DNA of 64,000 bases from Thermoanaerobaculia bacterium (GCA_963816185.1 CAWFJJ010000001.1:608001-672000), one strand, 5' to 3'. Positions 1 through 64,000 are shown, numbered from the stretch's first letter. Notes: generated by a model not told the origin, from the letters alone. Program-made: numbers and translations.

Positions 1-435
1 CGGCACGTCGTCGATTCCGCGCGGCGCGACGACGGGCGGAAGTGCGCCCGGCGGAAGACTCGGCTGGAGCTCGGCGAGCTTGGCGTGGACGCGGACGACG
101 GCCTGGTCGGGGTCGGTCCCGACGAGGAAGCGCACGATCACGATGCCGCCCGAGGGCTGCGACGTCGAGTAGACGTACTCGACGTTCGGGATCTGATAGA
201 GGGCTTTTTCGACGGGAGAGACGACGCGCCGATCGACCTCCTCGGCCGTCGCGCCGGGGAGCGCGACGAAGACGTCGATCATGGGGACCTTGATCTGGGG
301 CTCCTCCTCGCGCGGCGTGATGAGGACCGCGAACGCGCCGAGAAGGAGTGATGCGACGACGAGGAGCGGCGTGAGCTTGGATTCGAGGAACGCCTTTGCA
401 ATCCGGCCCGAGGCTCCAAGGGGCCGGCGCGTCAT
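1..435 (-). CDS. RND efflux transporter permease subunit (AcrB/CzcA family), N-terminus; runs off window start
   Basis: Manual translation MTRRPLGASGRIAKAFLESKLTPLLVVASLLLGAFAVLITPREEEPQIKVPMIDVFVALPGA...; follows the MFP and TolC genes. Confidence 0.9.
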   Translation of the reverse strand, partial: MTRRPLGASGRIAKAFLESKLTPLLVVASLLLGAFAVLITPREEEPQIKVPMIDVFVALPGATAEEVDRRVVSPVEKALYQIPNVEYVYSTSQPSGGIVIVRFLVGTDPDQAVVRVHAKLAELQPSLPPGALPPVVAPRGIDDVP

Positions 436-485
436 CTTGCGGCGGAGCGCCTCGCGCGGGTCCTTCCCGCGGCGGGTTTGTTCGC

Positions 486-1733
486 TCACCGGGCGCTTTC
501 CTTCGCCGCGGCGTCTTTCGGTTCGGAGACGGGCGCGCCGTCCGCGGGCGGCGCCGAAAGACCGACGAGGACGGTCTCGCCCCCGGAGAGGCCGGACAGG
601 ATCTCGACCTTGCCGCCTTGCGAGGCGCCCGTCGTCACGACGCGCGTCCGCGCCTTGCCGGCGTCGTCCTTCAACGCGACGAGGCTGACGCCGCCGCTCG
701 CGAGAACCGCGCTCTCGGGAACGAGGACGGACGGCCGCGGCGCCGAGTCGAGCGTCGCGCGGCCCGTGAGGCCGGTCGCGACGGGTGCGCCCGCGAGCTC
801 GAGCGTCGCCGTGTAGGTATGGGTGGAGGGGTCGGCGCCGGGAGACATCTCGACGACGGTGCCCGTCAAATCGGCTGCCGCGCCGTCGATCCTCACGGCG
901 AGCTTCTTTCCGACCGAGAGGCCCGAGGAAGCGACCGTGCCGGCCGGGACTTGGACGACGAGCCGGCGGCCCGTCGCGGACTCGATCGTGACGAGCGGGC
1001 GGCCCGGGGCCGCGAGGTCGCCCGCCTCGACGAGGCGCGAGGCCACGCGGCCGGCGAAAGGCGCCACGACGCGGGATTCCCCCGCGACCGAGGACGCGGC
1101 ATCCACCGCGCCTTCACCCTGCTGGACGGCGCCCTTCGCCTGCTCGTACTGCATCCGGCTCATGTCGAGCTCGAGCGGCGAGGCGGAGCCCGAGGCCGCG
1201 AGGGCCTTGTAGCGCTCGTAGTTGCGCTGGGCGAGGGAGAGGGCCGCGCGGGCCTGAGCGAGCGCGCCTTTCGCCTGGGACTCCTGGCCCCGCGCCGTCT
1301 GCGGGTCGATCTCGACGAGGACGTCGCCCGCGGCGACGGATTGTCCGACGCGCGCGGGAACCGCGACCACGTTCGCCATCACGCGCGAAGAGACGGAGGC
1401 AGAGCGGTCGGCGGTGACGGTCCCGTAGAGAGTAAGTCGATCCGGCAACGAGGCCCGCTCGACGAGTGCCGTAGCCGCGGCGACCGGGGAGAGAGAAGAA
1501 GATTTCTTAGAGGGGTCATGGGAGGCGCCGCAGCCCGCAAGGACCGCCACGGCGACTCCCGCGGCGATCAGGCCCACTAACACCATCGAAGAAGATCCGA
1601 ACACGGCCTTTCGCGCGCTCGTCGCCGCCAAAAGCGGTGCGGGTTTCCCATTCTTCATCTTCAAAGAAGATCCGAATCCCCGGTTCTCTTCCTTCGCAGA
1701 AATTCCGAATCCGATCCTCTTCCCGATCTTCAC
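486..1733 (-). CDS. RND efflux periplasmic adaptor (membrane fusion protein)
   Basis: Lipobox-like VLAGC; GQSVAAGDVLVEID and VVAPFAGRV hybrid motifs; GTG overlaps the TolC stop (alternative start ATG 1586). Confidence 0.9.
   Translation of the reverse strand: MKIGKRIGFGISAKEENRGFGSSLKMKNGKPAPLLAATSARKAVFGSSSMVLVGLIAAGVAVAVLAGCGASHDPSKKSSSLSPVAAATALVERASLPDRLTLYGTVTADRSASVSSRVMANVVAVPARVGQSVAAGDVLVEIDPQTARGQESQAKGALAQARAALSLAQRNYERYKALAASGSASPLELDMSRMQYEQAKGAVQQGEGAVDAASSVAGESRVVAPFAGRVASRLVEAGDLAAPGRPLVTIESATGRRLVVQVPAGTVASSGLSVGKKLAVRIDGAAADLTGTVVEMSPGADPSTHTYTATLELAGAPVATGLTGRATLDSAPRPSVLVPESAVLASGGVSLVALKDDAGKARTRVVTTGASQGGKVEILSGLSGGETVLVGLSAPPADGAPVSEPKDAAAKESAR
1489..1675. repeat. Dispersed CTTHGAAGG/polypurine motif cluster A
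   Basis: + copy GAGAGAAGAAGATTTCTTAGAGGGG (1491-1515); - copies at about 1581-1598 and 1651-1675. Confidence 0.65.
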
Positions 1734-3103
1734 TCAATTCCTCCGTTCAAAATGCTCTCGGGGCGGCGCCCCGCTTTGACGGCGAGCCTCAGAGCCGCCG
1801 TGTGCGCGTCGGCTCGAGCGACGAGCTCGCGCGTCTCCGCCTCGCGGCGGGCCGTCGTGACGTCCAGGAGATCGAGCGTCTTCACGACGCCTGCACGGAA
1901 CCTCTCCTCGGTGATGCGCTCGGCCTCGCGTGCCGCTTCGAGCGCCTTTTTCGCGGTCTCGTGCCGGGCCTCCGCCGTCTTCGCTTCCTCGTAGGCCTGC
2001 CGGACCTCGAGGCGGACGCCGTCGGCGAACCGGTCGACGTCCTCGCGGCCCGCGCGGGCGTCTTCGCGCGCCGCGAGGGCCGCGGCGCGGTCGGCGCCGC
2101 CCGCAAAAACGTTCCAGGTCGCGACGGCCATGATCGATCCCGACGTGCCGGTCGAGCCGAACGGCTTGTCGCCGTAGAGCTCGCCCTTGGCGACGAACGC
2201 GAGCTTCGGCCAGAGGGGCGCCTTCTTCACCTTCTCCTCGATCTCGCCCGCGGCGAGGAGCTTCCGGGCCGAGCCGAGGTCGGAACGGTCGGCGGCGGTC
2301 GCGAGCCAGGTATCCAGGGGCGTCGCGACGGGGCGGGGATCAGGAAGCGGGGCGAGGATCCACGAAGAGCCGCCCGCGGCCCCCAGCCGGAACGCGAGAT
2401 TCGCGTTCGCGATCCTCACGCGTCCGTCGGCCTCGGTCGCGAGGTCGTCCATCCGGGCGAGCTCGACCTGGGCCCTCAGGAGCTCCGAGCGGACGAGCAT
2501 GCCCTGCGCCACGTAATCGCCCGCGAGCTTGACGTGCGCGGCCACCGTGTCGCGCGATTTGTGAAGCAAGGTCGCATACTCCTCGGCCTGTGCGACCATG
2601 ACGTACGCTTCGGCGGCCGAAAGGGCGGCGTTGTCGGACACCCACGTGGACGTTCCGGACGCCGCCTGAGCCGCGAGCTTCGCCTGGTCGATGCGGCCCG
2701 AGAGCTCGCCGCCCGTGAAGAGGGGGAGGGTGATCTCGGCCCGCGTGATCCCGGTGTTGAGCGGCGCGGCGTCGTTCGGGTCGCTCGCGACGAACTCCGG
2801 GAACGAGAACGTGCCCTGGTTGAGCTTCAGCGCGAATGCCTCGGCCGGGTTGTTCGTCCGCATCCAGAGCTCCGTCAGGTTGAGCGACGGCAGCCGGAAG
2901 GCTTTCGCCTGGGAGGCACGGGCTTCGGCGGCCCCTTGGCGGGCTTTTGCGGCCGTGACCTCGCGCGCGCTCTCACGCGCCTTCTGCATGGCCCCGGCGA
3001 GGGTCAGGGGGGACGGGGTCTCCGGAGGCTCGGCGGCCCGGGCCGGTCCGGCCAGCGCCGCCGCCAGTCCGAGGAGGACGAGGGGGTTGCTTTTTCCGTT
3101 CAC
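1730..3103 (-). CDS. TolC family outer membrane efflux protein
   Basis: Signal peptide; two OEP repeats (LTLAGAMQKA; ITLPLFTGG; ERFRAGVVKTLDLLD). Confidence 0.9.
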   Translation of the reverse strand: MNGKSNPLVLLGLAAALAGPARAAEPPETPSPLTLAGAMQKARESAREVTAAKARQGAAEARASQAKAFRLPSLNLTELWMRTNNPAEAFALKLNQGTFSFPEFVASDPNDAAPLNTGITRAEITLPLFTGGELSGRIDQAKLAAQAASGTSTWVSDNAALSAAEAYVMVAQAEEYATLLHKSRDTVAAHVKLAGDYVAQGMLVRSELLRAQVELARMDDLATEADGRVRIANANLAFRLGAAGGSSWILAPLPDPRPVATPLDTWLATAADRSDLGSARKLLAAGEIEEKVKKAPLWPKLAFVAKGELYGDKPFGSTGTSGSIMAVATWNVFAGGADRAAALAAREDARAGREDVDRFADGVRLEVRQAYEEAKTAEARHETAKKALEAAREAERITEERFRAGVVKTLDLLDVTTARREAETRELVARADAHTAALRLAVKAGRRPESILNGGIE

Positions 3104-3109
3104 GTGGAC

Positions 3110-3135
3110 TAATATATAGCTATATGGTTATGAAA
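3110..3135. promoter_or_regulatory. AT-rich palindromic operator between divergent tolC and DUF2892 genes (ArsR/SmtB-like)
   Basis: Perfect palindrome ATATAGCTATAT at 3114-3125 in a GC-rich background. Confidence 0.5.
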
Positions 3136-3176
3136 GTCAAGGCCCGAGGATCCGGGCCCGAAACAAGGAGAGACCG

Positions 3177-3410
3177 ATGACCGTCAACGACGCCCTTCGC
3201 GCCATCGCCGGGTTCTTCGTCCTGGCCTCCGTGGCCCTCGGATACTGGGTTCACCCCGGCTTCTTCCTGTTCACCGCCTTCGTGGGGGCGAACCTCCTCC
3301 AGAGCGGCTTCTCGAAGTGGTGCCCGATGATCACGATCCTGAGGAAGGCGGGCGTGAAGGACATCCTGCCCGAGCCGAAAGCCGCCTGCTGCGCCGGCGG
3401 TGCCGTGTGA
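3177..3410 (+). CDS. DUF2892 / YgaP-like membrane protein
   Basis: LRAIAG...FTAFVGANLLQSGFSKWCPM signature; SD AAGGAG. Confidence 0.85.
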   Translation: MTVNDALRAIAGFFVLASVALGYWVHPGFFLFTAFVGANLLQSGFSKWCPMITILRKAGVKDILPEPKAACCAGGAV

Positions 3411-3793
3411 ACATCGCCGTCTCGTTCCTCGGCGGCGTCGCCATCGAGGCGAACGTCGAGGGGCAGAAGGTGCGGACCGATCACCCGCCGCCGCTCGGGG
3501 GCGGCACCGCCGCCTCGCCGTTCGACCTCTTCCTCGCGTCGATCGCGACGTGCATGAGCTTCTATGCCCTCCGCTTCTGTCAGGAGCGCGGGATCGCGAC
3601 GGAGGGGCTCGCCCTCTCGTTCGAGGCGCAGCAGGACGAGGCCAAGAAGCGCGTCACGGCGTTCCGGGCCGCGCTCACGCTCCCGAAGGGCTTCCCCGAG
3701 AAGTACGGCGACGCGATTCGGCGCGCGGTCGACCAGTGCACCGTTCGGCGGCACATGATCGAGCCGCCCGCGTTCGAGCTGACGGTCTCGTGA
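3407..3793 (+). CDS. OsmC family protein
   Basis: TDHPPPLGG..SPFDLFLASIATC and DQCTV cysteine pair; GTGA overlap with upstream gene. Confidence 0.85.
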   Translation: MNIAVSFLGGVAIEANVEGQKVRTDHPPPLGGGTAASPFDLFLASIATCMSFYALRFCQERGIATEGLALSFEAQQDEAKKRVTAFRAALTLPKGFPEKYGDAIRRAVDQCTVRRHMIEPPAFELTVS

Positions 3794-3802
3794 AGCGGGG
3801 CG

Positions 3803-4180
3803 TCAGCCCGAGCCGAGGAGTCCCCAGGAGAGCGCGAGGAGGACGAGGAGCGAGACCCCGACGTAGAGGCGGTCGCGCGCGCGGGCGAACTCGACGAGGC
3901 ACAGGGCGACGCGGGCGAACGGCGTCGCGACGAGGAGGAGGACGCCGAGCTGCATGATCCCGCGCGGGTCGGCCCGGGTGGCGTCCACGAGGGCCCCGGA
4001 AACGGTTCGGAAGGCCGCCGGCTCGCCGCGAAAGACGTGGTAATCGGCGTGCCGCATGCCCTCCTGCACGATGAACGGCACGAGACCCAGGACGATCACG
4101 GCGCTCGACACGATGACGCCGATCCGGAGGATCCCGCCCACTTCGAGGGCGAGGTGCCGGTCGCTGCGGCTCGCCTTCAC
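3803..4180 (-). CDS. DUF1634 membrane protein
   Basis: LRIGVIVSS...IMQLGVLLLVATPFARV...RDRLYV; typical partner of TSUP. Confidence 0.8.
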   Translation of the reverse strand: MKASRSDRHLALEVGGILRIGVIVSSAVIVLGLVPFIVQEGMRHADYHVFRGEPAAFRTVSGALVDATRADPRGIMQLGVLLLVATPFARVALCLVEFARARDRLYVGVSLLVLLALSWGLLGSG

Positions 4181-5016
4181 GCGGCACCCCGGAGGCCGTG
4201 GACGATCATCTGGATCCCCATGATGAGAACGACGGCGGTGAAGAGAAAGCGAAGGACGATCGAGCGGGAGGTCGTCAGGATCCGCGCGCCGAGCGCCGAC
4301 CCCGCGAGGACGCCGAGGACTGCGGTCGCGGCGAGCGGCGGGTCGATGTATCCGCGGGTGAGGTAAACGCCCGCGCTCGCGGCAGCCGTCACGCCGATCA
4401 TGAAGTTGCTCGTGGTCGTCGAGACCTTGTAGGGGAGCTTCAGAACCGTGTCCATCGAGAGGACCTTGAGCGCCCCCGAGCCGATTCCGAGGAGGCCCGA
4501 GACCGCGCCCGCGACGATCATCAGCAGCCACGCGAGTGGGACGCGCCGCGGGAAATACGCCTGCTCGCGGCCGGCGAGGGAAGGATAGGAGCCGTTCAAG
4601 CGGAGACGCGTCGCGAGCGGGTCGGGGGACGGGCTTCCCGCCGTCTCGGCGTGGCCCTTCCACGAAAACGCCGTCGAGCCGAGGAGGACGGCGCCGAAGA
4701 TCACCGCGATCGAGGACGTCGGGATTCGCGTCGCGAGAAACGCGCCGAGGAGCGCGCCGAGCGTCGTCGCGATCTCGAAGAAAAGGCCGATCCTGACGTT
4801 CGAGAAGCCCTCGCGCACGTAGGCCGCGGCGGCGCCGCTCGACGTCGCGATCACGGCGACGAGCGCGGTCCCGATCGCGTACTTGATGTCGACGCCGAGA
4901 CCGAGCGTCAGGAGGGGCACGAGGACGACGCCGCCGCCGAGGCCCGTGAGCGCGCCGACGAGGCCCGCGGCGCCCGCGCCGAAGAACAGGAGCGCGGTGA
5001 AGGCGAGAACGTTCAC
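4177..5016 (-). CDS. Sulfite exporter TauE/SafE (TSUP) family protein
   Basis: GALTGLGGGVVLVP and SGLLGIGSG repeats, KVSTTTSNFMIGVTAAAS. Confidence 0.9.
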   Translation of the reverse strand: MNVLAFTALLFFGAGAAGLVGALTGLGGGVVLVPLLTLGLGVDIKYAIGTALVAVIATSSGAAAAYVREGFSNVRIGLFFEIATTLGALLGAFLATRIPTSSIAVIFGAVLLGSTAFSWKGHAETAGSPSPDPLATRLRLNGSYPSLAGREQAYFPRRVPLAWLLMIVAGAVSGLLGIGSGALKVLSMDTVLKLPYKVSTTTSNFMIGVTAAASAGVYLTRGYIDPPLAATAVLGVLAGSALGARILTTSRSIVLRFLFTAVVLIMGIQMIVHGLRGAA

Positions 5017-5069
5017 GCCGGCACTTTACCGGGATTCCGGTCTCTTGGTCTGCGCGCTAAGCTGAGTTG

Positions 5070-5858
5070 GTGGAAGGGTCGGCTCTCCGCGCTGCCGCGT
5101 TCCTGGCCGGTCTCCTCGGCCTGCGGGGGGCCGAAATGGTCGAACCGCACCATCCGCCGACCGCCCCTCTCCGCCTGCGCTGGGTCACGAACCTCAGTCT
5201 CGGCCTCGTGAACGGAATCCTCGTCTCGCTCCTCTGCGCGTCGTGCTTCGTCCTGACGGCCCAGGGCCGGCTCCCGGCGGCCTTCGCGCCGCTGCCGCGG
5301 CTCTCGTCGAAGATCTGGGTCCAGATCCTCGCCGGGGTCGTGTTCCTCGATCTCCTGACGTATGTTCTCCATCGCGCCTACCATCGCAGTCCATTCCTCT
5401 GGCGTTTCCACGTCGTGCATCACACCGATCTCGATCTCGACGTCTCCTCGGCGTCGCGCTTTCACACGGGAGAGGTGCTCTTCTCGTCCGTCGCGAAGCT
5501 CGGAGCCGTCACGCTCCTCGGCATTCCCCCGGCCGGGCTCGTCGTCTTCGAGGTCGTGATGCTCGCATGCGCCCAGTTCCAGCACGCGAACATCCGCATT
5601 CCGGCGGGTGTCGAGACGATCCTCTGGCGCACGCTCGTGCCGCCCGCGATGCACCGGATCCACCACGCCCCGAACCGCAAGGACACCGACTCGAACTTCG
5701 GGACGATTCTGACGCTCTGGGATTTTCTCCTCGGGACGTTCAATCGCCGCGCGGCCGACGAGCAGGTTTCGTTCGGCGTTCCCCAGATGCGCGATCCGAA
5801 GGTGATGTCCCTCGGCTCGCTCGCGGTCCTCCCGTTGCGGCGATCCGCCGAAAACTGA
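5070..5858 (+). CDS. Sterol desaturase / fatty acid hydroxylase family protein
   Basis: His boxes HRAYH, HVVHH, QHAN, HRIHH; DSNFG..WDFLLGTF. Confidence 0.9.
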   Translation: MEGSALRAAAFLAGLLGLRGAEMVEPHHPPTAPLRLRWVTNLSLGLVNGILVSLLCASCFVLTAQGRLPAAFAPLPRLSSKIWVQILAGVVFLDLLTYVLHRAYHRSPFLWRFHVVHHTDLDLDVSSASRFHTGEVLFSSVAKLGAVTLLGIPPAGLVVFEVVMLACAQFQHANIRIPAGVETILWRTLVPPAMHRIHHAPNRKDTDSNFGTILTLWDFLLGTFNRRAADEQVSFGVPQMRDPKVMSLGSLAVLPLRRSAEN

Positions 5859-5861
5859 CAC

Positions 5862-6563
5862 TCAGTCCGCGAGAATCGCGGAAAGGCGGTCCACGACCTC
5901 GCGCCCCGCTTCCTTTTCGTAGGGCGCCGCGTAGAACTCCGCGAGATCGAGCGGCGAGTGCAGGGCGACGCGGCACTTTTTCAGCACCTTGCCCGGCACC
6001 TGCCTGTAGAGGAGGAGCTTGCGGAAGCCGTCGACGCGCACAGGGACCGCGACGGCCTTCGTTCGGTGGAGAAGCTGGGCGACGCCGGGCCTGAGCGGCG
6101 CGCCCTTCTGGGTCGTGCCGGCGGGAAAGTGGAGCAGCCATCCGTTCGCGATGGCCTCCTCGACCTTCGCGACGCCCTCGAAGTCGACCGTTCTCTTCAC
6201 GTCCTTCCCGCCCTCGCGAAAGCTGCGACGGAACGTGACGCCCCCCGCCTTCGTGAAGAGCTGGGTCAGGGGGTTCTGCTTCATCGTCTCCGTCGCGGCC
6301 GAGAAGCGCATGAACGGGTTCTCGAGAGGGAGGCCATGGCGGACGTACACGACGTCGAAGATCGCCATCGCCTCCATGAAGTACGTCTGGTGGTTCGAGA
6401 GGAACACGACGTTCTTTCGCGGGAGCTTGTCGATGATCGCGTCGCCCGTGACCTTCACGCGGTTCAGGAGCCGGAAATAGGGGATCGTGAAGCCGAGCCC
6501 GAGGCTCGTGATGATTCCGCGGCGAAGCCAGCGGTCGAGGAAGGTCTGTCCGAGAGAAGCCAA
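5862..6563 (-). CDS. Lysophospholipid acyltransferase (PlsC-like)
   Basis: SNHQTYFME (NHxxxxD-like) and FPAGT motifs. Confidence 0.75.
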   Translation of the reverse strand: MASLGQTFLDRWLRRGIITSLGLGFTIPYFRLLNRVKVTGDAIIDKLPRKNVVFLSNHQTYFMEAMAIFDVVYVRHGLPLENPFMRFSAATETMKQNPLTQLFTKAGGVTFRRSFREGGKDVKRTVDFEGVAKVEEAIANGWLLHFPAGTTQKGAPLRPGVAQLLHRTKAVAVPVRVDGFRKLLLYRQVPGKVLKKCRVALHSPLDLAEFYAAPYEKEAGREVVDRLSAILAD

Positions 6564-6592
6564 TCTGGGCGGATTCTAGGACGAGGCCGCGG

Positions 6593-7102
6593 TCACGCGC
6601 GGGCGGCCTGCTCGATTCCCCAGACGACGAGGTCCGTGGATTTCGGCGCGTGGCCGAGGCGCCTCACCATCGCGGAGATCTGGCCGCGATGGTACGTCTG
6701 GTGGTTCACGACGTGCCGGACGATCACCCAGAAGGGGGCCGTCCTCTCCTCGCCTTTCAGGTTCTTCCAGGCGAAAGGCCCGGCGAGGCGCTCGGGCGTG
6801 TACGTCGCGAGGAGCTTTCGGTGCTTCCCCTGCGCCGCGAAGAGGACGCGCGCCGCGTCCTCGAGGCCGGGAAGCTCGTCGACGGTCGGAAGGCGCATCG
6901 CGTCCCGGCCGGAGAAGCGCTCGGCCCAGGCGTCCGTGGCGCCCGCAATGTGGACGAAGGTGGCCCTCGGCGAAGGCCAGCCGCCGCCCTGCTCCTTGAC
7001 GTACTCGGCCTCGGAAAGCGCGCGCAGCGTCTCGAGGACCCGTGCGTTCGCCCACTCGTTGAAGGCGTAGAAAGAATGAAGGTCGTCAGGCGGGAAGCTC
7101 AT
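6593..7102 (-). CDS. DinB family protein
   Basis: FNEWANAR...HIAGA...HVVNHQTYHRGQI. Confidence 0.9.
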   Translation of the reverse strand: MSFPPDDLHSFYAFNEWANARVLETLRALSEAEYVKEQGGGWPSPRATFVHIAGATDAWAERFSGRDAMRLPTVDELPGLEDAARVLFAAQGKHRKLLATYTPERLAGPFAWKNLKGEERTAPFWVIVRHVVNHQTYHRGQISAMVRRLGHAPKSTDLVVWGIEQAARA

Positions 7103-8091
7103 TTCGCGGAATCCTCGACAATCGTGTTCGTGAGAGTCCCGAGCCCGTCGATCGTGAGGCTCACGACGTCGCCGGGCTTCAGCCACTGGTCATGCGTAAT
7201 CCCCGAGCCGTTCAGCTCCAGGAAGCAGCCGGTTCCGACGGTGCCCGAGCCGATGACCTCTCCGGGCTCGAGTGTCACGCCGTCGGCCGCGCGCTGGATG
7301 ATCTCGGCGAAGGTCCAGCTCATAAGCGATACGTCGCCGTTCGAGACGGGAACGTGATTGACCGTCGCCGACATCCGCGCGTGAAGGATGTTTCCCTTCG
7401 GCGAAGGCTTCAGCCTCTCCACGAGCTCGTCCTTCGTGACGAGCCACGGGCCGAGCCCCGTCGCGAAGTCCTTGCCTTTCGCCGGCCCGAGATTCAGCTT
7501 CATCTCCTCCGCCTGGAGCGCGCGAGCGGAAAAGTCGTTCAGGACGCCGTAGCCGAAGATCGCGTCGTCGGCTTCGGCGATGGTGGGGTTCGTGATCCTC
7601 TTTCCGATCACGCAGAACGCCTCGAGCTCGAAGTCGAGCTTCTCGAGCCGGCTGCGGCCCACGCGCAGCTCGCCGGGACCGATGATCGCGAGCGCGTTCG
7701 AGAAGTAGAAGACGGGAAACGCGTCGAACTCGGGGATCATCCCGAGGCCGCGGTTCCGGCGCGCCGTCTCGACGTGCTGGCGGAACGCGTAGCCGTCGCG
7801 GATCGAGACCGGGCGCGGCAGCGGCGCGAGCAGAGTGACGGCCTGCTCGGAGTGAAAGGCCTCACGCGGCAGCTCGGAAGCCATCCCGAAGAGGGCCTTC
7901 GCCTTCGGTACGAGGTCGTCGGCGCGCTCGACGAGGTCGAGCATCCCGACCTTCGCGAACCGCGCGTCCGCCCGGGCAAAGTCGAGAATCCGGTCCTCTC
8001 CGACGACCGCCCCGAGGCGCGGCCTCGGACGCGTGAAGACGCCCGAAGAGGTGACGTCGCCTTCGGAGGGAAGGAACGAGACGAGTCTCAT
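7099..8091 (-). CDS. Fumarylacetoacetate hydrolase family protein
   Basis: LDFELE, LNDFSARALQ, KGKDFAT, GEVIGSGT. Confidence 0.9.
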   Translation of the reverse strand: MRLVSFLPSEGDVTSSGVFTRPRPRLGAVVGEDRILDFARADARFAKVGMLDLVERADDLVPKAKALFGMASELPREAFHSEQAVTLLAPLPRPVSIRDGYAFRQHVETARRNRGLGMIPEFDAFPVFYFSNALAIIGPGELRVGRSRLEKLDFELEAFCVIGKRITNPTIAEADDAIFGYGVLNDFSARALQAEEMKLNLGPAKGKDFATGLGPWLVTKDELVERLKPSPKGNILHARMSATVNHVPVSNGDVSLMSWTFAEIIQRAADGVTLEPGEVIGSGTVGTGCFLELNGSGITHDQWLKPGDVVSLTIDGLGTLTNTIVEDSAK

Positions 8092-8144
8092 CTGCGGGGA
8101 GTTTATCGCCGCCGCCTGACCGGCCGCCGTAAGCTCGAAGGGTC

Positions 8145-8816
8145 ATGCCCCGGCCTTTCGGTCGCGATCGCCTCGCCGGCGTCAAGGATGGGAAGCTGCT
8201 TCTCTCGTGCGAGGAATCGAAGGGGTGGCGGGCGCGAAGGAATGCCGCGGCGACGTCCGCCGAGCACCCGGGCACCTGCGTGCGCTGGGAGGGCGAGCTC
8301 TTCGAAGTGGAGGGCTTCGAGTCCCGCGGCGACGGCAGCGTGACCTATACGCTCGGTCCGTGGGACGAGCGCCACGCGATTCGCGTCGTCGCGACGTACA
8401 GCCCCGAGTCAGAGGCCGTGCGATCGGCCGAAGCGCGTGACGCACGCAGCCGCGTCGAAGGCCACACGCTCGTTCTCCTTCTCGCTCCCGCGCTCGGATG
8501 CCTTCCCGCCCGTGTTCAGCAGCGCCTCGAGAACGAATACAACGTCAACGCGTCGTGGATGTCGCTCGCTTCGGCGCTCCCGCTCTTCATGTTCGGGGCG
8601 TTCTGTTTCATCGTGGCGCTTGCCTCGGCACTGGGAGGGCCGCGAGTTCTGCCGGACGGGGTCCTTGTCGTTGGGCAGTACCTCTGGGTCGAGTCCACCG
8701 TGCGTATCGTGATCGCCTCCAGGCAGGGCCGCGGCATAGGCAACGTCGCCGGAACCGTGTTCTACGAGACCTGGCTCCTTGCCCGCCGGCTCAGTCCTTC
8801 GCCTTGCGGGCGGTGA
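8145..8816 (+). CDS. Hypothetical membrane protein
   Basis: Plausible ORF with soluble N-terminus and 2-3 C-terminal hydrophobic segments; TAAGCT upstream. Confidence 0.65.
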   Translation: MPRPFGRDRLAGVKDGKLLLSCEESKGWRARRNAAATSAEHPGTCVRWEGELFEVEGFESRGDGSVTYTLGPWDERHAIRVVATYSPESEAVRSAEARDARSRVEGHTLVLLLAPALGCLPARVQQRLENEYNVNASWMSLASALPLFMFGAFCFIVALASALGGPRVLPDGVLVVGQYLWVESTVRIVIASRQGRGIGNVAGTVFYETWLLARRLSPSPCGR

Positions 8817-9534
8817 CGATGCGCGCCGGCGGGAAAGTCTCGAAGAGCGAAAGACGAGACCGCTCGACCGTGAAGTCGGCCTCGCGAAACGCCTTTGCAT
8901 AGAGTCCCGTCTGGCGGAAGTCGGAGACGAGGGCCACGCCTCCCGGGATGAGGACGCGCCCGATCTCGCGGCACGCTTCCGCGCGGCCACGGGCGCCGGG
9001 GATGTTGTGGAGGCAGAGGCTCGAGAGCACGACGTCGAAAGATGCATCGGGAAACGGCATCCTGCGGGCGTCCGCGCTGCGGACCTCGACGCGCTCGGCG
9101 ACGCCCTCGGCCTCCGCGTTCGCAAGGAACGCATCCGCGGAGTTCGCGGAGAGATCCGATGCGCTCCAGACGTCGAGTCCGATGGCGCGCCCCGACGTGA
9201 GCCTTTTCGCCGCTCCGATCGCGAGCAGCCCGCGTCCGGTTCCCACGTCGAGGACGTTCTCGGTCCCCGTCCACGGGATCATCGCGAGCATCCGGTCGCG
9301 ATGCCGGAGCTTGCCGACCTCTGAAGACAGGATCATGAGCGCGCCTTCGAGCAGGCAGACGACGGCGACCGCCACGAACAGTCCCCTGACGCCCATCGAC
9401 ACGGTGGTGCCGAGGAGCGTGAAGGGTCCGATGCGCGCCGGTCCGAGAACCGCCGCCAGGAGCAGGACCCCGCCGAGAACGAAGAGATTCCGGACGACGC
9501 CCGGGGCGTCGATCCCGTAGTCCGCATCGTGCAT
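8791..9534 (-). CDS. Class I SAM-dependent methyltransferase, membrane anchored
   Basis: VLDVGTGRG, PFPDASFDVVLS, LIPGG. Confidence 0.9.
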   Translation of the reverse strand: MHDADYGIDAPGVVRNLFVLGGVLLLAAVLGPARIGPFTLLGTTVSMGVRGLFVAVAVVCLLEGALMILSSEVGKLRHRDRMLAMIPWTGTENVLDVGTGRGLLAIGAAKRLTSGRAIGLDVWSASDLSANSADAFLANAEAEGVAERVEVRSADARRMPFPDASFDVVLSSLCLHNIPGARGRAEACREIGRVLIPGGVALVSDFRQTGLYAKAFREADFTVERSRLSLFETFPPARIVTARKAKD

Positions 9535-9551
9535 GGTGAGATGCTACGACG

Positions 9552-11860
9552 ATGGCGAACCGGCTCGCGCATGAATCGTCCCCCTATCTCCGCCAGCACG
9601 CGCACAACCCGGTGGACTGGTACCCGTGGGGCGACGAGGCGTTCGAGAAGGCGCGGCGCGGGGACCGGCCCGTCTTCCTCTCGATCGGCTATTCCTCCTG
9701 CCACTGGTGCCACGTCATGGAGCACGAGTCTTTCGAGGACGAGGAGATCGCGCGCTTCCTGAACGAGCACTGGGTCAGCATCAAGGTCGACCGCGAGGAG
9801 CGGCCCGACGTCGACGACGTCTACATGACCGCCGTCCAGCTCATGACGGGCCGCGGAGGCTGGCCGCTGTCCGCGTTCCTTCTTCCCGACAAGAAGCCGT
9901 TCTTTTGCGGAACGTATTTCCCGCCCGACGACCGGCGCGGCCATCCGGGTTTCCTCACGGTCCTGAAACGGCTGGAAGCCGCGTGGCGCGAGAGGCGCGC
10001 CGACCTCGAGAGCGGCGCCGCCGAGCTCGCCGCCGAACTCGCCGCGGCGTCCGGCGTCGCGGCCCGCGGCGCGCCGGAGCCCCTTTCGTCCGACCTGCTC
10101 GGCCTCCTGGGAGCCGCCCTGACCCGGAACTTCGACGCCGCCCACGGCGGCTTCGGCGACGCGCCGAAGTTTCCGCCGCACCTCGCGCTCGCGTGGCTTC
10201 TCCGCAGGGGGGGAGCGGAGACGCCACGGCGCTCGCGATGGCGCAGGCAACGCTCGACGCGATGGCGTCTGGCGGCATTTGCGACCAGCTCGGCGGCGGC
10301 TTTCACCGGTATTCCACGAACGCCGAGTGGCTCCTTCCGCACTTCGAGAAGATGCTCACCGACAACGCGCAGCTCCTCGGGGTCTACGCGCGCGCGTACG
10401 CGATCACGGGCGACGAGACGTACGCCCGGGTCGCGCGCAGCACCGGCGACTACCTCTTGCGCGAGATGCGGGGGCCGGAGGGCGGCTTCTACGCCGGGAC
10501 GGACGCGGATTCCGAGGGAGAAGAAGGGAAATTCTTTGTTTGGGACCCGAGCGAAATCCGTGAGGTCCTCGGGAAGGACGAGGGAGAATATTTCTGCGAA
10601 TGGTATGGGGTTCGGGAAGGCGGCAACTTCAGCGAGGAGGCTTCCGGCAGCCGCACCGGCGCCAGCATTCTTCACCTTTCTAAGAAGATCTCCTCTTCCC
10701 CGGGTGCGGAAGCTCGGCTCGCGCCGCTTCGGCAACGGCTTCTCGAGGCGCGCAGCAAACGGGTCCCTCCCGCCCTCGACGACAAGCGCGTCGCGGGGTG
10801 GAACGCGCTCGCGGTCTCGGGCTTCGCGGTCGCGTCAAGCGCGCTTTCCGAGCCGCGTTATCTCGAGGCCGCGCGCAAAGGCGCGCGCTTTCTGCTCGAT
10901 TTCTGCCGCGACTCGAGAGGACGGCTCCAGCGCACGTGGAAGGACGGCGTCGCGAAGATCCCCTCGTTCCTCGAGGACGAGGCCTTTCTCGCGCACGCGT
11001 TCCTCGATCTCGAGGAGGCGGACGGAGACGGCGCCGGCGGGTGGCGGGACGAGGCCGCCGCTGCAGTCGCCTCGATGCGCGCGCGATTTCGGAGGAAAGA
11101 CGGCCCCGGCTTCGCGTTTTCCGGAGACGGAAACGAAACGCTGCTCGTGAACGGGCGGGACCTCTTTGACAAGGCCACTCCCTCGGCCTCCGGCGCCGCC
11201 GCATGGGCTCTCGCGCGCTTCGCGCGGAAGACCGGCGACCGCGAGCTCGCCCGCGAAGCCCGCGACGCCGTCGAGGAGGTGTCGTGGCTCATGACGCGCT
11301 CGCCGCACGGCACGGAGTCGTGGTTCTTCGCCCTCGAGGAGCTCCTCGAGTTCGAGGACGAGTACGGATTGCTCCCTCTCGCGGACGCCGCCGAAGCGCG
11401 ACGACCTGCAGTAGGGCAGGGCACCGGAGATTTTTCTTCGAAGGTGAGTGGGATTTCGGCTGACGACTCGCCGGTGCGCGTCGAGGGAGTGGCCGTCGAG
11501 AGGAAGATCGTGCGCGGAGGCAAAGGCGCGCTCATTCTCAGAATCTCGGTCTCCGAGGGTTGGTACCTGCAAGGACCCGATGGTTTACGCGTCGAAACTC
11601 AGGGAGTCAGAGGGTCCGAATCCGAATTCACCTTCGAAGAGATTTCTCTACCCGCGCCTTCGCGCCTGCCCGGCTCGACGCGAGACGACGAAGCGGGCTG
11701 GTTCGGGACCCTCGAAGCAAATCTCTCTTTCTCCGTCTCCCGAAAGGCGGCGAAGGGAAAGAGAGAGGTGTCCGTCCGCGTGGCCTATCGGGCCTGCGGC
11801 GAAGGCGCGTGCCGGCCCGAGCAGGTCTTGTCGTTGACCGTGCCGATCGAGGTCGTCTGA
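9552..11860 (+). CDS. YyaL/SSP411 thioredoxin-domain protein with C-terminal DsbD-N-like domain; frameshift near G7 run at 10207
   Basis: [41 protein letters not shown] split over two frames; C-terminal [11 protein letters not shown]. Confidence 0.85.
10671..11735. repeat. Dispersed motif cluster B
   Basis: - copy GGAGATCTTCTTAGAAAGGTGAA (10671-10693); + copy GAGATTTTTCTTCGAAGGTGAG (11427-11448); - copies at 11627-11648 and about 11710-11733. Confidence 0.65.
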
Positions 11861-11900
11861 CGCCCGCGAACGATTCGTGCGTCGGGCGGGTGTCGTCTCG

Positions 11901-12383
11901 TCAGGAGCGCGGCCGGCCTCCCAGCAGCTTCCCCGCCATGACGAGCTGCCCGACGTGATAGGCGTTGTGGTCGAGGACGAGAAGGATCGACCTGAGGTAC
12001 GACTTTCCACGCGCATGTGGGATCGCCGCCGTCAGATCCGGCACGCGCGCGAGGAAGTCCTCGAGCGACTTCCTGTCCGCGGCAACATCCTCGACGCTCT
12101 TTTTCCAGCTCGAGACCGAGGGCGGCGCCGGCCCCTTCGGCCAGTAGTCGTCCGGCCAGGCCCCGGCGACGTAATCAGGTTTCGTGCAGAACTCGAGGAG
12201 ATCGCGCTGCGCGAGCCGGATGTGCTCCAGGAGCTCCCACGGCGAGTGGTCGAAGCCGTGCGGCCTCTTGCCGCGGAATCGCGCGGGGATCCTCGCGACG
12301 GCATCCTCGAACGTCAGGCGGGCTTCCCCCCAGCCGAGCGCGCGGGACAGGTGCTGCCGGAGCGCGTCGTCGTTTGCGGTCAT
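11901..12383 (-). CDS. DinB family protein
   Basis: HSPWELLEHIRLAQRD...WPDDYWP...DHNAYHVGQL. Confidence 0.85.
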   Translation of the reverse strand: MTANDDALRQHLSRALGWGEARLTFEDAVARIPARFRGKRPHGFDHSPWELLEHIRLAQRDLLEFCTKPDYVAGAWPDDYWPKGPAPPSVSSWKKSVEDVAADRKSLEDFLARVPDLTAAIPHARGKSYLRSILLVLDHNAYHVGQLVMAGKLLGGRPRS

Positions 12384-12393
12384 GGGACCTCCG

Positions 12394-13038
12394 TCATTTC
12401 CGGAGCAGCTTGAACGCGTGGTTGAAGGAGCCCGAGAGGATTCCGACCTTCACCCACAGGATGCACATCGGCTCGAGAAGGCGGGCGCCTTCGAGCCCGC
12501 CGAGGTCGATGGCGTTCCAGCCGAACGCGCGGCAGATGTCTGCGGCGGTCTTCCGCGCCGCCTCGTCGTTCCCGCAGAGGAACATGTCGGGCGGCCCGCC
12601 CGGGAATTTCGGATCGACCATGTGCGCGTTCCCGACGGTGTTGAAGACCTTCACGACGCGCGCGCCCGGCAGCCAGCGCTGGATCTGCTCGCCGCCCGAG
12701 TCCGTGTGGCCCACGGCGAGCTTCGGGGGCTGATTCGGCTCGAAGAGGAGCGGGTTCGTCACGTCGAGGACCACCTTGCCCTTGAAGTTCTCGGCTCCCG
12801 CGAGGCGGAGCGCGCTTTCGGTCCCGCTCCAGAGCGTCGCGACGACGACGATCTCGCCGAAGGACACCGCGTCGCGGAACGTCCCGGCGGAGCCCTTCCC
12901 CCCGTGCTTCGCGGCCCACTTCGTGATCTTTTCGTTCGTGGCTTCCCGCGCGCCGAGCTTCACGTCGTGTCCGCGCGAGACGAACCCGTTTCCGAGCGCC
13001 TGGCCGACTTCACCGCTTCCGAGAATTCCGACCTTCAT
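12394..13038 (-). CDS. NADPH-dependent F420 reductase-like NAD(P)-binding oxidoreductase
   Basis: GILGSGEVG, LDVTNPL, VVKVFNT, DLGGL. Confidence 0.85.
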   Translation of the reverse strand: MKVGILGSGEVGQALGNGFVSRGHDVKLGAREATNEKITKWAAKHGGKGSAGTFRDAVSFGEIVVVATLWSGTESALRLAGAENFKGKVVLDVTNPLLFEPNQPPKLAVGHTDSGGEQIQRWLPGARVVKVFNTVGNAHMVDPKFPGGPPDMFLCGNDEAARKTAADICRAFGWNAIDLGGLEGARLLEPMCILWVKVGILSGSFNHAFKLLRK

Positions 13039-13096
13039 GACGGGTCCTCCGCCCGCCGCAAACGCGAGCGGCTGGTCGGAAAATTCCCCCCCTCCC

Positions 13097-13531
13097 TCAG
13101 CCCGCGACGCCGTCGTACCCGAGGTAGGCCTCGAGGGCGTTCACCTCGTGCTCGAGGTCGGCGATCCGCTCCTCCATGACGCCGCGCAGGGAGACCATGC
13201 CGACGACCCTCCGCTCCTCGTTCAGGATCGGGAGGTGGCGGATGTGATGCTCGGTCATCTTGTCGGCCGCTTCGGCGTCCTCGCCGCTCCCGGGGGCCGT
13301 GACGACCGGCGACGTCATGACGGCCGAGACGGGCGTCCGTGCCGGGTCGCGCTTCGCGAGGACGATCTTGTCGAGAACGTCGCGCTCCGAGAAGATCCCC
13401 ACCATCTCGTTTCCCCTGAGGACGATCACGGCGCCGATCTGCTCTTTGACCATGATCCTGACGGCGGCTTCGACGGTCGCGGTCTCCTGGACGCTGACGG
13501 CGGGTCGGGACGAGTTCCTGAGAAGCTTCAT
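13097..13531 (-). CDS. CBS domain protein
   Basis: Tandem CBS: IGAVIV..GIFSERD; IRHLPI..VVGMVS. Confidence 0.9.
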   Translation of the reverse strand: MKLLRNSSRPAVSVQETATVEAAVRIMVKEQIGAVIVLRGNEMVGIFSERDVLDKIVLAKRDPARTPVSAVMTSPVVTAPGSGEDAEAADKMTEHHIRHLPILNEERRVVGMVSLRGVMEERIADLEHEVNALEAYLGYDGVAG

Positions 13532-13624
13532 GACGGACTCCTCTCGCAGGCTCGCGCCTGACGTCAATCTGGGAGCCCCTCGAGAGGCCCGCCATGATGC
13601 ACGTGGCTCACGAAGGAGACTTTT

Positions 13625-14416
13625 TCAGCGGCGATAGCCGCCCGGCTTCCTGTCGTTCAGCACCGGGAACTTCGCGCGTGCGTCGGCCACCGCCGCGGGA
13701 TCGACGTCTACGAGGAGGACGGTCTCGATCTCGGCGGCGCTCGCGAGCGTCTCGCCCCACGGCGAGATCACGGCCGAGTCGCCCGCGTGATGGAAGCCCT
13801 TGCCGTCGTCGCCCACGCGGTTGACGCCGACGACATAGCAGAGGTTCTCGATCGCGCGCGCTTTCAAAAGGAGCTGCCAGTGCGCGCGCCTCCGCTCGGG
13901 CCAGTTCGCGACGACCGCGAAGAGGTCGGTTCCGTCCGCGGCGAGGCGGAAGGGCTCCGGGAAGCGAAGGTCGTAGCAGATCTGCGGCGTCACGCGCACG
14001 CCCTCGATCGTCCACGTCACGACGCTCTCGCCGGCCGCGAATTTCCCGCTCTCTCCCGCGAACGAAAAGGGATGGAGCTTCGTGTAGCGCGCGACGCCGC
14101 CGTCGGGCGAGACCCAGAGGGCATTGTTTCGCGGCAGCGCCGACGGCGCCCCGGAGGCATCGCACGTCTCGGCGAGGCCCGCGATCAGTTGCAGCCCGAG
14201 CCCGCGCGCGATCCCGCGCAGCCACTGCTCGCTCGGGCCTCCGGGCGGCTGGGCGATCTTCGCGCCGTCCATCGAGAAGCCCGTCGCGAACATCTCCGGC
14301 AGGAGGGCGAGGTTCGCGCCGGAGTCGACCGCGCGCTTGAGCAGCTTCGCGGCGCGGGCGTGGTTCGCCTGCCAGTCTTCCCACGCGAGATCCATCTGCA
14401 GCAACGCGACGCGCAC
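13625..14416 (-). CDS. Carbon-nitrogen hydrolase (nitrilase/omega-amidase family)
   Basis: LPEMFATGF, YTKLHPF, ICYDLRFPE catalytic triad. Confidence 0.9.
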   Translation of the reverse strand: MRVALLQMDLAWEDWQANHARAAKLLKRAVDSGANLALLPEMFATGFSMDGAKIAQPPGGPSEQWLRGIARGLGLQLIAGLAETCDASGAPSALPRNNALWVSPDGGVARYTKLHPFSFAGESGKFAAGESVVTWTIEGVRVTPQICYDLRFPEPFRLAADGTDLFAVVANWPERRRAHWQLLLKARAIENLCYVVGVNRVGDDGKGFHHAGDSAVISPWGETLASAAEIETVLLVDVDPAAVADARAKFPVLNDRKPGGYRR

Positions 14417-14423
14417 GGCGGGA

Positions 14424-15200
14424 TTATGGACGCGGCTCGAGGAGGCGTCCCAGCGCTCTCAGGAAGGTCTCCTGTCCCTCCCGGAAACGAGGGTCGGAAG
14501 GCGAAAGCCCAGTGACGAGCAGCGTCATCTGGGGGAGCGCGGCCGGCATCATCGTCAGCGAGACGAGGGCGAGCTGGAGGTAGCGCGGATCGAGACCCGG
14601 CCGGATCCGGCCGAGGCGCTGCATCTCGTCGAGCGAGTCGACGGCCATGCGCCAGAGGGCGCGCCTCTCGTCGGCGCCGGCGAGCCGGCCGGCCGGCGGG
14701 TCGAGCGCCTCCCAGAGCGTCGCGCGCATCCATCTCGGCCGCTCGAGGAGGAAGCGCTGCCAGAAGACGAGCGCCTCCGACAGATCCGCCGGAGTCGCGT
14801 TCCCGGCCGCCCGCAGTGTCCGGGCGTTCGCAACGAAGACTTCCCTCACGAGGTTCTCCCGGGTTTCGAACGCGGCGTGGATGGTCCTCGGGTGCACGCC
14901 CGCGCGGCGCGCGATCCGTGCGAGGCGGGCGCCCGACGGGCCGTGGGCGCTCACTTCGCGCGCCGCCGCGGAGAGGATGCGCCGTCGCGTGCGTGCTGCA
15001 TCGCGCCCGGGAGATCCAGCGGGGTCGGGGCGTTCGGTGGCACCGTCTGCCCAGCGCGCGCGGGCGGCGTGCCGGGCGATCTCGCTCCGCTCATGCGCCG
15101 AGAGGCTTGCGGCGCGCGCTTTGCCGCCTCGCAGGCCGCCGCGGCGTCCGAGGAGCGCCGCCGCCGCGGAGGCGGGGCCATTCCGTGAGCGGTCAAGCAT
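14424..15200 (-). CDS. TetR/AcrR family regulator with N-terminal GGLRGGKARA module
   Basis: RTRRRILSAAAREVSAHGPSGARLARIARRAGV HTH; start ATG 15200 (or 15221) inside the long ORF 14424..16415. Confidence 0.75.
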   Translation of the reverse strand: MLDRSRNGPASAAAALLGRRGGLRGGKARAASLSAHERSEIARHAARARWADGATERPDPAGSPGRDAARTRRRILSAAAREVSAHGPSGARLARIARRAGVHPRTIHAAFETRENLVREVFVANARTLRAAGNATPADLSEALVFWQRFLLERPRWMRATLWEALDPPAGRLAGADERRALWRMAVDSLDEMQRLGRIRPGLDPRYLQLALVSLTMMPAALPQMTLLVTGLSPSDPRFREGQETFLRALGRLLEPRP

Positions 15201-15317
15201 GGCATCCGATTCCTCATTCATCTTGCGGCTCAACGGTTTGGGGTCCCTTCGTCCCGGATAGGCTGCGTCGCGGTCGCGGACATTGTGCGCCCGATCGGGC
15301 GCCGCCATGTTGGCTCC

Positions 15318-16016
15318 ATGACGCACACTCCTGCTCCAGCGCCAACCCTCCTCGCCTCCCGCCGCCACACGGTGGTCTTCCTCGTGATCCTCGGGGCCGT
15401 CGCGGCATGGGGCGCCGTGTCCCAGCAGCGGTTCGGCGGCGGCGCCGCGGCGCTGTTGCCGGCGGCGAAATGGGCGACCTATGTCTCGGTCATAGTGGTG
15501 CAGCTCCTCCTCGTGAGGTATGTCGTCGTCGGGATCAGGAGGAACGGACGGACGCTGCGCGACCTCCTCGGAGACCTCTCTCCGACGCCGCGCCGCGTCC
15601 TGACCGACTTCCTCCTGGCGATCGGCTTTCTGGCCGCGGCGCGCGTTCTTTCCCTGCTTCCCGGCGCCGCGCCGGGCATCCGCGACGACGTCGCACGCGT
15701 GATCGGCCCGTCGGGTCCGGCACAGATCGCGGCATGGATTCTGGTGTGCGCCGCCGCGGGTGCGGGAGAGGAGATCTCGTTCCGAGGCTACTTGCAGGGG
15801 CAGTTCGCGCGCATGACGTCGTCGGTGCCCGCTGCCCTCCTCCTCCAGGCCGCGGTGTTCGCGGTCGTCCACGCGTATCAGGGTTGGGGACCTGCGCTCC
15901 TCGCGGGCGCATACGGGCTTGCGTTCGGCGCCCTCGCCGCCGCACGGAAGAGCCTGCGTCCCGGAATCCTCGCGCACGCGCTCGTGGACGTCGTCGGCGG
16001 GATCTTCACGAGCTGA
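15318..16016 (+). CDS. CPBP (CAAX/Abi) intramembrane metalloprotease
   Basis: GEEISFRGYL, FAVVHAYQG, ILAHALVD. Confidence 0.9.
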   Translation: MTHTPAPAPTLLASRRHTVVFLVILGAVAAWGAVSQQRFGGGAAALLPAAKWATYVSVIVVQLLLVRYVVVGIRRNGRTLRDLLGDLSPTPRRVLTDFLLAIGFLAAARVLSLLPGAAPGIRDDVARVIGPSGPAQIAAWILVCAAAGAGEEISFRGYLQGQFARMTSSVPAALLLQAAVFAVVHAYQGWGPALLAGAYGLAFGALAAARKSLRPGILAHALVDVVGGIFTS

Positions 16017-16073
16017 CGGGCGCGCCGCTCGAGAGACGCGCCGGTATGATCCCGCCCTCAGCGAGGAGATCGA

Positions 16074-16355
16074 ATGGCTACGAAAAAGGGCTCGTCCGTC
16101 ACAGACAAGTTCAACGAAGCGAAAGCGCGCGTCGAGAAGCTCTCGAAGAGACCGTCCAACGACCAGCTCCTCGACCTCTATGCGTTCTACAAGCAGGCCA
16201 CGGAGGGAGACGTCTCCGGCTCGCGGCCCGGGATGCTCGATCTCAAGGGACGCGCGAAGTACGACGCCTGGACGGGCCGGAAAGGCCTCTCGAAGGACGA
16301 CGCGATGAAAAAATATGCCGCGCTGGTCGACAAGCTCGCCGCCGAGCTGGGGTGA
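16074..16355 (+). CDS. Acyl-CoA-binding protein (ACBP)
   Basis: LLDLYAFYKQATEGD...RAKYDAW; SD GAGGAG; TATGAT upstream. Confidence 0.9.
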   Translation: MATKKGSSVTDKFNEAKARVEKLSKRPSNDQLLDLYAFYKQATEGDVSGSRPGMLDLKGRAKYDAWTGRKGLSKDDAMKKYAALVDKLAAELG

Positions 16356-16413
16356 ATCCGGGCCGAGCTTCGCCGACGTCCGAACGGCCCCGCCTTTGCT
16401 AGCGGTTTTCGAC

Positions 16414-17224
16414 ATGAAAACTCTTCAATGGACTCGCCGTCACGGCGACCGCCTTCCTCGCCGCAAACGCCGCATTCGCGAAAGTCGTCACGAAACCGGT
16501 TCTGTACGAGCACGCGGGCACGAAGCTCGAGGGCTTTCTCGCGTACGACGACGCGAAGACCGCGAAAGGGAAGCTTCCCGGCGTCCTCGTGATCCCCGAG
16601 TGGTGGGGGCTCAACAAGTATGTGAAAGGGCGCGCCGAGCAGCTCGCCGCGATGGGCGACGTCGCCTTCGCCGCCGACATGTACGGGCAGGGGGTCGTCA
16701 CCGAAGACCCGAAGAAGGCGGGAGAGCTCGCGAGCCAGTTCCAGGGGAAGCCGCTCCTGGCCGAGCGCGCGAATGCCGGGCTCGAGCAGCTCCTGAAGAC
16801 GGGCCTCGTCGATCGGAAGAAGGTGGCCGCGATCGGCTTCTGCTTCGGAGGCGCGGCCGCGCAGGCGCTCGCATACACCGGCGCCCCGCTCGCGGGCATC
16901 GTCAGCTTCCACGGCGCGCCGGTGAACGCTCCCGCGTCTGCCGCGGGGGCCGTCAAGGCGAAGTTCCTGCTCCTCAACGGCGCGGACGACCCGATGGTGA
17001 AACCCGAGGCACGCGCGGCGCTCGAGAAGTCGCTCGAGGACGCGAAGATCGACTACCAGTCCGTGGACTACGCGGGCGCCGTCCACGCCTTCACGAACCC
17101 CGACGCGGACCGCCTCGCGGCCGCAGGAGGAATGAAGGGCATGATCGGGTACAACGAAACCGCCGCCCGGCGCTCCTGGAAGGCCATGCAGGTCTTCTTC
17201 GAGGAGATCTTCGGCGCACGCTGA
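16414..17224 (+). CDS. Dienelactone hydrolase family protein, exported; +1 frameshift in A4 run just after ATG
   Basis: Corrected MKLFNGLAVTATAFLAANAAFA signal peptide; PEWWG, GFCFGG, HAFTN. Confidence 0.85.
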
Positions 17225-17253
17225 AGCGGCGGTCCCGTCCTTTTCACGACCGT

Positions 17254-17487
17254 TCAGTCGAGCTGGAGGTCGAGGGTGTCCCTGTCCGCGATCGCCTCGC
17301 GGGGCGAGACGCGATCCGGAGCGACCGAAGCGGCGGCCCCGACCTTGCTCCCGAGGAACGACGTGTCGTGTTTCGTGGGAGCGCCTCCTGTGGCGAGAAG
17401 AGTCCCGGCGGCGAGAGCCAGACCGGCTAGCGCGCCCACCAGACCAGCTTTCCATCCCCTCTTCGTCTCTGCGTGTTCGTTTCTCAT
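17254..17487 (-). CDS. Small hypothetical exported/membrane protein
   Basis: SD GAGGGAGG; one hydrophobic segment; sigma54-type promoter upstream. Confidence 0.55.
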   Translation of the reverse strand: MRNEHAETKRGWKAGLVGALAGLALAAGTLLATGGAPTKHDTSFLGSKVGAAASVAPDRVSPREAIADRDTLDLQLD

Positions 17488-17523
17488 TGTGCCCTCCCTC
17501 TGTTCGATGTCGGAAAGGTCCAG

Positions 17524-17539
17524 AGCAAGCGCGGGGCCA
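17524..17539 (-). promoter_or_regulatory. Sigma54 (-24/-12) promoter
   Basis: TGGCCCCGCGCTTGCT on - strand matches TGGCAC-N5-TTGCW spacing. Confidence 0.6.
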
Positions 17540-17647
17540 CCGGCGCGCGCGAACGCCGGCAGAACACAACTCTCTGTTTTCCAAGGGCCTTAGCTTTTGC
17601 CTGCGTTCGACGGCGGGCCTGTTCGTCCGTTATCTGGACGACAGTTT

Positions 17648-18997
17648 CTAATTCCTGGACACGACGATGCCGTACTTGCGGATCTTCTCGTAGAGCGAGC
17701 TGCGCGAGATGCCGAGCGACTCCGCCGCCCGGCCGACTCGCCCCCTCTCGGCCTCGAGCGTCTTTCGAATCAAGTCCTTCTCCGTCTCGAGGAGACTGCC
17801 ATCGCCGGCAGCGGGCCCTAGGGTGGAGGGCGCGGGTTCGAAGGAAAAGTCCTCGGGCCCGATCTCTTGTCCGTGCGACAAGAGAACGGCCCGCTCGAGC
17901 GCGTTGCGCAGCTCGCGGACGTTCCCCGGCCAGCGATGGGCGCGGAGCTTCTGGAGAGCGGCGGGTGCAAGCCGCATCGGCTCGCGATCGAGGTCGAGCA
18001 CGATCTGCCCGAGGAGCAATTCCGCGAGCGGGGTCAGATCGTCGGGTCTCTGCCGAAGCGGCGGGATCTCCAGGACGACGGTGTTGATCCGGAAGTAGAG
18101 ATCCGCCCGGAATTCCTTCGTCTCGACGAGAGCGTCGAGGTGAGCGTGCGAAGCGGCGATCAAGCGGATGTCGACCTGGCGCTCGCGTACGTCGCCGAGG
18201 CGCCGGAATTTCTTTTCCTCCAGCACCTTCAGGAGCTTCGGCTGGACGGAGAGCGGCACGTCCCCGATCTCGTCCAGGAAGAGTGTCCCCCGGTGCGCGA
18301 CATCGAGAAGGCCGAGCTTCGTGGCGACCGCGCTCGTGAAAGCGCCCTTCTCGTGGCCGAAGAGCTCGCTTTCCAGGAACTCCGGAGAGAGCCCGGCGCA
18401 GTTCAGGTCCAGGAAGCTCTCCTCGCTGCGAGGGCCGTGCCGGTGAATCCAGGCCGCAAGAACGCCTTTACCGGTCCCCGTCTCTCCGTGGATGAGGACG
18501 GGGACGTTCGCGTCGGCGACGCGTTGTGTCCGATCGCGGAGGAGACGGATCGCCGGACTCGCGCCGAGGAAAGGGTCGATCTCTCCCCGCGCCTCGCGGG
18601 CTTCGTCCCGGAGGCGGCGGCGGCGGTTGCGCTGGTTCTCGAGAACCCGATCGACGACGAGAAGAAACGCCGGCAGCTGCACGGGCTTGGTCAGAAACTG
18701 CTCCGCCCCTTCCTGGATCGCCTGAACCGCCACGTCGAGCTCCTCGTACTTGGCGAGAACGACACAGGGGACGAACGCGTCGGCGCGCTTCACGTGCGCG
18801 AGGATTTCGAGCGCGTTCCCGTCCGGCAGTCGCGCGGCGACGACGAGCGTGTCCGGTCTCGAAGCCTCGAAGGACTGGATGGCGACGCGGCAGGACGCCG
18901 CCTCCTGCGTCTCGTACCCGTCGATCTGAAGCACAATCCGCAGGCTCTCGCGGATCGCGGCGTCGGCGTCGACGATCAGGATCCGCCCTCTCGTCAT
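17648..18997 (-). CDS. Sigma54-dependent enhancer-binding protein (NtrC/AtoC-like) with degenerate receiver
   Basis: [37 protein letters not shown]-terminal Fis HTH. Confidence 0.9.
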
Positions 18998-19061
18998 GTG
19001 CGGCCCCTCGACAAAGACATCGCCTGCATTTTCCCCCCGACGCTCTGCTACGCTGAAAGGG

Positions 19062-20475
19062 ATGGGCGCGACGCTCTTCTCGAAGGTCTGGGATCTCCAC
19101 ACGGTGCGGAAGCTCCCCACCGGGCAGACGCAGCTCTTCGTGGGCCTCCACCTCGTTCACGAGGTCACGAGCCCGCAGGCCTTCGAGATGCTCCGCGCGC
19201 GCGGATGGAGCGTGGCGTTCCCGTCGCGCACGGTCGCGACGATCGACCACATCATCCCGACGGCGAGCCTCGCGCGGCCCTTCGCCGACGCGCGGGCCGA
19301 GGAGATGCTCACCTCGCTCCAGCAAAATTGCCGTGAGCACGGCGTCCCGCTGCACGACCTAGGCTCCGTCGAGCAGGGCATCGTCCACGTGATCGGCCCC
19401 GAGCTGGGGCTCACACAGCCCGGCATGACGATCGCCTGCGGCGACAGTCACACATCCACGCACGGCGCGTTCGGCGCGCTCGCGTTCGGCATCGGGACGT
19501 CGCAGGTGCGTGACGTCCTCGCGTCGCAGAGCCTCGCGCTGGACCCGCTCAAGGTGCGGCGCCTCGACGTCGGCGGCGCGCTCGCAACCCGGCGTCTACG
19601 CGAAGGACGTCATCCTCGCGATCATCCGCCGGCTCGGCGTGAAAGGCGGCGTGGGCTTCGCGTACGAATACGGCGGCGAGGCCGTGTCCAAGATGGCGAT
19701 GGAAGAGCGGATGACGCTCTGCAACATGTCCGTCGAGGGCGGCGCACGCGCGGGCTACGTGAACCCCGACGCGACGACGTTCGCGTATTTGAAGGGGCGC
19801 TCCGCGGCGCCTTCCGGCGCGGCCTTCGATCGCGCCGTGACCTGGTGGGCCTCGATGGCTTCGGACGAGAGCGCGCGCTACGACGACCGCGTGGCGTTGG
19901 ATGCCGGCGCGCTCGAGCCGCACGTGACGTGGGGAATCAATCCCGGGCAGAGCGTCGGCGTTTCGGGCCGCGTCCCGAAAGCCTCCGACGAGGCGCCCGA
20001 GGAGCGCGCGCAAGTCGCCGAGGCGCTCGATTACATGGGCTTTTCCGGCGGCGAGCCGATCTCCGGCACGAAGATCGACGTCGCGTTCATCGGGTCCTGC
20101 ACGAACGGGAGGCTGTCGGATCTCCGCGAGGCGAGCCGCGTCGTGAGGGGACGCAAGATCGCGCGGCACGTCAGAGCGCTCGTCGTTCCCGGCTCGAACG
20201 CGGTCAAGGCCGCTGCCGAGAAGGAAGGCCTCGACGCGGTCTTCCGCGACGCGGGCTTCGAGTGGCGCGGCGCCGGCTGCTCGATGTGCCTCGCGATGAA
20301 TCCGGACCGGCTCGAAGGGCGGCAGGTCTGCGCGTCCTCGTCGAACCGCAACTTCAAGGGCCGGCAGGGGAGCCCGACCGGCCGCACGCTCCTCATGAGC
20401 CCCGCGATGGTCGCGGCGGCGGCTCTCGCCGGCGAGGTGGCCGACGTGCGGCCGATGCTCGGAGGCGCGCGATGA
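19062..20475 (+). CDS. leuC: 3-isopropylmalate dehydratase large subunit; frameshift near 19585
   Basis: [53 protein letters not shown] across two frames. Confidence 0.92.
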
Positions 20476-21107
20476 CTCTTCCCGCGATCCGCCGGATCTC
20501 GGGCACGGCGCTGCCGCTTTTGGGCGACGACATCGACACCGACCGCATCATCCCCGCGCGCTTCCTCGTCTCGATCACCTTCGAGGGGCTCGGGGCGCAC
20601 GCGTTCGAGGACGACCGGAAGGCCGCGGTGGCAAAGGGGGTCGCTCACCCGTTCGACGACCCGCGCTTTTCGGGCGCGAGGATTCTCCTCGTGAACCGCA
20701 ACTTCGGCTGCGGGTCTTCCCGTGAACACGCTCCGCAGGCGCTCGCACGCGCCGGCATCAAGACCCTCGTCGCCGAGTCCTTCTCGGAGATTTTCTTCGG
20801 GAACGCCGTCGCGATCGGCCTGCCGTGCGTGACGTTGCCGCGCGACGCGGTCCGGGAGCTGCAGAGTCTCGTGGAAGGCGCGCCGAAGTCCGAGATCTCG
20901 GTCGATCTCGAGGCGAGAGCCCTGATCGCCGAGGGAAAGACGTTTCCCGCCTCGCTTCCCGACAACGCGCGCGAGGCCTTCCTCTCGGGGAACTGGGACG
21001 GCACCTCGATGCTGCTCGAGCGGTTCGACGAGGTGAGAGCCGTGGCCGCCCGGCTGCCGTACGTCAGGGGGATTCGAGGCTCGAAGAGAACCGGCTTAGA
21101 AGGGTGA
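20472..21107 (+). CDS. leuD: 3-isopropylmalate dehydratase small subunit
   Basis: [28 protein letters not shown]. Confidence 0.95.
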
Positions 21108-21115
21108 GAAGAAAG
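21083..21115 (+). repeat. Dispersed motif cluster C (overlaps leuD stop)
   Basis: GAAGAGAACCGGCTTAGAAGGGTGAGAAGAAAGG. Confidence 0.55.
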
Positions 21116-21207
21116 GCGCCGCGCGGTGCGCGGCGGCATCCTTCCAGAGTCAGGTATGAAAAGAAACGCGCCGCGCGGTGCGCGGCGCGTCCTTCCAGGG
21201 TCAGGTA
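21109..21207. repeat. Two tandem ~48-bp REP-like hairpin units between convergent genes
   Basis: AAGAAA..GCGCCGCGCGGTGCGCGGCG..TCCTTCCAG.GTCAGGTA at 21109-21156 and 21161-21207. Confidence 0.8.
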
Positions 21208-21219
21208 CTCAACGAATCG

Positions 21220-22335
21220 TCATGGATGGAAGACGGCGATCACGCCGGCGTGGTCGGACCCGAAGGGCGGCGTCTCGAATGAAGGCGGTCTGGAGGAGCC
21301 CCGGGCCGGGGCGATCACCTGTTCCGAGCTCAACGCGTCGATATCCTTCGAGAAGAAAAGGTCGATCCGCTCGAACGGATTCGAAGCCGCGAAGAAGGGC
21401 GGCGGGAGCCCGCCGCCGGGAAACTGGTCCTCCAGGAAGAGCGGCCACGTGAGCCCGAGATCTCTCCTGCGGTGGGTCGCCGGCCAGGCCTCCGTGTAGC
21501 CGGCCGCCGGGAAGAGATCGACCGACGGCGTGTCGTCCACGAAGCCGCCGTGGTTCGCGTCGGAGTTGAAGTCGCCGCAGATCACGACGGGAATCCTCGA
21601 GATTTCGCAGGGCGTCGAATCAGCTCCTCCGCCTGCGCGACCTGCACGTCGGTCGCTTCCGGGACGCCCGGAACGGGAGATTCGAGGTGGGTCGTGACGA
21701 AGCGGAAACGCTCGTCCCCGATGTGGACGTCGGCCGAAATCCAGCCCGCTGTGATCGTCAACCCGGAAAAGGGAAATGCCGCGTCGAAGGTCTGCGAGCG
21801 GACGTTGGAGAGGTAGAAGCTGGGCCGGCGCAGGTCGGATCGGACGAGGACGGCGTTCCTGTCGGTGAACCGGAGCGCGCCGCCGATCTGGTCCCCGTCG
21901 CAGGGCGAGGTCGCTCAGGCTGATCTCGGCGACTTTGTCATAGGGGACGCCGAGCTTCTTGAGCGCCGAGCGAAGCAGGTCGAGGCTGTCGTAGAGGACG
22001 ACTTCGCGTGCCGCCGGTGGGCCGGAACCGCCAGAGCGCAACTTCCTGGAGCGCCACGATGTCCGGTTTCTCATGGGCGATCTGCGCTGGCCAGCAGCTT
22101 GGCGCGCCCTTCGAAGTTGCTCGCCTGAAGCTCGGCGAACGTGAGATCCACGGCGGACGGTACAGGTATGGGCAACTGCCCCGTGAGCGCCGCGATGACG
22201 TACGTCTGGTCCGTCCCGTCATCCATGTTCTGGGTCATGATCGTGACGGACGCATCCCGGTGGTGGCTGTCCGCGGCCGCCCAACCGGCCACGGCAAGGC
22301 TGAGAAGCGCGAGGGCTGAAGAACTTACGAAGCAT
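21220..22335 (-). pseudogene. Endonuclease/exonuclease/phosphatase family exported protein, about 5 frameshifts
   Basis: MTQNM, PDIVALQEV, TTHLES, ICGDFNSD, RIDLFF, SDHAGV spread over different frames; SD AAGGAG before ATG 22335. Confidence 0.7.
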
Positions 22336-22646
22336 AAGCTTTCTCCTTGAGGACTTGGCGAAGTCCAGTCGGATGGCGTGCGTCCGCGCTTGGAACGAAC
22401 CATCAGTTGTTCGCCTTGCGAGGCGATCTGGCTAAAGGTGGGGACTCTGGGCAGCCGGTCGCGATGATGCAGCTGAATCACGTGGAGAAGATGGGCTCCG
22501 CCGGCCCGAGAGTCTTCAGGGATTTGACTGGTTCTTCTGGTTTTCCGGGTCAAACCCTCGCGCCCCTTCACCAGAAAGAACCTGAAGAACCCTGAAGACT
22601 TTCCTTGGCGGCCGAACCCAAGTTCACCGTCGGAAAGGAGCCTCAC

Positions 22647-23111
22647 ATGAAGCGAACGCTCGTTCTTTCGCGAAACGCGCTCTTCTTCGGCCTCGCCGTC
22701 CTGGGTGCACTCCTCCTTCCCGCGTGCAACAAGAGCCTCGGCTCGTGGGATTTCTCCGGCCCGTTTGACATGCAAAGGACCATGCTTCGGGTGTACGTTC
22801 AGAATTCGGCTTCTTCGGAGATTTTCATTTCGTATCAGGGAAGTACGCCGCAACCTGCCCCTGCCGGCCAGACCGTCTATTTGACCCCTTACAGTTCCTT
22901 ACTTGCCCTTCCGAGCTCGGACTGGTTCCTCGTCCAGCGCCAGTCCGGGACGCTTGCACGCGTTTCCTTCCAGCCCATGCACTATCCCGAAAAGAAAGGC
23001 GATGTGAAGGACACGACGATCGCGATCGGAGAGCCTTCCCCGGGTCTGTTCACCGCGACCGCGGCCGAGCCGGACTGGATTCGAATCGTCTCCGTGACTC
23101 CGATGCCGTGA
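22647..23111 (+). CDS. Hypothetical lipoprotein
   Basis: SD AAGGAG; signal peptide ending LLPAC; lower GC than flanks. Confidence 0.7.
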   Translation: MKRTLVLSRNALFFGLAVLGALLLPACNKSLGSWDFSGPFDMQRTMLRVYVQNSASSEIFISYQGSTPQPAPAGQTVYLTPYSSLLALPSSDWFLVQRQSGTLARVSFQPMHYPEKKGDVKDTTIAIGEPSPGLFTATAAEPDWIRIVSVTPMP

Positions 23112-23142
23112 CGAAGATCCTAAAGCGCGCGTCCGGGCCCGG

Positions 23143-24036
23143 TCAGCGTTCCGCAGTGGCGCGGGCCTCGCGCACCATCTCGAGGAACGCGTGGGCCGCG
23201 TTCCCGAAGTTGCCGGCGGCGCGGTAGACGAGCCTGAGGTCGCGCGGGCGGCGCAGCTCGGGGAGCGTCGAGGCCGCGAGGCGGCCCGCCTCGATCTCCG
23301 AGAGCGCCGTGCGCCGGGGAAGCAGGGCGACGCCCATGCCGCGCTCCACGGCGCGTTTGACTCCGTCGAGGCTCGGCAGCGACACCTTGATGTTCAGGGG
23401 AACGCCGCGCTCTTTGTACTTGCGGAGCACGCGCTCGCGAGCGGGCGACGGGTCGCTGTGCGCGATGACGGTCGCCCGGCCGAACTCCTCGAGCGTCACG
23501 CGGCTCCTTTTCGCGAACGGGTGCCTCGGGTGCGAAAGGACGACGAGCTCGTCCGAAGCGAGGACGACCGTTCTCAGGCCTTTCTCCGACGGGACGAACG
23601 TCACGACGCCGAAGTCGAGCGCGGCGCCGAGAACTTCGACCCCGAGCAGGCGCGAGGGCGAGCGCTTCACGTCGAACTCGACGCCGGCGTGCGTGTCGCG
23701 AAAGCGCGCGATGAGCGGGATGAGGACCTCGACGCCGGACTCGTTCGCGCCGATCACGACGCGGCCGCGCTTCATGTCCTTCAGGTCCTTGACGGCTCGC
23801 TCGGCTTCCTCGGCCACGTTCAGGACGCGCTCGGCGTAGTCCTTCAGCGTGCGCCCCGCCTCCGTGAGGCGGGCCTCGCGCGTCGTCCGGTCGAAGAGGG
23901 TTTCGTCGAGGACCGCCTCGAGCCGGCGCACGGCCTGGCTCACCGCGGACTGCGTGCGGAAGAGGCGCACGGCTGCGCGCGAGAAGCTGCGCTCCTCGGC
24001 GACCGTGAGGAAGACGCGGAGCGAGAAGATGTCCAT
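23143..24036 (-). CDS. LysR family transcriptional regulator, divergent from ilv-leu operon
   Basis: LRVFLTVAEERSFSRAAVRLFRTQSAVSQAVRRLE HTH. Confidence 0.95.
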   Translation of the reverse strand: MDIFSLRVFLTVAEERSFSRAAVRLFRTQSAVSQAVRRLEAVLDETLFDRTTREARLTEAGRTLKDYAERVLNVAEEAERAVKDLKDMKRGRVVIGANESGVEVLIPLIARFRDTHAGVEFDVKRSPSRLLGVEVLGAALDFGVVTFVPSEKGLRTVVLASDELVVLSHPRHPFAKRSRVTLEEFGRATVIAHSDPSPARERVLRKYKERGVPLNIKVSLPSLDGVKRAVERGMGVALLPRRTALSEIEAGRLAASTLPELRRPRDLRLVYRAAGNFGNAAHAFLEMVREARATAER

Positions 24037-24099
24037 AAATATTCTTTATATTAGCAGCAGAAAAATTAGTTTGACGGCGAGGGCCCGGCGCGGTCCAAT
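24036..24099. promoter_or_regulatory. AT-rich LysR-type site and sigma70 promoter of ilv leader
   Basis: ATAAATATTCTTTAT dyad; TTGACG (24071-24076) - 17 bp - TCCAAT (24094-24099). Confidence 0.55.
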
Positions 24100-24106
24100 G
24101 CGGCTC

Positions 24107-24181
24107 GTGAACAGCCGCGTCCTCGGTCTCCTCGTCATTAACGTCCTCGTCCTTGAGACGAGCGGGGTGCAGGCCGGCTAA
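24107..24181 (+). CDS. ilv/leu attenuator leader peptide
   Basis: (M/V)[23 protein letters not shown], rich in Leu/Val/Ile; alternative start ATG 24098. Confidence 0.8.
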
Positions 24182-24202
24182 GCGAGAGATCATCGAACAG
24201 CC

Positions 24203-24239
24203 GCCCCGCACCCCGAGAGGGGAGCGGGGCTTTTTTTTT
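24203..24239 (+). terminator. Attenuator terminator hairpin
   Basis: GCCCCGC-A-CCCC-GAGA-GGGG-A-GCGGGGC followed by T9; CGGGGTGC (24163-24170) can pair with the 5' arm as antiterminator. Confidence 0.85.
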
Positions 24240-24273
24240 GCAGCGGGAAACGGGAAAGGAGACCCATCAGGCC

Positions 24274-25989
24274 ATGAAGAGCGACGCGATGAAGAAAGGG
24301 CCGGCGCGGGCGCCTGCGCGCGCGATGCTCCGCGCCACGGGTCTCACGCTTGAGGAGATCGCCCGCCCGCTCGTGGCCGTCGTCCACTCGTGGACGGATC
24401 TGGGTCCCTGCAACGCGTCGCTCCGCGCCCTCGCCGAGGAGGTCAAGGCCGGTGTCCGCGAGGCCGGCGGCACGCCTTTCGAGTTCGGCACCATCGCGAT
24501 CTCGGACGGCATCTCGATGGGGACCGACGGGATGCGGGCATCCCTCGTCTCGCGCGAGGTCATCGCCGACTCCATCGAGCTCGCCGTCATGGGCCACGCG
24601 CTGGACGGCGTCGTCGCCCTTTCGGGCTGCGACAAGACGATCCCCGGCTCGGTGATGGCGCTCGCGCGCCTCGACCTCCCGTCCGTCGCGCTCTACGGCG
24701 GGTCGATCGAGCCCGGGCGCGTGAACGGGAGGGACGTCACGATTCAGGACGTCTTCGAGGCCGTGGGCGCGCACTCGGCGGGAACGCTCTCCGAGGCGGG
24801 CCTGTGCGACGTCGAGGCCGGCGCCTGCCCGGGCGCCGGCGCGTGCGGCGGCCAGTTCACGGCGAACACGATGGCGACCGCGCTCACCTTCCTCGGGATC
24901 TCGCCGATGGGCGCGAACGACGTCCCCGCGACGGACCCCGCGAAGGCCGCGGTCGCGCGCGCCGCCGGCCGTCTCGTCATGCAGCGCCTCGCGGACGGAC
25001 TCACGCCTTCGAAGATCCTGACGCGCGCGGCCTTCGAGAACGCGATCACGTCCGTCGCCGCCACGGGCGGCTCGACGAACGCGGTCCTGCACCTTCTCGC
25101 GATCGCGCGCGAGGCCCGCGTCCCGCTCGTCCTCGACGACTTCGACGCGATCGCGACGAGGACGCCGATCTTCGTCGACTTGAAGCCGGGCGGACGTTTC
25201 ACGGCGCCCGACCTCTCTCGCGCGGGCGGCTCGCGTCTCGTCGCCAAGAGGCTTTCGGATGCGGGCCTCCTGAAGCGCGCGATGACGGTTACGGGCCGGT
25301 CCATCCAGGAAGAAGCCGCCGAGGCGCGCGAGACTCCCGGGCAGGAAGTCGTGCGCGACATCGCCCGGCCTCTCAAGAAGACCGGCGGCCTCGCGATCCT
25401 GCGCGGCTCCCTCGCGCCCGAGGGCTGCGTCGTGAAGCTCGCGGGGCACGAGCGCCTGAAGCACACCGGAGAGGCGCGAGTCTTCGACGGCGAGATCGCC
25501 GCGTTCGCCGCCGTCGAGCGCCGGCAAATCCGCCCGGGCGACGTCGTCGTGATCCGCTGGGAAGGCCCGAAGGGCGCGCCCGGCATGCCGGAGATGCTCG
25601 CGGTCACGGCGGCGCTCGTGGGCCAGGGCCTCGGCGAGTCGGTCGCCCTCGTCACGGACGGCCGCTTCTCGGGCGCGACCCACGGCCTCATGGTCGGGCA
25701 CGTCTCACCGGAAGCGGCGGCCGGCGGCCCGATCGCGTTCCTCAAGGACGGCGACCGCGTGACCCTCGACGTCACCGCCCGCCGCCTCGACTTCGAGGTG
25801 GGCGACGAAGAGATGGCCGCACGGAGGCGCGCATACCGCGCCCCGGCTCCGCGGGCCACGACGGGCGTCCTCGCGAAGTACGCGCGCCTCGTCTCCTCGG
25901 CTTCCGAGGGAGCGGTGACGAGCCCGGTCGCGCCGGCCGCGTCCCCTTCCCTCGCGACCGCGTCCGAGCGCGCAGGGGTGAGCGCGTGA
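24274..25989 (+). CDS. ilvD: Dihydroxy-acid dehydratase
   Basis: [36 protein letters not shown]. Confidence 0.95.
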
Positions 25990-27734
25990 GCGCCCAGTTC
26001 CAGCCCGCCGCACAGTTCCTGCCTCGCGAGAAGACGCGCGTGAGGGCCGCGAACGCGATGGCCGCCGAGCTCGTGGCGCAGGGCGTGACGCACATCTTCG
26101 GCCACCCGGGCGGCGCCTCGCTGCCGCTGTACGACGCGCTCCTTTCGGCTCCGATCACGCACCTCCTCATGCGGCACGAGCAGTGCGCGGCGCACGCCGC
26201 GCAGGGCTACGCGCGGGCCACGGGCCGGCCCGGCGTGTGCCTCGCGACGTCGGGCCCCGGCGCGACGAACCTCATCACGGGCCTCGCCGACGCGATGCTC
26301 GACTCCACGCCCGTCGTGGCGCTCACGGCACAGGTCGCGACTCCGCTCCTGGGCCGCGACGGCTTCCAGGAGGCCGACATCCTCGGCATGACGGCGCCGG
26401 TCACGAAGCACAACTGGCTCGTCCTCGACGCGCAGGAACTTCCCGGCACGGTGCGCGAGGCCTTCCGCCTCGCGTCCTCCGGGCGGCCCGGCCCCGTCCT
26501 CGTGGACGTGCCGCGCGACGTGCTGCAGACGGAGATCGACTGGGAGGTGGGAACCGCCGCCACGTCGCTCCCTCTCCGGCGCGCGGACCCCGTGGGCCTC
26601 CGCCGAGCGGCGTTCGCGATCTCGAACGCGAAGCGCCCGATCCTCTACGTGGGCGGCGGCGTCATCTCGTCCGGAGCGTCCGCGGAGGTGCGGCGCCTCG
26701 CGAGGAAGACGCGCATCCCCGTCACGACGACACTCATGGGAAAAGGGGCTTACCCCGAGACGGACGCACTGTCCGTCGGCATGCTCGGCATGCACGGCAC
26801 GGCCTACGCGAACTGGGCCATGAACGGCAGCGACCTCATCATCGCCGTGGGCGCGCGCTTCGACGACCGCATCACGGGAAAGCTCGCCACGTTCGCGCCG
26901 CACGCGAAGGTCGTCCACATCGACATCGACGAGGTCGAGATCGGCAAGAACCGCAAGGCCGATTACCCCCTCCACGGCGACGCCCGGGCGGTCCTCCAGC
27001 AGCTTCTGCCCCTCGTCGGCGCCCCCGACACGTCCGAGTGGTGGAAGGAGATCGAGGCGTGGAAGGCGAAAGCGCCCTTGAGGTACCGGGAGGAAGGCGA
27101 CGTCATCCTCCCGCAGTTCGCGATCGAAAGGCTCTGGCGGCTCACGCGTGACCACCGTCCGATCGTCACGACGGACGTCGGCCAGCACCAGATGTGGGCC
27201 GCGCAGTTCTGGAAGTGCGACGAGCCCGGCGTGTTCATCACGTCCGGCGGGCTCGGCACGATGGGCTTCGGCCTCCCGGCCGCGCTCGGCGCGCAGTGCG
27301 GGCGGCCGGACCGGCTCGTCATCAACCTCAACGGGGACGGCAGCTTCCAGCAGACCATGCAGACGCTCGCGACGGCGGTGGAAGCCCGCCTGCCGCTCAA
27401 GGTCGTCGTGATCGACAACCAGGGCCTCGGCATGGTGCGGCAGTGGCAGGACCTCTTCTACGACCGCCGCTTCTTCTCGGTGGAGCTGAAGAACCCCGAC
27501 TTCGCGAAGCTCGCCGAGGCGTTTGGCGCCGCGGGCTTCACCGCGCGGCGGCCGGACGAGCTGGATGCCGTGTACGAGAAGGCCCTTGCCGTGACGGGCG
27601 GTCCCGCGCTCGTCCACGTCGTCACCGAGCCCACCGAAAACTGCTTCCCCATGTGGCCCGCGGGCCAGTCCATCGACACGATGGTCGTCGAGGACCCGAG
27701 GCACGCGGCGAAAAGCGCGAAGAAGAAGAGCTGA
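25986..27734 (+). CDS. ilvB: Acetolactate synthase large subunit
   Basis: [44 protein letters not shown]. Confidence 0.95.
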
Positions 27735-28200
27735 AGAAGGACAAAGAAGAGAAGAAGAGCTTAGAAGGAAATATTCAGAGAGAACGAAGAGGAAGAGGAA
27801 CGGCAATGGAACAGATCTTCGACATCAGGATTCAGAACGTGCCCGGGATTTTGGCGCGCGTGGAGTCGATCTTCAGGCGGCAGCGCGCGCCCATTCGGGG
27901 GTTTTGCTTAGAAGGGGAAGAAATGACTGGCGCGGCGCATCTCACGATCACTGCCATGGCGAACGGCGACGTCGCCAATCTTCTGAGAAAGCAACTGATG
28001 CGGCTCATGGACGTGGAAGCGGTCGCCGATACCGGCGCCAGCGCGGCCCGCGCCTTCGCTCCGCCCGAATCCTCTTTCACCTTCAAAGAAAAAACTGCTT
28101 AACCCGAAAAAAGCCGCAAGCAGGAACCGATCGGACGTCCCAACAGCCCTATTCACCATCGAAGAAGAAACAGCGTTACCCAAGCCGAGAAGACAACACG
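27721..28200. repeat. Dispersed motif cluster D (purine-rich island around ilvN)
   Basis: + CTTAGAAGG at 27760 and 27907; - copies at about 28075-28095 and 28151-28170. Confidence 0.65.
27806..28102 (+). CDS. Short ACT-domain acetolactate synthase regulatory subunit (IlvN/IlvM-like)
   Basis: [16 protein letters not shown]...[14 protein letters not shown]; lies between ilvB and ilvC. Confidence 0.75.
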
Positions 28201-28221
28201 AAGCAGAACGGGAGCAGAACG

Positions 28222-29235
28222 ATGGCGACGATCTGGTACGACAAGGACGCGGACATCTCCCGCCTCAAGGGGCGGACGGTGGCGATCATCGGGTATGGCA
28301 GCCAGGGGCACGCGCACGCGCTGAACCTCAGGGACAGCGGCATCTCCGTGGTGGTCGGGCTGCACGCGACGTCGAAGTCCGCCGCGAAGGCGAAGGCGGA
28401 CGGCCTGACCGTGCTGAGCGTCGACGAGGCCGCGAAGCGCGCGGACATCATCATGATCCTGACGCCCGACACGGGCCAGAAGAACCTCTACGACTCGTCC
28501 ATCATGCCGTACCTCTCGGCCGGCAAGACGCTCATGTTCGCGCACGGCTTCAACATCCGGTTCGGACAGATCGTGCCGCCGGCCGACGTGGACGTGTCGA
28601 TGGTCGCCCCGAAGGCGCCGGGCCACCGCGTGCGCGAGCTGTTCCGGGAAGGCGAGGGCACGCCCGCGCTGCTCGCGGTCGAGCAGAACGCGAGCGGCCA
28701 CGCCCGCGAGGACGCGCTGGCCTACGCGAAGGCGCTCGGCGCGACGCGCGCGGGAGTGCTCGAGACGACGTTTGCCGAGGAAACCGAGACGGACCTTTTC
28801 GGCGAGCAGGCGGTCCTCTGCGGCGGCACGTCGGCGCTCGTGAAGGCTGGTTTCCAGACGCTCGTCGAGGCGGGCTACCAGCCGGAGGTCGCGTACTTCG
28901 AGTGCCTGCACGAGCTGAAGCTCATCGTGGACCTCATGTACCGCGGCGGCCTGAACTACATGCGCTATTCGATCAGCGACACGGCCGAGCACGGCGACTA
29001 CACGGCCGGCCCGCGCATCGTGACCGAGGCGACGCGCGGCGAGATGAAGAAGATCCTCCAGGAGATCCAGGACGGCGTCTATGCCGAGAAGTGGATCGAC
29101 GAGAACCGGAAAGGACGCCCCGAGTTCGAGGCGACCCGCGAAAAGGAAAAGAACCAGCTCCTCGAGAAGGTCGGCCAGGAGCTGCGCGCGAAGATGCCGT
29201 TCCTGAACCCGGTCGTCGTGGACAAGGTGGCCTGA
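28222..29235 (+). CDS. ilvC: Ketol-acid reductoisomerase
   Basis: [35 protein letters not shown]. Confidence 0.95.
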
Positions 29236-29236
29236 A

Positions 29237-30472
29237 ATGCGAATTACGATCTTCGACACGACGCTCCGCGACGGCGAGCAGGCGCCGGGCTTCTCGATGC
29301 GCGAGGCCGAGAAAGTGCGCCTCGCCCGGAAGCTCGACGCCCTCGGCGTGGACGTGATGGAGGCGGGCTTCCCGATCGCCTCCGAGGACGACTTCAACTC
29401 CGTCCGGGCCGTCGCGCGCGAGGTCCGGCGCCCCGTCATCGCGGCGCTCGCGCGCTCCGTGGACGCCGACATCGACCGCGCCGTGGCGGCCCTGGAAGGC
29501 GCCGCGCGCCCCCGCATCCACACGTTCCTCGCGACGTCCGACCTCCACCTCGAGCACAAGCTCCGGATGTCTCGGGCTGAATGTCTCGACGGCGCCGCGG
29601 CCGCCGTGCGAAGGGCGCGCCGGCACGTGGACGACGTGGAGTTCTCGGCCGAGGACGCGACGCGCAGCGACCTCGATTTTCTCGTCACGGTCATCGAGGC
29701 GGTCGTCGAGGCCGGCGCGACCACGGTCAACCTTCCCGACACGGTCGGCTACGCGACCCCGGACGAGATCGTCCGCTTCTTCAAAGCGGTGCGCGCGCGG
29801 GTGAAGGGCTCTGACCGCGTCGTCTTCTCGGCGCACTGCCACAACGACCTCGGCCTCGCGGTGGCCAACAGCCTCGCGGCCCTCGAAGGCGGCTGCCGGC
29901 AGATCGAGTGCACCGTGAACGGCATCGGCGAGCGCGCGGGGAACGCCTCTCTCGAGGAGATCGTCATGGCGCTCCGCGTGCGGCCCGACAGGCTGCCGTT
30001 CACGACCGGCATCGCCACGCCGGAGCTCTTCTCGTCGAGCCAGCTCCTCGCGGAGATCACGGGCGAGAGCGTCCAGTCGAACAAGGCCATTGTCGGCCGC
30101 AACGCCTTCGCGCACGAAGCCGGCATCCACCAGGACGGCATCCTCAAGGACCGAAGGACGTACGAGATCATGCGGCCCGAGGACGTCGGCGTTCCCGAGA
30201 CGACGCTCGTTCTGGGCAAGCATTCCGGCCGCCACGCGCTGAAGAACCGCTGCGCCGCCCTCCGGATCGAGCCCACGCGCCTCGAGCTGGACGAGCTCTA
30301 CAAACGGATGATCGCTCTCGCGGACCGGAAGAAAATCGTGGGCGACAACGACCTCTTCGACCTCTGGAGCGCGATGAAACGCGCTGCGGCACGGGCGAAG
30401 GCGCCCGCGGCGCGCGTCTTCCGCGAGGAGACCGCTCCCGCCGAAGAAGCGGGCTACGGGCACGGGGTCTGA
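29237..30472 (+). CDS. leuA: 2-isopropylmalate synthase, short form
   Basis: [35 protein letters not shown]; 411 aa. Confidence 0.9.
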
Positions 30473-30473
30473 C

Positions 30474-31559
30474 GTGGGGCGACGCGCGCGCATCGCGGTC
30501 CTCCCCGGGGACGGAATCGGCCCCGAGGTGACGGCTGCGGCGTTGACGGTGCTCAAGGCCGTCGCGGCGCGCTTCTCTCACGACTTCGTCGTGTCGGAGT
30601 GGCCGATCGGCGCGATCGCGATGCGCACGAAAGGCCTTCCGCTTCCAGAGGAGACTCTCGCGGCGTGCCGCGATGCCGATGCGGTGCTCCTGGGCGCCGT
30701 CGGCGATCCCGCGTACGACCTCGCGCCGCGTGACAAACGCCCGGAAGCCGGGCTTCTCGCGATCCGCAAGGCGCTCGGCCTCTACGCGAACGTCCGTCCG
30801 GCCCGCGTATTCAGGGGCCTCGAAGACGCGGGCCCGCTCAAGCCGGAGATCGCCCGGGGTCTCGATCTCGTCGTCGTGCGCGAGCTGACGGGCGGGCTCT
30901 ATTTCGGGACCCCGCGCGCGCTGGATCTCACCGCGGGAACGGCCGTGAACACCCTGCCGTACTCGCGGCCCGAGGTGGAGCGGATCGCCGAGGTGGCGTT
31001 CCGTCTCGCGTCGGGCCGAAGGAAGAAAGTCACGTCGGTCGACAAGTCCAACGTCCTCGAGACCTCGCAGCTCTGGCGCGCGGTGGTGACCGAGGTCGGC
31101 AATCGGCATCCGGACGTCGTCCTCGAGCACCAGCTCGTCGACTCGTGCGCGATGAACCTCGTCCTCACCCCGTCGGCCTTCGATGTCGTCGTCACGGAGA
31201 ATCTCTTCGGCGACATCCTGTCCGACGAGGTGGGCGCGCTCGTGGGCTCGCTCGGGCTCCTGCCCTCGGCGAGCCTCGGTGACGGCCCGGGCCTCTTCGA
31301 GCCCGTGCACGGCTCGGCGCCGGCGCTCGCGGGACGCGACGTCGCGAATCCGATCGGGGCGATCGCGACGGCCGCGATGCTCCTCGAGGACGGGCTCGGC
31401 TTAAAGGAAGAAGCCGCGGCGGTCCATCGGGCGATCGAGACGGTTCTGGAAAAGGGCGCGCGCACGGCGGATCTCGCGCCGCGCGGCACGCGGGTGCTCG
31501 GCACGCGCGAGATGGCGCGGGCGGTGGCAGACGCGATCCCGGCTCATGTGGCGGTCTGA
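30474..31559 (+). CDS. leuB: 3-isopropylmalate dehydrogenase
   Basis: LPGDGIGPEV, VRELTGGLYFG, NLFGDILSD, FEPVHGSAP. Confidence 0.95.
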   Translation: MGRRARIAVLPGDGIGPEVTAAALTVLKAVAARFSHDFVVSEWPIGAIAMRTKGLPLPEETLAACRDADAVLLGAVGDPAYDLAPRDKRPEAGLLAIRKALGLYANVRPARVFRGLEDAGPLKPEIARGLDLVVVRELTGGLYFGTPRALDLTAGTAVNTLPYSRPEVERIAEVAFRLASGRRKKVTSVDKSNVLETSQLWRAVVTEVGNRHPDVVLEHQLVDSCAMNLVLTPSAFDVVVTENLFGDILSDEVGALVGSLGLLPSASLGDGPGLFEPVHGSAPALAGRDVANPIGAIATAAMLLEDGLGLKEEAAAVHRAIETVLEKGARTADLAPRGTRVLGTREMARAVADAIPAHVAV

Positions 31560-31571
31560 ACGGAGGAAGTC

Positions 31572-32558
31572 ATGGCGATGGAATCGAAGACGATCTGGCT
31601 GAACGGGGAATTCGTCGACTACGAGAAGGCGACTCTCCACTTCCTCACGCCCGGCCTGCATTACGGCATCGGCGTCTTCGAGGGAATCCGCTGCTACGCG
31701 ACGGCCGACGGGCCGGCCATCTTTCGCCTCGGCGAGCACATCGCGCGCTTCTTCCACTCGGCCTATTGCCTCGGTTTCCGGGAGCTTCCGTTCCCCGAGG
31801 AGCAGATCGCCGAGGCGTGCGCCGAGCTCGTCTTCCGCAACGGGTTCGACGATTGCTACATCCGCCCGCTCCTCTATCTCGCGAGCGGCGGCTCGGGCGG
31901 CGGCTGGAACCTGAACCTCGACGGCGGCTCGCCGGCCATCGGCATCGCCGCGTGGGAGTGGAAGAACTACCTCGGGGCCGAGGCTCTCGAGAAAGGCGTG
32001 CGCGCGAACGTCTCGTCCTTCACGCGCCACCATCCGAACGTCACGATGACGAAGGCCAAGATCAGCGGCAGCTACGCGAACAGCTTTCTCGCGAAGACCG
32101 AGTCGGTGCGGCTGGGCTTCGACGAAGCCATCATGCTCGACCCTCAGGGATACGTGGCCGAATGCACGGGAGAGAACCTCTTCCTCGTGAAGAACGGCAC
32201 GATCATCACGTCGCCCTCGGCGCCCATCCTGGAAGGCATCACGCGCGACTCTCTCGTGGCGCTCGCGGGCGACCTCGGCATTCCCGTCGTCGAGCGGCCC
32301 GTCTCGCGCGACCAGCTCTACACCGCCGACGAGGTCTTCGTGTGCGGCACGGCGGCCGAGTGCATCGCGCTCCGCGAGATCGACTTCCGAAAGATCGGCC
32401 GCGGCACTGCGGGCCCCGTCACACGCAAGCTCCAGAAGGCCTTCCACGCCGCCGTCAAGGGCGAGCATCCGCGCTCGAACGAATGGTGTACCTGGGTCCG
32501 TGAGGAGGCGGCGGCGCTTCCGCCCCCCGCGCGCATCGCGGGCGGCCGGCAACGCTGA
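31572..32558 (+). CDS. ilvE: Branched-chain amino acid aminotransferase
   Basis: LHYGIGVFEGIR, AKISGSY, ECTGENLF, LEGITR, ADEVFVCGTAAE. Confidence 0.95.
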   Translation: MAMESKTIWLNGEFVDYEKATLHFLTPGLHYGIGVFEGIRCYATADGPAIFRLGEHIARFFHSAYCLGFRELPFPEEQIAEACAELVFRNGFDDCYIRPLLYLASGGSGGGWNLNLDGGSPAIGIAAWEWKNYLGAEALEKGVRANVSSFTRHHPNVTMTKAKISGSYANSFLAKTESVRLGFDEAIMLDPQGYVAECTGENLFLVKNGTIITSPSAPILEGITRDSLVALAGDLGIPVVERPVSRDQLYTADEVFVCGTAAECIALREIDFRKIGRGTAGPVTRKLQKAFHAAVKGEHPRSNEWCTWVREEAAALPPPARIAGGRQR

Positions 32559-32630
32559 GCCCTCCTTGTTGTTGCAGCGACTCGCTCCTGCTCGCCGCGG
32601 GTTCTTATGTTAGCTGCGAGGGCTCCGCAC

Positions 32631-35024
32631 TCAATGTTTCCGGACAGGAACGAACGGACCGGACGCTTCGATTCGAGGGTTAAGCGAGAGAGCGAAAACG
32701 GTCCCGAAATTGGCTGAACCTCCGTTCGCCGTCGTCCCGTAGAGATTTCCGAGGCCATCCAGGAGAAGCGAGCATACCGGGTTATGCCCATCGATAGGTC
32801 GCTCCTCAAATGCATGTAGGAGTTGAAGACCGGCGCCGTCTGTCTTGATGCTGAAGACTGTGCCGCCTCCGAGCGGGCCCCCGAATTGAGTTGTTCCGTA
32901 AAGGTTTCCGAACCCGTACACAACTGCGGACGGAGTGCCACCTTCCGTTGAAGGAATGCCATCTTCGATCGCTCCCGTGAAGGCGTGCAACACTTGGTAG
33001 CCGGTCCCGTCGGAGGAGATTCTGAATATGGTGCCAGAGTGGGAAGGACCGCCAATTTCGGTGGTTCCGAAAAAGGTTCCCGACCCGTCGGTAGTTAAGA
33101 AGCCCCCGGGGCTTATCCCATCGTCGCCGCCGACGAAGGTGTGCAGAAGGTGGAAGCCCGTGCCATCCGTTCTCAGCTTGAAGACCGTCCCCCAGTTCGT
33201 CGCTCCCCCTCCGATCGTCGTTCCGTAAAGGTTTCCGAGGCCGTCGAGGAGCAGGGAGGCGTAGGGTAATGCCCCGTTGCTCGTTGAGTCATAGCCGAAC
33301 GTATGGAGCAGCTGGAAGCCCGACCCGTCGACTCTCATTCTGAAAACGGTGCCCACTGTGGCTGCGCCTCCTTCGACCGTCGTTCCGTAGAGATTTCCCG
33401 AGCCGTCGAGGATCAGAGCAGCGCCAGGGACAAGGCCATCTGCGGCGCCGCCTTGGAAGGCATGCAGAATCTGAAAGCCTGACCCATCAGTCCTGAGCCG
33501 GAAAATGGTGCCGCCGTTCGCGGCCCCTCCCGTCCACGTCGTTCCGTAAAGGTTCCCCGACTGATCTGGAACCATTGCAGAACCCGGTGCGGCCCCATCG
33601 TTCGGGCCACCGACGAAGGTATGCAGCAGTTGGAAGCCCGTGCCGTCTGGCCTGATCCTGAAGACTGTACCTGTGTTAGAGGCGCCGCCGAGAGACGTCG
33701 TCCCGTAAAGGTAGCCCGGCGCGTCCGCGATCACCGATGCCACTGGCCCGCTGCCGTCGCCCGTGAAGCCCGCGAATGCGTGCAGAACCCGGAAGCCGCT
33801 TCCGTCGGTGTCGACCCCGAAGACGGTGCCCGAGTTTGAGAGAGCACCGTCGGCCATGGTCCCGTAAAGAGTTCCAGAACCAACCAGAATCAGGGAGCCC
33901 GACGGTGAGATTCCATCGGGCGGGTCTACAAATGTGCGCAGGACCTGGTACCCGGTCGCATCCGTCCTTACCTTGAAGAGGGTTGCGCCAAATGTTGTAC
34001 CGCTGCCCGACGTCATACCGTATAGAGTCCCGGATCGATCAAGTAACAACGAGCCGACGGGGTAAATCGCGTCGGTCGCACTTGCGCCGAACGAATGGAG
34101 GATCTGGAAGGCTGAGCCATCCTTGGCGATCCGGAATACGGTCCCGGCGTTAAACAAGCCCCCGAATCCAGTCGCTCCATAGAGGTTGCCCGCCCCGTCC
34201 GTCGTGACGGAGCCGGAAGGGCCCCCTCCATCGTTCGCGTCAACGGGAAAGGCTCGCAGGAGCTGAAATTCTGTTCCGTCCGTCTTGATCCTGAAGATGG
34301 TTCCGGCGCCGTCGTAGAACCCCCTGAGGTGGTAATCCACCCGCGGGTGGCCGCCGAAGGCCGTTGTGCCGGAGAGGGTGCCCGAGCCATCCAGAAGAAG
34401 GGAACCGGCAGGACCTCTCCCATCACCAACGCCGCCCGCGAACGTGTGAAGGAGCTGGAACCCCGTTCCGTCCGTTCTGAGCTTGAAGATGGTGCCGTAG
34501 TCCGAAGGACCGCCACCACTCGTCGTTCCGTAAAGGCTTCCCGTGCCGTCCGGAGTGAGCGAGACAAGAGGGAATCTTCCGTCACCGCCCGCAAATGAAT
34601 GAAGGACCTCGAAGCTGCTGCCATCCTCCTTGATCGTGAAAACGGTGCCCTCGCTCGCTGTTCCTCCGGTCCGAGTCGTGCCGTAGAGGTTTCCCGCATC
34701 GTCGAGGACGAGAGAAGCCTCAGGATCGAAACCGTCGTTCGCGCCGCCCGCGAATGCGTGAAGGCGCTGAAAGCCCGTACCATCCGTGTTGATCGTGAAG
34801 ACGGTGCCGCCGTCCGACGGGCCTCCGTGGGCCGTCGTTCCGTAAAGGTTGCCGCGGGTATCTGAAATCAACGGCGCACGGGGGATGCTCTCGGCGCCTT
34901 GAAAGGAGTGAAGAACGGAATAGCGGACGTGCGCTGGCGGTGAACCGCCGTCGGCGACCTGCGGGATGCCGGACCCTGTCAGGGTAAAGACGGAAGCGAG
35001 CAGCACCCTCGATCCGGAACGCAT
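32631..35024 (-). CDS. Exported tandem-repeat (GloVer/choice-of-anchor type) beta-propeller protein, 14 repeats
   Basis: 14 units of ..GNLYGTT..GG..GTVF....DG.GFQ.LH.F; N-terminal signal-like segment; lower GC. Confidence 0.85.
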   Translation of the reverse strand: MRSGSRVLLASVFTLTGSGIPQVADGGSPPAHVRYSVLHSFQGAESIPRAPLISDTRGNLYGTTAHGGPSDGGTVFTINTDGTGFQRLHAFAGGANDGFDPEASLVLDDAGNLYGTTRTGGTASEGTVFTIKEDGSSFEVLHSFAGGDGRFPLVSLTPDGTGSLYGTTSGGGPSDYGTIFKLRTDGTGFQLLHTFAGGVGDGRGPAGSLLLDGSGTLSGTTAFGGHPRVDYHLRGFYDGAGTIFRIKTDGTEFQLLRAFPVDANDGGGPSGSVTTDGAGNLYGATGFGGLFNAGTVFRIAKDGSAFQILHSFGASATDAIYPVGSLLLDRSGTLYGMTSGSGTTFGATLFKVRTDATGYQVLRTFVDPPDGISPSGSLILVGSGTLYGTMADGALSNSGTVFGVDTDGSGFRVLHAFAGFTGDGSGPVASVIADAPGYLYGTTSLGGASNTGTVFRIRPDGTGFQLLHTFVGGPNDGAAPGSAMVPDQSGNLYGTTWTGGAANGGTIFRLRTDGSGFQILHAFQGGAADGLVPGAALILDGSGNLYGTTVEGGAATVGTVFRMRVDGSGFQLLHTFGYDSTSNGALPYASLLLDGLGNLYGTTIGGGATNWGTVFKLRTDGTGFHLLHTFVGGDDGISPGGFLTTDGSGTFFGTTEIGGPSHSGTIFRISSDGTGYQVLHAFTGAIEDGIPSTEGGTPSAVVYGFGNLYGTTQFGGPLGGGTVFSIKTDGAGLQLLHAFEERPIDGHNPVCSLLLDGLGNLYGTTANGGSANFGTVFALSLNPRIEASGPFVPVRKH

Positions 35025-35191
35025 TTCTCTGCCTCTCACCGTAGCTCTGCTTGACGCGTCATCGACGTCCAAACGGAAGTGTAGGCGTCAGGCGAGCACT
35101 AACCGCGAAAGATGATGTGTCTGCTCCATCCGTGATGGAGCGCTGCGACTGACGACAAGGCTGAGCGTTACGGCTCCGGTTCCATCCAGAC

Positions 35192-35308
35192 GACCGCGAG
35201 CCACCCCCGCGCGATAGGCCGCCCGGAAGAGCCGGCCGAAACGGGTCCGGGAATGACGACATCGTAGAGCGGTAGGCCGAAAAGCGAGGGGGAAGACGTG
35301 TCCTGCAT
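35192..35308 (-). repeat. Degenerate 117-bp copy of the 5' end of gene 36581..37093 (gene remnant)
   Basis: MQDTSSPSLFGLPLYDVVIPG...PIARGWLAV vs MRYTSSLSLFGLPLYDVVIPG...PVARGWLAV (36977-37093). Confidence 0.85.
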
Positions 35309-35703
35309 CAGCGCGCGGCTCCTTGCCGGAGGCGGAAGAATACCCAGGGCGCGAGGGTGAGCCAGACGAGGAAGAGAACCCAGACGCGGCCCGCCCGGAG
35401 GTTGTAGTCGTGGAGGACGTCCGACAGGGGGCGACGCGCGAGCACGAGGCCCATGAAGAACTCGAAGGCGACGGTGAGGACGAGCCACACGAGCCCGATG
35501 AGGAGCGCCTCACGACTCGAGATCGGAGGCCACGTCCGCACGACGAACCAGATGAAGATGCCCATCAGCACCGAGCCGATCAGAGTGGAGAGCTGATGCG
35601 CGCGGAGCTCCGGCATCACCCTGGCGAACGTCGCCTGGCGCAGCGCGCCGTTCGCGACGGCGATGACGAGCATCGGAAGCCAGGCGAGGACGTAGCGGGT
35701 CAC
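35308..35703 (-). CDS. Conserved hypothetical membrane protein
   Basis: IAVANGALR...AHQLST...WLVLTVAFEF...DYNLRAGRVW; 4 TM segments. Confidence 0.75.
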   Translation of the reverse strand: MTRYVLAWLPMLVIAVANGALRQATFARVMPELRAHQLSTLIGSVLMGIFIWFVVRTWPPISSREALLIGLVWLVLTVAFEFFMGLVLARRPLSDVLHDYNLRAGRVWVLFLVWLTLAPWVFFRLRQGAAR

Positions 35704-35704
35704 G

Positions 35705-36124
35705 TCAGTGGTCGTTCTTGATTTGGGCGAGGGTCACGAGCGCCGACACCTCGCGAATTTGCCGGACCTCGAGCCGGACTCCTCGACCCTCCGCATAACG
35801 GGGTGAGGCGTCGATTGCCTTCATGACGGAGCCCGGGAGCTTCCGTTCGTGCGCCGCGGCGACGGCCTTCTCCCCGAGCGCGAAGGACACCAGGAAGTGT
35901 CCCTTGCGGGGAGTCATGTAGAGGAGGACGCGGTTCTTGCGCTTCAATCGAAGACCCCAGCCGGTGACGGCGCTCGTGAAGCCCCAGACCGTGGAAATTT
36001 TATCGATGCGGAAGGTGACGAGCTCGATGAGTCGGGCCCAGGCGTCGTGCGCCCTGCCGAGGACCGCCCGGAGATCTTCCTCGGTGGGTCGAAGGGCCTT
36101 GTCGGCGAATGCGCTGAGGGCCAG
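35705..36124 (-). CDS. DUF3788-like protein, apparent CTG start
   Basis: SD AAGGAG then CTG GCC CTC AGC (MALSAFADK); GWGLRLKRKNRVLLY...YAEGRGVR. Confidence 0.7.
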   Translation of the reverse strand: MALSAFADKALRPTEEDLRAVLGRAHDAWARLIELVTFRIDKISTVWGFTSAVTGWGLRLKRKNRVLLYMTPRKGHFLVSFALGEKAVAAAHERKLPGSVMKAIDASPRYAEGRGVRLEVRQIREVSALVTLAQIKNDH

Positions 36125-36162
36125 AAAAGCTCCTTTTCAGTCCGTCTCCGTGAGGATGACGG

Positions 36163-36594
36163 TCAGGCGTGGTCGTACCGAAGGAGACCGTGATGTGAGA
36201 TGAGCTTCCACTCGCCGTCCAGCGTCGTGTAGACCTTGCACGCTCTGCCCAGCCAGTGGAAATCGGCGCCGGTGTGCGCGCGCCAGAGGGTGTCGACGTC
36301 CACGACGGCGAAGCCGGCGTCCTGCTCGGCGGAAACCTCGATCCTCACGATGTTGCGCCGGTTGTGAACGAGGGTGTGGGTGGCGAAGAGATCCGCCCAA
36401 CCTTGCCTCCAACGCACGTGATCGAATCGACCAAGCTCGAGAACCCAGAGCGCGGGATCGTGCGCCATGTTGTTCGCGGGCCACGGCCAGACCATGTCCG
36501 GGTGGAAGATCGACATGAGAAGCGTGAGGTCCTGCGTGTCCCAGGCCCGGGTCTCGCGATCCACGATCTCCTTGATGCGTTCACGTGCGTCCAC
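36163..36594 (-). CDS. NTF2/SnoaL-like protein
   Basis: VDRETRAWD...FHPDMVWPWP...AVVDVDTLW...GEWKLISH. Confidence 0.75.
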   Translation of the reverse strand: MDARERIKEIVDRETRAWDTQDLTLLMSIFHPDMVWPWPANNMAHDPALWVLELGRFDHVRWRQGWADLFATHTLVHNRRNIVRIEVSAEQDAGFAVVDVDTLWRAHTGADFHWLGRACKVYTTLDGEWKLISHHGLLRYDHA

Positions 36595-37093
36595 GGCGCG
36601 CTTTCCTGGCGAGGACGGGAACGAGGAGGAGGCAAACCAGGATGGCCAAGAACCAGTCGGAATGCCGTGCCACCCGACGAAGCGCCGGCCACACGAACCC
36701 GGATGAGAAGAACGCGCGCGCGGCGGAATCGTTCGCGTGCTCCGCAAAGGCCACGCCTCCCAACGCGTAAGTGAACGCGGCGGCGAGACCTCCGAGAGCC
36801 GCGTTTACCGCGATCGCCACGCCTCCCAGCGCCCAGTAGCCGACGGCGGCGCCGCCGAAAGCGATCGCTCCGGCCGTGAGGCCGCCGATGGAGAGAAAGC
36901 CGAGAGCGAGGCCACCGAAGGCAAATCCGCCGACGGAGAGCCCTCCGAACGCGATCACGCCGATCGCGATCGGGCCGACCGCGAGCCAACCCCGCGCAAC
37001 AGGCCGCCCGGGAGGGCCGGCCGGGGCAGACCCGGGAATGACGACGTCGTAGAGCGGCAGGCCGAAAAGTGAAAGGGAGGACGTGTATCGCAT
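36581..37093 (-). CDS. Gly/Ala-rich membrane protein
   Basis: ARGWLAVGPIAIGVIAFGG and repeated GG.A.G units. Confidence 0.75.
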   Translation of the reverse strand: MRYTSSLSLFGLPLYDVVIPGSAPAGPPGRPVARGWLAVGPIAIGVIAFGGLSVGGFAFGGLALGFLSIGGLTAGAIAFGGAAVGYWALGGVAIAVNAALGGLAAAFTYALGGVAFAEHANDSAARAFFSSGFVWPALRRVARHSDWFLAILVCLLLVPVLARKARRGRT

Positions 37094-37165
37094 GGGTCTC
37101 GCGTCGCTCCGCAGTTTACGCGGCCGTCCGCGGGTGAAAGCGTCGGGGGGATGACCGTTGGCGCT

Positions 37166-37429
37166 TTAGCGAGAGGAATCCCGCAGAACCGACAGAAAAG
37201 CCCCGACGAAAAGGGCCAGCCCAAGAAGAGCGACGCCGACCTCCCAGGTCTCTTTTCCCTCGAAGACGCTTCTTCCTCTGCCGGCGAATAGCCCGACGAA
37301 GAGGACGGCTCCGGCCCAGAGCAGCAGCAGGAACCGGAGCTTCCGTCCGATGCGACGGCGGAGGTCGGGGAAGAAGAGCAACACGAGCGGCGCCCCGACC
37401 ACGAGGATCAGGAGCACCGAACGCTTCAC
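37166..37429 (-). CDS. Small membrane protein
   Basis: Three hydrophobic segments; directly downstream of permease; contains a weak motif copy at about 37250-37278. Confidence 0.55.
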   Translation of the reverse strand: MKRSVLLILVVGAPLVLLFFPDLRRRIGRKLRFLLLLWAGAVLFVGLFAGRGRSVFEGKETWEVGVALLGLALFVGAFLSVLRDSSR

Positions 37430-37436
37430 AATGCGC

Positions 37437-38945
37437 TCAGGAGTTGTCTCCGCGGGCTCGGGCCTGCTGGAGAACCGAGTGGTGCCGGCCGTAGCCGAAG
37501 TAAATGAAGAACCCGAGCGCCAGCCAGATGATGAGCCGCCACCAGTTCTCGGCGGGAAGGGAGAACATCAGGAGCGTGCAGGTGAGGATGCCGAGAATCG
37601 GCGTGAGGGGCACGAAGGGCACCCTGAACGGCCGTGGCGCCTCCGGGTTCGTGCGCCGCATGATGAGAACGGCTGCGCAAACGACGACGAACGCGAAAAG
37701 TGTTCCGATGTTGACGAGCTCGGCCAGAACGCGCAGAGGCAGGAAGGACGCGAGAGTGGCCACGAAGAGGCCGGTGACGATCGTCGCTTTCCAGGGAGTC
37801 CTGAACCTCTCGTGGATCGCGGCGAAAAAATTCGGGGGCATGAGGCCGTCGCGCGCCATCGCCAGGATGACGCGCGGCTGGCTGAGCATCATGACGAGGA
37901 GCACCGAGGTGATGCCCGAGAGAGCTCCGAGAGAGACCAGAAACTGCGCCCACGGCAGCCCAACCTGCCGGAACGCGTCCGAGACGGGAGCGTCGATGTT
38001 GATCTTGTTGTAGGGAACCATGCCGGTGAGGACCGCCGCCACGGCGATGTAGAGAACCGTACAGAGGACGAGCGACGTCACGATGCCGATGGGAACGTCG
38101 CGCGTCGGGTTCTTGGCCTCCTCGGCGTGAGTCGATACCGAATCGAAGCCGATGTACGCGAAGAAGATCGTCGCCGCGCCCGCGAGCATGCCGAGAGGCT
38201 CGCCGCCCGCCCCGGTCTGCCCGAACAAGGTCTTTCCGAAGAAGCTCACGCCGGTGAGGCCGAAGGGAGCAAAGGGCTTCCAGTTTGCCGGGTTGACGTA
38301 GAAGGCGCCGACGATGATCACGAAGAAGACGATGATCAGCTTGACGATGACCATCGTCGCGTTGAAGCTGGCGCTTTCCCTGATCCCTTTCACGAGAATG
38401 GCCGTCACGAGGATCGTGATGATGAGAGCGGGAAGATCGAGCACCGTGCCGGTCGAGACGAAATGCCCGAGATGGGGATCGTAATCGAACGGCGCCGTGG
38501 AGAACGCGTGGGGAAGCTTGACTCCCAGGATTCCTATGAAGTCCTGAAAGTAATGCGACCAGCCGTGCGCGACGGTGGCGGAACCGACGGCGTATTCGAG
38601 AATGAGGTCCCACCCGATGATCCAGGCGAGGAGCTCTCCCAGCGTTGCGTAGGCATAGGTGTAGGCAGAGCCCGCGACCGGCACCATCGAGGCGAATTCG
38701 GCGTAGCACAGCGCCGCGAAAATGCAGGCGATTCCGGCCGATACGAACGACAGCATCAGGGCGGGCCCGGTCTTGTCGTGGGCCGCCTGACCCGTAAGCA
38801 CGAAGATGCCGGTGCCGATGATCGCGCCGACTCCGAGGCTCGTGAGCTGCACCGGTCCCAGGATGCGACGCAGCCGGTTCTCTCCCTTCATCTCCTCCAT
38901 GAGGCGTTCCATGGATTTCGTCGCAAAGAGCGGGTTCTGAGACAA
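37437..38945 (-). CDS. APC family amino acid permease
   Basis: LGVGAIIGTGIF, CYAEFASMVPVAGSAYTY, FFAYIGFD, EEAKNP. Confidence 0.95.
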   Translation of the reverse strand: MSQNPLFATKSMERLMEEMKGENRLRRILGPVQLTSLGVGAIIGTGIFVLTGQAAHDKTGPALMLSFVSAGIACIFAALCYAEFASMVPVAGSAYTYAYATLGELLAWIIGWDLILEYAVGSATVAHGWSHYFQDFIGILGVKLPHAFSTAPFDYDPHLGHFVSTGTVLDLPALIITILVTAILVKGIRESASFNATMVIVKLIIVFFVIIVGAFYVNPANWKPFAPFGLTGVSFFGKTLFGQTGAGGEPLGMLAGAATIFFAYIGFDSVSTHAEEAKNPTRDVPIGIVTSLVLCTVLYIAVAAVLTGMVPYNKINIDAPVSDAFRQVGLPWAQFLVSLGALSGITSVLLVMMLSQPRVILAMARDGLMPPNFFAAIHERFRTPWKATIVTGLFVATLASFLPLRVLAELVNIGTLFAFVVVCAAVLIMRRTNPEAPRPFRVPFVPLTPILGILTCTLLMFSLPAENWWRLIIWLALGFFIYFGYGRHHSVLQQARARGDNS

Positions 38946-39037
38946 CGTTTCCCCCCTGTCCGCACGGCGCGGCGCCGGAATGTTTCGCGGAACATACACC
39001 AGAGCCCGCTTAGAATGTCGACAAGAGGGGAGCAGGC

Positions 39038-39616
39038 ATGACGGTTTCTCATCCGCCGGCCCTCGCGCCGGGCGACATCGCGGACGAGTTCCGCTCTTCG
39101 GTCAAGGTCTACGGGGCGAAGACGCCGCTCGCGGGTGTGAAGATCCACCGACTCGCGCGGCACGTGGACGACCGCGGATTCTTCCAGGAGATCTATCGCG
39201 TGCAGGCGGACCATTCGGGCAGCGAAGGCCTCGCCGAGTTCTTCCGCGACGTCGCCGTGGCCCAGATCAACTTCACGATCGTGAACGCCGAGAACCACGT
39301 CAAAGGCCTGCACTATCACCTCAAGCAGCAGGACGTGTGGTTCTGCCCGCACCCGTCGAAAGCGAAGTTCGTCCTGTTCGACGTGCGCAAGGGCTCGCCG
39401 ACGTTCGGCGGGACGCAGGTCGTCGTGGCCGGGGACGGGCAGGACGTCCTCGTGCGCATCCCGGAGGGCGTCGCGCACGGCTATCGGCCGCTCACGAACC
39501 CCTGCGCGCTCTTTTACATCGTGACGCGCACGTTCGACGCGAAGGACCCCGACGAATGGCGCATCCCCTGGGACCACCCCGCCGTGAAGGACCTCTGGGA
39601 AATCCCGAACGGCTGA
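39038..39616 (+). CDS. dTDP-4-dehydrorhamnose 3,5-epimerase family (RmlC-like cupin)
   Basis: HVDDRGFFQE, KGLHYH, DVRKGSPTFG, IPEGVAHGY. Confidence 0.8.
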   Translation: MTVSHPPALAPGDIADEFRSSVKVYGAKTPLAGVKIHRLARHVDDRGFFQEIYRVQADHSGSEGLAEFFRDVAVAQINFTIVNAENHVKGLHYHLKQQDVWFCPHPSKAKFVLFDVRKGSPTFGGTQVVVAGDGQDVLVRIPEGVAHGYRPLTNPCALFYIVTRTFDAKDPDEWRIPWDHPAVKDLWEIPNG

Positions 39617-39631
39617 TCGCCGTCGGACCTT

Positions 39632-40105
39632 TCAGCGCTTCTCGCGGACCGTCAGGACGGGCACGGGGCAGAGACGCACGACGCGCTCGGCCGTGGAGCC
39701 GATGAGGAGCTTCTCGAGCGCGTTTCGGCCGTGCGTGCCGAGGACGACGAGCGACGCCTTCGTCTTCACGGCCGTTTCGACGATTGCGTCCGACGGGCGG
39801 CCCCACAGGAACTCGGACGTCGCGGAGACGCCGCGCTTCTCGGCGGAGGCGACGGCGGCCGTGAGGCGCTTTCTCGTCGCGTCCTCCCATTCCTTCTGCG
39901 TCGACACGTCGAGGTAAGGGAGCGCGCCCGCCACGTCGAAAGCCTGCACGGGCTCGACGAGGACGTGCAGAAGGTGAATTTTTGCGCCCTGCGAGGCCGC
40001 GAGCGACACGGCAAACGAAAATGCCCGCGCGGCACAGACGGAGAAATCCGTTCCGACGAGGATGTTCTTGAGGAAAGGCGCGGTTTTCTTCGACATCGCA
40101 ATCAC
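39632..40105 (-). CDS. Universal stress protein
   Basis: ILVGTDFS, LVVLGTHGR, LIGSTAERVVR. Confidence 0.92.
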   Translation of the reverse strand: MIAMSKKTAPFLKNILVGTDFSVCAARAFSFAVSLAASQGAKIHLLHVLVEPVQAFDVAGALPYLDVSTQKEWEDATRKRLTAAVASAEKRGVSATSEFLWGRPSDAIVETAVKTKASLVVLGTHGRNALEKLLIGSTAERVVRLCPVPVLTVREKR

Positions 40106-41462
40106 CTTTTCTGTCCGACGAGGCGCCTCTTCAGAACCGCGGCGGCGGCGGCGATCTCCTCGGACGACGGCTTCAGGGGGAAGGACGCACCGCGGCGGTA
40201 GCGCGGAATCCCGTCCACGAACGTCGCGACCACGTGCGAGCGGTCCATGCTGTAAACGATAGGCCCGTACGGGTCGTCGCGCCAGGTCGTCGGCTCGGCA
40301 AAACCCGAGCCCGGGTCCAGGAGCAGGAGATCGGCCCGCCGCCCTGGTTCGAGCGTGCCGGTCGGGGAGAGACGAGCGCCGAGGCGCCTTCGGCCGTCGC
40401 CATCCGGACGACGTCCCACGCGGAGAGCGCGCCGGGGCCGAGCCGGACTTTCGGGAGCAGCGCGGCGAGCCGCATCTCCGTGAACGCGTCGAGCCTGTCG
40501 TTGCACGGCGCCCCGTCCGCCCCGATCGTCACGGGGATGCCTTGTGCGCGGTATTCCGGCACGGGACAGATGCCCGAGGCGAGCTTGAGGTTCGAGGACG
40601 GGCAGTGCGCGACCGTCGTCCCGCGTGCGGCAAGGAGCGCGCGTTCGGCGTCGTCCGTGTGGAGGACGTGAGCGAGGACGACGTGCCTTCCGGAGATCCC
40701 GACGTCGTCGAGATAGGCCACGTTTCTCTTCCCGGTTCTCTGGAGGACGAGCGCGATCTCTTCGAGGTTCTCGGAAGCATGCGTGTGGACGAGAAAGCCG
40801 TTCGCCCGCGCCCGCGCGGCGACGCTTCTGAGGAGGCGGTCCGTGCACGAGACGGCGAAGCGGGGGCAATAAGCGACGCGCAGCTTGCCGCCCCCGGCGC
40901 CGTGCCATCTCTTCGCGAGGCGCGCCGTCTCCTCGAGAGCTTCGTCCATGCCCGCGCGGAGCTCGTCCGGGTTCGTCGCCGGGTCGTCCATGAGCGCGTT
41001 TCCGCTCGTGACCCGCACGCCCGAAGCGTCCGCCGCGCGGAACACGGCGTCCGTGTGGCGCACGGTCCCCATGTCCAGGATCGCGGTCGTGCCGCCCGCG
41101 AGGAGCTCCGCGAGGCCGAGCCGCGCCGAGACCTCCAGCGTCGCCTCGTCGTGCGCCGCTTCGCCCGGCCAGACGTGCGTCCTCAGCCACGGGAGGAGCG
41201 GCAGGTCGTCCGGGCCGTTCCGGAGCAACGTCTGGCAGAGGTGGATGTGCGTTTGGACGAATCCCGGCAGGAGCCAGAGGCCGCGCGCGTCGAAACGCTC
41301 GAGAGGCCGCCCGGCCGCCGCGATCTCGTGCGCACGGCGCTCCGCGTCGCCGTGAAGAGCCGTGATCACGCCGTCCTCGGCGAGGAGATGCCCGCTTTCC
41401 GTCACGTCCGAAGGACGGGTCATCCCGATGACTCGAGCGTTCTCGACGAAAAGGGGGATCAC
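40102..41462 (-). CDS. Amidohydrolase (MtaD / 5'-deoxyadenosine deaminase-like); frameshift near 40375
   Basis: PGFVQTHIHLCQ, HTHASE, HCPSSNLKLASG, GADGAPCN; C-terminal GTLEPGRRADL in another frame. Confidence 0.85.
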
Positions 41463-41480
41463 CCCGGGATTATCTTCTTC

Positions 41481-41993
41481 CTACGCGAGGATCGCCCCTT
41501 CGTGCGCGAGCAGCCAACGCTTCCGCGAAATCCCTCCGCCGTAGCCCGCGAGCTTGCCGTCTGACGCGATGACGCGATGGCACGGCACGACGACCGAGAC
41601 GGGATTTCGCGCGTTCGCACCCGCGACCGCGCGGACGGCGGAAGGCTTGCCGACGGCGCGCGCGAGCTGCGCGTACGACCAGGTCGTGCCAGGGGGAATG
41701 CGACGGAGGGCTTTCCAAACCTCTTCCTGAAAAGCAGTGCCATCCGTGTCGACGAGGACGTCGGCGAGTGCCTCGAGGTCGCCAGCGAAATATCGCCGCA
41801 AGGCGTCGGCTGCACCTCCGCCTTTCGGATTTTCTTCGAAGGAGATTTTCCCGAACCTCCGTATGAGGTCCGCTTCCATCCCTTTCCAGCGATCTTTGTA
41901 GACGAGTCCGACGAGGGCGGTTCCGCGGCTCACCAGAACGACGGTGCCCGCGGGCGTGTCGATTTCCGTGATGGAAAGCCGGGTGGGGTTCAT
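41481..41993 (-). CDS. ogt: Methylated-DNA--protein-cysteine methyltransferase
   Basis: GTAFQEEVW, RAVAGANARNP, PCHRV active site. Confidence 0.9.
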   Translation of the reverse strand: MNPTRLSITEIDTPAGTVVLVSRGTALVGLVYKDRWKGMEADLIRRFGKISFEENPKGGGAADALRRYFAGDLEALADVLVDTDGTAFQEEVWKALRRIPPGTTWSYAQLARAVGKPSAVRAVAGANARNPVSVVVPCHRVIASDGKLAGYGGGISRKRWLLAHEGAILA

Positions 41994-43481
41994 TCAAGTC
42001 TCCTTTTTCGTGGCGGGAGTGGCAAGCGAGTTCCAAAGGTGCAACGTGGCATAAGCGCGGAACGGGCTCCACGAGGCGGCACGCGCGCGGAACGCCGCCT
42101 CCTTCGCCGAAGCGCCCGCCGCCTCGAGCGCGCGGCGAAGTCCGAGGTCTCCAGCGGGGAAAGCGTCCGGCTCGCCGAAAGCGCGGAGCGCCACGTATTG
42201 CGCCGTCCACGGCCCGATTCCCCTCAGCGCGCAGAGTCGCTGCTCGAAGTCTTCCAGGCCGCGGGGAGCCGCGAGCTCGAGCTCTTTCGTGTGGACGGCG
42301 CGCGCGAGCTCGCAGATCGCCTTCGCGCGTGCGCCCGGGACGCCGATCCGGGACAAGTTCGCTGAGGCGAGGACGGCGGGCGCCGGAAAAACGTGCGTCA
42401 AGCCGTCCGCGCCTGCGCCAAGAAGCGGTCGCCCGAACGCCTCGACGAGCCGGCCCGCGAGCGTGCGCGCTCCGCGCACGGAAATCTGCTGGCCGAGAAT
42501 CGCGCGGACGGCAATCTCGAAAGCGTCCCACGCGCCCGGGACACGGAGGCCGGGGCGGGCCGCGACGAGCGGCGCGAGAAGCGGATCCCGGCTCAAGACG
42601 CCGCCGATCGCAAGCGGATCCGCATCGACGTCGAAAATGCGTCCCGCGCGGCGCACGATCTCGAGGAGATCCCGCCCCGGAGCGAAATTCAGCGAAAGCT
42701 GCAGGAAGTCCTGCCCGGCGTCGTGTGAAACGTTCAGGACGCCCGCTCGTCCGCCACTTTCGATCGTCCGGGAATACGCGTGACCGCGAATCGCCTCGAC
42801 TCCCGGAAGGGCGCGTGCTTCGAGGAAAGAAAAAAGGGACGTCGCGTCGAATGGCGCGCGGACAGGCAGCTTCAGCGTCAAGGCTCGCTCGGACGTTCCC
42901 GTCGCCGGCGCTCGTTCTTTCTCCCTCGCAGCGCGCCGCAGCTCGCGCGGCGGGCGATGAAACGTCTCGCGGATTGCATCGTTGAACCGGCGCACGCTTT
43001 CGAAGCCGGCCGCGAACGCGACCTCCGCGATTGGAAGCGATGTCTCGTCCAGCAGCCGGCGCGCGAAATGGACGCGATGCGTGCGCTGGAGCGACGCGGG
43101 AGAAGCGCCGACATGTTCCGCGAAAAGCCGCCGCAAGTGGCGCGAGCCGAGTCCGAGGCGCTCGGAAAGAGCTTCAACGGATTCATGCCCGTTGCCGTCG
43201 AAAATCCTCTTCAATGCGCGCGAAACCGTCGCGGACGTCCCGTCCCAGACAGGGGAGCCGGGCGCAGTTTCAGGCCGGCAACGCCGGCAAGGCCGGAATC
43301 CGGCATCTTCCGCGGCGGCTGCGTAAGCGTAGAAACGCATGTTTTTCGGTTTCGGGAGAGGCGCGGGGCATCCGGGCCGGCAATAGACACGCGTCGTCAC
43401 GACGGCGACGAAGAATCGGCCGGAAAAGCGGCTATCCCTGCTCAGGATGGCTTTGACGCGGGCGGCGTTCTCGAGGTCCAC
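41994..43481 (-). CDS. alkA: Ada-AlkA fusion: metal-binding/AraC domain plus 3-methyladenine glycosylase II
   Basis: YCRPGCPA, FRPCRRCRP, AraC HTH, GIGPWTAQY, DAFPAGDLG. Confidence 0.9.
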   Translation of the reverse strand: MDLENAARVKAILSRDSRFSGRFFVAVVTTRVYCRPGCPAPLPKPKNMRFYAYAAAAEDAGFRPCRRCRPETAPGSPVWDGTSATVSRALKRIFDGNGHESVEALSERLGLGSRHLRRLFAEHVGASPASLQRTHRVHFARRLLDETSLPIAEVAFAAGFESVRRFNDAIRETFHRPPRELRRAAREKERAPATGTSERALTLKLPVRAPFDATSLFSFLEARALPGVEAIRGHAYSRTIESGGRAGVLNVSHDAGQDFLQLSLNFAPGRDLLEIVRRAGRIFDVDADPLAIGGVLSRDPLLAPLVAARPGLRVPGAWDAFEIAVRAILGQQISVRGARTLAGRLVEAFGRPLLGAGADGLTHVFPAPAVLASANLSRIGVPGARAKAICELARAVHTKELELAAPRGLEDFEQRLCALRGIGPWTAQYVALRAFGEPDAFPAGDLGLRRALEAAGASAKEAAFRARAASWSPFRAYATLHLWNSLATPATKKET

Positions 43482-43558
43482 GCGGGGAATCTACTCCCGG
43501 GCGGGTAAGAAACTAGCCGTTTTCGGACATGGCTGTCTTTCTCCTCCCGGGCGAGGAA

Positions 43559-44192
43559 TCAAGGAGCTGGAGGTTCGGGAGGCGCCGGAGAATCCGGCAG
43601 GTCCGCGGCGGGGGCGCCGCCGAGGCCGATGCGGTCCGCAATCGGCACTTGCGCGGCAAGGACGAGCGCGATGAGTTCGGGCACGGGCAGCGCCCCATTC
43701 TTCAGCGCCGCGCATCACGTAAGTCCGGTCCACGGAGCGTGCAAAAGATTTCTCCTTGAGCCGTTTCAGGACGGATTCAACGGGCACGTCCGCGATCTTC
43801 TTCGTCGGGCGGATGAGCGCGCACGCGCCCGCGAAACCCGTGAGCTCGTCCGCGGCAAGGATCGCTTTCTCCATCCGCGTTTTCCGCTCGATGTTCGTGT
43901 AGAACGCATGCCCGCCGACGGCCCGGATGATCTCTTCAGGCCAGCCGCGCTCTCTCAGGATCTCCATGCCGCGCCACACGTGATCCTGCTCCGTCGGGTA
44001 TTTCTCGTAATCGAAATCGTGGAGCATCCCGACGAGCCCCCACGTCTCGATCTCCGCTGCGTCCGTCACGCCCGACCTTCGCGCAAGATGGCGCATCGTC
44101 GCCTCGACCGCGAGCGCGTGGCGGCGGAGCGGTTGCGATTGCGTGTATTCCGTCAGAATCGCCCAGGCAGCCTCGCGCGAAGGGGTCTTCAT
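43559..44192 (-). CDS. HD domain (HDIG) hydrolase; frameshift near 43695
   Basis: LRRHALAVE, GMLHDFDYE, AADELTG, KEKSFARSVDR; corrected tail LPVPELIALVLAAQ... Confidence 0.8.
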
Positions 44193-44249
44193 GAATGCAA
44201 TCCTCGCATCAGCGCCTTGCCGAAGAAAGTCCCATAAACAGGACTGTCT

Positions 44250-44330
44250 AGTCGTTAATACGATTTCTGCACAGTTTATTGTGCATTTCTCCTGATTTTA
44301 GTGGATGAATTTCATTTTTGATCTCAAAAT
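44250..44330. promoter_or_regulatory. AT-rich glnA upstream region with dyads
   Basis: TGCACA-N6-TGTGCA (44268-44285) and TCGT-N4-ACGA (44252-44263). Confidence 0.5.
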
Positions 44331-44376
44331 CCGCACGGCGAAGACCAATTTCCGAAAGGAAGAAAGGGAAACCGAG

Positions 44377-45717
44377 ATGGGCATGAAGGCGGTCGAGATC
44401 CTCAAGGAGTGCGACAAACAAGGCGTGCGGTTCCTGCGTCTCCAATTCACGGACATCCTCGGAATCATCAAGAACGTCGAAGTCCCCCGTTCGCAGTTCG
44501 AGAAAGCGCTCGACGGCGAGATCCAGTTCGACGGCTCTTCAATCGAGGGCTTCACGCGAATCGAGGAATCGGACATGGGTCTCGTGCCCGACCTCGATAC
44601 GTTCCGCATCTTCCCGTGGCCGCACCCGAACGGGAAGGTCGCGCGACTCGTCTGCGACATCATCGAGCCGGACGGCAAGGCCTTCGCCGGCTGCCCGCGC
44701 CAGACGCTGAAGCGTCAGATGGACAAGGCGAAGGCTCTCGGCTACACGCTCATGACCGGGCCCGAGGCGGAATTCTTCCTTTTCCGCCGTGATGCGAACG
44801 GCGACCCGATCGTCGACACGCATGACCAGGGCGGCTACTTCGACCTGACCCCCGTGGACCGCGGCGAAGAAGCGCGGCGCGACGTCGTCGTCGCGCTCGA
44901 GGCGATGGGCTTCGAGGTCGAGGCGGCGCATCACGAGGTCGCTCCCGGCCAGCACGAGATCGACTTCAAGTACGGCGACGCGGTCACGACGGCGGACCAG
45001 GTCACGACGTTCAAGCTCATCGTGAAGAAGGTTGCGCTCGATCACGGCCTGCACGCGACGTTCATGCCGAAACCGATTTTCGGCGTGAACGGTTCCGGCA
45101 TGCACGTCCACCAATCCCTCGTCACGGGCTCCGGCGCGTCCATTAAGAACGCGTTCTTCGATTCGAAGGCGAAGTACGAGCTCTCGAGCGTCGCGATGAG
45201 CTACATCGGCGGCATCCTGAAGCACGCGCGCGCGATCGCCGCCGTCACGAATCCGCTCGTGAACTCGTACAAACGGCTCGTGCCCGGATACGAGGCACCG
45301 GTGAACGTCGCATGGTCCGAGCGCAACCGCTCGCCGATGGTGCGCATTCCGGCGCGGCGCGGCATGGGCACGCGTTGCGAAGTTCGGATGCCGGATCCCT
45401 CGTGCAACCCGTACCTCGCGTTCACCGTCATGCTCGCGGCGGGCCTCGACGGCATCAAGAACAAGCTCGACGCGGGCGAGCCCGTGAACCAGAACGTTTT
45501 CGAGATGTCGGCTCGCGAGAAGAAACGCCTGAAGATCGACGTTCTCCCCGGCAACCTCTCGGAAGCGCTCGACTGCCTCGAGAAGGACGACCTCCTCAAG
45601 AACGCGCTCGGCGAGCACGTCGTCGAGAAGTTCATCGAGGCCAAGCGCTCCGAGTGGCAGACGTACATCGCGTGCGTCCACCCCTGGGAAGTGGAACGCT
45701 ATCTCCAGGCGTACTGA
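44377..45717 (+). CDS. glnA: Glutamine synthetase type I
   Basis: FDGSSIEGF, HHEVAPGQHE, ATFMPKP, NSYKRLVPGYEAP, NPYLAF. Confidence 0.95.
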   Translation: MGMKAVEILKECDKQGVRFLRLQFTDILGIIKNVEVPRSQFEKALDGEIQFDGSSIEGFTRIEESDMGLVPDLDTFRIFPWPHPNGKVARLVCDIIEPDGKAFAGCPRQTLKRQMDKAKALGYTLMTGPEAEFFLFRRDANGDPIVDTHDQGGYFDLTPVDRGEEARRDVVVALEAMGFEVEAAHHEVAPGQHEIDFKYGDAVTTADQVTTFKLIVKKVALDHGLHATFMPKPIFGVNGSGMHVHQSLVTGSGASIKNAFFDSKAKYELSSVAMSYIGGILKHARAIAAVTNPLVNSYKRLVPGYEAPVNVAWSERNRSPMVRIPARRGMGTRCEVRMPDPSCNPYLAFTVMLAAGLDGIKNKLDAGEPVNQNVFEMSAREKKRLKIDVLPGNLSEALDCLEKDDLLKNALGEHVVEKFIEAKRSEWQTYIACVHPWEVERYLQAY

Positions 45718-45736
45718 CGAGCCGTGGGACCCCGGT

Positions 45737-46432
45737 TCAGAGGTCGAGCTTCGCGCGTGCGGCGGCGAGGACGGCCGCCGCCGCCGCGGGCATGCCGAGC
45801 GCACGAGGATGGACGACGAGGTCGTAAGCCGCCGGATCTTCGATCTCCCTCTGGAAGGCCTGCCAGATGAAATCCCGCTGTGCCGTGTCGCTCGCCGCGA
45901 TGCGGCGGCACGCTTCGTCGAGCGTGAGGCCCAGGTCGCGCGCCAGCGCCTCGGCGCGCTCGGCGGCCGGGGCGACGGTACGGACGCAAAGCCCGTATGC
46001 GGGATCCAGCATGAAATTCGCGCCGCGCCCGACGAGCACCGCGTGACCCTCGCGCCCCAGACGTTGGACGACGTGCGTCAGATCGACGAGGTAGCGAGCC
46101 TGGCCGGGGTCGGCCGGAAGGATGAGCGGCGCGATGTACTCGCCGAACGCGCGCACGCCCTTCTCGTCGAATCGCTCGAGGGTCCACTCGTCACGCCGCA
46201 TATCGGACGCCACCGCGTGGAGGATCTCCCGATCGTAGACGCTCCAGCCGAGCGCGGACCCGACCCGGACCGCAAGCTCGTTGCCCGCCGACCCGAGCTC
46301 ACGCGAGAACGCGATCCAGGGTCCTTCGGCCTGCGCGGGCCCGGCAGACGGGCTTTCCGTCGCGCGCCGGCGCATTTCCGTGAAGCGACCCTGGCGATCT
46401 GCAAGTTCCACGCCGGGAAGCGTCGAAGTCAT
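45737..46432 (-). CDS. Cytidylate kinase-like family protein
   Basis: IAFSRELGSAG, VYDREIL, VLVGRGANF, PAAYDLV. Confidence 0.85.
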   Translation of the reverse strand: MTSTLPGVELADRQGRFTEMRRRATESPSAGPAQAEGPWIAFSRELGSAGNELAVRVGSALGWSVYDREILHAVASDMRRDEWTLERFDEKGVRAFGEYIAPLILPADPGQARYLVDLTHVVQRLGREGHAVLVGRGANFMLDPAYGLCVRTVAPAAERAEALARDLGLTLDEACRRIAASDTAQRDFIWQAFQREIEDPAAYDLVVHPRALGMPAAAAAVLAAARAKLDL

Positions 46433-46528
46433 GACGGCCTCCCCCTGCCGGCCTGCCCTGGCCGACTCGAGCCTGCGGATAATGTAGTGCCGCCGCGCCG
46501 TTCGTGCATGCCCGGCCGCGCCGCGACT

Positions 46529-47684
46529 TCACGAAATCAACATCGCGTCGCCGTAGCTGAAGAAGCGATATCCCTTCGCGACCGCCTCCCGGTAGGCGGC
46601 CAGAACTCGCTCGCGTCCCGCGAACGCGGACACGAGCATGAGCAGCGTCGAGCGGGGCAGGTGGAAGTTCGTCAGGAGCGCGTCCACGATGTGAAACGTC
46701 GCGCCCGGGCACGAGGAAGAGGTCCGTCTCGAACGCGCCTGCGGCGACCGTGCCGCCGTGCGTGCGAGCCGACGCCTCGAGCGTGCGCACGGACGTCGTG
46801 CCGACCGCGACGACGCGACGCCCGTCGCGTTTCGCATGGTTCACGCGTTCGGCGGTTTCCCCGGGGATTTCCGTCCGCTCGAGATCCATCCGGTGCTCTT
46901 CGACGAGATCGACTTTTACCGGCTTGAACGTGCCGAGGCCCACGTGCAGGGTCACGCGTGCGAGGTGCACTCCCTGCGCTTCGATCTTCGCGAGCAGGTC
47001 GGGAGTGAAGTGCAGCCCGGCCGTCGGCGCCGCGATCGCACCGGGGCGATCGGCGAACACGGTCTGGTAGTCGATCGCATCCTGGGCGTCCGCGACGCCG
47101 AGCGGGCGCCGGATGTAGGGTGGCAGGGGAGCGGACCCGAGGGAGGGGAGATCGTCGAGGAGAAAAGACGTTTTGCTCCCGTGCTTCGTGAAACGGAGAA
47201 CGTAGAGGCCGGCTTCGGAGCGAGTCGTTTCGCCGGTTTTCTTAGAAGGTGAATGGGGCATGGGCTGGGCCCGAGCCGCGCTCGCGAGCGCCACGGCCTC
47301 CCACCCCCCTTCGAAGAAAAAGCGCCGTCCCGGTTTGACGCGCCGTCCCGGTTTTGCGAGACACCGCCAGAGCTCCTCTTCTTTCTTTTCCCTTTTCGAA
47401 GCAAAATCCGAAATCCCCGGTTCCTCCGACATCTTCGAAACCAGCAGGAATTCCGTCCTTCGCCCCTTCTCGTCCGTTCCGAAAATCCGCGCCGGGATGA
47501 CTTTCGTGTCGTTCAGGACAAGGACGTCACCCGCGTGGAGAAGCGACGGCAGATCGGCGACCACGCGATGGGCGAACGCGCCCGTCCGGCGGTCGAGCGT
47601 CATGAGGCGTGCGGTGCCGCGCGGGGCGGGCCGCTGGGCGATGGATTCGGACGGCAGCACGAAATCGAAATCCGCGACGTCCAT
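46529..47684 (-). CDS. queA: S-adenosylmethionine:tRNA ribosyltransferase-isomerase; frameshift near 46705
   Basis: [60 protein letters not shown]. Confidence 0.92.
47232..47412. repeat. Dispersed motif cluster G inside queA
   Basis: + TTTTCTTAGAAGGTGAA (47237-47253); - copies at 47308-47322 and about 47375-47410. Confidence 0.7.
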
Positions 47685-47722
47685 CCGCCGCATTTTGCAC
47701 GGCCGCTGTGCGAGACTGACGC

Positions 47723-49338
47723 ATGCGGTCGAGGGCCGGAGTCGTCGTGGGGCTCTATGCCCTTCTGGCGCTTCTCACCGTCCCGGTTTTTCCGCACTTT
47801 CTCTCGCCGAACGAGTTCACGCGCTGGGCGCTCGCCGCGTCGTTCGTCGAGCACGGCACGCCGGAGATCTCCTCCGTTCTGCCGCTCCTCGGGCCGGCGT
47901 TCGAGGATGTCTCGGAGAAAGGCGGGCGCGTCTACTCGAACAAGGCACCCGGCGCGACGCTCGTCGCCCTGCCGGGGTACCTTCTCGCGCGCCCGTTCTC
48001 GGGAGCGCCCTCGCCTTCTTCGATGCGACCGGTTCTGTGGGCGATGCGGCTCTTCGGTGCGACGGCGCCCGCAGTGCTGCTCGCGCTCGTCCTGTTCCAC
48101 GCGGCCGTGAGGTCCGGGGCTTCTCCCTCGCGCGCCGCGAGTGCGGCATTCGCTCTCCTTTTCGCGACGCCGCTCTTCACATACGGCCTGCTTCTCTTTT
48201 CGCACGCCCTCGCCGCGGCGTGCCTCTTCGGAGCGTGGGTCGCGCTCTTCCATCCGGGCGATCCTTCCCGCGTGTTTCGCCGCGATGTGCTTGCGGGCGC
48301 GCTCCTCGGTCTCGCGGTCCTCTCGGAGTACCCGGCGGCCGTGCCGGCGGCCGTGCTCGCCCTTTGCGCGGTCATCCCCGCGCCCCGGCGCGCCCTCGCC
48401 CTCGCCGCGGGGGGTGCTCCGTTCGCGGCCCTTCTCGGCGCGTACGATCTGGCCTGCTTCGGGGGAGTCTTCGAGCTTTCTTCCGCCCACGAGCTCTCGT
48501 CGAGCTTCCGGTCGCTCGCCTCGGCGGGTCTCTTCGGCATCGCCCTGCCGTCTCCGGAAATCCTCCTTCGCCTGCTCGCGGACCCGTCGAAAGGCCTCCT
48601 GGTCTTCTCGCCGTTTCTCCTCCTGTGGCCCGGAGCGCTTCTCTCGTCCCGCGCCGCGTTGCCTTTCGGGGGCCGCGTCGCGCTCGTGCTCGCTCCTCTC
48701 TCGCTTCTCCTCCTCTATGCGGGCTACCCGAACTGGCACGGCGGGTTCAGCGTCGGGCCGCGGTATCTCGTCGCGGCTCTGCCGTTCCTCGTCTTCCCGT
48801 TCGCATTCGGGAAGGGGGGATTCCTCGAGAGCGCGCTCGTCGGTGCTTCGACGCTGGCCGTTTGCGCGACGACGCTCGCGTTCCCGTTCGTCCCTCCCGG
48901 GTTCGCGTTGCCGTGGGGCTCATTCGCGGCGTACTTCTTCGAGAGGGGCTCGACGCTGCCGAACGTGTTGCAGATCGTTGCGCCCTCGGCGGCGCGCTTC
49001 GTCCTGCCGGCAATCGTGGCGGTCGCGGCGTACTTATCCTTGGAAGGGAAGAGAGAAGAGGATCCGAAAGCCGAAGGGGAAGGGTGGGAATCGCTTTTTT
49101 CCTTGGAGCGGCGGCCTGCGCATTCCTGGGAATTCTCCTTTCTAAGCAAGTTATTCTTTCTTCTCCTTCCCTTCTTCTCCAGCGTGCGTACGTCGCCGAT
49201 GTTTACTTCGAGCAGCGGGGCACGCTCGATGAGGAGATCGCCCGGACCGGATCCCGGCAGCCGCGTCTCCTCGCCCGGCGCGAGCGGGAACTTTCGCTTC
49301 CCCCGCCGCCCTGGCCTTTTCCGCCGGCATCACGCTGA
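47723..49338 (+). CDS. Polytopic membrane protein, GT-C glycosyltransferase-like; frameshift near 49050-49090
   Basis: YSNKAPG, many TM segments, [18 protein letters not shown]. Confidence 0.7.
49030..49180. repeat. Dispersed motif cluster H
   Basis: + CCTTGGAAGGGAAGAGAGAAG (from 49038); - CTTGCTTAGAAAGGAG (49135-49150) with pyrimidine tract on +. Confidence 0.6.
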
Positions 49339-49400
49339 TCGAAGGGAGCGCGCCGCCGGGCCGGCAAAGATCGCGCCGGCGGCGCCGAACGGTTGTATAG

Positions 49401-50042
<642 letters not shown>

Positions 50043-50056
50043 AGGGTGCGCACGGC

Positions 50057-51034
50057 GTGACCACGAAGCGAAGCGAAGCCCCGGAGCCCGCCGTCCCACG
50101 CCCGCCGACGTTCTCCCGGAAGGACCTCCTCGACATCGAGTCGATCACCGAGGACGACATCCGGCTCGTCCTCGACACGGCCGAGTCGATGCGCGAGATC
50201 AACCAGCGCGCGATCAAGAAAGTCCCGACCCTCCGCGGCAAGCTCGTCGCGAACCTCTTTTTCGAGAACTCGACGCGCACCCGCTTCTCGTTCGAGATCG
50301 CCGAGCGCCGTCTTTCCGCCGACTCGATCGCGCTCTCGGCCACGGGTACGTCGGTCGCGAAGGGCGAGACTCTCCTCGACACGGGGAGAAACCTCATGGC
50401 GATGGCGCCGGACGCGATCGTGATTCGCCACCGGCGCGCGGGCGCCCCGCACCTCCTGGCACGGCACCTCCCGTGCGCGGTCGTCAACGCGGGCGACGGC
50501 GCGCACGCGCATCCCACGCAGGCCCTGCTCGACGCCTTCACGATCCGCCGCGCGAAGGGCTCTCTCGCGGGCCTGAGGGTCGCGATCTGCGGAGACGTCT
50601 CGCACAGCCGGGTCGCGCGCTCGGACGTGTCGCTTCTGACGAAGATGGGCGCGGGTGTCACGCTCTTCGGCCCGGCGACGCTCCTTCCCGTCGAGATCGA
50701 GCGCACGGGCGCGCGCGTCGTGAACCGCATCGAGGAGGCCGTCGAAGGGGCCGACGTCGTCATGATTCTGCGCGTCCAGAAGGAGCGCGGCGGCGGCCTC
50801 GGCTTCCCGTCCGACAAGGAGTACTTCGAGCTGTTCGGACTGACGCCCGAACGGCGGCGCCTCGCGAAGAAAGACGCGATCGTGATGCACCCGGGCCCCA
50901 TGAACCGCGGCGTCGAGATCGACTCCGCCGTCGCAGACGGGCCGGACTCGGTGATCCTCGACCAGGTGGAGAACGGCGTCGCGGTGCGCATGGCGGTGCT
51001 CTATCTCCTGATCGGAGCGAGCGGCGATGAGTGA
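50057..51034 (+). CDS. pyrB: Aspartate carbamoyltransferase catalytic subunit
   Basis: [26 protein letters not shown]. Confidence 0.95.
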
Positions 51035-52340
51035 AGCCGTTCTCCTCAAGGGCGGGCGAGTCGTGGATCCGTCCCGCAACCTCGATCAGACTCTCGACGT
51101 GCTTCTCCGCGACGGCGTCGTCGCAAAAGTCGACGAGAAGATCGTGGCGAAAGGGGCCGACGTCGTGGACGCCGCGGGCCTCGTCGTGGCACCCGGGTTC
51201 GTGGACCTCCACGCGCACCTTCGCGAGCCCGGCTTCGAGTACAAGGAGACCGTCGCGACCGGCACGCGCGCCGCAGCGGCGGGGGGCTTCACGACCGTCT
51301 GCGCAATGGCGAACACGCTGCCCGTGATCGACGACGCGCCGTCCGTGGCATTCCTCGTTCGGCGCATTCGCGAGACCGCCGTCGTGCGCGTTCACCCGAT
51401 CGGCGCCGTCTCGAAAGGCCTTCAGGGACTCGCGCTCGCCGAGATCGGCTCGATGAAAGCCGAGGGCATCGTCGCCGTCTCCGACGACGGAAAACCCATC
51501 GCGAACGGCATGCTCATGCGGCGCGCCCTCGAGTACGCCTCGATGTTCGACCTTCCCGTCGTCGTCCACGAGGAGGACCCGAGCGTCGTGGGCGGCGGTG
51601 TCATGAACGAAGGGTGGGCCTCGACCCGCCTCGGATTGCCAGGCTGGCCGAACGTCGGCGAGTCCGCGATGGTCGCGCGCGACGTCCAGCTCGCCGCGCT
51701 CACGAAGGCGCGCCTGCACGTCGCCCACGTCTCGACGCGCGAGAGCCTCGAGGCGCTTCGCGCCGCGCGGCGGGCCGGCGTCGCGGTAACGTGCGAGGCG
51801 ACCCCTCACCACCTCACGCTCACGGACGAGGACCTCGCGCGGTCCGGCTACGACACGCGCTTCAAGATGAACCCGCCGCTCCGGTCCGAAGCCGACCGGG
51901 CGGCTCTCGTCGCGGCGCTCGTGGAAGGAACGATCGACGCCGTCGCGACCGATCACGCGCCTCACCACGAAGACGAGAAGGCCCTCGAGTTCGAGGACGC
52001 CCCTTTCGGCGTCACGGGGCTGGAGACGGCGCTGCCGGTCCTCGTGGACGCTCTCCTCGTCCCGCGCGCGATCACGCTCATGCGCCTCGTCGAGGTGCTG
52101 TCGACGGCGCCGGCGCGGGTCTTTTCGCTCCCGGGCGGCACGCTCGTAGAGGGGGTGCCCGCGGACGTCGTCGTGTTCTCGACGTCGAAGTCGACGCACG
52201 TCACGCCCGACGGTTTCGCGAGCCTCTCGAAGAACTCGCCGTGGACCGCGCGCACCCTGCGCGGGCGCGTGGAGCACACGTTCGTCGGCGGGCGCGAGGT
52301 GTTCTCGCGCGGCGCAGGCGCATCGGGAGGGGCGCGTTGA
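51027..52340 (+). CDS. pyrC: Dihydroorotase
   Basis: [24 protein letters not shown]. Confidence 0.93.
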
Positions 52341-52771
52341 GCGAGCCGTACCTGAAGCCCGTGTCCGCGGAGAACCCGGTCGCCGCCGGCCAGCCGAAGC
52401 GGGTCGTCCTCGTGGACGAGTCCGCGCTCTATGCGGAGTCCTGGCGCGCGGTCCTCGCGTGCCGCTACGGTCCGGCCGTCTCCTTCGAGTTCTACCGGGA
52501 TCCGATCGCGGCGCTCGACGCGCTCGGCCCGGACGTGAGCCTTCTCCTCGTCGACCTCGAGCTGCCGCTCTTCGGCGGCCGGAAGATGTTCGAGCTCGCG
52601 AAGGGCCGGGGCGTCGCCTGCAGGCGGATCGTGATCCTCTCGAGCCGGCCCGCCGAGGAGCTCCACGAGCTTTTCCCGGAGGGCTCCTGCCTCGCGGTCA
52701 TCGACAAGACGGAACCGAACCAGGAGAACGCCTTCCTCATGATCCTCGACTCGATCGTGAGGCGGCACTAG
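52337..52771 (+). CDS. Single-domain response regulator receiver
   Basis: VVLVDE, LLVDLELP..GG, VILSS, IDK; TTGA overlap with pyrC stop. Confidence 0.65.
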   Translation: MSEPYLKPVSAENPVAAGQPKRVVLVDESALYAESWRAVLACRYGPAVSFEFYRDPIAALDALGPDVSLLLVDLELPLFGGRKMFELAKGRGVACRRIVILSSRPAEELHELFPEGSCLAVIDKTEPNQENAFLMILDSIVRRH

Positions 52772-52782
52772 CCGGCGCGCCG

Positions 52783-53736
52783 TCAGCGTGGCGGCGGCGG
52801 CTGGGCGAGCTCCGGGACTGCGGCGACGGCCGCCGGCTCCGGAGGTTTCACGTCGAGCATCTCGGCGAGGAACGCGAGGCGGTCCCGGCGCGCTTCCGCG
52901 TTCAGCGCGTGCGGCGCTTCGTACACCTTGAAGCGCTTCGGCTCGCTCACGTTCGCGGCGTACTCCTTCGCGTGCGCGGGCGTGAGGAAATCCTCTCGGG
53001 TCGCGTACTGCATGAAGACGGTCGCGGGCGCCGCGTGCGCGACGTACGGACCGGGGTCGGCCCAGGCGTGCTCCGCGACGAACGGGTCCCACTTCGCGTG
53101 GCCGATCTTCTCGATGTAATGCTTGTACGCATCGGACCGGAAGTCGGCCTGGTCCGAGAGCGCACCCGCCATCAGGACATACGCCTTGAAGCGCCGGTCG
53201 ACGCCCGCGAGGATCGCCCCGACCGCCGCGTTGTAGCTGTGGCCGACGAACGCGAGGCGGCGTGGGTCGACGTCGAGCCGCGCGAGGAGGAGATCGGCGC
53301 CGCGGCGCATGTCCACGACCTGCTGGACGAGGTCGTCGAACTGCTTCGCGTTGAGCGGCGTCCGGTCGGGGGTGTAGCCGGCGCGCGCGACGGGTCCGTC
53401 CGTCAGGAGCGAGACGACGCCGGAGCGCGCGAGGACGACCGCCTCGTCGAGGAACTGGCGGCGGCTCTTCATCGGGGAGTTCTCCCAGTACCAGTGGCCC
53501 CAGAGAACGGCCGCGAACGGTCCCTTGCCGCCCGGCACGACAAGGTACGCCGGGACCCGCCCGCCCTTCGGGCTCGCGTACGTCAGGTCCTGGATCGCGA
53601 CGTCCCCTCGCGTCTCGACGCCCTTCGTGATGACGTCGAGGGGAGCCTTCGGGTCGTAGGAGAAGTGCGACTCGGGGGCGGCCGTCGCGGCTGCAGCTGC
53701 GGCGGCGAGGAGCAGGGCGATGAGGGTATGCGTCAT
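52783..53736 (-). CDS. Exported alpha/beta hydrolase
   Basis: Signal peptide; VPAYLVVP, VGHSYNA nucleophile elbow, YEAPH. Confidence 0.8.
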   Translation of the reverse strand: MTHTLIALLLAAAAAAATAAPESHFSYDPKAPLDVITKGVETRGDVAIQDLTYASPKGGRVPAYLVVPGGKGPFAAVLWGHWYWENSPMKSRRQFLDEAVVLARSGVVSLLTDGPVARAGYTPDRTPLNAKQFDDLVQQVVDMRRGADLLLARLDVDPRRLAFVGHSYNAAVGAILAGVDRRFKAYVLMAGALSDQADFRSDAYKHYIEKIGHAKWDPFVAEHAWADPGPYVAHAAPATVFMQYATREDFLTPAHAKEYAANVSEPKRFKVYEAPHALNAEARRDRLAFLAEMLDVKPPEPAAVAAVPELAQPPPPR

Positions 53737-55011
53737 GGGCGCCTCTCCGTGATGAGCCGGGCCGAGCGGTTCCACGTCACGTAGTTCCAGGCCCACTGGA
53801 CGAGGGTCAGGACCCGGTTTCCGAACAGCACGAGATACATGAGGTGGATGAAGAGCCACGCGAGCCACGCAGGGTATCCCGCGATGCGCAGGAAGCCGAA
53901 GTCGGCGACCGCGCGCCCGCGGCCGATCGTCGCCAGGCTGCCCTTGTCGTGGTAGCGGAAGGGTCCGGAGGGCGGCCGTCCCGCGAGGCGCATGGCGATG
54001 GCGCGCGCCACGTAACGTCCCTGCTGCATCGCGACCGGGGCCACTCCGGGAAGGGGACGGCCTGCGTCGTCTGACATCGTGGCCATGTCGCCGAGCACGA
54101 AGATTTCCGGATGAGAGGGAAGCGTCAAGTCGGGGTTCACGGCGATGCGCCCGGCGCGGTCGGTCTTCGCTCCGGTTTTCGAAGCGAGCGCAGAGGCGAG
54201 CGGAGACGCCGCCACGCCGGCGGCCCAGAGAATCGTGCGGGCCGCGATCGTCTCGGAGGCCCCGGCACGTGAGACGGTGACCGACGCCTCCTTCACCTCG
54301 GTGACGCTCGTGTCGACCGCGACGTCCACGCCGAGGGCGGCGAGCGCCGTTCGGGCCTTCTCGGAGAGCTCGGGCGGGTAGGTCGGCAGGACCCGCGGCC
54401 CGCCTTCGACGAGGAGGATGCGGGCCTCCGACGGGTTGATCGCACGGAACTCGCGGCGCAGCGTGTGGCGCGCGATCTCCCCGAGCGCGCCCGCGAGCTC
54501 GACTCCGGTGGGACCGGCCTCCGACGATCACGAACGTGAGGAGCGCGCGCCGCTCCACGGGATCCGCCGTGATCTCCGCCCGCTCGAACGCGAGCAGGAT
54601 GCGGCGCCTCATCTCGACCGCGTCCTCGAGCGTCTTCAGGCCCGGCGCCGCGGACTCCCAATCGCCGTGTCCGAAGTAGTGGTGCCGCACGCCTGCGGCG
54701 ACGACGAGAAAATCGTACGGGAACTCGCCGTTCGCAGTCAGGACGCGGCGGCCGGGGACGTCGATTCCGGTCACGTCTTCGAGCAGGACGCGCGTGTTTC
54801 GGCTTCTCTTCAGGATCGCCCGCAGGGGCGCGGCAATGTTCGCGGGCGAGAGGGCGCCCGTCGCGACCTGGTAGAGCAGCGGTTGGAAAAGGTGAAAGTT
54901 CCGCCTGTCGAGGACGGTGACCTCGACGGGGAGCGGCCGGAGGCGACGGGCCGTGTAAAGCCCGCCGAAGCCTCCGCCCACGATCACGACGCGCGGAAGG
55001 GCCGCGTTCAC
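53733..55011 (-). CDS. ndh: Type II NADH dehydrogenase; frameshift near 54520
   Basis: GGGFGGL, FQPLLYQVATG, GPTGVELAG, WAAGV, AMQQG, YHDKGSLATIGR. Confidence 0.88.
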
Positions 55012-55027
55012 TAGAATGGGATTCTAG
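55011..55027. promoter_or_regulatory. Palindromic bidirectional -10 element
   Basis: CTAGAAT-GGG-ATTCTAG gives TAGAAT on both strands in the 24-bp gap between divergent genes. Confidence 0.6.
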
Positions 55028-55035
55028 GTGGTGCG

Positions 55036-55866
55036 ATGAGAGAGCTCTGGGCGCGCGAGGACGAACGGGATCTCGCCGAATTCCTCGAGGCCGTGCGTCG
55101 CAACGACCTCGTCGGGGCGATGTTCTCGATCGAGGGCACTCCGCCCGCCGCGCGCCGTCAGGCCGAGGCGGTTCTCGACGCAGCCGCGTCCGCCGTCCGG
55201 GCGCGCACGGCCGGCACGCGTTCCTCGTTCCAGAAGGCTCGGCTTCTCTCTCGCATTCTCTCGGAAGAGCTGGGATTCGCCGGCGACGAGGACGACTACT
55301 ACGACCCGCGCAACGTCCTCCTCGGCCCGCTCCTCGAGCGTCGCAAGGGGATGCCGATCCTCCTGTCCATCCTCTGGATGGAGGTGGGCCGCCGCGCCGG
55401 CATCCCGGTCGCGGGAATCGGCCTTCCGGGTCATTTCATCGTGCGCATCGGGCCCCCGCCCGGGACGCTCGCCGATCCCTTCGCGGGCGGCGTGCCTCTG
55501 ACGGTGGACGACTGCCGGCGCAAGGTGAAGTCTCTCGCGGGCGGACGCGTTCCCTGGCGCGCGGACTATCTCCGGCAGCTGGAGCTCCCGGCCCTTCTCG
55601 AGCGCGTCCTGCGCAACCTGTCCGGCTGCCGGGGCCGAAACGGCGACGAGGCCGGCCGCTTTCGCGCCGTCACGTTTCTCTCGGCGCTTCGGCCGGACGA
55701 GCCGGAGAACCTCCTGTCGCGCGCCGAGCTCGCCGAGGAGCTGGGAGTTCGGGGGCTGGCCCGCGCGGTGTGGGCCGAGATCGTCGAGCGCTTCCCCGAA
55801 TCGGCGCAGGCCCAGGCCGCGTCCGAGAAGATGGCGGAGGAGGACGAGCCGCCCGTGTTCCATTGA
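55036..55866 (+). CDS. SirB1 / transglutaminase-like protein with TPR
   Basis: GFAGDEDDYYDPRN, RRKGMPILLSIL, GIGLPGHF, ADPF. Confidence 0.85.
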   Translation: MRELWAREDERDLAEFLEAVRRNDLVGAMFSIEGTPPAARRQAEAVLDAAASAVRARTAGTRSSFQKARLLSRILSEELGFAGDEDDYYDPRNVLLGPLLERRKGMPILLSILWMEVGRRAGIPVAGIGLPGHFIVRIGPPPGTLADPFAGGVPLTVDDCRRKVKSLAGGRVPWRADYLRQLELPALLERVLRNLSGCRGRNGDEAGRFRAVTFLSALRPDEPENLLSRAELAEELGVRGLARAVWAEIVERFPESAQAQAASEKMAEEDEPPVFH

Positions 55867-55871
55867 GCGGC

Positions 55872-56681
55872 ATGCGCCCGGTCGACGTCGCGGTCGCCGC
55901 CGCGCGCGAAGCCGGAGAGGTCCTTCTCGCGCACTTCGGGCAGCTCGACCCCGCGCGCGTCGAGGAGAAGTCGAAGAACGACGTCGTCTCGATCGCGGAC
56001 CGCGAGAGCGAGGCCGTCATCCGGCGCGTTCTCCTCGGCGCGTTCCCGACCGACCGCTTTCTCGGCGAGGAGACGGGGCTCACGGGAGCGGACGAGACGG
56101 CGCCTTCGTGGATCGTCGACCCGCTCGACGGCACGGCGAACTTCGTGCGCGGCTTCCCGCACTGGGCGGTCTCGATCGCCCGCACGCGCGGCGGCCTCCT
56201 CGGCGCTTTCGAGGCCGGGGTCGTGTGGGATCCGGTCAAGAAGGATCTCTTCGCCGCGGAGGCGGGCGCGGGCGCGTTCCGCAACGGACAGCGGCTGCGC
56301 GTGCCGCCGCGTCCGAACCTCGAGGGCGCGGCCCTCGCGACGGGCTTCCCGTTCCGCCGGCAGCATCAGATCGACCGGTATCTCTCGATCTTCCGGGCGG
56401 TCTTCATGAGATCGCGCTCGCTCCGCCGCGCCGGCAGCGCCGCGCTGGATCTCGCCTACGTCGCGGCCGGCATCTTCGACGGCTTCTTCGAGTTCGGCCT
56501 CTCTCCGTGGGACACGGCGGCCGGCGCGCTTCTCGTGACGGAGGCGGGCGGCGTCGTGACGGACTTCGACGGCGCGGCGTCCTGGCGGACCCGCGGCAAC
56601 GTCCTGGCCGCGACGCCCGGCGTCCACGCCGCGCTCGTCGAGGTCATGCGCGAGATCGGAGTCGAAGAGAAGGACCTATGA
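55872..56681 (+). CDS. suhB: Inositol monophosphatase family protein
   Basis: LGEE, WIVDPLDGTANF, RRAGSAALDL, WDTAAG. Confidence 0.88.
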   Translation: MRPVDVAVAAAREAGEVLLAHFGQLDPARVEEKSKNDVVSIADRESEAVIRRVLLGAFPTDRFLGEETGLTGADETAPSWIVDPLDGTANFVRGFPHWAVSIARTRGGLLGAFEAGVVWDPVKKDLFAAEAGAGAFRNGQRLRVPPRPNLEGAALATGFPFRRQHQIDRYLSIFRAVFMRSRSLRRAGSAALDLAYVAAGIFDGFFEFGLSPWDTAAGALLVTEAGGVVTDFDGAASWRTRGNVLAATPGVHAALVEVMREIGVEEKDL

Positions 56682-57502
56682 AGGCGCGGGGGGCGGTTCT
56701 CTTGCTTTGTGCGGCCTCGGCGGCGCTTCGGGCGGAAGATCCGGACTGGTTCGACGCGTTCCGGGACCGGGCCTTCCTCCAGGGCGACGCGAGCTTTGTC
56801 GCGCGCGAGAAGTCGGCGCCGCCGGACACGCCGCCCCTGTTCCAGGCGCGCTGGGTCGTCCTGCGTTACGCGGAGTTCGGCGAGAGCGAGCGGCGTTGGT
56901 GGCCGCACCGGAACCTCCTCCTTGTCACGATGCCCTCCGGAGCGCGATACGTCCTCGAGTCGTCGCTGGGTTTCATGGACGAGAACCACCTCGACGAGGA
57001 CCGCCCATCGTGGCGTGTCGCCTCGGAGAGGGTTGCCTTCGAGGTCTGGATGTCGGGCTCGGTGGAAGAGAACCCCGCGGACGTCTCGACCTGCGACAGG
57101 ATGCGCGAGCGCGTCCGGGCGCCAGGCGGGACCCTGGATTTCTTCGTCGAAGACTTAGGCAGCCGGACCGTCCGGGTCTCGCTGGCCGAGATCGCGGCCC
57201 GGACGTTCGATGAGGACGAGCGCCGCGATCTCGCGGCGCTTCTGAAGGTCTCCGTCGAGAGCAACTCCTCTGTCGGGACATCCTTTCGCGGAACATCCTT
57301 GTCGATCTATCACCTCCGGGATCCCTTGCTCGCGGTCAATGTCGCACTTCGCGACCAATTGCCGCCGCCCGACAAGAGGACAGTCGTCTTCGTGCCGGAC
57401 TCCTCCGCTCCCACGGACCTTTCGTCGTGGCGCGCTTTCGCCCGCCTCCCCTTGGACCTCCCGCCCTTCCCGCCGCTGCCGCCGGAGGCCCCCGTGCGAT
57501 GA
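56678..57502 (+). CDS. Hypothetical exported protein
   Basis: ATGA overlap with suhB; signal peptide MKARGAVLLLCAASAALRA; Pro-rich tail. Confidence 0.7.
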   Translation: MKARGAVLLLCAASAALRAEDPDWFDAFRDRAFLQGDASFVAREKSAPPDTPPLFQARWVVLRYAEFGESERRWWPHRNLLLVTMPSGARYVLESSLGFMDENHLDEDRPSWRVASERVAFEVWMSGSVEENPADVSTCDRMRERVRAPGGTLDFFVEDLGSRTVRVSLAEIAARTFDEDERRDLAALLKVSVESNSSVGTSFRGTSLSIYHLRDPLLAVNVALRDQLPPPDKRTVVFVPDSSAPTDLSSWRAFARLPLDLPPFPPLPPEAPVR

Positions 57503-57637
57503 GAGAACGAGGAGAGAGGAAGAGATTTCTTAGAAGGTGAAGATCGGAAGCCGGCTCGCGCGCGCGGCGCTGCCTCGCGCGAGAACCGCCCCCTCAAGCC
57601 CTTTTCTAAGAGAATCTTCTTCTTCTTTCTTCTCTCG
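57500..57637. repeat. Dispersed motif cluster I (inverted pair)
   Basis: + AGAGATTTCTTAGAAGGTGAAGA (57521-57543); - GAAGAAGATTCTCTTAGAAAAGG (about 57600-57622). Confidence 0.75.
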
Positions 57638-58238
57638 ATCTCGGCCCGTGCCGGCGCAGAGGATGCGACCCCGAAGATCGACGCTCGAGCGCGTCGTCGA
57701 CGGCCGCGGGAACCGGTTTTGCGACATCGCGAAGGCGTCCGTGAAGAGCGAGAACGAGCGTCGGAGCGCGTGGGTCGTGCGCGGCTTGCTCCGGAGCGAT
57801 CTCGTCCTGCGGCGCGAAGTCCGCAGGGATGCGAACAGCGGGGAGTCGACGGTCGACGAGATCCGTCTCGGCGACGGGGCGCCGCTGCGCTTCGAGGGCG
57901 GCGCCCCGGGAAGCCGCGTCACGGCGGCGTCGCCTGTCTCGACCTTTCGTTACTTCGACGTCGACGTCACCCGGCCGACCGTGCGCTGCAACCTCTCGCG
58001 CCTCGTCGAGGAGACCGACCACGAGCTCCTGGGCGCCGCCGCGGACTACTGGGCGATGAAACAGGGAATGGGGGAGAAGGTCTCGATCGAGGAGCTGCCC
58101 GTGCTCATGCTTCTCGCGATCGAGAAGCGCCCGCCGCTCCCGTCGCCGCCGATTCGAAAGAAGAAACCTCTTTCCGAGGACGCGCCGGAGGCGGTCGATC
58201 TGAAGTCCGCCGCTCTCGCGGCGCTCGGCGAGGAGTAG
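57537..58238 (+). CDS. Hypothetical protein (5' end uncertain, possible frameshift near 57680)
   Basis: Body ORF plausible; a signal-like SKRIFFFFLLSISARAGAED lies in another frame. Confidence 0.55.
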   Translation: MKIGSRLARAALPRARTAPSSPFLRESSSSFFSRSRPVPAQRMRPRRSTLERVVDGRGNRFCDIAKASVKSENERRSAWVVRGLLRSDLVLRREVRRDANSGESTVDEIRLGDGAPLRFEGGAPGSRVTAASPVSTFRYFDVDVTRPTVRCNLSRLVEETDHELLGAAADYWAMKQGMGEKVSIEELPVLMLLAIEKRPPLPSPPIRKKKPLSEDAPEAVDLKSAALAALGEE

Positions 58239-58242
58239 GGCC

Positions 58243-59724
58243 CTACCAGGGAAGACCGCGGACCTCGCGCGCGCGCCGATAGACGGCCTCGTACTTTTCG
58301 GCGGAGCGGTCCCACGAGAAGTCCTGCGCCATCCCGTTCTCGACGATCCGGCGCCACCGGTCCCGCTGGAAGAAGACGTGCTGGGCGCTGAGGACCTCGG
58401 CCGCGAGGGCGTGGGGCGCCGGCGCGTCGAAGGAGAAGCCGGTCGCGCGATCGAGGTTCCAGCCGTCGTACGACACCACCGAGTCCGCGAGGCCGCCCGT
58501 CCTGCGCACGATCGGCGGCGTTCCGTAAGCGAGCGAATACATCTGGCTGAGGCCGCACGGCTCGAATCGCGACGGCATGACGAAGGCGTCGGCCCCGGCC
58601 TCGATCAGGTGTGCGACCGGCTCGTCGTAGCCGACGAACCCGCGGAAGCGGCCGGGAGCGTGCGCTTCGAGGAGGCGCATCGCGCCCTCGAGGGCCGGCT
58701 CGCCTGAGCCCAGCATCGCGATGCGGATTCCGCGCCTGATGAGCTCGGGCGCCGCCTCGAGCAGGAGGTCGAAGCCTTTCTGGTCCGTGAGGCGTCCGAT
58801 CGCGCCGAGGATCATCGCGGGGTCGCCCGGCTCGAAGCTCGCGATCCGACACAGCTCCGCGCGGCACTCGGCTTTCCCGCGGAGGTCCTCGCGACTGTAG
58901 CGAGCGGGAAGGTGGGGGTCGCGCGCGGGATTCCAGACCGACGTGTCGACTCCGTTCAGGATCCCGACGACGCGGTCGGTGCGGGCGCCGAGGACGGCCT
59001 CGAGGCCGAAGCCTCCCGCTTTCGTGCGAATCTCGTTCGCGTACGTGGGGGAGACGGCCGTGATCATGTCGGCGGCCACGATGGCGCCCTTGAGAAGGTT
59101 CACGGCGCCGCGAAACTCGACGGCGCCGCCCGTCCACGCGGCATCGGGCAGGCCGAGGATGGGAAATTCCTCGCGGCCGTAGACGCCCTGATATCCGAGG
59201 TTGTGGATCGTGAGCACGGACGCGACGTCGTCGAACCAGCGATCACGCCAGTTGCTCCACGCCCCGAGCATCGGAGCGAGCGCGGGATGCCAGTCGTGCG
59301 CATGGAGGACTCGCGGGCGCCGGTCGAGCCTCTTCAGTGCGTCGATCGCGGCCCGGACGAAGAGCGTGAAGCGCCAGAGCCCGTCGTCGCGACCCCGGTC
59401 GTCCGGCGCGTAGATCTGCCGGCGGTGGAAGAGCGGGTCGTGCGCGACGAAGTAGACCGGGACGGTGCTGCCGGGCAGCAGGTCCCAGAGGAGGCCGACC
59501 GTGTGCGCGCGTCCGAGAATCGAGACCTCGAACGGGGGCAGCGCGGCCTCGGGCCAGGACTGGCGGCGGCGGTACCAGCGCGCCGCCTCGAGATGAAACG
59601 GCATGAACACGTCGACGTCGTGTCCGCGCGCCGCGAGCGCCTTCGGAAGGGAGCCCACGACGTCTCCGAGACCTCCCGTCTTCGCGAACGGGGCACATTC
59701 GGCTGCGAGGTGCGTGATGCGCAG
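58243..59724 (-). CDS. glgA: Glycogen synthase, apparent CTG start
   Basis: LRITHLAAECAPFAKTGGLGDV, HAHDWH, TIHNLGYQG, MPSRFEPCGLSQM. Confidence 0.92.
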   Translation of the reverse strand: MRITHLAAECAPFAKTGGLGDVVGSLPKALAARGHDVDVFMPFHLEAARWYRRRQSWPEAALPPFEVSILGRAHTVGLLWDLLPGSTVPVYFVAHDPLFHRRQIYAPDDRGRDDGLWRFTLFVRAAIDALKRLDRRPRVLHAHDWHPALAPMLGAWSNWRDRWFDDVASVLTIHNLGYQGVYGREEFPILGLPDAAWTGGAVEFRGAVNLLKGAIVAADMITAVSPTYANEIRTKAGGFGLEAVLGARTDRVVGILNGVDTSVWNPARDPHLPARYSREDLRGKAECRAELCRIASFEPGDPAMILGAIGRLTDQKGFDLLLEAAPELIRRGIRIAMLGSGEPALEGAMRLLEAHAPGRFRGFVGYDEPVAHLIEAGADAFVMPSRFEPCGLSQMYSLAYGTPPIVRRTGGLADSVVSYDGWNLDRATGFSFDAPAPHALAAEVLSAQHVFFQRDRWRRIVENGMAQDFSWDRSAEKYEAVYRRAREVRGLPW

Positions 59725-59731
59725 AGCGGCC

Positions 59732-60574
59732 TCAGTTCACGAGGACGTCGGTCGTCAGAGTCTGCGTGGACGTCGCGACGGAAATGCGTGCCGTCCCGCG
59801 CGCCACGCCCGTGACGGCGCCGTTCGAGACCGTAGCCGTCTTCGGGTCGGAAGACGTCCAGGCCAGCGCGGCATCCTCGATGAGGACGCCCGTGGGGTCC
59901 CGGATCGTCGCCATGATCCTCTGTGTCTCGCCCACCTTCAGGATCAAGGTGACGGGGGTGAGCTCGAACGTGGCGATCACGCGGTGAAGGACCTTTACGT
60001 CGCACGCGGAGCTCACGTCGCTGCCGAGGCTGGCGATGATCGTCGTCTGGCCCTCGGCACCGGACGTCACGCCCCCCTCCCCGTCGACGGTCGCGACCTT
60101 CGGGTCTCCCGAGATCCACTTCGGCTTCAGGGGAGACAGGTTTCCCTTTCCGTCCTTGATCTCGGCGAGAAGCGACGTCTTCGTCCCCGCTGGCCCGACG
60201 AGCGTGATGCGGCTCGGGGTGACCGTGAGGGACGAGACGTCCATGACCTCCACGACGGCGCTCGACGTGAGGTTCTTGAAGGTCGCCGTCATGATCGCGC
60301 GCCCGGGCGCGAGAGATCGAACGACTCCGTTCGCGTCGATCGTCGCGATCTTGGGTTTGTCGGTGACCCAGACGGCGGTCAGGCCCGGCATCGGATTGCC
60401 CTTCTTGTCGGTGATCTCGTACTTGAGAGACTGATTGCGGCCCGTTCCGTAGAGGGTCACTTTGGCCGGCGTGATCCGGAGGTCGGACGGCCTGGGACGG
60501 CAGGCCTCGGCGGCCAGCATGATCACAGAAAGAACGAGGGCCTTTCCGGCAAGGCCCGCGAAACATCTTTTCAT
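59732..60574 (-). CDS. Ig-like (Big_2) repeat lipoprotein
   Basis: Signal peptide with AEAC; three W.(S/T).DP.(I/V)AT(I/V)...G.V repeats. Confidence 0.85.
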   Translation of the reverse strand: MKRCFAGLAGKALVLSVIMLAAEACRPRPSDLRITPAKVTLYGTGRNQSLKYEITDKKGNPMPGLTAVWVTDKPKIATIDANGVVRSLAPGRAIMTATFKNLTSSAVVEVMDVSSLTVTPSRITLVGPAGTKTSLLAEIKDGKGNLSPLKPKWISGDPKVATVDGEGGVTSGAEGQTTIIASLGSDVSSACDVKVLHRVIATFELTPVTLILKVGETQRIMATIRDPTGVLIEDAALAWTSSDPKTATVSNGAVTGVARGTARISVATSTQTLTTDVLVN

Positions 60575-60584
60575 CGCGGCGATT

Positions 60585-61364
60585 CTAGCGCGCGGGTGTC
60601 GTCAATCCTGCGGGCACGGCCTGGTTGTCCATGCGCTGCGCGATGAGGTCGGTGCGGCGCTCCCAGGCCGCCGGATGCGCGCGGTACCATGCCGGACCCG
60701 GGATCAGGGCGGCGAGATGCGCCGCGTCCCGGGTCGAGAGGCGGCTCGCGTTCACGCCGAAGAGCGCGCGTGACGCCGCCTCGCAGCCATAGGTCGTCTC
60801 GCCGAACTCGATCGCCGAAAGATAGATCTCGAGGATCCGCGCCTTCGGCACGAGGAGGTCGAGGGTGGCGGCGAGAACCGCCTCGCGCCCCTTCCGCCAC
60901 CAGGTGCGGTCGCCCGTGAGCCACAGGTTCTTCACGAGCTGCTGCGTGATCGTCGACGCGCCGTGAAGGCGTTTTCTGCGGCTCCTCGCGTGCGCCTCGT
61001 TCCAGCGGTGGGCCGAAGAGACCGCATCCCAATCGATCCCGTGGTGCTCGAAGAAACGGGAATCTTCCGCGGTGAGGACCGCCTGCACGAGGGCGGGCGA
61101 GACCTGAGAGAGGCGAACGGGGCGCCGGTCGATCGTGTCGCTCTTGCCAAGGGCGCGCAGGTGCGCCCTTCGGGCCTCGATGAACGCGGTGGTCTTCGGG
61201 TCGCGCCAGCGGAGGAGAATGATCTGCGGAAGAGGGATGAAGACGAGGAAAAGGAAGATGAAGAGAAGAAGAAGAGAGAGATTTCTTAGAAGGTGAAGAG
61301 AAGAAACCCCGCGGCCCCCGTGGCGCGCTTCGGCGGATTGCGACGCGCCGGCCCCGTCTTTCAT
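60585..61364 (-). CDS. mtgA: Monofunctional peptidoglycan transglycosylase
   Basis: AEDSRFFEHHG, GASTITQQLVKNL, RKGRE, KARILEIYL. Confidence 0.88.
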   Translation of the reverse strand: MKDGAGASQSAEARHGGRGVSSLHLLRNLSLLLLFIFLFLVFIPLPQIILLRWRDPKTTAFIEARRAHLRALGKSDTIDRRPVRLSQVSPALVQAVLTAEDSRFFEHHGIDWDAVSSAHRWNEAHARSRRKRLHGASTITQQLVKNLWLTGDRTWWRKGREAVLAATLDLLVPKARILEIYLSAIEFGETTYGCEAASRALFGVNASRLSTRDAAHLAALIPGPAWYRAHPAAWERRTDLIAQRMDNQAVPAGLTTPAR

Positions 61365-61377
61365 TCGAAGAAAAAGC
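61255..61377. repeat. Dispersed motif cluster J at mtgA 5' end
   Basis: + AGAGATTTCTTAGAAGGTGAAGA (61277-61299), identical to 57521-57543; - copy at about 61361-61376. Confidence 0.75.
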
Positions 61378-61419
61378 GCCGTTGCCGTTGCCCCGGCGCA
61401 ACCGGCATCGGGCGGGTCC

Positions 61420-62779
61420 TTAGCCGAGAACTTCCGTCAACGCCGCCCGCAGCCGCTGGACGCCGAGCGCCGCCTCGTCCCGCGTGAGGGTGAGCGGCGG
61501 GCGCAGCCGGATCGCGCGCTCACCCGAAGGCAGAGACATCACGTTGTGCTTCTGGAGCCAGCTGGACAGGACGCTGCCTCGCGCCTTCCCGTCCGGCAGG
61601 TCGAACGCGATGAAGAGGCCGCGCCCCCTCACGTTCGTCATCTTTCCGGGGAACTCCGAGGCAACCTCGTTCAGCTTGCCGAGCAGGAACTCGCCCGTCG
61701 CTCTTCGCGTTCTCGACGAGCTTCTCCTCGGCCATGATCTCGAGGATCTTGCGGCAGCGCACCATGTCGACGAGGTTCCCGCCCCATGTGGAGTTGATGC
61801 GCGAAGAGACCGTGAAGACGTTGTCCTTCTCCTCGAGGATGCGCTCGTTCGAGGCGAAGCCGCAGACCTGCGTCTTCTTGCCGAATGCGAAGAGATCGGG
61901 CGTGACGCCGAGACCCTGGAACGCCCACATCGTCCCGGTGAGGCCCATGCCGGTCTGCACCTCGTCGAGGATGAAGAGCATGTCGTGCTCGTCGCAGAGC
62001 GCGCGCACGCGGGCGAGAAATTCCGGGCGAAAATGGTTGTCGCCGCCTTCTCCCTGGATCGGCTCGAGGATGAACGCGGCGATGTCGTCGCCGCTGTCGT
62101 GGATCGCCTGCTCCGCCTGCGCGATCGAGAGGTTCTCGAGAGCGATCGTCGCACCGAGGCTCTCCGGCGTGACCGGAAACGTGAGCTTCGGGTTCACGAC
62201 GCGCGGCCAGTCGAACTTCGGGAAGTACATCGTCTTCCGCGGATCGCTCGTGTTCGTGAGCGAGAGGGTGTAGCCGCTCCGGCCGTGAAAGGCCTGCTCG
62301 AAATGCAGGATCTTCGTCCCCACCTCGCGCCGGTGGCCCTTGCGGAAGTTCCGGCGTACCTTCCAGTCGAAGGCGGCCTTGAGCGTGTTCTCGACCGCGA
62401 GCGCGCCGCCCTCGACGAAGAACAGATGCCGCGCGTGGGACTCGGGCACGCCGAGCCGCGCGAACGTCTCGACGAAGGACGCCATCTGTTCGGTGTAGAT
62501 GTCGCTGTTCGCCGGCTTCGTGACGGCGCTCCACGCGAGCTCATCGAGGAACTCGGGCGTGGTCATCTTCGGGTGGGCGTAGCCGATCGGGCACGTCGCG
62601 AAATGCGAGAAAAAATCCAGGATCTGGACGCCGTGGAGGGAGTCGTGGAGGAAGCTGCCGCGCGAGGCTTTGAGATCCATGACGACGTGGTAGCCGTCGA
62701 CGAGAATGTGCTTCGAGAGGGACTCGAGGACTGTCTTGGCCGGCACGTCGGGCTTCACGGAGGAGGGGGGAAGAGCCAT
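61420..62779 (-). CDS. lat: L-lysine 6-transaminase; frameshift near 61700
   Basis: KPANSD, EGGALAVENTLK, EPIQGEGGDNHF, DEVQTG, FGKKTQVCG, SRINSTWGG. Confidence 0.88.
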
Positions 62780-62847
62780 GGAAGGCATGATAACTCTTCC
62801 CCGTGATCGGCGTAAGGCATTGAAAAGAATGGCCTTGAGGCCTGCGA

Positions 62848-64000
62848 TCAGGTCTTCAGGATCACCGTGGAACCGCCCCCCCTCATGGGAGCCACCTCCG
62901 CGGCGACGACGCAGTTCTTTCCCTTGAGCTTCGCGGCGTAGAGGGCGGAATCCGCCTTCTTGAGGATCTCGTTCTTCTGCTCGGCGACCGGCAGGGACGG
63001 GTTCACGTGGGCGCGGTACGTGGCCACGCCGACGGACATCGTGACGACGTTCTTGAGGTTCAACGCGGGCTCGCCGGGTCCGATCGACATCGGAAGAAAC
63101 GTCCAGTCGTCGATCGCCTTCCGGATTTTCTCGGCGATTGCGACGGCGGCGTTCAGATCCGCGTCGAGGAGAATCACCGTGAACTCGTCGCCGCCATAGC
63201 GGCAGGCGAGGGAAACGGTGTCGGCGAGCGTTCTCTGGAGGATGAACGAGACCTCCCGGAGCACCTGGCTCCCCGCGAGATGGCCGTGCAGGTCGTTCAC
63301 CCTCTTGAGGTGGTCGCAGTCGAGGAAGAGGAGGGCGAGCTCGCCTTCCTTCGATTCGCCGAGCCGGTCGATCTCGCGCTGGAGCTTCCGGTGGAAATAG
63401 CGGTCGTTGTAGAGCGACGTGAGCGAGTCGCGCCGGGCGACCTCGCGTGCGCGCCGCTCGTCGAGGAGGTTCTGGAGCGCGAGGGAAAGCGTGTCTCCGA
63501 ACAGCTCCATGAGGCGCTCGTCGCGGGGCGTGAACGCGGGCTCGCCCTGGCGGTTGATGAGGATGAGCGACCCGCACACGTGGTTCTCGATCACGACGGG
63601 CACCGCGAGGACGTTCGTAATCGGGATCTCGAGAAGAGCGTCGATCTCGCGTGAGAACGCGTGCGCGCCTCCTACCTCGTTTACGCACGTGCGCTCCCCC
63701 CGCGCGTACACGAAGCCCGCGATCCCATCCACGGGCCGGACCTTGCGGCCCACGGCGCTCTCCTTCACGTCTCCGGCCGTCACGATGATGGCGAGCTCGT
63801 TGCGCGAACGGTCGTCTTCCTTCGAGACGGGGTCGTCGAGAAGGAGGGCTCCGGCCTGAGAGGGCACGAACTCCATCGCGCGGTTCACGAGCGTGATGAG
63901 AAAGCGGTCGGGCGGCGTCCCGCTCGTCTCATCGAGCAGACGGTGCCGCTCCATGTATCGCACGAGCTGCTTGGCCGAGATCACCCGGGCGACTCTTGTG
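62848..64000 (-). CDS. GAF-GGDEF diguanylate cyclase (5' end may extend beyond window)
   Basis: GAF (LAVPV..GSLILINR..FTPRDE), DSLTSLYN, RYGGDEF, KADSALYAAK. Confidence 0.9.
   Translation of the reverse strand, partial: TRVARVISAKQLVRYMERHRLLDETSGTPPDRFLITLVNRAMEFVPSQAGALLLDDPVSKEDDRSRNELAIIVTAGDVKESAVGRKVRPVDGIAGFVYARGERTCVNEVGGAHAFSREIDALLEIPITNVLAVPVVIENHVCGSLILINRQGEPAFTPRDERLMELFGDTLSLALQNLLDERRAREVARRDSLTSLYNDRYFHRKLQREIDRLGESKEGELALLFLDCDHLKRVNDLHGHLAGSQVLREVSFILQRTLADTVSLACRYGGDEFTVILLDADLNAAVAIAEKIRKAIDDWTFLPMSIGPGEPALNLKNVVTMSVGVATYRAHVNPSLPVAEQKNEILKKADSALYAAKLKGKNCVVAAEVAPMRGGGSTVILKT

Follow-up and report, generated by a model that had tools for sequence, protein, structure and literature searches.

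Short words that recur throughout a genome and override codon choice are rare. Uptake sequences are the well-understood cases, and the REP and REPIN families are closest in layout to the element described here. Rickettsia palindromic elements are conserved palindromic units of ~100 to 150 bp that are inserted whole.

REPINs form hairpins with compensatory changes and depend on RAYT transposases for their mobility (Bertels and Rainey 2011, PMC3116915); in P. fluorescens their commonest spacing is 71 bp, and the ends are better conserved than the spacer between them (PMC3116915). In uptake sequences, pairing takes the form of close dyads, which make terminator hairpins (PMC2817400). The neisserial dRS3 repeat is 20 bp long, has a 6-bp inverted repeat at its own ends, and occurs in long arrays and in intergenic DNA only; it is a proposed site for a specific recombinase (PMC1797815).

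Here we examine a word that recurs in a 64,000-nucleotide stretch of DNA from a Thermoanaerobaculia bacterium (hereafter, the window) and throughout the genome. Its defining feature is a layout in which two arms face each other ~75 nt apart around unique sequence.

Results

The hexamer CTTAGA, which the initial annotation had counted mainly within dispersed purine-rich islands, has 11 copies in the window at the positions listed there, save that the site given as 10680 begins at 10679, and 10 of the 11 carry the shared flanks that were described. By itself the hexamer is weakly enriched (shuffle mean 5.4; 2 of 100 shuffles reach 11). The decisive signal is a longer word rather than CTTAGA. The core TTTCTT[A/C/T]GAA[G/A/T]G with purine-rich flanks, searched as TTTCTTAGAAGG with ≤2 mismatches, has 17 matches in the window versus 1.49 expected, and shuffles of the window give at most 6, such that 0 of 100 reach 17. 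The form TTCTTNGAADG (≤1 mismatch) is found 26 times versus 6.4 expected, a count that is likewise reached by 0 of 100 shuffles.

These searches recover the annotated clusters at 1.5, 10.6 to 10.7, 11.4 to 11.6, 21.1, 27.8 to 28.2, 41.8, 47.2 to 47.3, 49.0 to 49.1, 57.5 to 57.6, and 61.3 to 61.4 kb (Table 1), whereas a “weak” site at 37.3 kb was not recovered at the thresholds used. At 39009, where one CTTAGA had been taken for a −10 box, a simple sigma-70 scan gives no promoter. As had been claimed, the motif falls in several frames, on both strands, and in genes that are unrelated, namely queA, ilvN, ogt, mtgA, and a membrane-fusion-protein gene (the last two at their 5′ ends), and also in intergenic spacers. 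The description as a polypurine island fits the outer flank only.

A logo of 449 sites genome-wide reads as a purine-rich stretch (−22 to −5), (A/T)TTT, CTTAGAA, GG(T/G)GAA, and RRGG. Each arm spans ~25 nt and consists of a purine-rich flank, then GATTTCTT[A/C/T]GAAGG, then TGAAGAGGG. By eye, the pyrimidine block within the purine arm is only 6 nt in length; BoxC and intrastrand-triplex (PIT) repeats carry three purine or pyrimidine tracts whose mirror and complementary symmetry lets them form a triplex.

Table 1. Arms in the window, with the strand of the purine sequence in parentheses.
Locus	Type	Arms	Gene context	Comparison between genomes
1503..1594	Facing pair	Core 1503-1514 (+), core 1583-1593 (−); degenerate arms beyond the pair, 1658-1668 (−) and 1691-1702 (−)	On the minus strand, spans the start and lipoprotein-type signal peptide (read by eye) of an HlyD-family membrane-fusion-protein gene; HlyD domains in 489-1586, minus strand	Kept in G007
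10592..10687	Facing pair	10592-10602 (+, 1 mismatch), 10676-10687 (−)	Within a long ORF; sole match DsbD_N, weak	Arm at 10676 kept in G007
11433..11642	One arm faced by two	11433-11444 (+) faced by 11533-11543 (−) and 11631-11642 (−)		
21092..21103	Single arm	(+), CTTAGAAGG at 21095-21103	Overlaps last codons and stop of leuD	Facing arm present in G007, broken by a small deletion in G000
27757..27768	Single arm	(+)	ilvB-ilvN spacer	Polypurine flank 29 nt longer than that of G007; extra stretch bounded by a direct repeat
27904..27990	Facing pair	27904-27915 (+), 27979-27990 (−)	ACT domain of ilvN, peptides FCLEGEE and LLRKQ; ACT_5 match, residues 12-73 aligned to profile positions 2-62	A-centred in G000, C-centred in G007
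28080..28091	Arm	(−)	C-terminal tail of ilvN	
28156..28166	Arm	(−)	ilvN-ilvC spacer	
41831..41842	Single arm	(+), C-centred variant	Within ogt, a minus-strand gene, where it reads ISFEEN; a central A would give a stop in this frame	
47238..47319	Facing pair, in frame	47238-47249 (+), 47308-47319 (−); third, degenerate arm near 47385-47400 (by eye)	Inside queA (minus-strand gene); 47308-47319 encodes FFFEGGW over native codons; 47238-47249 encodes HSPSKK in a genus-specific ~25-aa insert; third arm in a second variable insert (by eye)	
49037..49149	Facing pair	49037-49047 (+, 1 mismatch), 49138-49149 (−)	Upstream of pyrR	
57526..57613	Facing pair	57526-57537 (+), ~57602-57613 (−) with CTTAGA at 57605-57610	Between two genes without Pfam match; in most species the downstream gene begins, at its 5′ end, with 57602-57613 and the pyrimidine tract of this arm	57526-57537 only in G000 and G007
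61282..61373	Facing pair	61282-61293 (+) with long polypurine flank, 61362-61373 (−)	61282-61293, on the minus strand, is the N-terminal membrane anchor of transglycosylase MtgA (LLRNLSLLLLFIFLFLVF); 61362-61373 in spacer	Interior and second arm lost in G007, deletion ~105 bp

Genome-wide, the exact 12-mer occurs 149 times versus 2 for its reversed control (265 versus 23 when one mismatch is allowed), and TTCTTAGAAGG occurs 201 times. Loci have a density of ~1 per 8 to 16 kb and are clustered and unevenly spread (gap CV 1.29). Ten 20-kb segments of low-GC DNA (GC <0.63) hold 0 arms; elsewhere there are 1.3 to 1.9 per 20 kb. The 12-mer is found in all 18 genus genomes searched for it and in none of 12 from other genera of the order. 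The 11-mer is present in all 26 genus genomes at 37 to 267 copies per genome, a ~7-fold variation. In the sister genus g17, five of eight genomes carry 7 to 31 copies in an identical layout. Among the genera sampled, the word is restricted to one genus and part of this sister genus. Because it is present in 26 of 26 genus genomes and in many public MAGs that were assembled independently, an artefact of assembly or polishing is excluded. To our knowledge, there is no genetics for this uncultured, abundant soil lineage of acidobacteria.

Most arms are paired, with 320 of 414 (77%) having a facing partner at most 250 bp away. Among facing neighbors, 151 of 270 pairs lie within 150 bp; among back-to-back neighbors this is true of 31 of 267, and 26 of these 31 are self-overlaps. 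The commonest spacing is 74 to 77 nt (33 of 238 pairs) within a range of about 30 to 240 nt. All-against-all BLAST finds pair interiors to be unique, save where alternative pairs overlap or where a small number of genes are paralogous, and thus no element has recently been copied as a unit. Variation in one arm is independent of that in its partner (same central base 0.51, expected 0.54, p = 0.49), which indicates that pairing between arms is not selected. Excess folding was found neither in the interiors (mean z −0.49 versus −0.25 in random DNA, from a sample of 60 of the 114 pairs) nor in five whole elements of the window (z −1.34 to +0.20). The arms show no orientation preference relative to neighboring genes, and no association with start codons was found.

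By gene calls, 62% of copies are intergenic, whereas intergenic DNA makes up 17% of the genome, and ~38% lie within genes in all six frames; since these gene calls are crude, the share of copies in genes and the counts by frame are approximations. Within gene calls, the core class occurs 275 times versus ~20 after a synonymous-codon shuffle, and TTCTTAGAAGG 72 times versus ~1. The frame in which a central A would create TAG or TAA accounts for 98 of 276 in-gene sites, and all 98 have C or T at this position; the central base is other than A in 38% of sites in the other in-gene frames and in 35% of those between genes. Some arms are also accommodated within conserved domains without a change in length, as in queA and in the ACT domain of ilvN, which holds two arms and is unaltered in length. 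The FFFEGGW arm of queA aligns with native residues of outgroup QueA and uses the rare TTA codon in three species. In queA the word sits in loops, at poorly conserved protein positions, and one arm is carried by an in-frame insert of ~25 aa.

The initial annotation had proposed a lineage-specific signal that acts on DNA and goes beyond protein conservation, to be checked against a codon-preserving shuffle. The enrichment survives this shuffle 14-fold, and the word is kept with rare codons inside genes and is confined to the lineage described above. Its observation is confirmed, and the signal is stronger than was thought; its interpretation is partly supported, with the lineage-specific DNA signal upheld and the suggested roles (a nucleoid, SMC, or occlusion site, an uptake sequence, or non-B DNA) as candidates. 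The facing pairs and a mobile-repeat reading are both absent from it.

Comparisons between species reveal gain, loss, and uneven conservation of arms. Third-position identity in queA across 20 species is 0.83 for the HSPSKK arm, 0.63 for the rest of the gene, and 0.51 for the interior, whereas the FFFEG arm (0.65 versus 0.63 for the gene) is no better conserved. Between G000 and G007, the core is better conserved (0.860) than the flanks and interior (0.720-0.759), although this value only equals the genome average of 0.873, and 17 of the 45 arms in the compared region are unalignable in G007. The queA arm is present in 15 of 20 species and the second arm at 61.3 kb in 10 of 20 by our reading; of 13 species compared at 57.5 kb, 2 have the extra arm. 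This extra arm and its interior, upstream of the 57.6-kb gene, are inserted DNA found in G000 and G007 only. Single arms do originate through deletion of the partner, and the outer polypurine flank lengthens and shortens by slippage. The sequence predicted for an empty site, TTCTTAAGAA, has 0 occurrences. No target duplication was seen at indel edges, where the flanks may be too diverged between species to show one.

Discussion

Because several hundred copies, mostly facing, lie both between and inside genes, a cellular factor probably reads the word. We tentatively favor an explanation in which the element is a DNA word read in place, not a copied unit, and its arms are putative paired protein-recognition sites. 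Each arm would be the recognition site of a sequence-specific factor that acts on two facing arms approximately seven helical turns apart. We infer that the reader is a protein and neither an RNA nor a DNA structure, as we do the effect of its reading. Arms would arise and persist mostly through point substitutions, through slippage or duplication in place, and through small insertions, and would disappear through deletion. A genome-wide bias would retain them, whether this is selection acting on a host function or molecular drive as with uptake sequences. Such a bias would cause the word to pile up between genes and to fit coding sequence in every frame. By analogy, accumulation would resemble that of uptake sequences, and the doublet geometry that of REPINs. 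Within this explanation, we assign about one half of the weight to a nucleoid, topology, or recombination protein, about one third to a self-DNA tag for uptake or recombination, and about one sixth to another role. Weighing against it, constraint on the arms is moderate in the alignments, and some arms came with inserted DNA (the ~25-aa queA insert; the 57.6-kb arm with its interior), which a purely substitutional model does not predict. The ~7-fold range in copy number within the genus and the clustering of loci also count against it.

The serious rival, possible although we consider it doubtful, is non-autonomous mobile DNA like REPINs or MITEs. The arms would then be terminal inverted repeats served by a transposase in trans, doublets the replicative unit, singles decayed remnants, and in-gene copies tolerated in-frame insertions comparable to Rickettsia palindromic elements. 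The doublet geometry is strikingly REPIN-like (mode of 74-77 nt versus 71 bp), and the intergenic excess, the varying presence at the 61.3-kb, queA, and 57.5-kb loci, the 7-fold range in copy number, the single arms produced by partner deletion, and the in-frame queA insert all fit with mobility. This reading is at odds with the unique interiors, the independence of the arms, doublets that fold no better than shuffles, long pairs that enclose housekeeping genes, arms that overlie native codons with no insertion, low-GC segments that are free of arms, and, more tentatively, the zero count of the putative empty site and the indel edges at which no target duplication was seen. In addition, a six-frame search of the 94.9%-complete genome, in which a copy might be unassembled, gave 0 matches to PF01797 (Y1/RAYT), a profile with matches in 6 of 14 control genomes, and TnpB was not found in the same genome. 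The word is also absent from the ends of a six-copy IS110-family element and of single DDE_3 and DDE_Tnp_1 genes. The element does not fit a MITE, in that interiors are unique and these transposase loci lack the word at their ends, nor a REPIN in the strict sense, in that no RAYT gene was found in this genome and a long hairpin and compensatory changes are missing. A strict tag for DNA uptake or self-recognition, which would mark the genus's own DNA and accumulate by drive in the manner of USS and DUS, strikes us as improbable. Such a tag would account for a lineage-specific, oriented word in hundreds of copies that is under-represented in coding DNA yet occurs there in all frames, sits at poorly conserved protein positions such as the queA loops, is missing from atypical DNA, and often forms inverted pairs in noncoding DNA. 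It would not account for the pairing of 77% of arms, which no uptake model needs, or for arms 50 to 100 nt apart and free of hairpins; USS and DUS pairs are close dyads that form terminator hairpins. USS and DUS are also several-fold denser than one locus per 8 to 16 kb. A ComEC-family gene is present, but such genes occur in 10 of 14 control genomes, and its presence therefore says little. We know of no competence phenotype or receptor in this uncultured lineage.

An RNA-level role seems very improbable. Here the purine arm in mRNA would be a Shine-Dalgarno-like site or a binding site for the ribosome, Hfq, or an RNase, and the pyrimidine arm its anti-sequence, with translation or stability under control. 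By eye, AGAAGGTGA is one base off the complement of the 16S 3′ end, which is GGATCACCTCCTTTCTAAGG in this organism, and CTTAGAA is complementary to TTCTAAG just after it; moreover, a start codon lies 12 to 23 nt past several arms of the window, the purine flanks resemble A-R-N tracts, and a pair reads identically from either transcribed strand. However, a plausible gene start follows 44 of 449 arms versus 467 of 3000 random positions, the logo lacks a start codon, and arms show neither a fixed distance before genes nor an orientation preference relative to them, results that speak against a Shine-Dalgarno site. Arms also lack co-variation, and in-gene copies occur on either strand. An Rfam search of the window returned no match.

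A bolder form of our preferred reading, which we regard as rather unlikely, is that the facing pairs are cis sites of an undescribed, genome-wide Thermoanaerobaculia system that marks or organises its own DNA. Its machine would recognise two head-to-head 25-nt words approximately seven helical turns apart. The system could be a tag for uptake or recombination, here outside the Proteobacteria, or could rest on a protein dedicated to structuring the chromosome. If so, the word would be strong enough to alter, within essential genes, the choice of codons and even the protein sequence itself. Should there be a reader protein, the word offers a direct handle for finding it. Arms also mislead gene callers by supplying stops, starts, Shine-Dalgarno-like strings, and open pyrimidine or purine frames, and they add lineage-specific peptide inserts to housekeeping proteins; annotators of MAGs from this lineage should therefore know of them.

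Like the USS of Pasteurellaceae and the DUS of Neisseriaceae (PMC2817400), the element is an oriented, lineage-specific word present on both strands far above chance, with coding copies in all frames at poorly conserved positions, accumulation by substitution, absence from DNA that lacks homologues or is atypical in composition, and frequent inverted pairing between genes. It differs in that most arms (77%) stand in facing pairs around a unique spacer of ~50 nt, and these pairs make no terminator hairpin. Neisserial dRS3/RS repeats are likewise short and conserved, bracket variable stretches of 50 to 150 bp, and are genus-specific with syntenic positions in related species, but RS spacers belong to repeat families whereas the interiors here are unique, and dRS3 differs from these asymmetric arms, which are mostly simple pairs and also lie inside genes. 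With Rickettsia palindromic elements the word shares in-frame repeats in housekeeping genes that add peptides to tolerant loops (here in queA), although only the ~25-nt arms are conserved in this case and some arms involve no insertion at all. REPINs and BIMEs share hundreds of short conserved units in inverted doublets with a preferred spacing, doublets commoner than singlets, a spacer less conserved than the ends, singlets that are remnants of doublets, a mostly intergenic location, and lineage-specific vertical inheritance. However, REP units are palindromic and REPINs form long hairpins, whereas excess folding and co-variation are absent here; REPINs are accompanied by a RAYT gene, and none was found; REPs are extragenic, whereas ~38% of these copies lie in gene calls, some over native codons; and REPIN spacers can be aligned within a family, whereas these interiors are unique. 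Without the hairpin and the transposase that define REPINs, the element joins uptake-sequence-like accumulation to the doublet geometry of REPINs.

A long word underlies the CTTAGA islands

The initial annotation described purine-skewed islands and counted the hexamer CTTAGA 11 times in the window, and our recount gives the same number. Such a count hardly exceeds chance, since shuffled sequences contain 5.4 on average and 11 is reached in 2 of 100. An alignment of the sites shows that 10 of the 11 share a word that is much longer than the hexamer. In the source assembly (5.09 Mb in 30 contigs, 67% GC), there are 449 copies of CTTAGAA and 201 of TTCTTAGAAGG, and a logo of the 449 sites reads as a purine-rich tract (positions −22 to −5), (A/T)TTT, CTTAGAA, GG(T/G)GAA, and RRGG. 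The 12-mer TTTCTTAGAAGG, whose principal variants are TTTCTT[A/C/T]GAA[G/A/T]G, is present genome-wide in 149, 265, and 429 copies at exactly 0, 1, and 2 mismatches, whereas its reversed, noncomplemented control yields 2, 23, and 240. Within the window, the 12-mer with at most 2 mismatches has 17 matches where 1.49 are expected, and a degenerate 11-mer has 26 where 6.4 are expected. Rfam has 0 matches within the window, and no relevant publication emerged from full-text literature searches on the motif or on acidobacterial repeat elements.

The word is arranged in facing pairs

Each copy of about 25 nt, consisting of the core and its purine-rich flanks, is called an arm here and is assigned to the + strand when its purine-rich strand lies there. 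Neighboring arms in the order "+ then −" are within 150 bp of each other in 151 of 270 cases, a facing layout that had been overlooked in the initial annotation. The same holds for 58 of 282 same-strand neighbors and for 31 of 267 in the order "− then +", where 26 of the 31 are self-overlaps of the near-palindromic core. A facing partner (≤3 mismatches) is found within 250 bp for 320 of 414 arms (≤1 mismatch), and in the window, arms form eight facing pairs and three more stand alone. Among the 238 pairs, the most frequent spacing is 74 to 77 nt, seen in 33, and the distribution trails off to about 240. Spacing modulo 3 is distributed 99/75/64, a bias so weak that tiny ORFs between the arms were rejected. 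Of the many periods tried, one, at ~9 nt, gave a periodicity stronger than in every one of the 500 jittered nulls.

The interiors between facing arms are ordinary GC-rich DNA and, by all-against-all BLAST, are unique save for alternative pairs that overlap one another and for a few paralogous genes. Their predicted folding (60 pairs sampled of 114 with spacing 60–100) has a mean z of −0.49 versus −0.25 for random genomic DNA, and five whole elements from the window fall between −1.34 and +0.20. Covariation between the two arms of a pair is absent at the variable positions, with the central base being the same in 0.51 of pairs where 0.54 is expected (p = 0.49). Thus, a pair is neither a selected hairpin nor a recent inverted duplication.

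Arms occur between and within genes

By the calls of a crude codon-usage gene caller (4079 calls, 83% of the genome), 280 of the 449 CTTAGAA sites are intergenic and 169 are in genes. Loci are about 8 kb apart by the median and 16 kb by the mean and are somewhat clustered (CV 1.29). The ten 20-kb windows with GC below 0.63 hold 0 arms, and elsewhere there are 1.3 to 1.9 arms per 20 kb. The Pfam content of the window is that of an ordinary chromosome, including an efflux pump, an ilv/leu operon, glnA, pyr genes, and glycogen synthase.

The initial annotation had named a codon-preserving shuffle as a test that could refute a DNA-level signal. The word class stood up to it, with 275 in-gene copies against about 20 predicted; for TTCTTAGAAGG, 72 copies are observed in genes against about 1 (20 replicates of synonymous-codon shuffling within rough gene models). 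The same class, TTCTT[N]GAA[AGT]G, has 276 of its 574 genome-wide sites in the crude gene calls, and 98 of these 276 lie in the one frame per strand in which a central A would create TAG or TAA, where about one third is expected if frame is ignored. In this stop-prone frame the central base is C or T at 98 of 98 sites, whereas a non-A central base is found at 38% of sites in other frames and 35% between genes. At ilvN, the ACT profile spans 61 positions over 62 residues, so the arms there involve no insertion.

Locations of arms within coding features and of other elements described in the text
Feature	Location	Strand	Relation to the word
queA	window 46299–47693	minus	two arms in frame
ilvN			two arms inside the ACT domain
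ogt			one arm
mtgA, MtgA membrane anchor	window 60588–61364	minus	one arm; anchor encoded by the arm's pyrimidine flank
Efflux adaptor lipoprotein signal peptide	window 1503–1594		encoded by the interior of a facing pair
813-aa ORF, no Pfam match	window 32634–35072	minus	no arms
IS110-family copies (two in tandem on C25)	G000:C2:6876, C24:337421, C24:734726, C25:393885, C25:609259, C25:611241		not flanked by the word
16S 3′ end	L001 about 3040–3070 = G000:C1:445540–445575		

The word is characteristic of one genus

Every one of the 18 genus genomes sampled contains the 12-mer, at 45 to 210 copies each, and none of 12 genomes from seven other genera of the order does. In a family-wide draw, all 26 genomes of the genus contain the 11-mer (37–267 copies). 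All eight genomes of the sister genus (g17) carry at least one copy, with only five having seven or more (7–31). Single copies at chance level were seen in three other genera (g9, 2 of 17 genomes; g10, 2 of 2; g16, 1 of 2), and none in the five remaining genera, each represented by one genome. Copies in the sister genus have the same facing layout, and in one genome a pair flanks a native alaS stretch. Among public species-representative genomes, a 17-mer version accumulates in MAGs titled Thermoanaerobaculia or Acidobacteriota bacterium, with isolated single matches in unrelated, mostly AT-rich genomes. The occurrence of the word in all 26 genus genomes and in many public MAGs excludes an assembly artifact, a possibility that the initial annotation had raised.

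A search for other facing words used exact 8-mers in 400- to 420-kb samples and is insensitive, as it failed to recover the known family in 160 kb of the nearest relative (G007), which holds 33 matches. Core-class matches in these samples number 2 in the sister genus (G045), 0 in another genome of the family (G046), and 2 each in two genomes of other families of the same order (G027 and G022). Different facing repeats were seen in G027 (C1:200001–600000), namely GGTGGTA heptamer arrays with the words AGGTGTCAGG and ATCGGGTGAT, and in G022 (C1:1–420000), namely AGTTGCGAG(TT).

Cores are better conserved than flanks and interiors

At queA, we aligned 20 species, leaving out one further species for which the wrong frame had been extracted. 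The arm that encodes FFFEGGW is present in 20 of 20 species, three of which use the rare TTA codon for it, and in alignment its counterparts in outgroup QueA are native residues of the I.F.EG type. The facing arm, CAT TCA CCT TCT AAG AAA (HSPSKK), lies within an insert of about 25 amino acids that is present in 15 of the 20 species and missing, with different edges, from the other 5. None of the five outgroup genomes has the insert, a result that holds equally for the three left when the unpublished G019 and G024 are set aside. Pairwise identity at third codon positions reaches 0.83 in the HSPSKK arm and 0.65 in the FFFEG arm, compared with 0.51 for the interior and 0.63 for the remaining gene. 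Separately, queA of the window appears frameshifted near its 3′ end (near 46530–46710): past "...FLVPG", the long ORF no longer encodes QueA, and the final 58 residues of the Queuosine_synth profile match in another frame (46532–46705). This frameshift could be real or an assembly error.

The 61.3-kb locus was read by eye in the 20 species with both anchors. Its first arm is recognizable in 18 of 20 and the interior and second arm in 10 of 20; G007 lost the latter two through a ~105-bp deletion that begins directly after the first arm. At 57.5 kb, 11 of 13 loci have the second arm, which occupies either of two reading frames of the downstream gene. The first arm and interior occur only in G000, the genome holding the window, and G007, an apparent gain judging from these 13 loci. 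By eye, the 57.6-kb gene of G000 also has one extra base (57660–57700) just before the conserved ...PKITLERIVDGRG coding stretch relative to at least 10 orthologues. Because of this base, the signal-peptide-like N terminus and the mature part do not share a frame, unless the start is a GTG in the first arm or the ATG at 57681.

Over 104 kb of DNA aligned between G000 and G007 (0.873 identity), 28 of 45 arms could be aligned in full, with identities of 0.860 in the core, 0.720 in the outer flank, 0.727 in the inner flank, and 0.759 in the interior. The central base switches between A and C in orthologous arms, purine flanks vary in length by slippage, and additional arms arise from a ~33-bp tandem duplication. 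Cores are better kept than their surroundings, and turnover is nonetheless substantial.

Two further observations concern stretches of the window. Contigs from soil RNA libraries, from relatives at 90 to 95%, span ilvB-ilvN-ilvC; where the window has arm-bearing spacers (27734–27803 and 28090–28207), they have 25 to 32 different letters. The region of the 813-aa ORF, with a GC of 0.57 to 0.66, measures about 3.1 kb in G000 versus about 1.6 kb in G007 between the same flanks and is probably a strain-specific island.

Expression-related roles do not account for the arms

An extended Shine–Dalgarno site, suggested by complementarity to the 16S 3′ end, and a promoter were rejected as general roles. 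A plausible gene start follows 44 of 449 arms versus 467 of 3000 random positions, indicating that arms are not ribosome-binding sites, and no orientation preference relative to adjacent genes was found. Inspected by eye, the arm on its pyrimidine strand (ATTCACCTTCTAAGAAATC) resembles the 3′ end of the 16S rRNA and the beginning of the spacer (GATCACCTCCTTTCTAAGGGATC), with about 15 of 19 positions matching when the four letters of the anti-Shine–Dalgarno core are skipped; this likeness could be accidental or hint at an origin. A terminator role was likewise rejected, given that a hairpin excess is absent and that, of the paired arms, 115 have the outer flank toward a gene 5′ end and 83 toward a 3′ end. 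The pyrimidine strand supplies a membrane anchor or signal peptide in some genes, such as mtgA and the 57.6-kb gene. Co-option of arms or interiors in this manner is real, though not general: a signal-peptide cassette was rejected as a general role, with a hydrophobic stretch in 16% of 94 read-through sites versus 16% of controls.

Origin of the facing pairs and comparison with known systems

A serious rival explanation is that the facing pairs originated as a mobile repeat, as inserted DNA accompanied some arms and genomes of the genus differ 7-fold in copy number. An association with transposases was rejected on several grounds. Neither a Y1/RAYT transposase nor TnpB was found in the 94.9%-complete genome, the word does not flank the six-copy IS110-family element or the single DDE_3 and DDE_Tnp_1 genes, and the genes that long pairs enclose have housekeeping functions. 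A MITE at a palindromic target was also judged unlikely, with 0 copies of the conceivable empty target TTCTTAAGAA. The IS110-family insertion sequence itself (Transposase_20, about 1.48 kb) has six copies that are 99 to 100% identical, plus three more distant members; it looks recently active and unrelated to the word.

What fits best is that the word would be recognized in situ by a putative reader and would accumulate locally under a genome-wide bias. Three observations together favor this reading: the arms are independent and the interiors unique, some arms overlie native codons, and the word is accommodated in every frame. The strict facing geometry suggests that a putative single complex would read both arms of a pair.

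Among known systems, uptake sequences resemble the word in local accumulation under a genome-wide bias and in fitting into every frame alike (PMC2817400). The NIME/dRS3 units of Neisseria (PMC1797815) are a looser analogue than REPINs, which have the closest doublet layout, with a 71-bp spacing there (PMC3116915) versus the 74- to 77-nt mode here. Two defining REPIN features, a hairpin with compensatory changes and a RAYT gene, were tested for and not found here.
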